Assembly: GCF_004010195.1 (NCBI RefSeq)
Contig: NC_057719.1
Location: 25,742,663-25,799,782, forward strand
Reading direction: 5' to 3'
DNA: 57,120 nt
Source: Chiloscyllium plagiosum
Lineage: Eukaryota
The notes beneath the pieces are model-generated. The model did not search any database, was not told the origin of the DNA, and saw nothing but the letters and a program-made list of their open reading frames with translations. This document shows, one piece after another, positions 1 to 57,120 of the stretch (within the stretch, counting starts at the first letter, position 1; each line of letters starts with the position of its first letter). Both the position numbers and the translations under genes were made by a program.

Positions 1-1190
1 CCTTCTCCATGACAGATGTCAAGCTAACTTATCTGTCATTTCTTGTTTTCTGCCTCCCTCCCTTCTTGAATAGAGGGATTATATTTGCTGCTTTCCAGTC
101 TGATGGAAATGAATCTAGGGAATTTTGGAAAATTAACACCAATGCATCTGCTACTTTATTAGCAATCTCTTCTAAGACACTTGGATGAAGTTCTTCTGGT
201 CCCAGAGACTTGTCAGCTGCAGTTCCATCAGTTTGCTTACTACCACTTATCTTGTGATTACAATTTCACATAGGTCCACTCTCCCTTCTATCTCCTGATT
301 CACAGTTATTACTAGAACATTTTTTGTATTTACGTAGTGAAAATAATAGTAAAATATTTGTTCATCTCATCTGTAATTTTGTTATTATCTACAAATAATC
401 CCATTCTCTTTCTCTAGATGACCAACACTAACTTAACTTACTCTTTTTCCTTTTGAATAACAGTAGAAATTGCTGCTATCCATTTTTTTTTTGCAATCGT
501 AGCTGTCTTCCTTTCATATTCAAATGTAATCTCCTGATTAATCTTTTAGTGATGCCCTATTGTTCTTCATATTCTGACCAATCATCTATCTGTCACCCAT
601 CTTTGTAAAGTTATATAGTTTTTCTTTGTAAAGTTATATAGTTTTTCTTTGGTATGATGCTTTTGCTAACTTCTTTAGTAAACCATGGATGGTGGATTCT
701 TCATTTAGAATTTTTGCTTTTGGTAGGAATGTTAACTATCTGTATACTTATTCTGAAATGGTCCCTTAAACATGTGCCGCTACATCTTTACTGCTTTATC
801 CCCTAGCCAAGTATACCAGTTCATTTCAGCTATCAAAATGTTCATGCCTACATTATTGCTCTTAGAGTCATAGAAATGTACAGCATGGAAACAGACCCTT
901 CGGTCCAACCCGTCCATGCCGACCAGATATCCCAACCCAATCTAGGCCCACCTGCCAGTCCTAGGTCCAATCTTCCCTGTCAAGAAAAATGTAAAATTCA
1001 ATCATGTCGTGGTTGCTACTACCTGCTAGTGCTTTACTCTGAATTAATGAATTATTCCTGTCACACTGTATGATGTAATCTGTCCTTTGGTTGGTTCCAT
1101 GATGTGCTGCTTTAAGGAACTATCCTGAAAGCATTTTAGGACCTCCTCATCAAGGCTACCATGACCAATCAGACTTTTCCAGTTTATCTG
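1..1190 (-). mobile_element. Old CR1 ORF2 fragment with a younger CR1 tail (about 864-960) inserted
   Basis: Decayed similarity to the 14100-15100 region (FQDSSLKQHIMEPTKG). Confidence 0.6.
601..651. repeat. Exact 23-bp tandem duplication
   Basis: ctttgtaaagttatatagttttt occurs twice, followed by ctttg. Confidence 0.9.
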
Positions 1191-1507
1191 CAGTTGTGGT
1201 AGCACAGTGGTTTGCACTACTGCCTCAAAGCACCAGGGACTTGGGTTCAATTCCAGTCTTGGGAGACTGGCTGTGTGGAGTCTGAATGTTTTCCGTATGT
1301 CCGTGGTGGGGGGGATTCCGCTAGGTACCCTGGTTTCCTTCCACATTCCAAAGATATGTGGATTGGCCATGATAAATTGTCTTGTAGATTCCAGGGATTA
1401 GCCATGGTAAATGCAGGGTAGGGTGGGTGGTGTTGGTTTGGGTGGGATACCTTTCCTGCAGACTCGATGGGCTGAATGGCCTCTGCCTGCACTTTAGAAA
1501 TTCTATG
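1190..1507 (+). mobile_element. Older V-SINE copy
   Basis: Decayed A/B boxes and V core. Confidence 0.7.
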
Positions 1508-2139
1508 ATTAAAGTTGCCCATGATTATTGGTGTCCCTTTAGCACAAGCATCCAATATTTCTCCGTATGTACTTTGTTTCCATTGAGGTTCTGTTAAGAG
1601 TATCAGTAGACCACTTTCATAAATGACAAAAACTGATCATACATCCTGATCTTCTGAATAAAAGTGACCTCTAACAACTGGACAAATACTGTCCTTGATT
1701 ATCAGTGCCACTACTCTTCTTTTGCTCAGCTTTCTAATCTTCTTGAATATGATATGCCCCTCATTATGTAAGAAGTAATTCTTGCTATCCTGTAGCTACT
1801 TCTCTGTAATGGCTGTTGAATCATATCTATTTACCTGAAAGAGAGTTAATAAATGTGTTTACATTGTTATGTATGCTACATACATTCAGATACAGACACT
1901 TTAATGTTGTCACTTTTTATCTTTGTTACATTCCCCAAAGCTTGAACGTTGGTGTAATCCTCGATTTTTCTTCATCCCTTACTGCCATTCTCTGAATCTC
2001 TCTTCCCACATTGCTACTTTCCTCTTATATATCTCTAACCTTCAATGTACCATATTCTTTTACACATTTAACCTCTTGACCACACAGTCTAGTATACAGC
2101 TCTCTTTTTGCGAAAACACAACCCAGAGCAAAACATGCT

Positions 2140-2550
2140 ATCTGGTATACCATCGACCAACTTCAATATATACCTTCAAGCTTCACAGTTGCAGCAGTGT
2201 GTTTCATCTACCAAGGCTGCTTAGACAGCACCTTCCAAATCCATGACCTCTATCACCGAGAATGACAAGGGCAGTAAATCCATGGGACCACTATCATTTA
2301 CAGTTGCCTCTCCAATCTACTCACCATCCTGACTTGGAAATATATTGCTGTTTCTTCACTGTTGCTGAATCAAAATCCTGGGAACTCTCTTCATTACACC
2401 CCTTTGATGTCCCTACATCCAAGAATTGCAGCAGTTCCAAAAAACTCAGCTCAATAGCAACTTCACAAGGGCAGTTAGGGATGGAGAATATAAACTGGCC
2501 GAGACAAGAACACCCACGTCCCATCCTCTCAATGAGTGAATAAAAAAAAG
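2140..2550 (+). mobile_element. 3' end of an old CR1/L2-group LINE
   Basis: Decayed ORF2 C-terminus with an A-rich end, sharing its tail with the SINE at 35325. A probably related RT fragment lies at about 54060-54380 on the minus strand (ADVPQGNVLSPTIFSCFLND). Confidence 0.55.
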
Positions 2551-4877
2551 ACACGAGGTCAATCAAATAACTTTTTGGAATTTTGTGTGCTATCATTCAG
2601 TATAAATATTTACCACTGGTTTTGTAATAGTAAAAGGATAATTAATAAAACAAGAATGGCATGATTAATTTTAGTAACTTTTAGAAATGCTGAACAATCT
2701 GGAAAAGGGGTGGAACAAAATGGTTGACTATGATACACCTTTGACCCTCATTACCACTCACTGCATTAGTCTGACTTTGCAAGTTTGGCACATTTTGTTT
2801 AAATATTATCATATTGATAAGAAATCATGTAAATCAAGTGGGAATCCCCTAGGATTGTTACTGACTAATTCTGTCTGAAAGAGAGTTGTAGGTTGATCTT
2901 CTACTCAGAATGATGGGGCCCCATCTGCTGAATTCATCTAGATAAATTAGACAAATCCTTAAAAAAAAAGAAATGTCCTTAGTTTAAAAACTAAGCTAAT
3001 TTTAGTATTTTTAATAGTGGTATTGTTGCCAAAATTAATGACTATCTGTTTCTCTCCCGTGTTACAGTGACAATTGGTGTATGTCCACCAATTCCTTCCC
3101 TTTACCTGGACCTTCTAATCTGCGGGGCACTTGATTTATTGTAGCAGGTACTCCTCCCAATGTCTTAGCCATTACTATAGCCTGCAGGCTGGTTGTATGT
3201 CTCCTTTAAGTTGACTTACTACAGTTATTCTTTGCACTTCCTAAAGTGAAAACAAAAGATTGTTAAATAGGGTTTGTGTATCTGAACAGTTGTAGCCAAT
3301 ACCACGGTCGACCTTCCAAATCTCCAACAGCACAACCTTCAAGGCTTCTGCCTCCCTGCTGTGCAGTCCAGGGGCACCAATAATGTATTTGGAACTCAGT
3401 GGCTTGATAATAATTATTGTATAAGGAAAGGAAAAAAATTACTGTTCATGTTACATTGTGCTCTGCCCAATCTGATGATGGCACACTATCTTTGGGTGGA
3501 GATGGTTCCAAATGAATACCTAAAGGGAGCAGATGTATCCTGTAAGCTTCTGCAGGTCAACAGAATTATACCTAGCAAGTTAATGTAACCTGTACCTATT
3601 GCTATGATTCAATAAACTATCCTATTTTGTAAGTCAATAAGCTTTTCTGTTTGCGATTACTAGTGGTCCATTGCCTACCACTGATGATTAGTCAGGGTCT
3701 AAATTCAGTGGAGAGAATTGTTGGTTGCAAAATACCCAGATCAGAAATGGACAGGTTGGTGGAAATGATATTTGAAATGTCATTATGCTGCTAGTGGTGG
3801 GATTGTGAAACATGGCTGAGTTCCTTGATAAAACAACAAGGAAGCCTTAAGGTCCAATGATCGGTGCTAGTGCACCTTGAGCTGATCAATGCACATTGCT
3901 CCCTGAGCTCAGGTCTACCCTTCCCTGAGTCCTAACCTCCCATCTGTCTGTTTCAGACACAAACAAATTTCTTCCATCTTGATTTATCTAGCCTTCTTGG
4001 TCAGTCCTGATTAAATCATGCATCTCCAAGGATTTTGTAATTTATTTGTCCTAATTTAGGATGAACCTAATTTCTTGACTTATCTCTATGCCTTCTTGAG
4101 GAGCATTGGATTTTCTACACATCAATCTACTGGCACAATTTTGACTTTAAATGAATTCTGGAAAATGACTGAACCACTATTACTTCGTCCTAACTTTCCT
4201 CAGAGCCGTCATATTCAAAGCATCAAATCTTGGTGAATGTAGATCATATACATAAAATAAAATTCATCATCGAGGCATATGTTTTTAGTGCCTCTACCCA
4301 CAGGCTATTTCAGTAACAGTGCTATGGTGGAATAGAGGGGCACTCATAGTGAATTCTTCCTCATAGCCCATGAGAATAAATCAGGTGAGCACTGAGTGCC
4401 ATTCAGACACTCTCATGCAATTTTCCTCTTCATGCTGTTGAAATTTCAGGCAAGTATGAGGCCGAAAGATAAATCTAGGGACAGGCTGAGGGCAACTCTG
4501 GGAAAAAAAACCCCAGCAAACCTGCCATTCTTTTGCAGAGCTAGGAGAAATATGCTAGCTCCTTCTAATTCTGCAAGATACATCACAAGAGACAATCTAC
4601 AACACATTTACTTACTTTTGGTTCCATTATTTTCAGCAGAATTCATTAAGAATCGAAGTTAAATGGTGCTGTTATTTAAGAACTCCCTCCGATAATTCCC
4701 CCACCCCATTTGAAGGTGGTGAGTGTGTAATGGGAAGGGTGTAAATAAAATTGTGGCCTTCTTTGTGTCTTCTAATCTGTCCCCCATGTTACAGTGGGTG
4801 GGTAACACACCAGGCAGGTAATCCACCCATGGGCCTATTGATGGCCATCTACTTAATGACTACTTAGGGTTTTTTTT

Positions 4878-5168
4878 GATTAGATTAGATTCCCCAGTGT
4901 GGAAACAGGCCCTTCGGCCCAACAAGTCCACACCGATGAGTAACCCACCCAGACCCATTTCCCTCTGACCAATGCACCTAACACTATGGGCAATTTAGCA
5001 TGTTTAGCATGGCCAATTCACCTGACCTGCACATCTTTGGACTGTGGGAGGAAACCCATGCAAACACAGGGAGAGTGTGCAAACTCCACACAGACAGTTG
5101 CCCAAGGCTGGAATTGAACCTAGGTCCCTGGTGCTGTGAGGCAGCAGTGCTAACCACTGAGGCACCAT
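4878..5168 (-). mobile_element. HE1-type V-SINE
   Basis: Reverse-complement match to 20150-20462. Confidence 0.82.
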
Positions 5169-5179
5169 CCTGACCATTA

Positions 5180-5560
5180 TAGAGTCATAGAAATGTACAG
5201 CACAAAAACAGACCCTTCAGTCCAACTCATCCACGACGATCAGATATCCTAACCTAATCTAGTCCCATTTGCCAGTACTTGGCCCATATCCCTCTAAACC
5301 TTTCCCATTCATATACCCACCTAGATGCCTTTGAAATGTTGTAAATGTACCAGCCTCCACCACTTCCTCTGGCAGCTCATTCCATATACTCACCACCCTC
5401 TGCATGAAGCAGTTGCCCTTTAGGTCCTTTTTAAATCTTTCCCCTCTCACCCTAAATCCTCTAGTTCTGGACTCTCCAACCCCAGGGAAAAGACCTTGTC
5501 TATTTACCTGATCCATGCTCATGATTTTATAAACCTCTACAAGGTCACCCCCTCAGCCTC
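5180..5560 (-). mobile_element. CR1 3' fragment
   Basis: QRVVSIWNELPEEVVEAG motif and gactcta tail. Confidence 0.85.
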
Positions 5561-8500
5561 TTAAAAGCATAATTCTACCCCTGCTGCTAAAACAACAAGT
5601 AGGGGAAGGCAGAAGCGAGGTGGGTAGCCAACAGTTTGCAATGCACGGGCAGGAAGATGGATATCTCCTCTGGAAGGGATCTCCTCCGCCAGTTGCAGGC
5701 AAATCCCACTCCCCAATCCCCCAGCAAGATTGCAGCTCCCATTGAAACCTGCCCTCCCAGCTTCGAAAACACAGACCACCTCCCCTCCACCCCACCCTGC
5801 CTCTCCAACCCTCTGGGGTGTGCCAAGTTGACCCAGTCATGTTTCCAAAACTGGGCAGAAGTCCACGATCCAGACGTCTTCTTCAATGGGAACTGCTTGT
5901 GGTCACAACAGTGGGCCATTATTTGATCCTGGTGCTGCTGGGTCTGGCTAAACTCTGTGGGGTGAGGATTCCTCTCAGATGGGAATAGATGTTCCAGTTT
6001 GATTTAATCAGGGTTACCCCCAGCCTAATATTACTGCAGGACGGCAGAGTTTCAGGTGGGCCATGGAGCTTTTGGTTGACGCACTTCACCTGCTTTGTGT
6101 AACCCACCCCATTGTTTCACATCTACCAACAAAGCTATTGAGACTTCCACATAAATCAAAGCTATTCAACTAATCTGTGCCAATTGTGACTTTTGCAGCA
6201 GATCACACCATTTCATCTCATTCCCAGGCAGCAGGATCAGTGCCACAGACCAGGCTGTAGGAATCAGCATATCTTGTTGCAAATCCGAGAATGAACATAG
6301 GGACACACGTTATTTATCATGCTTGTACTGTAACAGTTATACTGTCGGAATTCTAAACTGCAGTATCAACTCCTTCTTTGGGAAGTATATCTGCATCATT
6401 CCCGTCTCATCCCAGGCGCATAACAGAATAGACTACACGCATTGCACTGGCCGAGCCATATCACAATGCTGAAGAATTCATCAATAGATGGTATCAATAG
6501 TGATCTGTAAAATGCTTGTCGTTTAAGATGCAAGCAGCTTTTTTTCGTATGAGAGAAGGAGATGCAAGCTCTGTTGTTTTGATTTCTGTTCAATTTTGGT
6601 TCCTGTGAAAAAATGTTTATGCTATGCCTTGTTTGATGGCCTCCCTCTCTGTGATGGTCCTACAGTGAACAATGATGAGATGTTGGGCTCCAGTGGGCAT
6701 TGCACACAGAATACTGATAGAGAAGACTCGGAGACTACAGACTGGTGAGGCACATAGCCTGGTGTTTAAACAGCGATTGGGGTAGGTCATGTCCAAGCAA
6801 GTGTCAGCTGTGCCACCTCAGTGCCTTGAGTAGCATTGGGTGATGGCTGCTGTGCCACTATATTGATGGTGAATGGCAATTCTGGGATTGCCAGCACTTG
6901 ACTGGGTGTACGGTCTGGGTTTCAAATGGTGCTACATCCAGGGGTGAGAATCTATTCCAGGATATCCCAACAGTAGCCAGTTCATCAGCTATGGTGAGTG
7001 GGAGAATTGAGCTAGCTTTGGAGGAGAGGGGCACCACATGCTTTGGACAGTTAATAAGTCGAATTTGTACAAATTGCATGAGTAAACCTATTAGGCCTCA
7101 TGGAGTGAAACATCAATAAATTCAACAAAAAATGACACAGCCAAAATAAGGTGTGATTCAATCCTTTGTTTTCTTTTCCACAGACGCTGCCAGACTTGCT
7201 GAAATTCACACAGCCTAAGAATTGCCAGTATCTTATTACAGCCCAAAAATCTACTCTCTTTAATAGCTCATTAGATATTTTACCAAATGATTTGCACTTT
7301 TAGGACAATGCCCAGAATGATACTCAGTACCCACAAGGTCAACCTGCACTCTACAAAGTCCAGCATTTGTTTCCTGTGCTCTTTCTTTGACTGTAACCAG
7401 AAGAACAGCTTATCATTGTTGCATTATTTCTGTACTAAAGTTGATAATGTGCCATATGCCAGTACTCCCACATCCTGCCAGCTCTGGCCAATCACAGGCA
7501 GTAATAAGTAGATGCTCATGGTGCAGATAGACTTCCCATAGAAGGAGTTGATACTAAAATTTAGAGTTCCTACAATATAACTAGCATGGTAAATAATGCA
7601 AGTCCCTATGCTCATTCTAGGATTTGCAACTAGATATGCAGAAGTCCTAGCCCACCACATTGCCACAAATACAGCAGAGCTTCTGTAATCTCTCCCCTTG
7701 TGCTTTTGACAAGCCATGATTGGAATTTGCCTCCTTCAGACTTGCTGCATATGTCTATCATTGGCTTGTAAGTTTGGAGACAGACTAGTTAAAGCCATAA
7801 AACACAGATATTGACTCAATGTAACTTGGCTGTTTTGGAGATTAAGCATCTTTGCAAACTTCCTTCTTTTCTTCACATGATTTATTGCCTTCCGCCCTTA
7901 GTCATCAGGATAATTTAGTAACTGCCACGTGCAAATAAAAGACAGCAAAAAATGCCTCATGGATTTTTCATGAGAGTTTTAATTTAAGGTCTGCTGCTTG
8001 TTTGGGTGAATATAAAAAGTCCTGTGACACTATTTACAGGAAATGATTTATTGTTTATTGCCATATATTCATATCTCAACCTACACCATAAAATCTTCCA
8101 CTCATCTCAGTGGGAATGTCAACTGCTTGAGATATGCCAACCAACAAAATTTCCAACCAAAAAATGATTAACCTCATTTCAACCAGACCAGGATTCCAGT
8201 GGGAGATAAATTAACAGAGAGATTTGAGCTGTAATCATAACTAGGGCTGAAATCAACACCAATTAATTTACAATTTGGCTTCTGTCCGACCTGCTTTTAT
8301 CTTTATTTAAATGAGCAGTCACTTAGTCTCATTTTTGTGTTAATTTTAAAAGAAACATTTTGCATAATTAATGTAGTTTGAATTATTTTATTGCATATTT
8401 AATAGCAAGGAAGACTTTCTAACTAATGGTTGCGACCACCTTAGAATCATTAAATCACCTTTGGTACCTGCTTCATATCATAATTCATCCCAAAATGACT

Positions 8501-10772
8501 TTGCCCGTTCTTTTGATAATTTTTGTAGGTTTGTGCTGTTTGTGCAGACACAAGGTGTTGGAGTATTGCTTCTGTGAACGTGTTAATCAAAACAATATTT
8601 TATTAAAAGACTTGGAATCAAAAAGCAGTATTTTTCTTACTCATAGTGGCATTCTTCCTCCATGAGTCTTGTCATGGAAATAGATCATTACTCCAATTTA
8701 CTTATGGATATACTGAACTCCTAAGTACAACATGTGTTTATTTAGAAAGATCTACAAGCCAAAAGATGGCTGAAGTTGTCAATTCTTTGGCTGTTGAAAA
8801 TTGCTGCGTGGATTACAGTGAATCCAAGAGGAATCATGGAATGTTACATTTGAAGTCTGTGCTCTGTATGAAACACATGTTTGTGTTTTATCATTCCAGG
8901 AGCACATAACAAAGAGGGTTAAAAACCAAATTGCAGCCTCTGGTCTCCGTATGCTGGCAGGCTCATTTGCTAGCTTGTGTATCCATTGTACTCAAGTCTG
9001 CAGTGAAGGGGCATAGCTGGGAATTTCTGCTAAACAACCCTGAGTATGTAGCTAAAAAGAAATAAAGTCACTTTTATTGCTGAAAATAAATCGTCAGCAA
9101 AATCATTGCTGAAGGAACTTGACCATCTCTGTTCAGCGAGTGACGGAAACAAGAATCTCTAAATAATCACTCGACTGCCAAGGTCAGTACAGTACTAGTA
9201 CGATTCTTCAGTTTAATAGACGCAATATTTTGCAATCCATTCATCATGGGAAGGCCAAAGTCTGACTTGAATACTCAGGTTTCTTTTAACTTCTGGTTTT
9301 TTTATTTCCCCTCACATTTCTAACCTGTGTATGCATGTCATGTTTCATTATCTTTCTCGCATTTTGTTCGGTTAAAAAAATCACTTTTTCTTTAACTCAA
9401 GAAAACTTAGTTAAATTGGATTTTTTTCAGAAGATTAATATATTTGGATTGGGGAAAGGTATCCATGAGAGAAGGACTTCTTTTTTATATCCACCTTGTT
9501 GCAGACAACTGAGCGAAGAGTTGCATAAAGAAATGAAGTCAATTGTTGCTCCTCATGCACGAGCTTATCCATTTATGAGTATCCCCATCCCATTCGGAAT
9601 TGTAATTAGTGAGGGATACTTGCCTGGGGTCCCATTAAAGCAGGCACCTCGTGGAACCAGGGTACCTTTGGATTTCATCTAACATTTCCCACAACCCACA
9701 TATGAAACTGTTTAATTTAGTGAACAATACAATTTGCTGTACATTTTTATTTTGCTGGGTAATATTGTGTCCCCATTTATGTTAGCACAATATGCAAGCA
9801 GCAGAAAGATATGGGTTGTTACTTTTTTTAAAACAACCCGGAAGGAAATATTATTAAAATAAGCATAGAGACTCATTTCCAGCTCATCTTGTACACGTCA
9901 GAAAGCACCTTTATGGCCAGCATGTTAATTTCCAAACACAACAGGTTTATTACTGGTTTTGCCATGGCGTAATATTTTTTTCTAGTCAATTCTGGGTTAT
10001 TAGCAAAAGGGAAAAAAATGTTCATTTTAAAAAATGAGTAATTCTTGAGCAAGTGATTTCAGTAGGGTCACCAAACGGAAAGTTTATCACTTCTATTACA
10101 GAGATAGGATTTAATGATAAGCCTCTGAGGTACACTCTGACACAACCGAGATGCCAGTTGTCATGTGCTAGGAGTCTGCAGGAAGGTAGTAATTGGAGCA
10201 GCACGGGGCACAGATGTAGAAGAAACTCAGGTATCAAGTGTAAATAAATAACTCTTTGAACAAAAATCTTGGTGTCTGGCCTGGGTCTATCTGAAAGAGA
10301 ACCCTTAATAACACAAGTATGATTTCTCTCACATTCTCTGCATATGTCACATTTTTTCACAGATCACACATTCCTTTTTGATGGCTGCTTGTTGGTTTTA
10401 CTCACAAATAAAACAGCTAACTAATAGATAGAAGATTCCTATGGACAGCAGTGAGATAGACACTCATCTTGGTCTCTTTGGAGGGTTATGGTGAGGATAG
10501 GCTACAAGAGAACTCCTTGTTCATCTTCAACACAGAGGACACTTGACTTCACCTGAACAGGGAGAAGGGATTTAAATGCCTCATTGAAAGACATTATCTC
10601 TAAAATTACAGTAATTTCCTATATGGCTGCCTTGGCTAGGCACTTACCACTCTAGAATGGTACTTTGATCATGACCTTCTGACTCATGGGCGAGAGGGCT
10701 CTACTGAATGGCTGGTAAGTTATATGAGAAAAGGAAATGCAAAAGTACTAACTAATCATAATGTTTCTGGAA

Positions 10773-10942
10773 TGATTTGGAGATGCTGGTGTTGGACTGG
10801 GGTGTACAAAGTAAAAAAAAATCACACAACACCAGGTTATAGTCCAACAGGTTTAATTGGAAGCACTAGCTTTCGGAGCGCCAATTAGTGCTCCCAATTA
10901 AACCTGTTGGACTATAACCTAGTGTTATGTGATTTTTAACTT
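10773..10942. mobile_element. Palindromic family C PLE-terminus insertion
   Basis: Inverted arms and a partial hammerhead gcgctccgaaagcta on the minus strand. TSD tgtttctggaa at 10762 and 10943. Confidence 0.78.
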
Positions 10943-12239
10943 TGTTTCTGGAAGAACTTTCTTTACTGACTCTTGAGCAACTTGTGAACTAGTTGGTGCC
11001 TTAAAAACCAATGGAGATTGTAAATTTTAAACTGCGATATCGTTCAACAGGAGGCCACAAACTGCCAATTTACTAGCCAGGCTCAGCACATTTGGATAAT
11101 CTCTACAATAATGTATTACAAAAGATATTTTGTGAATGAAGGGAGGAGGATGCCCTCTCTCTCAATACATAAAGATTGTGATAATTATAGGAGTACATGA
11201 TGGAGACTGTAAATGGCGTAGGAAGTGTATCAGGAACCAAATAATTTACAAGAAGTACGCCCAGGTGTTCTAGACCCTTACGAGAAAGCAGCAACTCTAT
11301 TCGGATTAGAAAGTAATAGTTAAAAAAACTGTGGTTCAAATGCTAAAAACATTTGAAACAAGCATTGCGCTTCAGTGAGATCAGCATGGTTATGCAAATT
11401 ATCTCATACACTATCTCAAAGAATAAAAAAAAAGAAGTTTATAAAAAAGGCCCCTGGGGCTCAGCTCACTGCGTATCAGTCACCACTATTCTTACACTCA
11501 AAGACAAAATTAATCCTAGGATAAAGCTGGTGGCCTTCCACCCTGGGGATGCACTGATTCTATCTGAACAAACTGCTGTCAATGGTGTCTCAAGTCAAAG
11601 CCTGGAAGACAGATAGAAACTGAAGGATTGTTCTGAACCTTTTGTGTATTCAATGCTTTAGTGTCTTCCAAGTTTTCTGTGGCTTGTATGATATATCACA
11701 CGACTGTCTACAGACATAGAGATTCTATTCGACCATATTGAGCATCTAATGAGAGTGCAGTGCCACTTGGTGATACTTGTTTAGTTATACTACAATCAGA
11801 TAGCAAATAGAAAATGCTAACCCTGTATCTGAAAGTGAAAAGCCATGTTTCAAATTAGCTACCACAAAATACGGACTTCTGAAAAAGTAAATGGCAATTC
11901 AGAATGAATCACAGGGTGAGGCACCAAACCTCCAGTTGAGAAAGCATAGGTATGTGTCTCCTGAACTGCACAAGGGTAGAGGCGACAGTAGGGTCAAAAT
12001 GGAAAGTGCTGTAGTACCCAACATACTGCTGTGTCTCAAATAAATGATGTTTTGGAGCCACAGTTTGCATCTGTTACCTGTCATTGTGCAAAGACCCATC
12101 TCATATGGAGAATGGCTACAAGCAAATGTCAGGCTTCAACTACAAGAGCCCAGAATTGCCTCTGGTGACGAAACTCATTCAAATAAGTAGGAATAGCAAG
12201 TAAATGTCCTCCAAGTAAGCCATATCTGGAATACTGTAA

Positions 12240-12790
12240 ATATTGATGAAGTCAGAGTGGTACAAATTGTGTATGTGGACTTTAGCAAAGCCTTTGACAA
12301 GATTTCACGTGGTAGATGCATTAATAAAGTTAGATCACTTGGGAATCACTGTGAACTGCCAATTGGATACAAAATTGGCTCAATGATAGGAGATAGAGGG
12401 TGGTGGTGGAGGGATGTGTTTCGGACTAGAACGGTGTTCATTAGGATTGGTAACGGGTCCAGTTTTGTTTGTCATGTATATAAATGACTTAGATGAGAAC
12501 ATAGTAGGCATGGTTAGTAGGTTTGCAGATGATACCAATGTTGACGGTATAGTGGACAGTGAAGAAGTTATGGGAGAAAGTGAGGACTGCAGATGCTGGA
12601 GATCAGAGCTGAAAAATGTGTTGCTGGAAAAAGCGCAGCAGGTCAGGCAGCATCCAAGGAGCAGGAGAATCGATGTTTCGGGCATAAGCCCTTTGGGTCA
12701 TGATCCCTTGGGTCAATGGGCTGAGGAGTGGCAGATGGAGTTTAATTTGGATAAAAGTAAGGTATTAAATTTTGGTAAAACAAACAAGAG
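12240..12790 (+). mobile_element. CR1 RT fragment, probably continued at about 18840-19590
   Basis: YVDFSKAFDKI, YINDLD, FADDT and WQMEFN motifs. Confidence 0.8.
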
Positions 12791-15700
12791 CATAGAACAA
12801 AGAACAATACAGTGCAGTACAGGCCCTTCGGCCCTCGATGCTGCACCGACCTGTGAAAATGTTCTGAAGCCCTTCTAACCTACACTATTCCATTATCATC
12901 CATATATTTATCCAATGACCATTTAAATGCCCTTAAAGTTGGCGAGTCTACTACTGTTGCAGGCAGGGCTTTCCACGCCCTTACTACTCTCTAAGTAAAG
13001 AACCTACCTCTGACATCTCTCCTATATCTACCACCCCTCAGTTTAAAGCTAAGTCGCCTCATGCTAGCCATCACCAACCCAGGAAAAAGGCTCTCACTGT
13101 CCACCCTATGTAATCGCCTGGTCATCTTCTATTTCTCTATTGGGTCATCTCTTACTCTTCTTCTCTCTAATGAAAACAGCCTCAAGTCCCTCAGCCTTTC
13201 CTCATAAGACCTTCCCTCCATAGCATGCAACATCCTAGGGAATCTCCTCTGCATCTTTTCCAAATGCTTCCACGTTCTTCCTATAATGCAGTGACCAGAA
13301 TTTTACACAATACTCCAAGTGCGGCTGCACCAGAGTTTTGTACAGCTGCAACATGACTTCATGGCTCCGAAACTCAATTCCTCCACCAATAAAAGCCAAC
13401 ACACCGAATGCCTTCTTAACAATCCTATCAACTGGGTGGCAACTTTCAGGGATCTATGCATGTGGATACAGAGATCTCTCTGCTCATCCACATTACCAAG
13501 AATCTTACAATTAACCCAGTGCTCTTTGTTCATGTTATTCCTCCCGAAGTGAATCACCTCACATATTTCTACATTAAACTCCATTTGCCACCTCTCAACC
13601 CAGCTCTGCAGCTTATCTGTGTCCCTCTGTAACCTGCAACATCCTTTGGCACAGTCCACAACTTCACCGACTTCAGTGTCATCCATACATTTACTAACCG
13701 ATTCTTCTACGCCCTTATCCAGATCATTTTTAAAAATGAAAAACAGCAATGACCCCAAAGCAGATCCCTGTGGTACACCACTCGTAACTGAACTCCAGGA
13801 TGAACATTTCCCACCAACCACCACCCTCTGTTTTCTTTAAGCTAGCCAATTCCTGATCCAAATCATTAAAAAACCTTCAATCCAATGCTTCCGTATTTTT
13901 TGCAATAGCCTACCATGAGGAACCTTATCAAATGCTTTACTGAAATCCATATACATCACATCAACTGCTTTATCCTCATCCACCTGTTTGGTCACTTTCT
14001 CAAAGAACTCAATAAGGTTTGTGAGGCACGACTTACCCTTCAAAAAACCGTGTTGACTATCCCTAATCAAATTATTACTTTCTAGATTATTATAATTCCT
14101 ATCTCTATAACACTTTCCAACACCTTACCAACAATGAAGTAAGGCTCACTGATCTATACCAGGGTTGTCTCTACTCCCCTTCTTGAACAAGGGAACAACA
14201 TTTGCTATCCTCCAGTCTTCTGGCACTATCTCGTCACTGTCTATAGGAATAAAGATCAAAGCCAAAGGCTCTGCAATCTCCTCCCTAGCTTCCCAGAGAA
14301 TCCTAGGATGAATCCCATTCAGCCCAGGGGGGTTAACTATTTTCACACTTTCCAGAATTGCTAACACCTGTGTGTTGCCTGTGTGAATACTGATGAAAAT
14401 TATTCATTTAGCGCCTCTCCTATCTCTTTGGACTCAACACACAACTTCACACTACTATCCTTGACAGAATCTAATCTTTCTCTAGTCATTCTTTTATTCC
14501 TGACATACCTATAGAAAGCTTTAGGGTATTCCTTCATCCTACTTGTCAACGATTTCTCATGTCCCCTCCTGGCTCTTAACTCTCACTTTAGGTCCTTCTT
14601 GGCTAACGTGAAAAATTCACGCTAACTGAGCCTTCACGCCTCATCTTTACATCAGCCTCCTTGTTCCTCTTGACAAGAGATTCAACTTCTTTAGTAAATC
14701 ACGGTTCCCTCACTCGACCATTTACTCCCAGCCTGACAGGTACATACTTACCAAGGACACACAGTAGCTATTCCTTGAATAAACTCCACATTTCAATTGT
14801 GCCCATCCCTTGCAATTTTCTTTCCCAACCAATGCATCCTAAATCTTGTCTAATTGCCTCATAATTGCCTTTCCCCCAGCTATAACTCTTGCCCTGCGGT
14901 TTATACCTATCCCTTTCCATTGCTAAAGTAAACATAACTGAATTGTGGTCACTATCACCAAAGTGCTCATCTACCTCCAAATCTAACATCTGGCTGAGAC
15001 CATCACCCAGTACCAAATCCAATATGGCCTCACCCCTTGTTGGCCTGTCTACATACTGTGTTAGGAAACTCTCCTGCACACATTAGACAAAAACTGACCC
15101 ATCTAAGGTATTCGAACTATAGCATTTCCAGTCGATATTAGGAAAGTTAAAGGACCCCATGCCTTATTACTTTCGCTCCTATCCAGAATCATCTTTGCAA
15201 TCCGTTCCTCTACATCTCGGGAACTTTTTGGAGGCCTATAGAAAATTCTCAACAGGGTGACCTCTCCTTTCTTTTTTCTAACTTATTACCTCAGTAGACG
15301 AGTCCTCATCAAATGTCCTTCCTCCACCGTAATACTGTCCTTGACTAACAATACCACATCTTCCCCTCTTTTACCACCTTGCCTATTCTTACTGAAACTT
15401 CTAAACCCTGGAACCTGCAAAAACCATTCCTATCCCTGCTCTATTCATGTCTCCAAAATGGCCACAACGTCAAAGTTTCAGGTACCAACTCATGCTGCAA
15501 GTTCACCCACCTTATTCTGGATGTTCCTGGTATTGAAGTAGACACACTTCAAACAACCTTCCTGTCTGCTGGTACACTCCTGTGACCTTGAAATCTTATT
15601 CATGACCTCACTACTCTCAACCTCTTGTACACTGGAGCTACATTCAAGTTCACATCCCTCTGCTGAATTAGTTTAAATCCTCCCGAAGAGCATTAGCAAA

Positions 15701-16050
15701 ACTCTCCCCCAAGATACTGGTACCCCTCTGGTTCAGGTGTAGACCATCTCATTTGTAGAGGTATCACCTATCCCAGAATGAGCCCAATTATCCAGGCATC
15801 TGAATCCCTCCCTCCTGTAGCAGCACTGTAACCACATGTTTAACTGCTCTCTCTATCGCTATTCCTTGCCTCACTAACACGTGGCATGAGTAATAAACTA
15901 GAGATAACAATTCTGTTTGTTCTAGCTCTAAGCTTCCACCCTAGCTTCTTGAATTTCTGTCTGACATTCCCATCCCTTTTCCTACCTATGTTGTTGGTGC
16001 CTATGTGGACCACAACTTGGAGCTGCTCCCGCTCCTCCTCAAGGATCCGT
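12790..16050 (-). mobile_element. CR1/HER1-type LINE, 5'-truncated and frameshifted (end of ORF1 esterase, ORF2 endonuclease and RT)
   Basis: VVVHIGTN (SGNH ORF1), PTRGEAILDLVL, GDSDHN, QHGFLKGKSCLTNL, YMDFSKAFDKVPH and GVPQGS motifs. 3' tail near 12790. Confidence 0.9.
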
Positions 16051-16703
16051 AAACATGATCTGTTCTATGTTCTATATTCAAGCAGGAGGTTGGAAGAACA
16101 CAGCAAGCCAGGCAGCATCAGGAGGTGGAGAAGTCAATGTTTCAGGTGTAACCCTTCTTCAGGACTGGAGTGGGTGCAGAGGGAGCTGCAGATAAAGGGG
16201 GTGGGGGAGGGATTTGGGTGAGGAGAGGGGCAGGGTGCTGAGGTAGTGATAGGTGAACACAGGTAGAAAGTACGAACTGGTTGGACTATGGGAGGAATGA
16301 ATCCAGTTGGTACCTGGAAGGAAGGGTCAATGAGAAGAATGGAATGGAGAGGGTGGGGCTGGGAAGGAAGGTTATTTGAAATTGGAGAACTCAATGTTGA
16401 GTCTCAACGCTGTAGGCTGCCCAGGTGGAAGACGAAGTGTTGTTCCTCCAATTTGTGGTTTGATTTATTGTGGTAATGGAGGAGGCAAATGATGGTTACG
16501 TTGGAGAGGGAGTGGGAAAGGAAATTAAAATGGGCAGTGACAGGGATGTCAGGTCACTCCCTGCGGGCACAGCGGGGTAGAGAAGACCACATTGGGAGCA
16601 CCGGATATAATAAACTAAGTTGAAGGACCGCATCGATTTTCCTGCTCCTCAGGTGCTGTCTGACCTGCTATGCTTTTCCAGCACAACTCTAATCTAGACT
16701 CTA

Positions 16704-17460
16704 ACAAAGAGGATTGATGAAAGCAGAGCGGTAGATGTGATCTATACAGATTTCAGTAAGGCGTTTGACAAGGTTCCCCATGGGAGACTAATTAGCAAGG
16801 TTAGATCTCATGGAATACAGGGAGAACTAGCCATTTGGATTCAGAACTGGCTCAAAGGTAGAAGACACGGTGGTGGTGGAGGGTAGTTTTTCAGATTGGA
16901 GGCCTGTGACCAGTGGAGTGCCACAAGGATCGGTGCTGGGTCCTCTACATTTTGTCATTTACATAAATGATTTGGATGCGAGCATAAGAGGTACAGTTAG
17001 TAAGTTTGCAGATTATACCAAAATTGGAGGTGTAGTGGACAGCGAAGAGGGTTACCTCAGATTACAACAGAATCTTGATCAGATNNNNNNNNNNNNNNNN
17101 NNNNNNNNNNNNNNNNNNNNNNNNNNNNNNNNNNNAAGGATGTTGCCAGGGTTGGAGGATTTGAGCTATGGGAAGAGGCTGAACAGGCTGGGGCTATTTT
17201 CCCTGGAGCGGAGGCTGAGGGGTGACCTTATAGAGGTTTACAAAATTATGAGGGGCATGGATAGGGTAAATAGCCAAAGTCTTTTCCCTGGGGTGGGGGG
17301 GTTCAGAACTAGAGGGCATAGGTTTAGGGTGAGAAGGGAAAGATATCAAAGAGACCTAAGGGGCAACTTTTTCATGCAGAGGGTGGTACGTGTATGGAAT
17401 GAGCTGCCAGAGGAAGTGTTGGAGGCTGGTACAATTGCAACATACTGTACATCTCTATGA
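16704..17460 (+). mobile_element. CR1 RT and 3' fragment (spans the N-gap 17085-17135)
   Basis: VTSGVPQGSVLGP, YINDLD and RRLRGDLIEVYKIM motifs. Confidence 0.88.
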
Positions 17461-17836
17461 ATCTATCTGCAGTCCTCACTTATGCCTAAGTTGAAGGAGT
17501 CGCAAGTGATTCTCTGTCTCACCTGGAAGGACTGTTTTGAGCCCTGGGTGGAGGTGAAGGGGGTGGTGTACTGGCAAGTTTTACCCTTTCTGTCATCCAG
17601 ACAGCTCTCCACCACATCTCCTCCATTCCCTGCTCCACTGCTCTAAATGCCCCCCACCTCTAAACAAAATAAAGACAGAGTCCCACTTGCCCTCACCAAC
17701 CACCCCACCAGTCTCCGCATCCAACGTATTATCCTTAAATATTTCTGCCAACTCCAACTAGACCTGACCACCAAGAACATCTTCTCCTTCCCACCCCTCT
17801 CTGCCTTCCCACCCCTCTTTGCCAATCCTTGGTTCA

Positions 17837-18062
17837 GGATTAGAATGGTGCTGAAAAACACAGCAGGTCAGGCACCATCCGAGGAGCAGGAAAATTGACG
17901 TATCGGCAAAAGCCCTTCATCAGGATCAGCTCTTCCTAATGAAGGACCTTTGCCCGTAACATCGATTTTTCTGCTCCTCGGATGCTACATGGCATGATGT
18001 GCCTTTCCAGCACCACTCTAATCTTGACTCTAATCTCCAGCATCTGCAGTACCCACTTTAAC
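17837..18062. mobile_element. Palindromic family A insertion inside the Neptune-type element
   Basis: TSD ccaatc(c/t)ttggttca at 17822 and 18063. Confidence 0.78.
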
Positions 18063-19143
18063 CCAATCTTTGGTTCACGCCACTCTCCCCACTGACTCCC
18101 CTGAATCCCACGAACCTACCCCGCAACTGGAAAAGATGCAAAACCTGCCGATACACCACCTCCCTCACCTCCATCCAGGGCCCCAAACAGAGATTCGCCT
18201 GCCTCTCCTCCAATCTAGTTTACTGTATCTGGTACTCCCAATGTGATCTTCCCTACACAGGGGAGACCAAACATAAATTAAGGAAACAGTTTGGCGAGAA
18301 TCTCAGTCAGGCCCACAGGGGCTGACCTGACCTCCCAGTCACTGTCCATTTTAACTTCCCTTCTCACTCCCTCTCCGACATGACCACCCTCGGCCTTCTC
18401 CATTGCCACAGTGAATCACACCACAATTTAAAGGAGCAAGGCCTCACCTTCCGCCTGGGCAGCTGACAGCCCAAAGGACTCAACATTGAGTTCTCCAATT
18501 TCAAATAACCTCCCTTCCCATCTCCGACTCCCTTTCCAGCCCCAGCCCCTTCCCCTCCCTTCCATTACTTTGATAGACCCTTCCTTCCAGCTACTAACCA
18601 GATTCATTCCTCCCATTGACCAACTAGGTCATACCTTCTATCTGTGTTCACCTATCACTAACTCAGCAACCTCCCCTTCCCCACCCAAAACCCTCTCCCA
18701 ACTGCCCCCCATTATCTGCAGTTCCCCTTACACCAACTCCCACTCCTGAAGAAGGGTTACACCCAAAATGTTGACTTCTCCACCTCCTGATGCTGCCTGG
18801 TTTGCTGTATTCTTCCAGCCTCCTGTTTCTGAACCTTGGGTTAAGGCATTTAACATGCTTGCCTTCATTGCTCAGATCTGTGAGTATAGAGTTGGAATGT
18901 CATGTTGAGGTTGGTGATGCCTCTTCTGGAGTACTGTGTGCAGTTCTGGTCGCCCTCCTGTAGGAAGGGGGTATTATTATATTGGAGAGGGTTCAGAAAA
19001 GATTGCTGAGAATGGAGGGCTTGAATTATAAAAATAGGCTGGGACTTTTTTCACTGGAGCATAGAAGTTAGGAGTGACCTTATAGAGGTTTGTAATATCA
19101 AGAGGGGCATAGATAAGGTGAGTAGGTCTTGTGAGTAGGTTTC

Positions 19144-19171
19144 CTGATGAAGGGCTTTTGCCCGAAATGTC
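19144..19171 (+). ncRNA. Hammerhead motif, family A, within insertion 19133-19269
   Basis: ctgatga-a-gggc(tttt)gccc-gaaa-tgtc with CpG decay in stem III. TSD tgagtaggtcttgt at 19119 and 19270. Confidence 0.7.
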
Positions 19172-20149
19172 GATTTTGCTGCTCGTCGGATGCTGCCTGA
19201 ATTGCTGTGCTCTTCCAGCACCACTGATCCAGAATCTGGTTTCCAGCATCTGCAGTCATTGTTTTTACCTGAGTAGGTCTTGTCCCTAGCATGGGAGAAT
19301 GCAAAATTAGGGGACCTATTTTCAAAGTGAGAGGAGAAAGCTTTAAAAGAACGTGAGGGGCAACTTTTTTATACAGAGAATGGTTTGTGTGTGGAACGAA
19401 ATGCCAGAGGAAGTAACGGGAGAAGGCACAGTAACAACATTTAAAAGATATTTGGATAAACATGAATAGGAAAGGTTTGGAAGAATATGGGCCAAATGCA
19501 GCAAGTCAGATCAGTTTAGTTTGGGAACATGATCGATGTGGACTAGTTGGACTGAAGGATCTGTTTCTGTGCTGTATGGCTCTATGTAAATAATCGTATT
19601 AAGAATACAGGTACAGCAGGCAGTGAAGAAAGCTAATGGCATGCTAGCCTTCATAGCAAGACGAATTAAGTATAGGAGCAAAGAAGTCCTTCTGCAGCTG
19701 TACAGGGCCCTGGTGAGACTGCACCTGGAATTTTGTGTGCAGTTTTGGTTTCCAACTTTGAGGAAGGACATTCTGGCTATTGAGGGAGGGCAGCGTAGGT
19801 TCACGAGGTCAATTCCCAGAATGGCGGGACTATCATATGTTGAAAGATTGGAGTGACTGGGCTTGTCTTTACTTGAGTTTAGAAGGATGAGAGGGGATCT
19901 GATTGAATTGTATAAGATTATTAAAGGACTGGACCCTCTGGACGCAGGAAGTATGTTTCCACTGATGGATGAGTCCAGAGCCAGAGGACACAGTTTAAAA
20001 ATAAAGGGTAGGCCATTTAGAACAGAGTTGAGGGGAAATTTCTTCACCTAGAGAGTGGTGGATATATGAAATGCTCTGCCCCAGAAGGCAGTCGAGACCA
20101 CATCTCTGGATACTTTCAAGAAATAGATGGATAGATCTCTTAAAGATAA

Positions 20150-20462
20150 GGGCGGCACGATGGTACAGTGGTTAGCACTGCTGCCTCACAGCGCCAGAGA
20201 CCCGGGTTCAATTCCCACCTCAGGCGACTGACTGTGTGGAGTTTGCACATTCTCCCCGTGTCTGCGTGGGTTTCCTCCGGGTGCTCCGGTTTCCTCCCAC
20301 AGTCCAAAAATGTGCAGGTCAGGTGAATTGGCCATGCTAAATTGCCCGTAGTGTTAGGTAAAGGGTAAATGTAGGTGTATGGGTGGGTTGCGCTTCGGCG
20401 GGTTGGTGTGGGCTTGTTGGCCCGAAGGGCCTGTTTCCACACTGTAATCTAATCTAATCTAA
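20150..20462 (+). mobile_element. Full-length HE1-type V-SINE
   Basis: tRNA-like head (A box tggtacagtgg, B box gggttcaattcc), V core tgtgtggagtttgcacattctccccgtgtctgcgtgggtttcctccggg, CR1-like tail with (aatct)n. Confidence 0.88.
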
Positions 20463-21404
20463 TAGTGGAATCAAGGGCTATAGGGATAAGGCAGGAACAG
20501 GATACTGACTGTGGATGATCAACCATGATCATAATGAATGGTGGTGCTGGCTCGAAGGGCCGAATGGCTTATTCTTACACCTATTGTCTATTCATATCAC
20601 GGAGTATTTTTTGCTAATACCCAATCATACAATTGTAATACTGTATTTCTAAAAGTAAGGAGTCACCAAGATTTCAGGGAATAAGACTGATGCTGCTGCT
20701 GCTGCTGCACTATTGTTAGACTGATATTGGATCTTTCACATCAATTACAGTCCACCAGCTGGTAATGCAGTTACCCACCAGAGCCATTTATTTAACTCGG
20801 ACAGACAGAGCAGTAAAACACTGAACACAGCAGTGTTCACCACAAGCAAAAGGCAAATGCGTCAGTGAAGCATGCAAACTGCCCCCATGCAATGATGTCC
20901 ACTTTGATCACTTTTACTGGCTTGGCAATTTATTCATTATAGAGAAAAGTTGAAGAAGTATTTAAATTGCTGGCTCCTAACATGTTCTCTGTCGGTGCTT
21001 GGGTTAGCTGCCGCTTGGAGGAGCCATTTAGGCTGTTCGAAGAATAATCTTAAATGATAAGTGAACGGGATCGAGCGTTTGCAACAAAATACCGAACAAG
21101 GTAAAAAGGAATTTCCAAAAGAACGACCACTTTCAAATAGTTTAGACAACACAATCTGACCCACTGGCATAGCTGACCCAGAGACTTAAAAAAAATCCAA
21201 GTCTAATCCACAAAGGGTCTGACTTCAAACCTTCCGCTAAAGACTGTAATGAGTGAACGAAACTTTAGTCAAATAAAAGTTGAAATCTAAACATTTCCTC
21301 TTTGTGTTTTTTTATAGCTCGATGGGGAGTGAATGTTTTTAATAGGAGTAGCCCCCACCCACTGCTCGGACTTGACCTGACCACAGCGGCTGAAACACAC
21401 TTAC

Positions 21405-21576
21405 CCCGGGCGGCTCCCGGTGGAGTATTTCCGTGACTTTTTCTTTCCTGGTGTTGAGTTGAAGCCACACTGGACAAGTCCTGATGAGTTTATCCGGAAT
21501 GCTGATGCCTGGAAACGGCGAAGGGACAGTGGCGGTGGCAGGCTGTCCACATTCATCTTTCGCCCCTAGCAGTGAA
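21405..21576 (-). CDS. RIN3: RIN3 coding exon 2, start of the SH2 domain
   Basis: Acceptor tgtgtccctttag, donor gtaagt, 172 nt (phase 2 to phase 0). Encodes SLLGAKDECGQPATATVPSPFPGISIPDKLIRTCPVWLQLNTRKEKVTEILHREPPG, matching the RIN3 motif GISILEKLIKTCPVWLQL. Lies downstream of SLC24A4 on the same strand. Confidence 0.9.
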
Positions 21577-21846
21577 CTAAAGGGACACAGAACATAACCT
21601 GGCTGCATTATAGATAAGAGTTAGAATTTACGTGGCAATGGGACCGGCCACACTAATAACAATGTTGACAGATTATTTGACACAACAGTACGAGTGAAGT
21701 CAGACTTTGCAAAGTTGAATTTGCATGTTAATGCACAAACTTGTGAAGTGCATTAGGAGAAAGCTCCTGGGATAGTAAGATGCTTTGTTTTGTTAAAATA
21801 AAAAACCCTGAGCAATAACCAGTCTGTTCAATGTTAAGCTACATAC

Positions 21847-21896
21847 CCTGGCCTGTCTCCAGTTTCCACTTCTTGTCCAGATGTTCTCTCCATCAT
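21847..21896 (-). CDS. RIN3: Probable RIN3 first coding exon
   Basis: ATGATG start, MMERTSGQEVETGDRP(G), 50 nt ending in phase 2 at donor gtatgt (21841-21846). Phase is compatible with exon 2, giving a 270-nt intron, and a promoter-like region lies upstream. Confidence 0.72.
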
Positions 21897-21999
21897 CGCT
21901 TCGCTCGATCAGCCCCACTGTGCAGACCCATTTAAAGAAATATGCTGACTTCAGCACTGTCGTTTCCAAACTGAGCAATAACTCCACATTTTAGTAAGA

Positions 22000-22450
22000 A
22001 GAATAACGCACTTTGCCTCTCAGTCAGAAAGATGGCGTTGGATTGAGCAGACTTTGAACACTAATAGACGTAGAAATGCAGGAAGGCGTGCGCTGTGGGT
22101 TTTCTCTCTCTGACTTCCTGTATTGTGTGAACAAACGGGGGGGGATCTGAGGAAGAGGCAGCTCGAAATGGTCAAGCTTTCAGTATCACTAACTCAAAGC
22201 TTTCCCTGCCTTGGAATTTTACACGGTGTGTGGGAGGAGCACTGACATCATCTGGCAAGTTGTGGAGCCAAATCCACTTCAAATCTGGCCGAAGCGCTCC
22301 AAGTTAAATAAGTAAATGTCTTATTTTTGTTTGCAGATGTGGCTGCATTGCTTTGACTATTCTGGTGCCTTTAAGGGTGAGTAAGCTCTTTATCCACCCG
22401 CCCCCTTCCCCACCCTCACACTCCAAACAGAGCTTTTCCTAAATAAGACC
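22000..22450 (-). promoter_or_regulatory. Candidate RIN3 promoter
   Basis: TE-free, CpG-retaining stretch just 5' of exon 1, with ETS-type motifs (caggaag 22079, acttcctg 22113, gaggaa 22149) and a RUNX-like tgtggg (22094). Confidence 0.5.
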
Positions 22451-23073
22451 AGACGGTTCCCTACACTTATAGCATGTTCCAATCAAACCTAGGCAGTGGA
22501 AGTCTGTAAAGTTTTGCAACTGCTTACTTTGATTCAGCGGCGCAGAAAGGAGAGCTGCATCAGCGCATTTCCCAAGAACAAACCCAAACAAAGTTTATGT
22601 GGGGAGACAAAAGGTTTTCAAAACATGTTAGAAGATAAAAATGATCGGCTACAAAATATTCTGAGCAGAAAGAATGTGATTTACTTGAAAAATAGTTCAG
22701 ACCTTTTGGCGTCTTGGGTGATGGAAACGAAGTATCCTTTGCACAAACAGCTCAAGGCAACATCTGTTTCCAGAACTAAGCAAGCTGAATTCCTTAAATG
22801 CTGTGCTACAGAAATGACTGACTTCCATTTCTTATATTGTTAAACCTCAACAGCTTAGACATAAATAAAGGAACTGATTTAAAGCTTCTCTTTAAAGAAA
22901 CGAATCACTCTAATTTTTGATCACTGATTGAATATTCATTTTTATGATTCATTATTTTTATTCACTACCTGCAAAGTTAAGTTTAAAATTCCGAGCATAT
23001 TTTATGCCCGACTTCAAATTGATTTTTGACAGTAACTGCAGTTTTAAAGTTCAGAAATAGCCTTTTTCTCTCC

Positions 23074-23330
23074 ACGGCTACCTCAGTGCTAGGGACCCGG
23101 GTTCAATTCCAGCCTCAGGTGGCTGCCTGTGTGGAGTTTGCACAATCTCCCCATGCCCGCGTGGGTTTGCTCAGATGTGCAGGTCAGGTGAATTGGCTGG
23201 GCTAAATTGCCTGTAGGGATGTGTAGGTTAGGTGCATTAGTTAGGGGCCAATATAGGAGTGGGTCAGGGTGGGTAACTCTTCAGAGGGTTGGTGTTGGGC
23301 CAAAGGGCCTGTTTCCACAATGCAGGGGTT
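23074..23330 (+). mobile_element. V-SINE copy, internally deleted
   Basis: B box and V core match 20150-20462. Confidence 0.75.
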
Positions 23331-23454
23331 CAAATTCTTCTTAAAATCAGTATTGATCACACAAGAAAGATTTTCGGCTGTAACTATGCTTTCAAATCAA
23401 AACTAAATCAATTCTGTCGTGAACTGGAGCTCCAACCCTCACATCAGTGGTCAA

Positions 23455-24390
23455 GAACATAGAAAAAGGACCCTTAACCCATTGTGTTCTTGCTGGCCAA
23501 AAACAAGCTCCTAGGTATTCAAATCCCATTTTCCAGCACTTAGCCAATATCCTTGTATGCCTTGGCATCATAAGTGCACATCCAAATACTACCAGCATCT
23601 TATGAGGGTTTCTGCCTCTATCACCCTTACAGCAGTGAGGCAGATTCCCACAGTCCTGGAGAGAAAAAAAAGTTTTTCTTCATATCTCCTCTAAACCTTC
23701 TACCCTTTAATTCAAACCCCTGCTCCCTGGCCATTCATCTCTCCAACAAGGAATCATAACTTAATACATCTCCATCATGTCCCCTCTCAATCTCCTTTGC
23801 TGTAAGGAAAATAATCCCAGTCTATAAAATCTCTCTTCAGAACTGAATCTCTCCGGCCCAAGCAACATCCTAGTAAATCTGCTCTGCACCCTCTCTAGTA
23901 CTGTCACATCTCCTATAATGTGAAGTCCAGAGCTGCATCTAATACAATTTACCTGTGGTGTAAATAACATTTATACAAGTCCAGAATAAGCTCGCTACTC
24001 TATGTCTCAACTAATAAAGGAAAGTATATGATGTGCCTTCTTAACCACTTTATCCGCCTGTCTGGATACCTTAAGGGACTGGTGTACATGCACAACAAGG
24101 TTCCTCTGATCTTCGGTGCTTCCCAAACTGTACTGTTTATCATGTATTCCGTTAGGAGAAAGTGAGGACTGCAGATGCTGGAGATCAGAGCTGAAAAATG
24201 TGTTGCTGGAAAAGTGCAGCAGGAAGGGCTTATGCCCGAAACATCGATTCTCCTGCTCCTTGGATGCTGCCTGACCTGCTGCGCTTTTCCAGCAACATAT
24301 GTTTCAGCTCATGCATTCCGTTGCCATGTTTGTTTTGCCCAAATGCATCATCTCACGCTTTTTCGTTTGCCACTGATCAGCCCATCTGAC
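23455..24390 (-). mobile_element. Old CR1 3' fragment
   Basis: LERVQSRFTRML...RRLRGDMMEMY. Confidence 0.75.
24154..24308. mobile_element. Palindromic family A insertion
   Basis: TSD tcatg(t/c)attccgtt at 24140 and 24309. Confidence 0.78.
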
Positions 24391-24998
24391 CAGCTTTTGT
24401 CCACGACGGTCAAAATCTCTAACATCACTTGGTCTGACCTGTGTCATTTGTATGCGTGGACAGTGCCATTTGTGCGAAAAGGATGCACATTTTCCATCTG
24501 TCACCTGGACCTTTATATGGGCTTGAACATTTTTAATTAACCTGTTCAGATATATTATAACACAACTCTGTTGTATGTGGGACTTAAACCTGGTCCTTCT
24601 GGCCCAGAGGTATGGATGCTACCACTACACCACCAGAGCTCTATCCCTTTGAGCCACCTTGTTATAGAACAGACGATTATAGAAACAAACTGCATTTAAT
24701 GGAGATGAAAATTGGGCAGTTTCTGTATTAAGCATCAAGCCATTTTTGTATTCAGAAGGTAAGTTGAGCAATTATCTTGACACAAATCTTGCTAATGAAC
24801 AGGATAAGTAATCTATACCTCAGCTTGATGGTGAAAAAAATACACCATTGAATGATCAACACATTCTTTTCAGTGACTTTTGTTTCTAGTCAAAGTTCTG
24901 TTTTTACTGCAATGAGTCACACAGTCACAGTTAAAAGAGGAAAGATGAATTCTGTGTAGCTTTTAATTCTGAATATACATTGGCTCATTGGTCTGTGG

Positions 24999-25121
24999 GA
25001 GAGAGTGCAGACTGCAGATGTTGGAGATCAGAATCAAAGAATGTGTTGCTGGAAAAGCACAGCAGGTCAGGCAGCGTCTGAGGAGCAGGAGAATCGATGT
25101 TTCGTGCATGAGCCCTCCCTA
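24999..25121 (-). mobile_element. Single-arm family A insertion
   Basis: TSD ctcattggtctgtgg at 24984 and 25122. Confidence 0.75.
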
Positions 25122-25789
25122 CTCATTGGTCTGTGGCAGGAAAACAGCCCATTAGTTTTCCAGCGTGGATTAGTAACTTGCCCTGCAGGTGGTTTGGAAG
25201 CGGGGAGGAGGGGGTCATTTCTTTAGTTTGTGGGATGTGGGCATCACTGTCAAGGCTGGCATTTGCTGCCATCTCTACTGCTCCCTATTGCTGGGGAGAA
25301 CAGCCAGTAGTAGCTTAGGTATTTTCTAATCAGCCTGTTCAGAGATGTTAATACACACTTCAGGAGCAGGTGGGACCTGAACGCAGGCCTTCTGTACTAC
25401 AAGAGCACTCTCTCAGAGTTAAGAGTGTGGTGCTGGAAAAGCACAGAGGTTAGGCAGCATCCGAGGAGCAGGAGAGTCATATCACAAATGGGCACTAGCT
25501 ACGAGTGGTTGAAAGCCATATGGATGGCTGATTTCACCAGGGAACAAAACCAGGTCGAAACAGTCAGAGGACTGAGCTGAAGACTTTTTTTAGAATAATG
25601 TATGCGAAGTGAACCACCAAACTGTGACAACATTGCCACAGAGCTGAGAGGATAGAGCAGACTTCCTGTAGGTGTGCTGCTTTGATGCCAAGTGTGACGT
25701 CCTCAGCCATCTATCTATCTTCTGTGGAATATGTAGCAAGATCTGCAATGCAAGATCCCGAATCAGCAGCTTTGACTGAAGGTCAAATA

Positions 25790-27250
25790 GAATCAAAACA
25801 TTATAGAGTTTTTACAGAATGGAAAGAGTCTATTTGCCCATCATGTCATCAAGTATCCATCTATTTTAATGGCATTTTCCAGCACGTGGCTTGTCGTCTT
25901 GTATGCTATGGCATTTTAAATGCTCATCTGAGTAGTCTTTAAATTTCTTGAGGGTCCTTGCCTCTACCACCCTTTAAAAAAGTGAGTTCCAGGTATCCAC
26001 AATCTCTGAAGCAATTTATTTTTTTCAAATTCCCTTTGAATCTCCTGCTCCTTCCCTTAAACCCATATGCACTGGCTATTGGCCCCTCTACTAAGAGTAA
26101 ATAAAGGTTTCTCCCTATCTGCCCTGTTTATGCTACTCAAAACTCTGCACACATCAGTCAGACAGTCAGATCTCCCATCAGTATTCTTGGCTTGAAGGAA
26201 AATGACCCCAATCCATCTAGTTTTAACCACTTATCTACCTGTCCTGCTGCCTTGAAGGGATCTATGGACATGCATTCCAAGATCCCTCAATCTTCTGCAT
26301 TTCCTACATCCTGTCATTCAACTTGTACTTCCCTACCTTGTTCGTCCTCCAAAATGCAAGATTTCTGATGAAGGGCTCATGCCCAAAAACTTGATTCTCC
26401 TGCTCCTTGGATGCTGCCTGACTTGCTGTGCTTTTCCAATTCCACACTCTCGACTCTGAGCTCCAGCATCTGCAGTCCTCATTTTCGCTTCCCAAAATGC
26501 ATCACTCATACTCATCAGAATTAAATTCCATTTGACATTCTACAGGCCATCTGCTCAACCCATCTACATCATTCTGCAGTCTAAGGCTTACCTCCTCACT
26601 ATTTACCACATCACCAATTTTTGTGTCATCTGTAAATTTATTGATCATACCTCCTACATTCATGTCTTGATCATTAATGTACACAAGAAACTGCAAGGGA
26701 TCTAGCACCAAACCCTGTCGTACACCACAAGACACAAGCCATCCAGATAGAAAAACATCCTTCAACATTCCCTCTAATAAGGAAATTTTGGATCCAATTT
26801 GCCAAATTGCCCTGGATCTCAAGGGCTGTTAGATTCTGAAACAGTCTGCTATGCAAACCTTGTCAAAACTCTTAATGACAGCTAAATAGACCATAATCAA
26901 CTGGCAGAAAGAAAAAGAGATCATCTGCAGTCCCCTCGTTCTCCTCTGTATAGAATATCTCAGGTACATGGCCCTCATCTACACACCTAGTGATCTACTC
27001 AAGGAATTCATCAAATTTGTTTGACATGATCTCCCTCTCAAAAAGCCATGTTGACTATCCTTGATTAATCCTCTTAGAATGTTTCCCTACCACAGATATC
27101 AGACTCATTACCCTAATTTCCTGGTTAATCTCTGCCACCCTTCTTGAAATGGCACCACATTGGTTGTCCTTCAGTTCTCTGGCAACCCTCGTGCGGTCAG
27201 AGAGGATTGAAAAGCTAATATCAGAGCCCCTGCAATTTCTGTTCCAGACG
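25790..27250 (-). mobile_element. Old CR1 RT and 3' fragment
   Basis: GVRQGLVLDP, YIND, FTDDTKIG and QMEFN motifs. Confidence 0.75.
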
Positions 27251-27759
27251 GTCAATTGGTACAATTGACAGGCTCCTCCAAAAGGTTCATGAGATGTAGA
27301 TAACGACTAGAGGGCACAGATTGAAAGTTATTGATTCAAGGATTGAAGTGGAGATATGAACAGGTTTTTTTTTATTCAGAGAGTGGTATTGGTCACTTAT
27401 TGTCATCTGCGTCATTAATACCTTTGGTGGATATCTATCAATCTAAAAGTCTCCCTCTGCTCTGCAACTCTGTTTAGCACAATTTAATTTGCAGAAATAT
27501 TCTTCAGTGCAGTTTCCATTTCAGAGCACCAGCCTGCCTTTAGAAAGGAGAGGCTGAATGTACTACGTAGTTTGTGAGCAATGCTTTTGCACTTCCCTCC
27601 AGAGCACAAAGGCAACTGACAATGTTAAGAAGTAGGAAGGAGCTTGAAATTGACAGAAAAATTAAACATTGTAGGAATAACTTTGCATAGTCCCACAACA
27701 ATGGCCGTCTTTCCCTCCGCCAACCCCCAAACTTCCCCTTATTTTCTATGGGTGGAGTC

Positions 27760-28260
27760 AAGAGTAGCTTTATTTGTCATTTCCACCAAATACAACACAT
27801 ACAGTAAAAACGAGACACCGTTCCTCCAGGACCAAGGTGCTACACGGACAGCACAAACTACACGATCATGCACAGGGCAGCATAAAGTGCATAAGAAGTG
27901 CAAATTGCACATGACAGCACAGTAATTCCTGACATGTCAAGACAATAGGCACAGTGGTGTACAAATTACAGTGTAATAAATGAATAAATTAATAAAGCAT
28001 TGTTCTAGCAGCAATTCGGAGCCATGCAAAGAGTTTCAGATGGAATAGAGTGTGACCATATAGTGTTAAGCAGCCTGATGGCCCAGGGAAAGAAACAATT
28101 GCACAGTCTGGCCGTGAGAGACCGAATGCTGATATCTTCTGCCAGATGGCAGGAGGGAGAAGGGTTTGAGTGAGGGGGGTGTCGGGTCTTCCACAATGTT
28201 CTTAGCCTTTCGGATGCAGTGTGTGGTGTAAATATCTGTAATGGCAGACAGACCAATGGC
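27760..28260 (-). mobile_element. Rex1/Babar-type LINE 3' fragment
   Basis: Frameshifted DIYTTHCIRKAKNIVEDP...FSLLPSGRRY...SIRSLTARLCNCFFPWAIRLLN. Confidence 0.72.
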
Positions 28261-28327
28261 AAGTTAGTCAACGAGATGTCTAACAAGCATTAATCCTCTT
28301 GCACTAGTTAACTCAATACTTATTAGT

Positions 28328-28472
28328 GTGAATTGGCCATGCTAAATTGCCTGTAGTGTTAGGTGAAGGGGTAAATGTAGGAGAACGGGTCTGGGTGGGT
28401 TACGCTTCGGCGGGTCGGTGTGGACTTGTTGGGCCGAAGGGCCTGTTTCCACACTAAGTAATCTAATCTAAT
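28328..28472 (+). mobile_element. 5'-truncated V-SINE
   Basis: 3' half of the SINE, flanked by the duplicated sequence tcaatacttattagt. Confidence 0.78.
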
Positions 28473-29229
28473 CAATACTTATTAGTAAGAATCTCACTAC
28501 ACTGCCTGTGAAAAGCATGAATAATGACATGAGATGATCTTGACATTTAGATGGGCATCATCCGAATTCTTGTCTGATTTAAAAGACATCTGGAAGGGTT
28601 CAGTGAGGGAAATGCTGGCAAATGGACTAGATTAGGTTATGACATCTGGTCGGCATGGACAAGTTGGACTGAAGGGTTTGTTTCCATGCTGTACATCTCT
28701 ATGACTCTAAATAAGAACACGCAAACGATACAAAAAAGCTGATAAATCTCAATCAATGCTGCAATGAATATATTTTTAAGTTGTCTACACAAGTGATATA
28801 AATACTTATGTGTCTCTGGATGTTCACTGTACAATCACTGTTTCCATGGTATCATTTCAGGTGAATTAATTGAGGGGGGTATAAAACCTTAAGATTGGAT
28901 GAGTTGGTGGCAGATGTGAAGATAAAAATCTATGACCCACGTTAATCTAATGTCTATACTGTTGTCAGGAGGCAGGCGAGTGAGGTGTTGCTCCTACAGT
29001 TCACATTGAGCCTCACTTATTTCCTGTTGCAGCATGAGGCCGAAATGTTGGCAGGGCAGCACAATGGTGTTCATTGGCAGGCAATTTGAAGCTTGGGTTC
29101 TGAGCTTTCTGTCCAGACTTCTGAGGTGGGAGCCTTCATAACGAATGAAGGCCATCCAGCAAACCAAACAGGCAACAGTGGAATGAATCATTGCAGAAAC
29201 CACACCTCCATGGATAGCCATGACTGGAG

Positions 29230-30115
29230 GTGTTGGTCTGGGGTGGACAAAGTCAGAAGTCACATGACACCAGGTTATAGCCCAACAGTTTGAAATCGCA
29301 AGCTTTTGGAGTGCTGCTCCTTCATCGGTTGAAATGGAGGGAAACGCATAGATTTTACAGGCGGTGGGATCATTGCAAGTATACCAAGTATTTAAGAGTG
29401 TTAAAAGATATTACAGATGGTGTGAGTGCGGTGTAGACAGACTGAATAATAAGTCTTTGGTCAAAAGTCTCAGATGGTTTGAGTAAAGTGTCAACTGCTG
29501 AATAGCAAGTGAAGGGATGACCTATGATCCAATTAGTTAAAACAGAGAGATAATTACAAATAATCAAAAATAAGATAGTGCTGGGAACAAACCAAATGGC
29601 TGGAATAACTTGGTAGGTACAAGAGTCGCACAATGTGGGTCTAACCAAAGTAACAAGTAATCCAAAACTGTAAAAATTAATTAAGATAGAGAGATCATAA
29701 CAAGTTATCAAGATGATTGTGTCAAAACAGAACAGTAAGGAAGATTTTACAGATACAGAAGAATATGGTGGGGTTACATGTAGTGCGACATGAATCCAAG
29801 ATTGCGGTTCAGGCCATCTTCATGAGTTTTCACTTGGCCATGAGTTTCTGCTCGGCGATTCTGCATTGTTGTGTTTCTCAAAGGGCACTTTGCAGGATAT
29901 TTACTGGAAGATTGGAGGCAGAATGCTCTTGACTGCTGAAGTGTTCCCCAACTGGGAGGGAACATTTCTGTCTGGCGATCTCTCTGCCTATAAATCCTGT
30001 GCCTGTGTGCTTCCCTCCACTTCACCTGATGAAGAAGCAGTGCTCCAAAAGTTTGTGGTTTCAAATATACCTGTTGGATTATAGCCTGATGTTGTGCGAC
30101 TTCTGATTTTGTCCC
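29230..30115. mobile_element. Penelope-like element 3' fragment, family C, with a short inverted arm
   Basis: Minus-strand endonuclease C-terminus (KTHEDGLNRNLGFMSHY). The terminal sequence is inverted at about 29980-30115 and is the same family as 10773-10942. Confidence 0.75.
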
Positions 30116-30429
30116 CTTTACAGCAGTAGCTGCAGTATTCCTTGCTTAATGGTTTCAAAGCTACCTTGAGAGTGAAATCAGGGAAATGTTTACGTGAGAG
30201 TAGGGTGTTATGTAGGTGAGGGTTAGGATGCCAGGTGGCTGGGGATGGGGAGGGGTAAGATACCAAGTGGATTGGAGTTTCATTTGGCAGATAATTGAGT
30301 GACTGGCCACAGTGGGTCATGTGTTTAATGTTGTGCATTTGTGTACCCAGGACAGGTGGAGGTGGTGAGATTTTGGCGTTGTCTGTAGGGATATTAGTCA
30401 AGTGTCTGTATATAGGAGGTGTGAAGGTT

Positions 30430-31010
30430 GAAGGTCATGTTGTGGCTGTACAGGACCACTGTTGGAATATTGTGTCCAGTTTTGGTCTCCTTCCTTTCGG
30501 AAAGGTGTTGTGAATCTTGAAAGGGTTCAGAAAAGATTTACAAGGATGTTGCCAGGGTTGGAGAATTTTAGCTTTAGGGAGAGGCTGGGGCTGTTTTCCC
30601 TGGAGTGTTGGAGGCTGAGGGGTGACCTTATAGAGGTTTACAAAATTGTGAGAGGCATGGATGGGGTAAATAGGCAAAGTCTTTTCCCTGGGGTTGGGGA
30701 GTCCAGAACTAGAGGGCATAGGTTTGGGGTGAGAGGGGAAAGTTATCAAAGAGACCCATGGGGAAACTTTTTCACGCAGAGAGTGGTACGTGTATGGAAT
30801 GAGCTGCCAGAGGAAGTGATGGAGGCTAGTACAATTGCAACATTTAAAAGGTATTTGGATGGGTATATGAATAGGAAGGGTTTGGAGGGATATGGGCCGG
30901 GTGCTGGCAGGTGGGACTAGATTGAGTTGGGATATTTGGTCGGCATGGATGAGTTGGACTGAAGGGTCTGTTTCCGTGCTGTACGTCTCTATGACTCTGT
31001 GACTCTATGA
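30430..31010 (+). mobile_element. CR1 3' fragment
   Basis: EYCVQFWSP...LERVQKRFTRML...WNELPEEV with (gactct)n tail. Confidence 0.88.
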
Positions 31011-31177
31011 GTGTGTAAGCAGAAGGAGTCAGGTAGTCATTGTCTATGTCGAGGAAGTGTTAGATGATTCTTGGTAATGGAGAGGATTAAGTGTACAGTG
31101 AATGGGCAAGTGTCTGGGAGAGGGGGTTTGGCTATTTGTAGTGGAGAGCAATGGGGATTTGGGTAAACAAATGGTGC

Positions 31178-31677
31178 NNNNNNNNNNNNNNNNNNNNNNN
31201 NNNNNNNNNNNNNNNNNNNNNNNNNNNNNNNNNNNNNNNNNNNNNNNNNNNNNNNNNNNNNNNNNNNNNNNNNNNNNNNNNNNNNNNNNNNNNNNNNNNN
31301 NNNNNNNNNNNNNNNNNNNNNNNNNNNNNNNNNNNNNNNNNNNNNNNNNNNNNNNNNNNNNNNNNNNNNNNNNNNNNNNNNNNNNNNNNNNNNNNNNNNN
31401 NNNNNNNNNNNNNNNNNNNNNNNNNNNNNNNNNNNNNNNNNNNNNNNNNNNNNNNNNNNNNNNNNNNNNNNNNNNNNNNNNNNNNNNNNNNNNNNNNNNN
31501 NNNNNNNNNNNNNNNNNNNNNNNNNNNNNNNNNNNNNNNNNNNNNNNNNNNNNNNNNNNNNNNNNNNNNNNNNNNNNNNNNNNNNNNNNNNNNNNNNNNN
31601 NNNNNNNNNNNNNNNNNNNNNNNNNNNNNNNNNNNNNNNNNNNNNNNNNNNNNNNNNNNNNNNNNNNNNNNNNNNNN
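31178..31677. other. Assembly gap (500 N)
   Basis: Run of N. Smaller gaps lie at 17085-17135 and 51629-51649. Confidence 1.
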
Positions 31678-32685
31678 AACCCCCACAACCCTATCCAACA
31701 CCGCTCCCTGTCCACCACCCTGTGTGCCCCCCATCCATCCCCGCCCCTTCTTCGGGGCAGCCGGACTGGACATCAACAACAAGACTGCTGTTGCCTTTGG
31801 GGATGTGAGTCTCCAAATAGCGCGCACACACACATACACAAACACAAAACATTTTACTGCAACTTTTTGACATGTTCCACGTTTGCCCTGTACAAGACAA
31901 TGTTGATCAGATTATTTGGGGAAGTGGGTGCGGTTTAGGGCACACCCCTCTGTAGAACTCCAGGGGAAGTGTGTGGGTAGAGAGAGAGAGGGCGGAAGGT
32001 CAGTCATTTGGAGATGGTGCCTGTTTAGTCACTGTAAACAAAAGACACGGTCAGTGCTGGAAACACATCTTTGATGTAATATTTCTATTGGGACCTTGAG
32101 ATCTCCTTCAGATAATCTGATATTTGGATAATTGATATTCAGATAATCGAGGTTCTTTTGTATATGAGCCGAGGGGGAGCTGTCTGGAAGACCTCCACAA
32201 ACACCTCAGTTAAAGACGATGAACACCAGCCTTGCACAGCAAACAACCGAGACAGTCTGGAGCCGACAAAAATACAAAACTATTCAACTTTTAATTGGTT
32301 TGCTCAGACACAGACATACCGAACATTTCACACCATTGTACTACATGCAAACCTGAATGTGAAGGCCTTACATTATCAGTAAACTTTAACCTACATCCAT
32401 CCAAGAGCAATACTGGAAATTCAAAACTATTGGAAACCTATTCACTTTTATCGGAGAACCATTCACAGCTCAGCTAATAACCAGGAGGCTCAGTCAGCTC
32501 CGAGAGGACGAAAAACTCAGTAATCAAATCCAGATTTGATGGAAGATAAGGAGAACCAACAGTCACAGAGTCATTCATCAGAGATATACAGCATGGAAAC
32601 AGACCCTTCAGTCCAACTCATCCATGTCGAGCAGATATCAGAAATTAACCTAGTCCCATTTGCCAGCATTTGGCCCATATCACTC

Positions 32686-33120
32686 TAATTCTGGATTAGT
32701 GGTGCTGGAAGAGCACAGCAGTTCAGGCAGCATCCGAGGAGCAGTAAAATCGACGTTTTGCCCGAAACGTCGATTTTACTGTTCCTTGGATGCTGCCTGA
32801 ACTGCTGTACGTTTCCAGCACCACTCTAATCTAGACTCTGGTTTCCAGCATCTGCAGTCATTGTTTTTACCTAATTGATATTAACCCTACTGTGAATCGT
32901 CTTGCAAGGATGCCTGCCTTGAAGAAGTTTTCCTCCTCTCTCTACAAGAATCTCAGGGAGTCCCTCTCCCACTGCAACTCCCAGCTTTATTCCTGATGAA
33001 GGGCTTTTGCCCGAAATGTCAATTTTACTGCTCCTCGGATGCTGCCTGAACTGCTGTGCTCTTCCAGCACCACGAATCCAGAATCTGGTTTCCAGCATCT
33101 GCAGTCATTGTTTTTACCAC
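32686..33120. mobile_element. Composite family A insertion (inverted arm plus two tandem termini) inside a CR1 3' fragment (about 32560-33375, minus)
   Basis: Hammerhead core at 32993-33020 and a partial core at 32757-32771, flanked by the duplicated sequence atcactctaa. Confidence 0.78.
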
Positions 33121-34847
33121 ATCACTCTAAACCCTTCCTATTCATGTAACCATCCAGATGCCTTTTAAATGTTGTAATTGTACCAGCCTCCACCACTTCC
33201 TCTGGCAGCTCATTCCATACACATACCATACTCTGCCTGAAATGTTGTCTCTTACAACCCTTTTGAGTCTTTCCCCTCTCATCCTAAACCTATACCCTCT
33301 AGTTCTGGACTCCCCCACACCAGGGGGAAAAAAACCTTGTCTATTTACCCTAACTATGCCCCTCATGATTTTGGTATAACTGGAGAACCCTGATCTTTAA
33401 GGGAGATTGGATTCAGCGAGCAGGTCAGCCAGAGTGGAGAGAATCAGCCACAGCCAGACGCCGTCAGGAAAAGAAAGAGAAAAAAAAATCTTCTCATCCA
33501 CAAACCTCTGCATACTGATGAGAAGTGGTAGGAGAGCCAAGTTACCGACCGGGGCAGCGCCAGCAACATCCACCACTGTCCAGGCTGACAGATCCCACTT
33601 CAGGGCTGAGGATATGGTCATCGAGACCCTCTGTCCCAGCTCAGTTAGGTAGAGTAGGAAGGGTGGGCCTCAGGCCCAACAGTGCTGGACAACCCCAGGG
33701 AAGGGAAGCAGGATAGAACCCCGGGATTAATGTTCTTTCTCTCTCACTCTCCCCTTTCCTCTGTCACCCAGTAATTAACAGCTCTCTGTAATTTTAAACC
33801 CACAGTACCAAGTCAGGCCTGCAAGGGTTAACTGGGGTGCTAGCTGTCAGATAAGACTCACTTTGCTTGTTCCATAACTTTGGTACTTTTGAAATATTCA
33901 TTTTCTTTTTCGGTTATTGTACCTATTAAAACTTTGCGTGTTTTGATAAAATCAGAAGTTCCTTTGCCGCTGAAGCATCTGTCCCCTGTGTTTTCACCAT
34001 ACTACATCTCACTGCATAGGCCCAGCGTCAGAACCAAGGAGCTGGCATACAATAAGCCAACCAACTCTCCCTACACAGTTTGTACTCAAAGCTCTTCACG
34101 CACCCAACATATCTTGACTGGGTAATCATCATAACTTGGGTACGATTGGTTGATTTGCTGCATCTCAATCAGGTTGAACTATATCTTTCAAAATGGCTTT
34201 CATGATGTTGTTATCCCATTTACGGTACACATTTATTAAGATGCTTGATGCTTGTCCAATCATTAAGTATGTACATGTTGTATTTTATCGTTGCTATTCT
34301 TTCATCCCTTTTAAGTCTTAACTACTGAAATCATTGTAGAAGAACCAGAAGTGAGATATGGACAATTTTGTTTTTTTTACAGTGAATGGTTAGAATCTGG
34401 AATTAATTATTTGACTGACTAATGGAAGTTAATTCAATTTAACTTTTCAAGGATAGATGGTTAAAAACTTCCAGAGGGAATGAAATCACAAGGCTATGGG
34501 AAAATGACAATGGGACTAATTAGACAGCTCTTTCAAAGAGTTGGCATAGACTGGATGGGTCAAATGGCCTACTTAACAACATAAGAAGCAAGATTAGCAG
34601 AAGACGATATGGACCTGGAACTGATTTTGCCATTCCACAGAATCATGACTGAATAGTCAACAATCGAGATTCCATAGCTCTCTGTAGAACAGAATTCCAA
34701 AGCTTCACCACCCACTGGGTGAAGAAATTGCTCTGTATTGCAGTCCTCAATGACCTATCTCTTATGCTGAAGTTATGATCCACAATTCCAACTTCTCCAA
34801 CCAGGGAAAAGGCATCTCAACATTTACCCTGACAAGCTCTCTCAGAA

Positions 34848-34952
34848 ACTGAGAGATTCCTGATGAAGGGATTATGTCCGAAATATTGACTATCCTACTC
34901 CTCGGATGCTGCAAGACCTGCTGTGCTTTTCCAGCACCACACCTTTCAACTT
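34848..34952 (+). mobile_element. Single-arm family A insertion
   Basis: Decayed hammerhead ctgatgaagggattatgtccgaaa. TSD aagctctctcagaa at 34834 and 34953. Confidence 0.75.
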
Positions 34953-35324
34953 AAGCTCTCTCAGAATCTTATCTGTTTCCATCTTCTGAACATCAGACAG
35001 TGAGGACTATTCTACTCAACCTTGGAAGACAACTTTTCATCCCGGTAATCAATCTAGTAAGCTTCTGATCCACTTTCCATAAAGAAACTATACCCTTTCC
35101 TAGGTAAAGAGAGTAAAATTGAACACTCCAGTCTCAGTGTGGTCTGACCAAAGCCCTGGACAAACATTATAGAGCTTGTTTACTTTGTACTCCAGCTACC
35201 CTGCAATAAAAACCTGCAGGAGGTTTGCCCTCCTAATTATTTTCTGTATCTTTTTAAGGTGCTGTGTTTTGTATAGATGATGAACTATATGCTTCTAAAT
35301 ACTAAAATGTCTTGTTTTCTCATG

Positions 35325-35650
35325 GAGAGGCAATGGCCTAGTGGTATCATCATTGGGTTGTGAATTCAGAGACCCAGGTGATGTGCTGGGGACCTGGGTT
35401 TGAAACCTGTCACAGCAGATGATGGAATTTGATTTCAGTTTTTTTTTAAAACTGGAATTAAGAGCTGAGAGATGACCATGAATCAATAGATAACCCCTCT
35501 GGTTCACTAATGTCCTTTAGGGAAGGAAATAACATCCTCACCTGCTCTGGCCTCAATGTAACTTCAGACCCACAGCAACTTGGTTGACCTTTAACTGCCC
35601 TCAGGATTATTAGGGATTGGCAATAAATGATACCCTCCTCCAATGAATTT
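35325..35650 (+). mobile_element. Second tRNA-derived SINE family with a LINE-derived tail
   Basis: tggcctagtgg and gggtttgaaacc boxes. Its tail ttagggattggcaataaat resembles the LINE 3' end near 2470-2500 and the fragment near 40965-41020. Confidence 0.6.
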
Positions 35651-36442
35651 TTTAAAAAGTCTGTCACTGAGTTTATCTTACCTTCTGAGCTGCATTATGC
35701 TATGATTTTATCCTGTTTATGTTTATTTCTTACCAAGGACAAACTAACCATTGGATAGCAAGAGGATGCTGTGCTTCTAAATATCTGGCTTATGTATGAA
35801 TTTATGCTCACATTGAGTAATCCATCTCTCAGTGACGTTTGGACCTTTGACCTTTCTTGTTTTAAAGCACTCAACAATACTATGATGCCTTGGTTGAGAT
35901 CCAGACTATGATTGTAGAATCATCCACCAATCCTGTAACACTCGATCATAAAAAAATAGGCACAGGAATAAACCACTTGGCCCTGGGACCCACTGTTCTG
36001 TTCAGAGAGATAAAGGTGAATCTTGTACTGCTTCTGAGAACAGGAAAGCTTTATTGCCAGACACCCAAAATCTGGCTTCAGAGGGCAGGATGAAAGTTTG
36101 CATTGAAGTTCTTGGAACGTTAAAACCAGATTGTGATTTCCAATGGCTAGTGCTAGGAAGCTATTTTTGCATATATTTGCATGCACTAAAAGGCCAGCTC
36201 ACCAGAATGAAGTTCTCCTCCCAATTAAATTCCCTCTGACTAAGTATTTCACACCTTTTGATAAAGAAGACATGTAGCTGGCAAGGGGCTGTAGTTGCTG
36301 CTCTATGGAGTGAGGAGCCTTTCGAAAGTGCTTGTTTATGCCAGGCCATGATAAATGTTGGACAATGATAAATTAAGTTCCATAAGGAATGGAGGGTGAC
36401 TAAGGGCATGGACCAAGAAGACTGGCCAAGAGTGGAAAAGAA

Positions 36443-36634
36443 TATAAACAGGCAGGAGGCTGGAAGAACACAGCAAGCCAGGCAGCATCAGGAGGTGGAG
36501 AAGTCAACATTCAGGTGTAACCCTTCTTTAGGATCCGAAACGTTGACTTCTCCAACTCCTGATGCTGCCTGGCTTGCTGCGTTCTTCCAGCCTCCCGCCT
36601 GTCTATTTTGGATTCTAGTATCTTCTGTCTCTAA
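36443..36634. mobile_element. Palindromic family B PLE-terminus insertion
   Basis: Inverted arms meet in the hammerhead region. 17-bp TSD ccaagagtggaaaagaa at 36426 and 36635. Confidence 0.82.
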
Positions 36635-36707
36635 CCAAGAGTGGAAAAGAAGCATGATGACTGGGAAAGAGTGGAAGGGCCAAAACACTTGACAACTCTA
36701 GATGTTG

Positions 36708-36939
36708 GCAGAAGTAGGTACTGCAGATGCTGGAGATTAGAGTCAAGATCAGAGTGGTGCTGGAAAAGCACAGCAGGTCAGGCAGCATCCGAGGAGCAGG
36801 GAAATTGGCATTTCGGGCAAAAGCCCTTCATCAGGAATGCCCTGATTTCCTGATGAAGGGCTTTTGCCCGAAACATCGATTTTCTTGCTCCTCAGATGCT
36901 GCCTGACCTGCTGTGCTTTTCCAACATAATTCTAATCTT
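36708..36939. mobile_element. Palindromic family A PLE-terminus insertion with two hammerhead cores (36807-36834 minus, 36850-36877 plus)
   Basis: Inverted arms. TSD aactctagatgttg at 36694 and 36940. Confidence 0.82.
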
Positions 36940-39900
36940 AACTCTAGATGTTGCTCTGGTGTTCCCTGGCTTGCAGGGAATGAATGCTTGTCGGGTTACC
37001 ATGAATGGTGAGAGCACCTTTGGCCCCTTGAGGTAATGGCGGGGCATTCCTCCCTGCCTGCAACACCAGATCCAGTGTACTCTCATGCCTACATATGTAA
37101 TAAGATGAGGACTGTGCAATTGTGCAAGACAAGCCATGCACTCCAGTGAACTGACACTCAGTTCCATGCTCACTGCTTTCCAGAGTGGAAGATTCTCAAC
37201 GCCATTCCTGACCCGATCGTGGCTTTTCCTGAGTGCCCTCATCTCTTTATGGTTAAGAGTTCCAAAGACTAACAACACTCAGAGAAGAAATTCCTTCTCA
37301 TCTTCCTTTTCAAAGATTTCTCATTTTCAGCCACTAGTTCCAGCCTCCTGTATGAAGGGAAGTGTCTTTCCCCCCGACACTCTGTCAAGCTTCCTTGTAG
37401 TTAATCTCTCATTCCTCTAAACTCCAGTGAGTATGGGCCCAACCTGTTCAATATTTCTTCATAAGTCAATCTCTTTCTCCCCGGAAACAGCCTCAAAAGC
37501 CTTCTTTGAATTGCTTCCAATTTAAATAAGGAAATGAAAACTTAGATGTACACCCTTCAATGTTCTATACCATTGTTGAAATACTTCCTTACTGTTATAT
37601 TCCACTCTCTTGTATTAAAGGCTGTGTCAATGCGCCGGTGTATTATACACACCTTACACTCTTAGAAAGAAATAGTTCAGTTGCTTTGATATACAGGTGT
37701 ATTAATAATCTTTATTTAAAGATGCACCTTGCATTACATGTCAAATATTATTTAAGGATTCATAAATCAATATGCATTTGCTTGATAAAGGATTTTTTGT
37801 GGGTTGCTCTGGATACAACATAATGCCCCCATTCTGTTATACCCATCAATTATGGCAAGATAATACATTCAAATAGTTACATTTTATATATAATATAATC
37901 TCAGTTTATACACAGGAACTCACATCAAGTGGCATTCACAGTGTATTAGGTCACATTCATTCTACAATATTCTAAATACACTTTTGAATAAATATTTATT
38001 GCATGACTTTTACAATTTACACAAGATATTGCCATCTTTATAAGAGAATATATAGATTAAGATAGAAATCGAAAGTGTGAGGAGATGAAACTGGACAGTT
38101 TGAGATTAGTTCTAAACTGTACACAAGTCCAGAAAAAGCAACTAATCACAACTCACATCAACACATTGTGTTCCAGACCTGGAATCAGGCCTCTGCTCTT
38201 TATTTATTTTAGATCCTTTCAGATTAGCTCTGGAGTGAGATAAATGTAACAGAACTAAAAAAAGAGTCAGTATTTGAATAGCACCTCATCAAGCCCGAAA
38301 GTGCTTCACAGCCAGTAAATGGATTCATTCCTGTTGTGTCAGAAAATGAGCATACAGAAGATCACATAAACAGCAAATGAGATGAATAACTAATGACTTG
38401 TTCTGGTTGAAGGGTATTGTTAGCTGAGACAATTGCCTACTGCTCCAGAGTTTGCAGTTTGATCTTTAATTTAATGTAGCAAACTTTCCTGATCTTGCAA
38501 CTAGATGACAGGATCAGTGCCACAAATATAGAAAAACACAGCAAACTAACTGATGTTTTGATGTATCCAAGGAATCAATATATCCAACTGTTTAACCAGG
38601 AAAATCTACTCTAACTCCTAATCCAAAAAGACCTTCCTTACTAAGAGGCATTCCTTTAACACTGCATGAGAGTATCTACCAAGAGGGGTTTGAACTCAAC
38701 ATTTTGCTTAGAGACAACTGTGCCACCAACTGAACCAAACTGACCTTAACAGCTAGATACTGCTGAAATCCTTTTAATCAATAGGGAAACATTGCTTTCC
38801 AAACACTTAATGGCTGCAACATGTGCTGAAAGACTTGCATTTTCAAAGCTATACAATTGTGACTTTAAATGGTCACTGTCTTACAAAGAAGTATGTGACA
38901 ACCTTCATTATGTTTGAAAAACAGAGAACGCAGAAGGCACATGCATCACCTTCACCACATCATATGTTCCAAACTGGGGGCAATGCTTCCAAATGTTACA
39001 AAGTTGATGTCTTTGCAAAGTTCAATTTTATTTCAATGAAAATTCGTCAAATACAAGCATTTGTTGAGGCAAATAATCCCTGTAATTCCATAACAGTAGC
39101 AGCATCAATATGAGTCTGAACTCAACATCTGTTAATGGCCCGTCACTGGTAAAGATTATATAAAATTCTGATAAAAGTTACAATGCTTTAATGGTAGCCT
39201 TAAAAACTGTAAAGATCTAAAATATTAAACCAATCATGAGCATTAATATGGCATAATTATTTTGTGACAATGAGCAATTTTTCAACTTTAATCAAACTTT
39301 CAGCATCCCATTTCAAGAAACAAGAGTTGTTTAAAAGTTGTTTTTCACCCATCAAATCGTATTTAAAAAGAAATTGGAAGATGTGCATGATGAACAATTT
39401 TGCTTAAGCCAACACATTAATAACCAGATATTTCTTACATTTTGTATTTCAGAGTTAGCTCCTTTGAGACTATTCTAAAAGAGACTTTGGTTTAAAGAGA
39501 ATCATTGTACATATCAGTATTACTCCCCATTGGGAGAGGACTGTTTTGGGGATCTGGTTTCAGTCAATATGTTCTGAAGTATTTTAATAGTGCAGCATTT
39601 AGGAGTCAGGACAAAGCTCCTATCTTGGTGGTACTTTGAGCCAGTCTAAACAAGCTGTTGTGAACTGGGAGACAATTGGCTTTTTGTCGCTCCTGAAGGA
39701 TAAGATACTGCTTGATTAAAATTTTACTATGAAACAATCCAGAGTTTACCATGAGGAAAAGGATCATTTATGGTTCATAATGAATGGGAGAAGCTGCAAC
39801 CCAATTTTTGTAGGTGATTAGAATGAGTGTTGAATGAGGAATTCAGTGTTAATATATTCTGTGCAAGAAGGATAAACTCCACTGCTGTGACTGAGAGACT

Positions 39901-41689
39901 CAAAGCAGGAGAACAGTGGTTTCATCATTGATATCCACGATAAATACATATGTGAGATTTACAAAATAATCTACTAATTTCATTTTACTTTAGTTGATTT
40001 TTAATGAAAAATTTAGATTAATTCGTGTTATATTCAGTATTTTTAACAAACACCAGAGTTTTGTAGGCTTTACATGGATGACAATGAAATCTAAATAAGA
40101 CAATACATAATGTACAGTAAATGAAAAAAAATTAAAGATGTTTGAAATTCAAAACAATAACAAAATGTTCTGGAGACACTCAGCAGGCCATAGAGCATCT
40201 CTCAAGAGAACACAAGTGATATGACCCTTTCTCATTACATAACATCGTGAGCAAAATTGGCTTTGGAAACTCCAGCAACAGTGCAGAATACATGAATTCT
40301 TTAAAAAAACCTAATAAAATATCCAGTGTCCTTATATAACAAGCTTTTAATAAACTCTCCTTTTACTGAACTTACTCAAAATATCAAACAACAAATAGAG
40401 TAAGAGCACATGCCAGAAAAATACTATTTCTCTTTCCACACCTGATCCCATTTCAACAATATAGTCATCAGCTCTTTTATCATAGGACCTTAAATATAAT
40501 CCTTTTTAATTATAAAACTTCACATTTTGAAAATCCCATAATATAACCTTGAATCTTCATTTATGGAGGGAAGACCTCCATTTATTTCATCTTCATTACA
40601 TTGAAATGTTATCTCCACACTGCTCACTCGAGCCATCACTGATTTCGACAGTGATGCCCACAGTGGTGTGAGCTTGAAAAATCAATTCAGGTAGCTTAAA
40701 TACTACAATGCAAAACTAATTAAGACAATCTGTTATATTTATGTAAAAAGGTGCCACTCACAGTTTACATAATCACACTCACTCAACCAACTAATCTTAG
40801 CTGTGCTATTGATTTCCTGAATTTTCTTTGTGCGTTTTCCTTTTGTTGTTAAAACCCAGTTAGCTGACTACAGTATCTGAGGGAAGCAGATCTGCTTCCT
40901 CCACCTGGTATGCTTGGTATACTGGCTCCAGTTCTATGTGGTTCATTCTTCATTTGTCAAGAACATCAAGGGTTGGGCAATAAATACTGATTTACCAGGG
41001 CCACCCATATCCCAAAAAACAAATAATTAGAAATAAACTTTGCTGATTTTAGAATGATGTTTTCAATGAATTTCCTAAATGTTTGTGGAATCTATTGCAC
41101 AATGATTATAGGGTAAGGGTGTATCCATGTTGGATTAATCATATAGTGAATGTACATAGAATGTACTTGATCAACCAATTTCACATTGCAGACTTTTAAT
41201 TTGGTTGCAGGGTTCATGTTAGAGCGATACCACAACTAAAAAAAAGTGTTATTTTGGTCTGGGTTTATTCACGTTAGGGAGGGTAATTGGTTTCTATACA
41301 AATGGTTTACTTTCTCTTGTTGGGACAGAGCACATCCTGTAGGTTAAGATATAGTGTCACCTGCTGTGTCTACCTGACTGTAACTGATTGTGTGGGCCCA
41401 CATTCTCTTCTTGTGGAATTATTTGGATGTTGAAGGGCAGATTGAAGAATGAGCTCACAAGAATAAATCCCGAGAGCATTTTGGGCATTATTTAAACTCA
41501 AATTGATTATATTCCCCTCCCCAGTCAGTTGTGTGGTCCCAACAAATAGCCATTTTTACCAATCTCGACTGTAATGTGCATGCGAGCCATTGGATGATCC
41601 TTCCTTCAATTTTTTCTTGCTCATTATAGGGAACTAGGAAGCATGCACTACCTCACTATAATATCACTGTTGTGATCAGGTATTTGTCA

Positions 41690-42335
41690 AGTCAGCAATA
41701 TGCTTTCTTTTATTGATCAGAGTATTGAGTACAGGAGTTGGGTCGTCATGTTGTGGCTGTACAGGATATTGGTTAGGACACTGTTGGAATATTGTCCACA
41801 ATTCTGGTCTCCTTCCTATCGGAAAGATGTTGTGAAACTTGAAAGGTTTCAGAAAAGATTTACAAGGATGTTGCCAGGGTTGGAGGATTTGAACTACAGG
41901 GAGAAACTGAACAGGCTGGGGCTGTTTTCCCTGGAGCGTCGGAGGCTGAGGGGTGACCTTATAGAGGTTTACAAAATTATGAGGGGCATGGATAGGATAA
42001 ATAGACAAAGTCTTTTCCCTGGGGTGGGGGAGTCCAGAACTAGAGGGCATAGGTTTAGGGTGAGAGGGAAAAGATATAAAAGGGACCTAAGGGGCAACTT
42101 TTTCATGCAGAGGGTGGTATGAGTATGGAATGAGCTGCCAGAGGAAGTGGTGGAAGCTGGTACAATTGCAACATTTAAGAGGCATTTGGATGGGTATATG
42201 AATAGGAAAGGTTTGGAGGGATATGGACCGGGTGCTGGCAGGTGGGAGCAGATTGCGTTGGGATATCCGGTCAGCATGGACGGGTTGAACCGAAGGGTCT
42301 GTTTCCACGCTGTACATCTCTATGACTCTGATTCA
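41690..42335 (+). mobile_element. CR1 3' fragment
   Basis: Same subfamily as 30430-31010. Confidence 0.88.
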
Positions 42336-42539
42336 ATCACAAGACCGCAAACCATATCTTACAATCCCATGTCAGCATGCTGCCTTGTAGTTACCCATTT
42401 CAATGTACATTATGTCAATAAATCACAAGATTGTTCCCTATCTCAACAATTCATTATCAGGCATTGATCTCAAGCTGTAACATGGAAACATCCAGCTCAT
42501 CAACCCACTGATGACTGATGTCAGCATTTTTACAAAGCA

Positions 42540-43930
42540 GCACAAAATGTTGAAATGGAAACAGAAAATGCTGGAAATACACAGCAGCATCTGTTAGCAT
42601 TTGAGAAAAAGGAAGAAGAGTTAATGTTCCAGGTCAAAACCTTTTTTTCGTTAGAAAAGCACGGTGTATGGAATGAGCTGTCAGAGGAAGTGGTGGAGGC
42701 TGGTACAATTACAGCATTTGAAAGGCATGTGGATGGGTATATGAATAGGAAGGGTTGAGAGGGATATGGGCTAAATGCTGGCAAACGGGACTAGATTAAT
42801 TTAGGATATCTGGTCGGCATGGACCGAAGGATTTGTTTCCGTGCTATATGTCTCTATGACTCTAAATTAAAACATTAGAACTGTCATAGGTCAATTAGCA
42901 AGTAAAAGGAGAGATGGTGAGAAAAAGACCATAAGGGAAAAGTCTATGACAGGGTGAAGAGATAAAAGGGTTCAGGTGCAAGGTCACAGTGAGTGGCAAT
43001 AGGACCAGTGCAAGAGCAAAAGGTGTGTTTGAATGTGTGTTAATGGCAGGATGTTGAATAGTGGCAAAAAAGGAAAGAAAAAGAACATGAAAGAGAAACA
43101 GAATCAGAAAGGAAAAAAGGAAACAAAATTATATATATGGTACAATATGAAACCGTTGAACTCTTCAAGTCCTGTAGTCAGTAAAGGGTGCAGATGAAAA
43201 ATGAAATGATTTTCCTTATACCAGCTAATTGGAGCTAGTAAAGGACAGAAAAGTAACAGGAGGGGAATCAAAATGCTAGGTTAGCAGGGTGATAGGTATT
43301 TGACTGAGCAAAAAAGCAAAATGGCTACCCAGTAGGCATTTCTTTTCCCCAGTGTAGAGGAAATTTCATTGAGAGCAGACAATACCATATACTAAATTGA
43401 AAAAAAATGTATAAATCATTGCTTCACCTGGAAGGAGCATTTGGGTCCACGAGGATGTGAGGGAGAGCAGGTATTCCATTTCCTGTGCCCTGCAAAGGAG
43501 AGGAGGTGTGGAGAGGTGATTGAGAGTCAGAGTATCACAAAGGCCACAGCCCTGTCAGAATGCTGAAAGTGGAGGAAGGGAAAGATGTGTTTTGTGGAGG
43601 CATTACAATGTGAACGTGGCAGAAATGTCCATTGAATATAAAAATTTGTGGCGTAGAAGGTAAGGTCAGGGGGAGCACTATCGTGGGTCTGAGATGGAGG
43701 ATGAAAGTGTGAGAACAGAAATAGATGAAATGGAACAAATGCAGTTGAGGACCCTGTTGACTATGATCATGCAGTATCTTCAGTTAAAGAAAGAGAAAAA
43801 CACATTAGAAATGATAATATGTAGGTTATAGTATCCGAACAGATGGAGAAATGGGGGAAATTGAATATGTAGTCTTTACAGAAAGCAGGCTGCAAGGAAG
43901 TGTCATCAAAGTAATTGTGGGAGTTGATGT
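42540..43930 (-). mobile_element. Old Neptune-type PLE fragment, family D, interrupted by a CR1 tail (about 42660-42865)
   Basis: Terminus cagaaaatgctggaaatacacagcag. Decayed similarity to the 16080-17592 arm (tatactaaattgaa, tcacctggaagga). Related termini occur near 40150-40230 and 45185-45280. Confidence 0.55.
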
Positions 43931-44227
43931 GCTCTTAAGGTGTGAAGTATATGAGATATTGGATTCCCGCTCTGCCAGTTAAAGGTTGGAGGTTGTGGGG
44001 AAATGATGAGTGGAACACCAGTTGCCTCACAGCCATTTAATGGTCAAGTGACCATTAGCAATAAGTTAGAGGTGGGATTGATAACTGTCAGAAATAGGAA
44101 GGCCCAGCTCAGAGAGTTGTCAGCCAATCACCAGCCTGATTAGGATTTGAATCATTGTTTGGGTAGGGGATTTGATGCTTGCCAGTTTGGCAGGACAAGT
44201 GAAAGGGGCAGGGGTATGGGGTTTTAG

Positions 44228-44478
44228 AGGCAAGCCATTCCTCCCATCAAGTCCACAGCAACCCTCTGAACAGCATTGCACCCAGATCCACTCCCTCTCC
44301 TAAGCCTATAATCAGCATTTCCCATGACCAATTCACCTAACCTGCACATCTTTGGACTGTGGGAGGAAACCAGAGCACCCGGACATGGGGAGGATGTGCA
44401 AACTCCATATAGACCGTCGCCTGTGGTTGGGATGAAACCTGGATCCCTGGTGCTATGAGGCAGCAGTGCTAACCACTG
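44228..44478 (-). mobile_element. V-SINE copy
   Basis: Reverse-complement V core and head. Confidence 0.75.
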
Positions 44479-46612
44479 GTGATGGTGGATGAGGGGGTGT
44501 GGTTCTGGGGGAAGACATCCTAGAAGGGAAGGAAGGAACTTCTGATTGGTTCAGGGGGCCTAGTAAGAATGGTTCCGCATCTCATTGACCCTTCACACCA
44601 ATAGACTGAGCAAGGTTATCTGCTGGGCTGGGGACATATGATGGACGTTTCTGCCACCAGTTCAATTCTGAGGGCAGAAAGATAAGGCTGATAAGTGGAC
44701 GTCAATTGCCCACTCCGGGGTCTTATTTGCCTTACTGGCAGGCAGTTGCCCCAGTGCTCCCCACTTATATATTTGCACTGTGGCAGGTATGAGTGGGCAG
44801 ACAGTAGTCAGGCCACTTGCTGGGCTTAATTACCTCCCACTGCCATCAAATCACTACAGTGTCCAGCCCAGTGAATGTTCATCAATGGCCATTCCCAGAC
44901 ATGCAGACCAGAAGCATATATTACAGAAGAGAGGAATTGGTGATGGATTATGAGAAGGTGGGCAAAGGATGGAAATCGTATGCAAAGTCAGTTCAATTAT
45001 TCAGTTGAGGGCAAAGAAATATCACTGATACAGTGATATTTGGAAATAGTTTTGAAAAACGCCAGGCTGGAACAAAGGATGATCTGCATGTTTCAAAGGT
45101 GAGTTAGCCAGGACCTTGTGTGCATCCATAGCAACAGCTTTTATTCGCAGGACTTTAGTGGGCCAATTTAAAACTATTTCCAATTGCAAAGAAAGGTCAC
45201 AGACCCGAAATGTTAACTCTGTTTCACTCTCCATTGATGCTGCTTGATCTGCTGACCCTTTTTCTAGCATTTTCTGATAATGCCTCAGATTTCCACATTC
45301 ATAACATTTCACAGGAAGTGGAAAACTGAACATCAGTTTCCCTGGGGAATTTTCTTTGCTGAAGGCACCAACGCGTGCTGGGATCAGTACATGGCTGTGA
45401 GAAGTTCTCCAGACTTGGATCATAGTCTGGTCTGACTTCAGGCAGTAAGACTGTGGAGCTCACTATGAGAAGATGTCAGAGCTGGGGTGGAAACAAGGAC
45501 ACCCTTCACAGTAAGGATTGCTGCACAGTAATTGACAGAGGGCAATCCTGAATAATTTATTTACTCCTTCAGAGTTGACAAATAAAACAGTAATTTGGCT
45601 GCCTCATTCGAGATCAACAAAGGACCTAGGAATCAATTATCTGGGTCCATACCAGAGTTTGCAATCCACTTACCTATTAATCATTGGGAACATTACAATT
45701 ATTATGGTAATCCCAATTATTCTAACATTGTTATTGCAGCATTTTTTTAACTTGCTTAAAATAGCAGGTTGATAACAATTAAGTCTATCATCTGAAGATG
45801 TCCTTTCAGACTGAGAACCTTTGTGACCGTACAAAGTGAAATGCTCATTTATAACACCAGAACTGTGCAGTTTTCTCTGCATCATGCTGTGTGCAGTCTT
45901 TGTTCATTCCTGGGCTTGTAACAAAACCCAGAAGGTGAAACTACAGTTTAACAATCCATGGAGCTCTCAAACAGGAAGAAATCATAAAGACCGAATCAGT
46001 AAAACTACAAATTGAAATGTTTTAATTGGCGTCTCAATGTGCAAACATTCAGTTTTTGCGCATAGCATTTTTATTGCCATGGTACCATTAAAATGGTGTC
46101 GAAGATGTGAAAGCTAAGTTGCATTCACAATAAAACAGGATTGGATTATGTGCGAAACACACCCACCATTCCCCCTCCCCCCCTCCACTAACCAGAATCC
46201 CTTTAAAAGAAGAATGTGTGTGCATTTGCAGATAGTAGACAATAAGCTCAATTCAAACTGGTCACAGTAGGACAAAATATGACACTTTGGCCTCTATCTT
46301 CACCACGACAGAGACTCCCTTGTGTTGAAAATGTGGATGCACTCAAACATTTCAGGTCCTGCCCTCCAAACATGACACATCCCTTTTTCAAGGAGAGCGG
46401 GAGAAGGTCACGTTTGCACTCACACATGCATGGAGGCAACTGGCCACGTCAATCATCAGTTGCCTCCACTTCTGTGTGACTTTACAGATTAGGCCTGATT
46501 TGAGCAATTCTATGAGGAGAAAGTGAGGTCTGCAGATGCTGGAGATCAGAGCTGGAAATGTGTTGCTGGAAAAGCGCAGCAGGTCAGGCAGCGTCCAGGG
46601 AACAGGAGAATC

Positions 46613-46640
46613 GACGTTTCGGGCATAAGCCCTTCTTCAG
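46613..46640 (-). ncRNA. Minimal hammerhead ribozyme motif, intact core, antisense arm
   Basis: Exact reverse complement of 46668-46695. Confidence 0.8.
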
Positions 46641-46667
46641 GAATGGGGAAAGTTGCTTTCCCCATTC

Positions 46668-46695
46668 CTGAAGAAGGGCTTATGCCCGAAACGTC
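46668..46695 (+). ncRNA. Minimal type I hammerhead ribozyme motif, intact core
   Basis: CTGAAGA-a-GGGC(ttat)GCCC-GAAA-C-GTC, with palindromic stem III ACGT and cleavage triplet GUC. Confidence 0.8.
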
Positions 46696-47038
46696 GATTC
46701 TCCTGTTCCCTGGATGCTGCCTGACCTGCTGCGCTTTTCCAGCAACACATTTTGAGCAACTCTATGCATCACAGGAACATGAGCAGGTTGTTCAGCCCTT
46801 TGAGCCTGCCCAGCCATTCAGTATGATCAACATTTCCTTCATTCACCCCATCCCCATAATCCTATACACCGCTGGTAATCAGAAATCTATCAATTTCTAT
46901 CTTAAACATACTCAAAAACAGATACTCCATAGTCCTCTGCTGTAGAGAATTCTAAAGGTTTACAGCCTTCTATTTAAGAAAAAAATCTCATCATAGACCT
47001 GAGTGACACATCCTATCTCAGGTATACTTTTGAAAGGG

Positions 47039-47850
47039 TCGAAAAGTGTAGCGCTGGAAAAGCACAGCAGGTCAGGCAGCATTCGAAGAGCAAGGCAGTC
47101 GACTGATGAAGGGCTTATGCCTGAAATGTCGACTCTCCTGCTCCTTGGATGCTGCCTAACCTGCTGTGCTTTTCGACTATGATCTCCAGCATCTGCAGTC
47201 CTCACTTACTACTAATTATTTTGAAAAGGCATCTACCCTTTCGGAAATGTCCTAGAAAGGGTAGATGTCCTTTTTTGGAGGTAAGGTGACCGCTAGAGGA
47301 AGTTAAGTGACATTTGGAGAAGGTAAGGTGCCATTTCGAATTGTTAAATGTAGGCATGAATTTCCATAAAAGGTGCATAATCTAATTAGAACTGTTCAAA
47401 TCAATTGTAAAGATGTGTTAAAAGTGGCAAGAGTACCTATCAAAAAGATCTCTCAAAATGTCAAGAGGAGAAGACCTGTCAAAATCAACTTTCAAAGGAA
47501 GTTTTCAAGCTGTCAAAGCAATTAGACTTTGAAAAATGATCTGGAGTCTTTAAAGAACATTACTTGTTATTTAAGTCTCAAAGAGTGCGGTGCTGGTAAA
47601 GCACAGCTGGTCAGGTAGCATCGGAGGAGCAGGAAAGTTAACATATCGAGCATAAGCCCTTCATCAAGAATGGGGTGTTGCCCAAGGGGGCTGAGAGATA
47701 AATGGGAGGGGGTGGGGCTGGGGGAAAGGTAGCTGGAAATGCTTTAGGTACATGAAGGTGGGCGTGAAGGTGAAAGGTCAGAGAGGAGGGTAGAGCAGAT
47801 AGGTGGGAAGGAAGATGGACAGGTAAGACAGTCTGTTGACAAATACCCAT
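47039..47850. mobile_element. Two further family A insertions (about 47039-47218 and 47579-47850)
   Basis: Shared gctggaaaagcacagcaggtcaggcagcat terminus and hammerhead remnants. Other copies lie at about 12572-12692, 16628-16702, 25415-25478, 26360-26490 and 55735-55872. Confidence 0.7.
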
Positions 47851-48782
47851 TTAAGCCTGTTGACATAAGCTTGAGGACTTCAAATAAAGTATTACTGCTG
47901 CATTAGTGATTTCATAACCATCCATTATGACAGTAGGTTGTCTACCACTTCATAGTGCATTGACAACTAAAAGTGGTTATCAAAGCTTTAAATTAATTCC
48001 AATATTCCCAAGGGATTGAGCACTTTAATGAAATGCTTGTTCTCTTAAGATGTTATAGCATTGAGAGAATGTGAATGGATTTTCATAAAAGATAGTGTTT
48101 CTCTCAATATAGTGAAGACTACAATATGAACTTAGAATTTTATTTTATCTCATTCAAGATGAATTCTGAGATTTGTACATGATGGATACCAGATGGATTG
48201 ACATAATAGGTGTATGGTAGTGGAAGAGGAACAGGAGTTGGCACCAAGTTATCATGGAGGTTGTAAAGAGTAAGAGGGGTGACTTGATAGAGGTTTATAA
48301 GATGATCAGGGAAATAGATAGAGTAGACAGTCAGAGACTTTTTCCCCGGGTACAACAGAGTGTTACAAGGGGACATCAATTTAAGGACACAACATTGTGG
48401 GCTGAAGGGTCTGTTCTGTGCTGTATTGTTCTATGTTCTAGTAATTGAGATGATTGTAGGGACAAAGACTGGCAGGCCAGGTATGGGTGCAATGGTGGTA
48501 GTACAAGTGGTGTGTGATCGCATAGTGCATGCTTGAGGGAAGGAGTGAGAGGGTGTGAGGGCTGGGGAGTGTTTTATGTTTCTTTCAAGTCTCAAACTTC
48601 AATTCAGTGTCATTGCACAATGTCAGGTCTTCCATGCAGCCCTCCTCTGAACCAGGCAGCCTCCAATCTCGCTCCAGGGTCGCCCAGCCTGAATTCTAAC
48701 ATAGTCCGCTTAACAGACTAAAGTGGTATGGGCAGCCATTTCTTTACAAAAAGTCTCCTGAATTGTGGAAGAATATCCATGC

Positions 48783-49105
48783 TGGGAGAGTCCAGAACTA
48801 GAGGGCATAGGTTTAGGGTGAGAGGGGAAAGATATAAAAGAGACCTAAGAGGCAACTTTTTCACTCAGAGGGTGGTACGTGTATGGAGTGAACTGCTAGA
48901 GAAAGTGGTGGAGGCTGGTACAATTGCAACATTTAAAAGGCATCTGGACAGGTATATGAATAGGAGGTATATGAATAGGAAGGGTTTGGAGAGATATGGG
49001 CCAGGTGCTGGCAGGTAGGACTAGATTGGGTTGGGATAGCTGGTTGACATGGACAAGTTGGACCGAAGGGTCTGTTTCCATGCTGTACATCCCTATGACT
49101 CTATC
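48783..49105 (+). mobile_element. CR1 3' fragment
   Basis: ESRTRGHRFRVRG...QRVVRVW. A further CR1 piece lies at about 48270-48440. Confidence 0.85.
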
Positions 49106-49109
49106 TCTT

Positions 49110-50530
49110 GCTCATGTCAGAAGCATGCAGAATAGCTCAGCAGTAACTTAGTCACTGACAGGGAAGTTATCTCCAGATATTCCTTTCTGTGTAATACATA
49201 GTTCCATGGAGTGAACAATTAAGTCTGAACGTATGTTTAAATATGTCTGCTCATTAGTCATTTTCCAAGATTGGCATTTAGTTCAAAGCTTACTGAAAGC
49301 AAAATGCAGATTTGCCAGAGATTTTTTTAAAAAAGCCATTGCCAGTCTTACATTTAAAAAATGTAAATTTATGCTCAAAGTTCATAATAGAAACAAAAAC
49401 ATCTGTTAAAAGATGTTTTTAACGATGTTACTAAACACCATATAACTAAATCCTGTTGCTCTTATCCGCAAAAAAGATTCATCTGCTCGTTGCCCATTGC
49501 CTTTCATTTAGAAAGCAACCAATAAATGTGAAAATATACAAATTAAAGGGTTAACATCCCTTTTCTTTAGTTTTCCAAGGCTGTAATGAAAGACCTGTTA
49601 AAAATATCAAACAGTTCTATTCAGATTCTTGTTATGTATGGCAGTGAGGGAAACATACAGAAGGACTATTTATATTGCCAAAATATCGCAAAATTGATGT
49701 AAGATCTATATTGCACTTTACAATTCAGTCCAAGAATAAATTCATCCATGTCCATCGCAACTGGAACAAATGAATTAAATGTTTAAAAATGTGTACACAA
49801 AGTTCTTCTTTTGATAAAAGGAACTCTGTCTTTAGTATGTTCTTTCTATATATGTATATGTATATATAACATAATATCAAAATACATATGAATCAAAATT
49901 CAAACTTAAAATCAGGATATATACTTTGTTATTAAAATTTACAAGAATGTTTGCATCTTCTTTCATTATTGGATTACTATCACCAAATATACAAATAATC
50001 TTGTTCAAGTCCATACAATTCCAATATATACTCTTTAAGTTACCGAACAGAGACAATTTGCCACTCTTGTATTGTGGCCTAATAAAAATTAGGTCAGAAA
50101 GGTCTGCCTAATAAATTCTTCCCACACAAAACATATGTGGTGAAGTCCCTTGAAAAATAAAGTGATTTGTAGCACTCTTGCTGTTTAATAAATACATTAT
50201 AATTTTGTGCTTGTGTGCACAAGCAGGAGGCTATAAAATTAACAGGAAATCCAGATGAAATTCTCCCCTCAGGATGTGGTAGATAAGTCAATAATTTACA
50301 AGTGTATTTCATTAAAGCTCCATGTGAGGGAGCCAGAACTCCTTATTGGACTTCAATACACAGCAATCAGTCAGCAGGCTTTTTTTTCAAATATTAGCTT
50401 TGGCTCTGTGGCAAAAGCTCATTTACCTTCCAAAATAGTCACAAATCATTCTTTATGCATGAAAGAAGGAAATGCAAGAACAGCCACAGAAAAATTCTGT
50501 TCGATGATCTCCGGTTGCTGTCCAATCTGC
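49110..50530 (-). other. SLC24A4: Proximal SLC24A4 3' UTR (distal end unknown)
   Basis: AT-rich sequence without recognisable TEs directly after the stop codon. Confidence 0.6.
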
Positions 50531-50683
50531 TTAAATGCTGTCTTGGCACATTGGCAGGTTGACAAAGGTAAACACATTGAATTCGATCATTATTGAGAAA
50601 CACAAGAAGATAGCATAGAGGATGAGCACATAAATACCAAGCTTTGTATCCAGTTTCCATCCATTCACGTGGATACCAGCCAC
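50531..50683 (-). CDS. SLC24A4: Last coding exon of K+-dependent Na/Ca exchanger NCKX4
   Basis: Acceptor tttgtggttctag is followed by VAGIHVNGWKLDTKLGIYVLILYAIFLCFSIMIEFNVFTFVNLPMCQDSI* (50 aa plus TAA at 50531-50533). This closely matches the recalled vertebrate SLC24A4 C-terminus (...YAIFLCFSIMIEFNVFTFVNLPMC...), and synteny with RIN3 agrees. The frame is not in the ORF track. Confidence 0.93.
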   Translation of the reverse strand: MAGIHVNGWKLDTKLGIYVLILYAIFLCFSIMIEFNVFTFVNLPMCQDSI

Positions 50684-51253
50684 CTAGAACCACAAATACA
50701 AATATATATGTATACACAGTTAGCATAGAGTAAAGGATATGCAATCACATTGTATTGAAGACAGTAACCGATGTTAGGAGCTGATAGTGTTCAACATGAC
50801 TTTAGCATTTATATCAACTAATATTTTACATTTCAGCATTTAACTACATTGAGCTCCTAAAATAATTTTAGTGCTTATGACGGGTAAACAAATTTTTCGA
50901 TAAAATGGCAAGTGTCTGAAGTCTGTCTGCAGTCCATTAGCCACTATTGCTCACCACTTCCAAAAGTACATGAGAATAGCCTTTGTGTTTAAAGTAAAAT
51001 GCCACACAGTAAGGCACAAACCCATTGTAGAGTTTTGTTATCAGAAGATAATTCCGGCAAAATCAGTGGCAACGGGCACAACCAGCAGGCGAAAAGAAAC
51101 ATACAATTTGACCTTAAGAAAAATAAGTAAACGTTTCTGCTTTGTAGTGCAAACATTTACAAACATTATTTCATTCATTTGTCATTGCTGGTCACAATAT
51201 ATTTCAACATTTGTTGCTCCTTTATTTCTTTTCTTGTCAGACTGAAAATATTA

Positions 51254-53705
51254 TGGATGTAGGTTTGTTTGCTGAGCTGCAAGGTTCATTTCCAGACATT
51301 TTGTTACCCTACTAGGTAACATCTTCAGAGGACCTCAGGTGAAGCAGTGCTGAAAATTCCTGCTTTCTATTTATGTGTTTGGGTTTCTTTGCGTTGGTGA
51401 TGTCATTTCCTGTGGTGATGTTTTTACTGTGGTGAAAGCACTTCCTGTTCTTTTTCTCAGGAGGTAGTAGATGGGGTCAAACTCGATGTATTTGTTGATA
51501 GAGTTCCGGTTGGAATGCCGTGCTTCTAGGAATTCTCATGCGTGTCTTTGTTTGGCTTGTTCTAGGATGGATATGTTGTCCCAGTTGAAGTGGTGTCCTT
51601 CCTCATCTGTATGTAAGGATACTAGTGANNNNNNNNNNNNNNNNNNNNNGTTACGGTCCTTGCACGGTGTTTTGTAAATGACATTAGTTTTGTTTGTTGT
51701 CTGTATAGGGTCTTTCAAATTCATTAGCTGCTGTTTCAATGTGTTGGTGAGTTTGTGGACTACCATGATGCCAAGGTGTCTGAGTAGTCTGGCAGTCATT
51801 TCCGCGATGTTTTTGATGTAGGGGAGAGTGCCTAGGGTTTCTGGATGTGTTTTGTCTGCTTGTTTGGTTTTGTTGCTGAGAAATTGCAGACTGTGTATAT
51901 TTTGAATAAGCGGTATTGGTGATTTTTCTCTGCTCTGCGTAGTTATTCTGTGCTGCAGTGTGTATTGGTTCGTTGAAATAATCGTGCTGTGCTGTTCCAG
52001 CAATAAAGTTTCAACTTTGATCTCCAGCATCTGCAGACCTCACTTTCTCCTCGTTGAAATAATCGCTCTACTGTGACATCTAGAAATGGCAGTTTGTTGT
52101 TTTCCTCCTCTTTAGTGAATTTTATGCCAGTAAGGGTATGATTGATGGTCTTGAAGATTTCCTCTAATTTGTTTCATTTAGTGATGACAAAGGTGTCATC
52201 CACGTAGCGGACCCAAGTTTGGGTTGGATGGTTGGCAGAGCTGTTTGTTCGAGTCTCTGCATTACTGCCTCTGCTAAGAATCCTGATATCGGAGATCCCA
52301 CGGGTGTTCCGTTGGTTTGTCTGTAGGTTTTGTTGTTGAAGGTGAAGTCTGTGGTAAGGCATAGGTCGAGCTTGATGATACTGTCCTTGGCTCGGATTAA
52401 TGAAACCAGACAGATCCAACACACCACGCTTCTACGGATTACCCAAAATTCACAAACCAGGAGCCCCCCTCCAACCCATAGTCTCACTACCTGGAAAACC
52501 AACTTACAGATTGGGCAAGGAGCTACACAAAGACTAAAACACTTAGTAGAAGACTCACGCCACTCCATCCAAGAATTCTTGAAGAGCATCAAAGACACTA
52601 AGATAGAAGAGGATGAAATAATGGTCTCCTTTGTTGTAACAGCCCTGTTTACATCAATCAACATTAACCTGGCCAAGGAAACACTGACTACACTATTAGA
52701 AGATCTAAAGACACATACACCAAACACCACTAACTTCATCAATAAGGACACATGTCACAGTAAAGCAAACAGCCAATGGGGAACTTCAAACTAGCGTCTA
52801 CAGGAAAACAACACACATGGACCAAATATTGAACGACAGAAGCAGTCATCCCAACGTCCACAAACAAAGCTGCATCAGAACATTATTTCAACGAGCCAAC
52901 ACACACTGCAGCACAGAGGAACTACGCAGAGTAGAGGAAAATCACCTGTACAGTGTATTCAAAAAGATTGGGTACCCAATGAACACAGTCTGCCGATTTC
53001 TTAGCAACAAAACCAAACAAGCAGACAAAACACGTCCAAAAGCACTAACCACTCTCCCCTACATCAAAAACATCTCAGAAATGACTGCCAGACTACTCAG
53101 ACCCCTTGGCATCCCACAAACCCACCAACACACTAAAACAGCAGCTAATGAACTTGAAAGACCCTATACAGACAAGCAAAATGAACGTCATTTACAAAAT
53201 ACCGTGCAAGGACTGTAACAAACACTACATTGGACAAACAGGCAGAAAACTAGCCACCAGGATACATGAACACCAACTAGTCACAAAAAGACATGACCCT
53301 CTCTCACATACGGATGAGGAAGGACACCACTTTGACTTGGACAACACATCCATCCTAGGACAAACCAAACAAAGACACGCACAAGAATTCCTAGAAGCAC
53401 GGCATTCCAACAGGAACTTTATCAACAAACACATCAAGTTTGACCCTATATACTACCCCCTGAGGAAAGGAACAGAAAGTGACTTCACCACAGGAAATAA
53501 CATCACCACAGGAAATGACACCACCAACCCAAAGAAACCCAAACATATAAATAGAAAGCAGGAATTTTCAGCATTGCTTCACCTGAGGCCCACTGAAGAT
53601 GTTACCTAGTAGGGTAACAAAATGTCTGGAAATGAACCTTGCAGCTCAGCGAGCAAACCTACATCAAAAAACCTCAACCTGAGCTACAAATCTTCTCAAA
53701 ACTTG
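51254..53705. mobile_element. Penelope-like (Poseidon-type) retroelement with two inverted arms, degenerate
   Basis: RT remnants (TPVGSPISGFLAEAVM, WVRYVDDTF, MVSFVVTALFTSI) and a GIY-YIG domain (NVIYKIPCKDCNKHYIGQTGRKLATRIHEH). Minus arm about 51254-52390, plus arm about 52394-53705. TSD ctgaaaatatta at 51242-51253 and 53706-53717. Confidence 0.9.
51985..52050 (+). mobile_element. 66-nt family A 3' terminus nested in the Poseidon-type PLE
   Basis: ccagcatctgcagacctcactttctcc end. TSD tcgttgaaataatcg at 51970 and 52051. Confidence 0.75.
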
Positions 53706-54984
53706 CTGAAAATATTAGTTTTAAAAGCTACGGGGTGACTTTTCTGATTTTGGGAAGTTTCATGAAGGGTTTCTCTCCGTAAGCTTTGGTGAGTTTTCTC
53801 ATACAATTCTTTGCTACTCATCTCATTATATATGCCCAACACCTCACTGCAACTCAGCGCTATGCTGTGCTTGCCAGAGACAGAGCTACACATCACAGCC
53901 ATCACTTTCAGGGTTCCCACCGCCAGTGTCGGGTTTAAAGCCCAGCTATCCCCAATTCAGGTCAGTCCCTGCCAGCCAGATTGCCCTTTCGCAGTTTCTG
54001 TGTGGAAAGAACTGCCTCAGAGATGGTTGACAAGGGCTCCCTGGTTTATTGTTAGAGGCGTGGAGGTCCTCCGCAAATGTTCCTTGCCAGTTCTCAACCC
54101 AAACTTTAGCATTGTCCAGACCTTGTTACATTTGGACATGGATTGCTTCAGTACCTAAGGAGTTGCAAATGATGCCGAACACTATGCAATTATTGGTGAA
54201 CATTCTCACTTCAGACCTTATTCCGGAGGGAATGTCATTGAGGAAGCAGCTGAAGATGGTTGGGCTGAGGACATTGCCCTGTGGAACATCTGCAGAGATG
54301 TCCTGCAGCTGAGATGACTGACCTCCAACAACCATGACCATCTGCCTTTACGCTGAGTATGACCCTAATCAGCTGTTGATTCTCACTGACACATATCTGA
54401 CTCTGGTAGACATTAGATTATGATAGAATTTTGCACAGCTGTGACACTCTCCAAGTCAAATAGCTGGCTCTCAATGTCTTATTTACAGTGTTTGTATCAG
54501 AACACAGTCCTAGCAGTTGCCAGGACTGCGTCAGATGAATCCGATCAACAGTGAACCAGTCGTTCTGGGGGCAAACTCAGGTGGACTTCACACTGACAGT
54601 AATGCTGTCAGATTATATTTACATCCAAGGGTGTGCTGACTGTAATGATTATTTTAGACTTGTCTGTATATCTCACAATCTGCCAAGTCATGGTACTAAA
54701 TTGCACGTGTAGGTTTTGGAATGATAAATAGAGACATCAGGCTGGTAAGTATGAGTGATAGAAGTCAAAGAAAGCTTCAGCCTCCTGTTACTGTTGAATA
54801 GAGAGATGGAATATTATTTTCAGACGTAGGCTATTGCAAATTCTTCATAATGTCCCAGGAGAGGCACATGAGACCACTAAATACAAGACTGCCAAGCTGC
54901 TAAATTTAACATTCAATGATAAGTAACAGTCAGAATAGATAATCAAATTCTTGGTTTGTAAAATGCAGCGCAATTATGGAAACT

Positions 54985-55224
54985 TGGATAATACAGGTCC
55001 CAGACTGATAAATACAGCTGCCAGACTGGTGAAAGCTAACATTAACCTGATGAGTACAGCTCCCAAACTAATAAATGCACCATCAGAATAATGAACACAG
55101 CTCTCACACTCAAATATTTAGTCATTAGATTGATAAATACAGCTCCCAAACTAATAAAGCCATCATCAAGCTGATAAACACAGCTCCCAGATTATCAATT
55201 ACAGCCTTTAGCTTGATAAAAACA
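54985..55224. repeat. Degenerate 21-bp minisatellite, about 12 units
   Basis: Consensus approximately ctgataaatacagctcccaga. Confidence 0.75.
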
Positions 55225-56324
55225 AGGTGCATTAAGAATTAGGACTATTGAGGAAACTTAACTACTACAATTAGATCAAGATATGTTTAAGGATCGAGTG
55301 TCTTCATAGCAAATGATGTCTAGCTACAAAAAGTATTGCTCCACATGTGGGCAGTTAAAATATTAAATATGCTCATGTCTTAAAAAGGAAGAGAATTAAA
55401 GGCAGTGGTGAAGGAAAAGGGGAGCAGATATTTAGTTAATCAATTTCTAAACTTCTCATCCCTTATTGCTAAAATAAATACATTTCTGGGTATTATGTGC
55501 AGTTCTATTCAATATAACTAAAAGTTTACAGTTTTGGAATCATTCATGAGCTTGGTGAGGCTTCAGTTAAAACTGTGTCCAGGTTTGGTTTCCTCACACA
55601 ATGGGGAATATTGCTTTGGAAAGTGGGCAGTATGTGCCATTGTTTTAAATTCCAGTTAAAGCTCATTTAGCTGGGTAAGCCTGAAATGAGTTGGATCCCT
55701 CTACTTTAGACAAGTGTAGGCTTTAAGTGATTGACACCGCCCTCTTGCCCTCCCAGCCCCCCTTCCTCAACCTCCAAATTCCTGATGAAGGGCTTACACC
55801 CGAAATGTCGATTCTCCTGCTCCTCAGATGCTACCTGACCTGCTGTGCTTTTCCAGCACAGCATGTTTTGAGTGATTGAGTCGAGTGACCAAATTATGTT
55901 TATGCAAATAATCGTCTCTCAACTGGATAGATTCAAGAGGATCACGGTTACTAACGGCAAAACTAGATGGATCACATGGATGTTGGATTATTTCTGTTTT
56001 CCTGAGAAATAGTGGAGCTGTTGAATAGGTGAACCCTGATTTGCTAAATTATTTCAAGACAGAGTTCGATCTGTTTCTGATTTGGGTGGAAGCCACAAGA
56101 CTCACATTAATCAGGGCCAATACAATTCCCTGGACTAGTTTTGATTACTTCAGGAGGTCAGACAGTCTCCTATGATGGACTGAATTTCTATTTGATATTC
56201 TCTTTGTGTCAGGAGACTACTAGACATCAGGGGGTTATGTCTGGTGCATCTGACATCACAACTATCTGGGAGAAGCTGGATTGACAGTCAGTATTATAGA
56301 ATAGCAGAGCTATGTGGGACAAAA

Positions 56325-57120
56325 TAAGACCATAAGACATAGGAGTGGAAGTAAGGCCATTCGGCCCATCGAGTCCACTCCTCCATTCAATCATGGCTGA
56401 TGGGCATTTCAACTCCACTTACCCGCATTCCCTCTGTAGCCCTTAATTCCTTGTGACATCAAGAATTTATCAATCTCTGCCTTGAAGCCATTTAGCACCC
56501 TGGCCTCCACTGCACTCTGCGGCAATGAATTCCACAGGCACACCACTCTCTGGCTGAAGAAATGTCTCCGCATTTCTGTTCTGAATTTACCCCCTCTAAT
56601 TCTAAGGCTGTGTCCACAGGTCCTAGTCTCCAAGCCTAATGGAAACAATTTCCTAGCATCCACCCTTTCCAAGCCATGTATTATCTTGTAAGTTTCTATT
56701 AGATCTCCCCTTAATCTTCTAAACTCCAATGAATACAATCCCAGGATCCTCAGCCGTTCCTCGTATGTTAGACCTACCATTCCAGGGATCATCCGTGTGA
56801 ATCTTTGCTGGATACGCTCCAGTGTCAGTATGTCCTTCCTGAAGTGTGGGGACCAAAACTGGACACAGTACTCCAAATGGGTCCTAACCAGAGCTTTATA
56901 AAGTCTCAGTAGCACATCGCTGCTTTTATATTCCAACCGTCTTGAGATAAATGACAACATTGCATTTGTTTTCTTAATCACGGACTCAACCTGCATGTTT
57001 ACCTTTAGAGAATCCTCAACTAACACTCCCAGATCCCTCTGTACTTTGGCTTTACGAACTTTCTCACCGTTTAGAAAGTAGTCCAAGCTTGTATTCTTTT
57101 TTCCAAAGTGCAAGACCTCG
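56325..57120 (-). mobile_element. Young CR1 LINE 3' end in the SLC24A4 last intron, running off the window
   Basis: Uninterrupted 234-aa ORF2 C-terminus (56409-57113) and tcttatgg-type tail. Confidence 0.9.

What the first reader, a model, noticed from the sequence alone, without database searches (positions are those of the whole stretch)
10773..55872. Several PLE families each carry a covarying minimal hammerhead ribozyme
Seen: the same architecture recurs with different stem sequences. Family A: CTGAWGA-a-GGGC(n4)GCCC-GAAA-CGTC (46668, 19144, 32993, 36850). Family B consensus: agtc-CTGAAGA-a-GGGT(tac)ACCC-GAAA-CGTT-gact (about 16135-16166 minus, 18746, 36535). Family C consensus: cac-CTGATGA-a-GGAGC(n3)GCTCC-GAAA-GCTA-gtg (30026, 10864 minus). 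Poseidon-type: cca-CTGAAGA-t-GTTACC(n6)GGTAAC-(g)AAA-(c)GTC-tgg (about 53591). Family D is a weaker remnant (about 45190). Stem II, and stem I in most families, differs in sequence but stays paired, and stem III is a 4-nt palindrome (ACGT or AGCT). Known: PLE pseudo-LTRs carry minimal type I hammerheads proposed to cleave as dimers. Inference: with roughly 20 complete or partial cores in 57 kb, this genome may hold a very large, poorly annotated ribozyme complement.
Basis: partly seen in the sequence, partly recalled or inferred. Interest (0 to 1): 0.75.

Follow-up and report, generated by a model that had tools for sequence, protein, structure and literature searches.

The report
Shark Penelope hammerheads, mostly dead stubs
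These motifs are the already described minimal hammerhead ribozymes at the ends of Penelope-like jumping genes, with about 165,000 intact-looking cores in this shark-like genome; most copies are decayed or predicted to be locked in hairpins, and their break points suggest the copied RNA was likely uncut.

Summary
Real, but a known kind. The window holds 37 Penelope-like-element (PLE) terminal arms; 31 carry part of a minimal type I hammerhead, and only 2 have an intact core (46668+, 46640-), both in one 97% inverted repeat. A strict core pattern matches 164,815 places genome-wide (control 105). All five families lie just downstream of PLE GIY-YIG genes: A, B, D and probably C are Neptune-type, P is Poseidon-type. 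Between subfamilies, stems I and II change in compensated pairs, including a U3-A8 core swap (1,269 matches, 98 of 100 listed being U3/A8). Inserted copies show no clear extra core conservation (4.7% vs 5.7% flank, p=0.07). They mostly sit in head-to-head, TSD-flanked insertions, not the tandem pairs dimer cleavage needs. Arm 5' ends pile up 27-45 nt before the cut site, at a predicted transcription start, with no excess at the cut site, so templates were likely uncleaved. This matches Cervera 2014 and Frangieh 2024. The scan noted the same thing many times on this and other shark-like genomes (155 notes). Cleavage was not testable here. New member of a known kind; interest 0.3.

The parts
46664..46699 (+). 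Intact minimal hammerhead, family A2; C3 at 46668, predicted cut 46695/46696; stem I has a U.U mismatch
46609..46644 (-). Second intact A2 core, back to back with the first
46516..46771 (.). Head-to-head A2 insertion (long-tailed arm -, short-tailed arm +), 102-nt arms 97% complementary; folds as one hairpin
19141..19266 (+). Family A3 arm, core at 19144 with CpG-decayed helix III
32986..33115 (+). Family A3 arm, core at 32993, helix III and stem I damaged
36710..36946 (.). Family A head-to-head pair (cores 36834-, 36850+, both damaged), 14-bp TSD
17844..18062 (.). Family A head-to-head pair with a TSD (15 bp, 1 mismatch), nested inside the family B element
16089..16568 (-). Family B inverted arm (core 16162) preceded by a Neptune-type GIY-YIG C-terminal remnant (16410-16568)
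18140..18819 (+). Family B: GIY-YIG remnant 18140-18505, then pLTR with core at 18746 (G12->A)
36459..36591 (.). Family B head-to-head stub, both cores broken or partial
10784..10947 (.). Family C head-to-head stub, only the 3' half of a core, 11-bp TSD
29228..30133 (.). Family C2 insertion: GIY-YIG C-terminal remnant 29771-30018 (-) with arm 29228-29333 (-) and inverted arm 30020-30133 (+); both cores G12->A
51247..53688 (.). Poseidon-type insertion: RT/EN remnants (Pfam GIY-YIG E=0.0011 at 53085-53606), arms 53573-53688 (+, core at 53593) and 51247-51348 (-); both cores G12->A
45189..45295 (+). Family D remnant (old Neptune-type pLTR); further weak D arms at 42551-42647 (-), 40136-40234 (-), 7167-7208 (+)
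12573..55865 (.).

Best explanation
The motifs are minimal type I hammerheads in the terminal repeats (pLTRs) of several Neptune- and Poseidon-type Penelope-like retrotransposon families; the fold was likely selected in the active source elements, where it is predicted to cleave weakly and with protein or dimer help, while the roughly one million inserted arms are likely inert. Shown: position just after the GIY-YIG gene, compensated stem and core changes between subfamilies, head-to-head insertion with a TSD and one long-tailed plus one short-tailed arm, and arm 5' ends piling up 27-45 nt before the cut site. Inferred: the element RNA starts at a TATA/Inr site at the first base of stem I. The element protein nicks both target strands and starts reverse transcription at two sites about 62 and 97 nt past the cut site. 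Starting at the 5' copy of these sites gives short cDNAs that run off the uncleaved RNA end and join head to head. Self-cleavage is therefore likely a side or regulatory reaction, not the step that makes the insertion template.
For: PLE link: every family sits 30-600 nt downstream of a GIY-YIG C-terminus, and 33 of 37 did so in a protein-first test (chance 9.5%). A family A1 copy has a 684-aa frame with DKG, YIDD, the CX4CX2C linker and the CxxC GIY-YIG, which are the Neptune/Nematis markers in PMC8557442; the P translation shows no such linker. Selection on the fold: 11 core positions are identical across A, D7, C and P, while A-vs-C/P flanks are at shuffle level (0.38-0.55 vs 0.43+/-0.08). 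In 13 homologous A/B/D copies, 5 of 9 pairs change on both sides and 94% of cells pair, against <=45% for slid controls. D1 was found by tail homology rather than by the core and swaps C3-G8 to U3-A8: 98 of 100 listed matches are U3/A8, 1 is C3/G8, 1 is C3/A8. Inert copies: non-CpG decay is 107/2258 in the core vs 542/9507 in the flank, p=0.07; the hairpin buries the cores; tandem partners are rare. Insertion anatomy: 64 of 105 divergent pairs have TSDs vs 6 of 150 controls; long+short tails in 52/64 AB, 19/21 C and 14/16 D pairs. Break points: family A has 119 of 308 in -45..-27, 26 in -149..-46, 16 in -10..-1 and 14 in 0..9. Genome-wide junction counts after composition scaling: about 41,000 at -32, 2,300 at -8, 1,160 at the cut, 2,300 at +5; only 15 symmetric cut-to-cut junction loci. 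An Inr-like TCATTCC/TTATTCC sits at -32 in A, with TATA-like boxes at -64 to -69 in A, C and D. Frangieh 2024 found both strands primed, two internal RT starts, a protein-assisted hammerhead and unprocessed RNA as the main substrate.
Against: No cleavage assay. The transcription start is predicted only; the one usable RNA run (single-cell poly(A), about 2% read) showed no pile-up of molecule ends, which this library type probably cannot show. The -32 peak also coincides with the start of stem I and with short junction palindromes (26 of 100 listed are CAGGA-ATTCC), so microhomology may sharpen it; 14 of 100 may be another subfamily's native upstream sequence, and the four patterns cover slightly different subfamily sets. 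Family cores other than D1 were seeded by a core descriptor, so their core identity is partly circular. The commonest A subfamilies spread with a stem I mismatch, and the dimeric active fold is 5-16 kcal/mol above the cofold minimum. No full-length tandem element was recovered among 20 long-ORF loci. C's clade rests on a short remnant.
Confidence: 0.75

Rival explanations
1. Cleavage is a required step for long copies: the two hammerheads at the two ends of a full-length transcript pair up, cut, and the RNA is ligated into a circle that templates long or tandem insertions, while the stubs come from uncut linear RNA (Cervera and de la Pena model).
For: The 4-nt palindromic helix III (ACGU or AGCU) is kept in all families, which suits dimer pairing. 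RT starts lie downstream of the cut site, so long copies need a circular or read-through template. The model is proposed in PMC4209133.
Against: No excess of cDNA ends at the cut site. No back-joint at the cut site was listed when reads and contigs were laid on an A1 copy (weak test). PAc catalytic mutants insert normally in vitro.
Confidence: 0.2
2. The pile-up of 5' ends reflects fold-back self-priming or microhomology joining at short palindromes near stem I, not a transcript start.
For: Symmetric junctions are common at -32. D1's mode at -35 falls on the palindrome AGCT. Arkhipova 2013 argues for self-priming on an antisense template.
Against: The upstream edge is sharp in A, C and D and shifts with the TATA-like box. 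The palindrome centred on the cut site yields only 15 symmetric junction loci. Long+short tail asymmetry with a TSD fits two priming events.
Confidence: 0.15
3. The dispersed copies are an active ribozyme complement that cuts host pre-mRNAs.
For: About 165,000 cores keep all catalytic residues. Family A sequence is present in an RNA run (1,723 reads). The youngest subfamily A1 (1.2% divergence) has a full 4-bp stem I and folds as the monomer hammerhead in isolation.
Against: No clear extra conservation of the core in copies. Equal counts on both strands (not resolved by gene orientation). Partners in cis are rare and divergent arms common. Published single min-HHRs do not cleave, and 8 of 9 Xenopus retrozyme dimers did not either.
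Confidence: 0.07
4. The 200-260 bp hairpins are an independent MITE-, SINE- or retrozyme-like family that copies itself as a unit.
For: 118 of 323 sampled arms are in such short head-to-head units, many with TSDs.
Against: Junctions differ from copy to copy and grade continuously into longer EN-bearing insertions (L127). Tandem Repeats Finder shows no hammerhead arrays in the window.
Confidence: 0.05

Closest known systems
Minimal hammerheads (min-HHR) in metazoan PLE pLTRs, including the U3-A8 variant (Cervera and de la Pena 2014, PMC4209133; parts 1-2 of 4 read, supplements not seen)
   Same: Type I core, extra base between positions 9 and 10.1, G10.1-C11.1 pair, palindromic 15.2/16.2 with no helix III loop, several consensus families per genome, pairs on opposite strands, and a U3-A8 swap.
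   Different: Copy number: 164,815 strict matches here vs about 4,000 (coelacanth) and 9,000 (X. tropicalis), with different descriptors. Helix II is shorter (4-5 bp) in the Neptune-type families. No shark is named in the parts read.
PAc, Poseidon element of Anolis (Frangieh 2024, PMC11167929; parts 1-2 of 4 read)
   Same: Hammerhead in the pLTR, two RT start sites downstream of it giving an optional 30-40 nt tail, both target strands primed, unprocessed RNA as template.
   Different: Shown biochemically there and only inferred from insertion ends here; most copies here are Neptune-type.
EN+ PLE insertion units with inverted pLTR, one-sided tail and TSD (Arkhipova 2013, PMC3846280; Craig 2021, PMC8557442; passages read)
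   Same: Head-to-head pLTRs, tail on one arm, 8-10 bp TSDs there vs about 10-17 bp here, TATA and Inr in the pLTR.
   Different: Here the minimal two-armed stub is the commonest form and its junctions cluster at the hammerhead's 5' edge; I did not find that stated in the passages read.
Non-LTR retrozymes (Li et al. 2026, bioRxiv 10.64898/2026.07.22.740005; parts 1-2 of 5 and passages read, supplements not seen)
   Same: PLE-derived type I hammerheads in vertebrates, including one chondrichthyan.
   Different: Retrozymes are head-to-tail tandem arrays; these copies are dispersed and inverted.

Membership tests
Minimal type I hammerhead of PLEs | Conserved core CUGANGA...GAAA...UH | tested here: met
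   Family consensuses; 164,815 genome matches; only 2 of 37 window arms intact
Minimal type I hammerhead of PLEs | Helices I and II kept by compensated changes | tested here: met
   5 of 9 pairs change on both sides; one stem I pair is unpaired in 6 of 13 rows
Minimal type I hammerhead of PLEs | Palindromic 15.2/16.2, no helix III loop; extra base at 9/10.1; G10.1-C11.1 | tested here: met
   CG in A, D and P, GC in C; for B
Minimal type I hammerhead of PLEs | Located in the pLTR of a PLE | tested here: met
   (33 of 37 vs 9.5% chance)
Minimal type I hammerhead of PLEs | Self-cleavage as dimer or with protein | not testable with these tools
   RNA reads gave no end pile-up; energy model does not favour the active dimer
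Rfam hammerhead families | Reaches gathering score | tested here: not met
   no hammerhead family hit
Neptune/Nematis-type PLE (family A; B and D by homology) | RT with DKG, CX2-5CxxC linker, C-terminal GIY-YIG with CCHH | tested here: met
   L182 frame; B and D by EN and tail homology; no RT tree was built, so Neptune vs Nematis is not separated
Neptune/Nematis-type PLE (family C) | Linker and EN motifs | tested here: inconclusive
   Only a C-terminal remnant, which cross-matches the B-type EN query
Penelope/Poseidon-type PLE (family P) | GIY-YIG with CxxC, no Zn-finger linker | tested here: met
   Window 53085-53606; criterion
Non-LTR retrozyme | Head-to-tail tandem units each with a hammerhead | tested here: not met

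The most novel reading that the evidence does not exclude
This shark-like genome is a million-event record of the PLE cycle. The hammerhead is the very 5' end of the element mRNA, and RT copies uncut RNA almost exclusively, so the ribozyme is a decapping off-switch or sorting device (cut RNA is excluded from insertion or routed to circles) that has been rebuilt through compensated changes, including U3-A8, in at least five lineages. With about 165,000 intact cores it may also be the largest hammerhead complement of any single genome.
Probability: 0.25. Interest if true: 0.6.

Novelty: new member of a known kind. Interest (0 to 1): 0.3.

Why it matters
The motif and its link to PLEs are published, so the finding itself is ordinary. 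Two points add something. First, scale: about 165,000 intact cores and roughly 1.1 million arms (3.2% of sampled bases, extrapolated), against 4,000-9,000 for the vertebrates in Cervera 2014. Second, the role of PLE hammerheads is an open question (Craig 2021 says so). The insertion ends here give a large natural dataset in which cDNAs end at a predicted transcript start and not at the cut site. Young subfamilies (A1 at 1.2%, D1 at 2.6% divergence) give ready constructs for testing it.

Tried and rejected
Rfam scans found no hammerhead family. A first break-point histogram showed a bump at the cut site (19 vs 6); it vanished with CpG-aware scoring (14 vs 16) and was not seen genome-wide, so it is rejected as an artefact of CpG decay. 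No RNA holder was listed for the stretch; run X20 gave no reads, and X19 gave no begin/end pile-ups or informative joints, so expression from pLTR promoters, poly(A) sites and cleavage ends remain open. No full-length pLTR-ORF-pLTR unit was seen among 20 long-ORF loci, and the 736-aa frame listed for L181 was not recovered there (locus has 1,489 N). The tail's long-range stem is predicted in most families but is not more stable than shuffles (z -0.3 to -1.8). Single window copies fold no better than shuffles. Subfamilies B, C2, D2, D4 and D6 dropped out of the conservation table because their small consensuses kept CpG decay; A4, B and C2 lacked upstream consensus for break-point mapping. Lunse et al. 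(PMC5785218) is not held; its figure of about 150,000 variants across all genomes is recalled, not checked. Searches for a paper on shark PLE hammerheads found none; subscription papers and unseen supplements may hold one.
Full report
Setting. The window lies in a 3.56-Gb vertebrate assembly. A family A protein's best named relatives are from Chiloscyllium punctatum (83%), Rhincodon (70%) and Mobula (72%), so the host is most likely a shark or close relative. A whale shark preprint reports expanded Penelope-like elements in introns (passages).

Observation. A descriptor scan gave 7 hits in the window and 0 in each of 20 Markov controls. Family profiles found 37 arms: 21 span the whole core region, 31 at least its 3' half. 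Only 46668+ and 46640- keep every catalytic residue and the palindromic helix III. The other cited copies carry CpG decay in helix III (19144, 32993, 36850, 16162), G12->A (18746, 30026, 53593), or are partial (10864, 36535, 45190). Exact genome-wide counts are A 92,517, B 120, C 13,649 and P 15,077, with controls of 0; the patterns differ in strictness. A generic strict core matches 164,815 places against 105. A random sample of 140 x 10 kb from contigs C1-C30 (1.35 Mb non-N) had 68 intact cores and 428 arms covering 3.2% of bases, which extrapolates to about 170,000 cores and 1.1 million arms. Rfam does not detect the motif.

What carries them. Each family follows a GIY-YIG C-terminus in the same sense. 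Starting from the protein, 33 of 37 endonuclease ends have an arm within 700 nt (chance 9.5%). An A1 copy (L182) has a 684-aa frame with DKG, YIDD, a CX4CX2C linker and a CxxC GIY-YIG; by the criteria in Craig 2021 (passages) this is Neptune/Nematis type. B and D share its endonuclease type and 3' tail. P lacks the linker and is Poseidon type. C is assigned only from a remnant.

Covariation. Stem I reads ATTC/GAAT (A1), ATTC/GATT or GACT (other A), AGTC/GACT (B), AGTT/AACT (D7), AGCT/AGCT (D1), CAC/GTG (C), GCA/TGC and TCA/TGA (P). Stem II changes likewise. On 13 hand-picked homologous A/B/D copies, 94% of 117 cells pair and 5 of 9 pairs change on both sides; slid controls pair at 19-45%. Shuffles reached the count of such pairs 66 times in 500, and related rows inflate cell counts, so this amounts to a few independent events. 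Eleven core positions are identical across A, D7, C and P, whereas A-vs-C/P flanks are at shuffle level; this is partly circular because those families were seeded by the core. D1 was not, and it swaps C3-G8 for U3-A8: of 1,269 matches, the 100 listed are 98 U3/A8, 1 C3/G8 and 1 C3/A8. Cervera 2014 reported the same swap in Schistosoma. Against strong selection, the most abundant A subfamilies carry a stem I mismatch (6 of 13 rows unpaired at that position).

The copies. Non-CpG divergence is 4.7% in the core (107/2258), 7.2% in stem II and 5.7% in the flank (542/9507), p=0.07, so there is no clear selection after insertion. In the first 100 loci, 160 of 323 arms had a divergent partner as nearest neighbour, 43 a direct one, 23 a convergent one and 97 none within 3.5 kb. 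Of 105 divergent pairs, 64 have a TSD (control 6 of 150), and one arm is long-tailed and the other short-tailed in 52/64 AB, 19/21 C and 14/16 D pairs; A tails end near +62 and +97 from the cut site. None of 68 intact cores has an intact same-sense partner within 200 nt (4 within 1 kb, 8 within 3.5 kb), while 22, 38 and 48 have a divergent arm. The intact window pair folds into one -226 kcal/mol hairpin. In nearest-neighbour energies the active dimer lies 5-16 kcal/mol above the best cofold (tertiary contacts are not modelled).

Break points. Among 308 family A arms, 5' ends fall 119 times in -45..-27, 26 times in -149..-46, 16 times in -10..-1 and 14 times in 0..9; C (39 of 81) and D (41 of 93) show the same peak, while P arms are mostly long. 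An apparent bump at the cut site was CpG decay. Genome-wide patterns requiring five non-matching upstream bases gave 7,593 at -32, 406 at -8, 72 at the cut and 190 at +5, scaling to about 41,000, 2,300, 1,160 and 2,300. These are rough: the subfamily sets differ, some -8 hits are internal deletions, and at least 11 of the 72 are one-base insertions. Symmetric cut-to-cut junctions, which that pattern misses, number 15 loci. The peak coincides with an Inr-like motif at -32 and lies about 32 nt after TATA-like boxes, and also with the first base of stem I. Earlier notes of this scan suggested the promoter reading before I ran this test; notes on other genomes claiming ends at the cut site were not borne out here.

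Mechanism. Inferred: the RNA starts at the hammerhead's first base. The element protein nicks both strands and initiates at two sites downstream of the cut, as shown for PAc. Initiation in the 5' copy yields cDNAs that run off an uncut RNA and join head to head between TSDs. Of 219 A arms ending within 45 nt either side of the cut, 189 retain sequence 5' of it. Cleavage would then be weak, assisted and not needed for these insertions, as in PAc. A circle route for long copies is not excluded. RNA reads show family A sequence in one poly(A) run (1,723 and 341 reads laid) with no end pile-up, which does not test cleavage.

Comparison and verdict. The motif meets every sequence-testable criterion of the PLE minimal hammerhead, and the insertion anatomy is that described for EN+ PLEs. 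It is not a retrozyme array. Dimer cleavage of such variants is reviewed in PMC6765202 (passages). I also read passages of PMC6155905 and PMC2377424 (Penelope has a TATA-less internal promoter, unlike the TATA-like boxes here). Six searches found no paper on shark PLE hammerheads; unseen supplements of Cervera 2014 and Li 2026 may include them. The scan holds 155 similar notes in at least 23 genomes. Verdict: new member of a known kind, notable for scale and for what the ends say about the template; interest 0.3.

Noticed in passing
window 50537-50683 (-): A 49-aa stretch ending in a stop that resembles the last exon of an SLC24A3/4 (NCKX) gene (recalled; Pfam and PDB gave no support). If right, the Poseidon insertion lies in its last intron and an AT-rich 3' UTR follows.
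   Followed up: partly
window 16089-18828: Nested insertions: an inverted family B element holding a CR1-like LINE fragment (label recalled) and a TSD-flanked family A pair.
   Followed up: partly
pLTR tail, about +16 to +85 from the cut site (e.g. window 46711-46760): A long-range stem is predicted to enclose the short-tail end in A1-A5, D1 and C despite unrelated sequence; candidate RT-binding structure, but z-scores are weak.
   Followed up: partly
L113:4091-4136 vs L111:3720-3765 and L024:1495-1540: One stem I pair runs G-C (B), U.C and U.U (older A), U-A (youngest A1): a possible compensatory path through mismatched, still highly successful intermediates; the order was not tested with a tree.
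   Followed up: partly
subfamily consensuses A1 and C: Poly(A)-signal-like hexamers at +48 (A1) and +9 (C) after the cut site; no poly(A) pile-up was seen for A1.
   Followed up: partly
L116:7007-7058, L055:2941-2992: A second, commoner Poseidon subfamily (P1) with an internal mismatch in stem II.
   Followed up: partly
window 6264-6399 and 7518-7642: An old inverted repeat pair about 1.2 kb apart with no hammerhead arm; possibly a DNA-transposon remnant.
   Followed up: no
window 55004-55224: 41/83-nt tandem repeat.
   Followed up: no
window 20150-20460, 23080-23330, 4860-5170: Copies of a tRNA-headed SINE-like repeat and many CR1-like LINE 3' ends across the window (labels recalled, not tested).
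   Followed up: no

Follow-up and report, generated by a model that had tools for sequence, protein, structure and literature searches.

Why do short palindromic insertions turn around, time and again, at a ribozyme motif? The question is raised by a 57,120-nt stretch of the Chiloscyllium plagiosum genome (NC_057719.1, positions 25,742,663 to 25,799,782; hereafter the window, to which all coordinates refer). An initial annotation had noted eight fold-back insertions there, with arms meeting at or in a hammerhead core, and had suggested that the fold or the cleavage of the ribozyme may determine where reverse transcription stops or snaps back.

The hammerhead motif and the catalogue of arms

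The motif in question is a minimal type I hammerhead that was recognised by pattern (core boxes, stem II, palindromic stem III and short stem I) and has a predicted cleavage site. Arm positions are counted from the C of the CUGANGA box as +1, with no zero, and predicted cleavage in family A then falls between +28 and +29; the 5′ ends of arms were read by eye from anchored alignments and are accurate to about 2 nt. The hammerhead pattern matched 15 times; 12 of these matches belong to family copies, in which stem II has at least 4 pairs. An Rfam scan of the window reported no hammerhead, returning only six microRNA-hairpin matches, all below gathering scores, which are due to the palindromes.

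All eight palindromes were recovered where the annotation had placed them, and 15 of their 16 arms have 5′ ends inside -15 to +32, the exception being the +58 arm at 24225:

10773..10942 (centre 10880), fold-back of family B: tail-bearing arm 10773-10881 (minus) from +15; 4-nt spacer; short arm 10886-10942 (plus) from +28; TSD 11 nt.
17837..18062 (centre 17930), fold-back of family A (A3), hosted by a long family C element: short arm 17837-17925 (minus) from -2; 7-nt spacer; tail-bearing arm 17933-18062 (plus) from -3 or up to -10; TSD 15 nt, 1 mismatch.
24154..24308 (centre 24225), fold-back of family A (A1): tail-bearing arm 24154-24223 (minus) from +58; 1-2 nt overlap; short arm 24223-24308 (plus) from +6; TSD 14 nt, 1 mismatch.
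32689..33118 (centre 32757), composite insertion of family A (A2): short inverted arm 32689-32758 (minus) from +22; 3-nt overlap; unit 1 from 32756 (plus) from +13, extending into the first ORF codons to 32984 and joined through a 7-nt microhomology to the tail-bearing unit 2, 32978-33118; TSD 14 nt, 1 mismatch.
36443..36634 (centre 36530), fold-back of family C: short arm 36443-36533 (minus) from -2; 1-nt spacer; tail-bearing arm 36535-36634 (plus) from +18; TSD 17 nt, exact.
36708..36939 (centre 36840), fold-back of family A (A3): tail-bearing arm 36708-36839 (minus) from -5; 7-nt spacer; short arm 36847-36939 (plus) from -3 or up to -9; TSD 14 nt, exact.
46515..46750 (centre 46654), fold-back of family A (A1): tail-bearing arm to 46654 (minus) from -14; 3-nt loop; short arm from 46656 (plus) from -12; hammerhead core intact in both arms (46640 minus, 46668 plus); TSD 16 nt, 1 mismatch.
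47039..47218 (centre 47100), fold-back of family A (A1): short arm 47039-47103 (minus) from +26; 1-nt overlap; tail-bearing arm 47103-47218 (plus) from +1, with a small internal deletion; marginal TSD of 11 nt.

Four single arms that had been named as starting at the motif also proved to do so (at 19141, 26361, 34856 and 16631-16635). That list was selective in omitting six further single arms (those at +7, +8, +29, +60, -32 and -165) as well as three long fold-backs, whose turning points lie 50-1200 nt from the motif. All ten single arms and the three long fold-backs follow:

12573..12693 (minus), single tail-bearing arm of family A: 5′ end +7; TSD search negative.
16628..17485 (plus), single arm of family A, interrupted by a CR1-type LINE piece (~16705-17464), the tail continuing from ~17465: 5′ end +25 to +29; TSD 13 nt, exact.
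19133..19269 (plus), single tail-bearing arm of family A (A2): 5′ end -3; TSD 14 nt, exact; 8-nt target re-copy ahead of the arm.
25002..25121 (minus), single tail-bearing arm of family A: 5′ end +8; TSD 14-18 nt.
25413..25478 (minus), single short arm of family A: 5′ end +29, the predicted cleavage site; TSD search negative.
26359..26491 (plus), single tail-bearing arm of family A: 5′ end -4; TSD 10 nt, exact.
34851..34952 (plus), single short arm of family A: 5′ end -4; TSD 14-17 nt; short inverted target copy ahead of the arm.
47579..47832 (minus), single short arm of family A: 5′ end -165, with ~165 nt of pyrimidine-rich upstream pLTR retained; a counter-example to the pile described below.
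51985..52050 (plus), very short tail-bearing arm of family A, sitting in a family D element: 5′ end +60; TSD 15 nt, exact; likewise a counter-example.
55750..55868 (plus), single short arm of family A: 5′ end ~-32; TSD search negative.
16080..18830, long fold-back of family C: turn ~17590; arm ends ~-557 and ~-915; hammerhead core 16162 in the left arm, decayed GIY-YIG-type region and core 18746 in the right.
29229..30116, long fold-back of family B: turn ~29975; arm ends ~-640 and ~-49.
51254..53705, long fold-back of family D: turn within the RT coding region, ~52385-52400; arm ends ~-990 and ~-1210; both arms with remnants of RT followed by GIY-YIG; hammerhead cores degenerate, at 51328 (minus) and 53593 (plus); one-sided tail; TSD 12 nt, exact.

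The fold-backs are ends of Penelope-like elements

The short hairpin-shaped repeats are 5′-truncated ends of Penelope-like elements (PLEs), that is, RNA-derived ‘inverted pLTR plus tail’ insertions and not DNA transposons. They belong to the usual products of PLE insertion and were most likely dead on arrival; what they offer is a refinement of the PLE mechanism, not a new element. All eight short fold-backs and the family D element carry the inverted, 5′-truncated pLTR with a one-sided tail of 30-40 bp that marks a PLE. Each of the eight combines one short arm with one that reaches the tail and is about 35 nt longer, and outer ends fall into two classes with medians of +126 (n = 13) and +90 (n = 12). 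Direct repeats of 11-17 nt flank every palindrome, scoring at least 11 at seven of them and 8 at 47100, the best of 291 random position pairs having scored 10. Over the whole catalogue, TSDs that vary between 10 and 18 nt occur at 8/8 palindromes, 6/10 single arms and 1/3 long fold-backs (a seventh single arm, at 47667, scores only 7), and they rise above background at most insertions.

An RT with a C-terminal GIY-YIG domain, another mark of a PLE, lies in cis with the repeat end: both arms of family D align in order with the RT and GIY-YIG proteins P0007 and P0010, at Pfam GIY-YIG scores below the curated cut-off. Family C matches the corresponding region of P0008 weakly (E 5e-4), its coding piece having no relative at E 1e-8 and none in Pfam or PDB, and family B gave no match in the Pfam search. 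The pLTR of family A is homologous to that of family C (68-69% over ~130 nt), and a coding link is putative for both A and B. A 26-nt family A pattern had 0 matches in viral contigs and 0 in metagenome contigs.

Much of this structure is known from canonical EN+ PLEs, whose insertion unit likewise comprises a head-to-head inverted copy, a one-sided tail of 30-40 bp, a TSD and heavy 5′ truncation, and whose pLTR also overlaps the first ORF codons, followed by RT and then GIY-YIG (PMC8557442, PMC3846280); that inverted pseudo-LTRs are known in PLEs had also been stated in the annotation. What differs is that most units here have only 60-140 nt per arm, with their inner ends piled at the hammerhead.

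Terminal inverted repeats and TSDs would also suit a family of MITE-like, non-autonomous DNA transposons or a single amplified palindromic master. Within the window this is refuted, and its probability is practically nil: the TSDs are 11-17 nt long, the ends are asymmetric, the eight centres differ, and the same ends stand in cis with RT and GIY-YIG remnants, the coding partner thus being a retroelement rather than the DNA transposase that would have spoken for such a family. The annotation's view of the repeats as RNA-derived and merely MITE-looking therefore stands. Its proposed comparison of junctions, run on the eight window loci, found every one unique, which speaks against an amplified master in the window; and the independent mobilisation of a palindromic mini-element that it envisaged is unsupported because all eight junctions differ, even within one subfamily. 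Short single-arm units may be transcribed.

Non-LTR retrozymes are likewise non-coding, hammerhead-bearing and derived from PLE pLTRs, but form head-to-tail arrays cleavable to monomers and circles (bioRxiv 10.64898/2026.07.22.740005; PMC7229834). The units in the window are solo or head-to-head, which is why the seven simple palindromes never have two motifs on one strand, and the sole partial tandem (32756-33118) has a first unit without a CUGANGA box; a retrozyme identity was accordingly rejected.

Arm ends pile up at the hammerhead

Across the whole window, 22 of the 32 mappable PLE arms end within -15 to +32 of the hammerhead core, a count that leaves aside four very old or tiny profile matches (45182, 42647, 40200 and 7169) and unit 2 at 32978, the latter because its start is a microhomology deletion or switch. 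Set against exposure, these are 22 ends in 946 nt inside the zone, compared with 2 in 1164 nt just downstream and 3 in 1126 nt just upstream, a ~9-14-fold excess over the flanks (nominal p 2e-6 and 1e-5, with the zone picked post hoc and arms taken as independent). The stop rate per nt is 0.023 inside and 0.0017, 0.0027 and 0.0015 elsewhere, and per insertion the mean end lies inside the zone for 15 of 21. The clustering claimed by the annotation thus holds, although its list was a selective one.

Could the pile reflect selection or detection, or a smooth processivity limit of ~100-130 nt? A short palindrome of these ends has to turn near the motif because its outer ends lie only 90-126 nt away, arms below ~35 nt are hard to detect, and three or four very old copies were omitted. 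Yet the 9-14-fold step persists with all 32 arms. Moreover, the averaged 5′ ends of tail arms (n = 13) and short arms (n = 11) lie 7 nt apart, where a length-limited model expects 36 (p = 0.0024) and a fixed-position model 0 (p = 0.42; the test omitted the arm extending into the ORF, the one at -165 and the six long ones), and missed very short arms would bias towards the length model. Log-normal and shifted exponential fits to the lengths fail as well (KS p = 0.002 and 2e-5). The smooth truncation-length distribution that the annotation had named as contrary evidence is hence rejected in the window, and selection or processivity, largely refuted here, is a very improbable cause. What predicts the stop is position at the hammerhead, not cDNA length.

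Within the zone, the main pile is the 5′ edge and not the cleavage site: 8 of the 22 ends fall at -5 to -2 (scan-corrected p = 0.01), although shifting two ambiguous arms upstream reduces this to 6 of 22 (p = 0.23, not significant). Ends at -5 to -2 can be templated by uncut RNA only. Twelve ends lie inside +1 to +29, with the downstream edge of the zone coinciding with the cleavage site, and three short arms run past -4, to -12, -14 and -32.

No description of such a hammerhead breakpoint pile emerged from a literature search, which did not extend to subscription papers, Repbase or the supplements of PMC11167929; one may exist there. In the accessible parts of PMC8557442 and PMC3846280, canonical PLE truncation is called frequent or variable, without a breakpoint distribution. 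At ~30 arms per 57 kb, this genome naturally preserves integration junctions in very large number.

Public contigs and RNA reads

Public contigs agree, with caveats, with a pile at the 5′ edge. Among the listed 5′ loose-end classes, the largest sits at -4 and comprises 438 contigs in X1 and 391 in X13, whose flanks are unrelated (agreement 0.32-0.33); another listed class lies at -3 in X1 (158). Because the mapping reference carries two private substitutions, at -5 and -7, the -4 class lumps ends from -4 to ~-12 together with some long copies, and the contigs under-count young long copies. A further 531 loose-end rows fall outside the listing. A class at +36 (185, 166 and 87 records) has the family's own core as its consensus and was therefore discounted as an artefact of alignment. 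Opposite-strand joints recur, among those listed, only at -2/+36 (5 contigs in X1, 7 in X13) and -4/+37 (3 in X13). Depth bins upstream of -4 were left unused because reference homology stops at -15. Of two RNA runs, X21 aligned 1507 reads without a pile of molecule starts, a result that counts neither way since a poly(A) single-cell library is unsuited to showing RNA 5′ ends, and X22 aligned 0; no RNA data set was listed for 46300-48300.

Proposed run-off at the RNA 5′ end and head-to-head joining

On balance, we think that inner ends pile at the hammerhead since the PLE RT runs off the 5′ end of its own RNA a few bases upstream of the core, and that two cDNAs from two internal primings are joined head to head. 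In such a scheme, the endonuclease would make a staggered cut 10-17 nt wide, as the observed TSDs suggest, and each freed 3′ end would prime RT internally in the first ORF codons, either near +90 or near +126, two sites separated by ~35-40 nt; the two fixed outer ends are observed, and priming at them is suggested by the Poseidon element of Anolis carolinensis (PAc) in vitro. Priming in the leader pLTR copy would leave only 90-130 nt of template, so that the cDNA would end at or just before the RNA 5′ end. This 5′ end is best placed, putatively, at the A of -4, which sits in an initiator-like YYANWYY and is also the first base of stem I, and on cut RNA a minority of cDNAs may stop at +29, the cleavage site. 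One cDNA joined to the other target end would give a single arm. Two joined head to head would give a palindrome, made afresh at each insertion; the 1-3 nt overlaps or 1-7 nt fillers at the junctions are observed, the repair route conjectural. Priming in the downstream pLTR would yield long arms truncated at scattered places, as may be the case for the three long fold-backs observed.

The initiator-like motif with its A at -4 occurs in 3/4 family A and 2/2 family C copies reaching that far but not at this position in families B and D; it is common in the pyrimidine-rich DNA here (7-8 matches per 236 nt in family C), and stem I in part imposes it. Neither the 12 ends in +1 to +29 nor the zone edge at the cleavage site would be expected from run-off at -4 alone. 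Also counting against it is Drosophila virilis Penelope, in which 46 nt separate the transcription start from a downstream 75-nt intron with an end abutting helix I (PMC2377424; PMC4209133), hence ~120 nt from the ribozyme. That intron, along with a YAG at -9 in one A copy and at -3 in one C copy, prompted the idea of a spliced template, which was set aside because the loci share no junction letters. A stall at a G-quadruplex in the G-rich cDNA, also considered and rejected, would stop 30-60 nt further upstream.

Ribozyme fold, cleavage and snap-back

The ribozyme region, whether folded, dimerised via its palindromic stem III or bound by an element protein, might instead be a barrier that sheds RT from a longer RNA, with joining as above, a possibility that we consider doubtful. 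The motif and the high-rate zone are coextensive, 12 of 22 ends are scattered across +1 to +29, ribozymes of this type are reported to be protein-assisted (PMC11167929) and dimers have been predicted (PMC4209133). But RT enters the fold from its 3′ side (+32), and yet the commonest end lies beyond the entire fold; the monomer fold is also weak, at about -11 kcal/mol essentially one 4-bp stem, with z not significant in 4/5 copies.

Self-cleavage as the main cause, with RT running off an RNA 5′ end at +29, is highly unlikely. Arms do start at +25 to +29 at 16631, 25478, 47103 (minus) and 10886, and the R2 5′ junction is set by ribozyme cleavage (PMC3774820). However, 18 of the 22 zone ends lie upstream of +25 and require an uncut template, the four at +25 to +30 are not above uniform (p = 0.31), and the listed loose ends include no +29/+30 class, although the +36 artefact could hide some. 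In vitro, moreover, cleavage mutants insert normally (PMC11167929).

Snap-back, in which one cDNA or antisense RNA self-primes on a hairpin, comes close to a proposal in PMC3846280. Near-symmetric junctions at 17930, 36840 and 46654 would suit it, the last with arms 97-98% alike around its 3-nt loop, and the listed -2/+36 and -4/+37 joints would be compatible with stem I provided that they enclose hidden letters. We nevertheless hold it to be decidedly unlikely: 0/8 window junctions are in the register of stem I or II, the outer end of the short arm is fixed near +90 beside the TSD, which a snap-back copy need not give, and single arms share the same 5′ ends. At 32690, furthermore, the inverted arm was not copied from the neighbouring unit: its similarity is 96% to distal unit 2 against 88% to adjacent unit 1, and it matches unit 2 at four characters where the state of unit 1 is common to other loci. 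The evidence comes from one locus, at which an older palindrome may have received a secondary insertion. What survives of the annotation's mechanism is thus the tie of the stop to hammerhead position, cleavage explaining at most a minority (4/22) and snap-back set by the fold being unsupported.

A broader, unlikely reading has the hammerhead organise PLE integration: two RNAs paired as a hammerhead dimer would be copied by a protein dimer from both cut strands, the dimer interface would halt both RTs (at +29 on cut RNA, at -4 on uncut RNA), and the cDNAs would be joined there or snap back on stem I; the 130-nt unit from -4 to the tail, with its own initiator, would also be a self-transcribing SINE-like parasite. 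If true, this would supply the role so far missing for the PLE hammerhead and account for inverted pLTRs. Independently of that reading, the position-fixed stop bears on the origin of inverted pLTRs and on the role of the PLE hammerhead, both open according to PMC8557442 and PMC11167929.

Comparison with known systems

PAc offers a biochemical parallel to the priming proposed here: two internal RT start sites define its tail, both cut strands are extended, and the hammerhead lies just upstream of the start sites, as in the window, while being dispensable for insertion (PMC11167929). Its ORF starts at stem II, whereas the first ATG of the open frame of family A is at ~+47. In the part of that study available, 5′ junctions and head-to-head joining are not among its analyses.

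The metazoan PLE set of minimal type I hammerheads shares with the window the CUGANGA and GAAA cores, a bulged base before stem II, a palindromic minimal stem III and a short stem I, and opposite-strand pairs 100-700 bp apart as well as many solo motifs had already been noted (PMC4209133). Here, by comparison, many cores are decayed, and cleavage is a prediction from sequence.

In LINE-1 twin priming, two primers on a staggered cut lead to an inversion, which affects an upstream, non-repeated segment. A comparable two-primer inversion is proposed here, but both arms copy the same segment. R2, finally, illustrates how a defined RNA 5′ end gives a pile of 5′ junctions, as is proposed for the window, the difference being that R2 ends at the cleavage site and the arms described here mostly ~30 nt upstream of it (PMC3774820).

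Short palindromes that meet at a hammerhead motif

The window is non-coding and repeat-rich (36-47% GC) and is populated by pieces of CR1-type LINEs and remnants of Penelope-like elements (PLEs), the longest PLE frame having carpet sharks (Stegostoma, Chiloscyllium, Hemiscyllium) as its named best protein relatives. PLE ends were sorted into families A-D, with positions counted from the C of CUGANGA (+1); the predicted cut of family A lies between +28 and +29. By pattern scan, this motif belongs to the minimal type I hammerheads, and 12 of the 15 pattern matches are family copies. Its monomer fold is weak, and an Rfam search of the window reported no hammerhead.

All eight short palindromes described in the initial annotation are present where it placed them, and their arms do meet at the hammerhead, the inner end lying within -15..+32 in 15 of 16 arms.

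Inner ends of the palindrome arms, by approximate centre (anchored alignment and junction read-outs, read by eye, accuracy ~2 nt)
10880: +15/+28
17930: -2/-3; the arm at 17933 could extend to -10
24225: +6/+58
32757: +22/+13
36530: -2/+18
36840: -5/-3; the arm at 36847 could extend to -9
46654: -14/-12
47100: +1/+26

Direct repeats of 11-17 nt flank all eight, seven of them with a higher score than any of 291 random pairs. Compared within the window for shared or unique junctions, as the annotation had proposed, all eight differ (five with spacers of 4, 7, 1, 7 and 3 nt, three with overlaps of 1-3 nt). Directly right of the 47100 insertion lies a 51-nt near-perfect hairpin (47224-47274) unrelated to PLE ends.

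A stop fixed to template position

The clustering of arm ends is real. In the zone -15..+32 we find 22 of 32 ends (0.023 per nt at risk), as against 2 in +33..+70 (0.0017), 3 in the 185 nt upstream of the zone (0.0027) and 5 further upstream (0.0015). Zone and flanks differ with nominal p values of 2e-6 and 1e-5, the zone having been picked post hoc and paired arms being non-independent; counted per insertion, 15 of 21 fall within it. Outer ends form two classes, with medians of +126 (tail arms) and +90 (short arms), and a truncation-length model predicts that tail arms stop 36 nt further downstream. Their ends are 7 nt apart instead (13 versus 11 arms), and the stop therefore belongs to template position; the smooth length distribution named as the alternative is thus disfavoured (p=0.0024 against length, p=0.42 against fixed position). 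The stop is located at the hammerhead's 5′ edge.

Within the zone, 8 of 22 ends lie at -5..-2 (scan-corrected p=0.01, or p=0.23 if two ambiguous arms are moved), 12 in +1..+29 and 2 at -12/-14; just 4 of the 22 fall at +25..+30 (p=0.31). Window 32960-33139 also served as a reference for aligning two sets of DNA contigs and two of RNA reads. In the public contig set X1 (43,253 contigs aligned, 4,956 of these only partly), -4 is the largest 5′ loose-end class among those listed (438 contigs), and its flanks are mostly unrelated, given an agreement of 0.32; the next listed are +36 (185, an artefact) and -3 (158). A second set from a different organism, X13, has 391 contigs at -4 among the listed classes and 99 long copies departing at -15. 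Of 1,507 reads in a poly(A) single-cell RNA run (X21), 258 show loose ends at -5/-4 whose consensus looks like an inverted arm. Heavy caveats apply: owing to substitutions private to the reference at -5 and -7, the -4 class also takes in ends as far as about -12 plus some long copies, and young long copies are under-represented in contigs. These alignments support a pile at the 5′ edge, short of proving a single-base peak.

Two primers, a barrier or snap-back

The protein of the anole PLE Poseidon cuts and extends both strands, two internal start sites define the tail, and hammerhead cleavage is dispensable, according to PMC11167929. By analogy, a staggered cut would yield two primers, at about +126 and +90. 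Priming in the leader pLTR (the PLE terminal repeat) would exhaust the template some 90-130 nt on, and each resulting cDNA would be joined either to the target or to the other cDNA; priming in the downstream pLTR would give long arms with scattered ends. The RNA 5′ end would then lie near -4, the position taken by the A of an initiator-like YYANWYY in 3 of 4 family A and 2 of 2 family C copies. We put the chances of this end at about even, because the motif is common in window DNA, overlaps stem I and is absent from -4 in families B and D, and because the D. virilis start lies ~120 nt upstream of the ribozyme (PMC2377424; PMC4209133). The leading alternative is that the ribozyme, whether folded, dimeric or protein-bound, acts as a barrier to copying, in favour of which 12 of the 22 zone ends fall inside the motif (+1..+29).

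A less likely alternative is that the junctions are made by snap-back on the ribozyme's own stems. In its favour, near-symmetry is seen at three window junctions, and the opposite-strand joints that recur among the listed contigs, only -2/+36 (5 and 7 contigs) and -4/+37 (3), could have arisen by snap-back on stem I, provided that hidden letters lie between. However, none of the eight window junctions is in the stem register that snap-back on ribozyme stems predicts, and the end positions of single arms coincide with those of palindrome arms. Moreover, the short inverted arm of 32689-33118 resembles the distal unit 2 more closely (96%) than its neighbour, unit 1 (88%). At a 2-nt indel and three substitutions it shares the state of unit 2, whereas unit 1 has the one common to other loci. 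The neighbouring cDNA end therefore did not serve as its template, unless unit 1 came later. The initial reading, that ribozyme fold or cleavage may set where reverse transcription stops or snaps back, is thus partly supported: it holds for a retroelement origin and a position-tied stop, but snap-back on the ribozyme fold finds no support.

Short target re-copies, direct or inverted, occur at the 5′ junctions of single arms (19133-19140, 34851-34855, 12693-12710) and resemble the templated insertions expected of end-joining repair. The recurrent joints, found in two organisms at reference 32991-33028 and 32989-33029, may represent either snap-back on stem I or copies of an amplified fold-back master. 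The locus 32689-33118 itself is a mini full-length-like unit: a pLTR that continues for the first ~110 nt beyond the tail into ORF sequence, a 7-nt microhomology jump and a downstream pLTR of a different subfamily variant.

Relation to known elements

The units are known PLE insertion products and not a new element, canonical insertions having the same architecture (PMC8557442; PMC3846280). The latter proposes self-priming for PLE junction palindromes, and PMC4209133 had already noted hammerhead pairs on opposite strands as well as numerous solo motifs. No account of this pile was met in a literature search, largely of open-access main texts, on Penelope hammerheads, truncation, transcription start and inversion. 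The finding makes PLE integration testable. Tested as MITEs and as retrozymes, the units belong to neither.

Long fold-backs and other copies

The initial list was correct in its entries, including four single arms, but lacked six single arms and three long fold-backs, which were found by profile search, self-comparison and translation of the window. In the long fold-backs (families C, B and D) the turn lies 50-1200 nt upstream of the motif; fold-backs can therefore form without the ribozyme, and listing short palindromes alone favours turns close to it. That of family D, with a TSD of 12 nt and a one-sided tail, turns within RT coding sequence, both arms aligning to proteins P0007 and P0010 in the order RT, GIY-YIG. 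A weak match to this protein region is also seen in family C (E 5e-4). Across the pLTR, families A and C are homologous, and one family A unit continues into the ORF start at 32873-32984 (first ATG near +47).

Family D coding sequence also occurs within predicted shark host isoforms (P0005, P0006 and P0013; MAP3K7, WBP2-like and CUEDC2), which suggests exonised PLE pieces or annotation artefacts. Family A insertions at 16628-17485, 17837-18062 and 51985-52050 are nested in older fold-backs of PLE families C and D, and CR1-type LINE pieces contain several more; the nesting may reflect target preference or merely repeat density.

Very old, distantly related PLE-end-like copies (45182-45295, 42569-42647, 40161-40200 and 7169-7201), too decayed to map, are excluded from the counts. 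A ~130-nt inverted-repeat pair (6264-6399/7518-7642; 79% alike, 1.1 kb apart), without hammerhead or tail, is possibly an old DNA transposon, and 55002-55224 is a short diverged tandem repeat with a period of ~80 nt.
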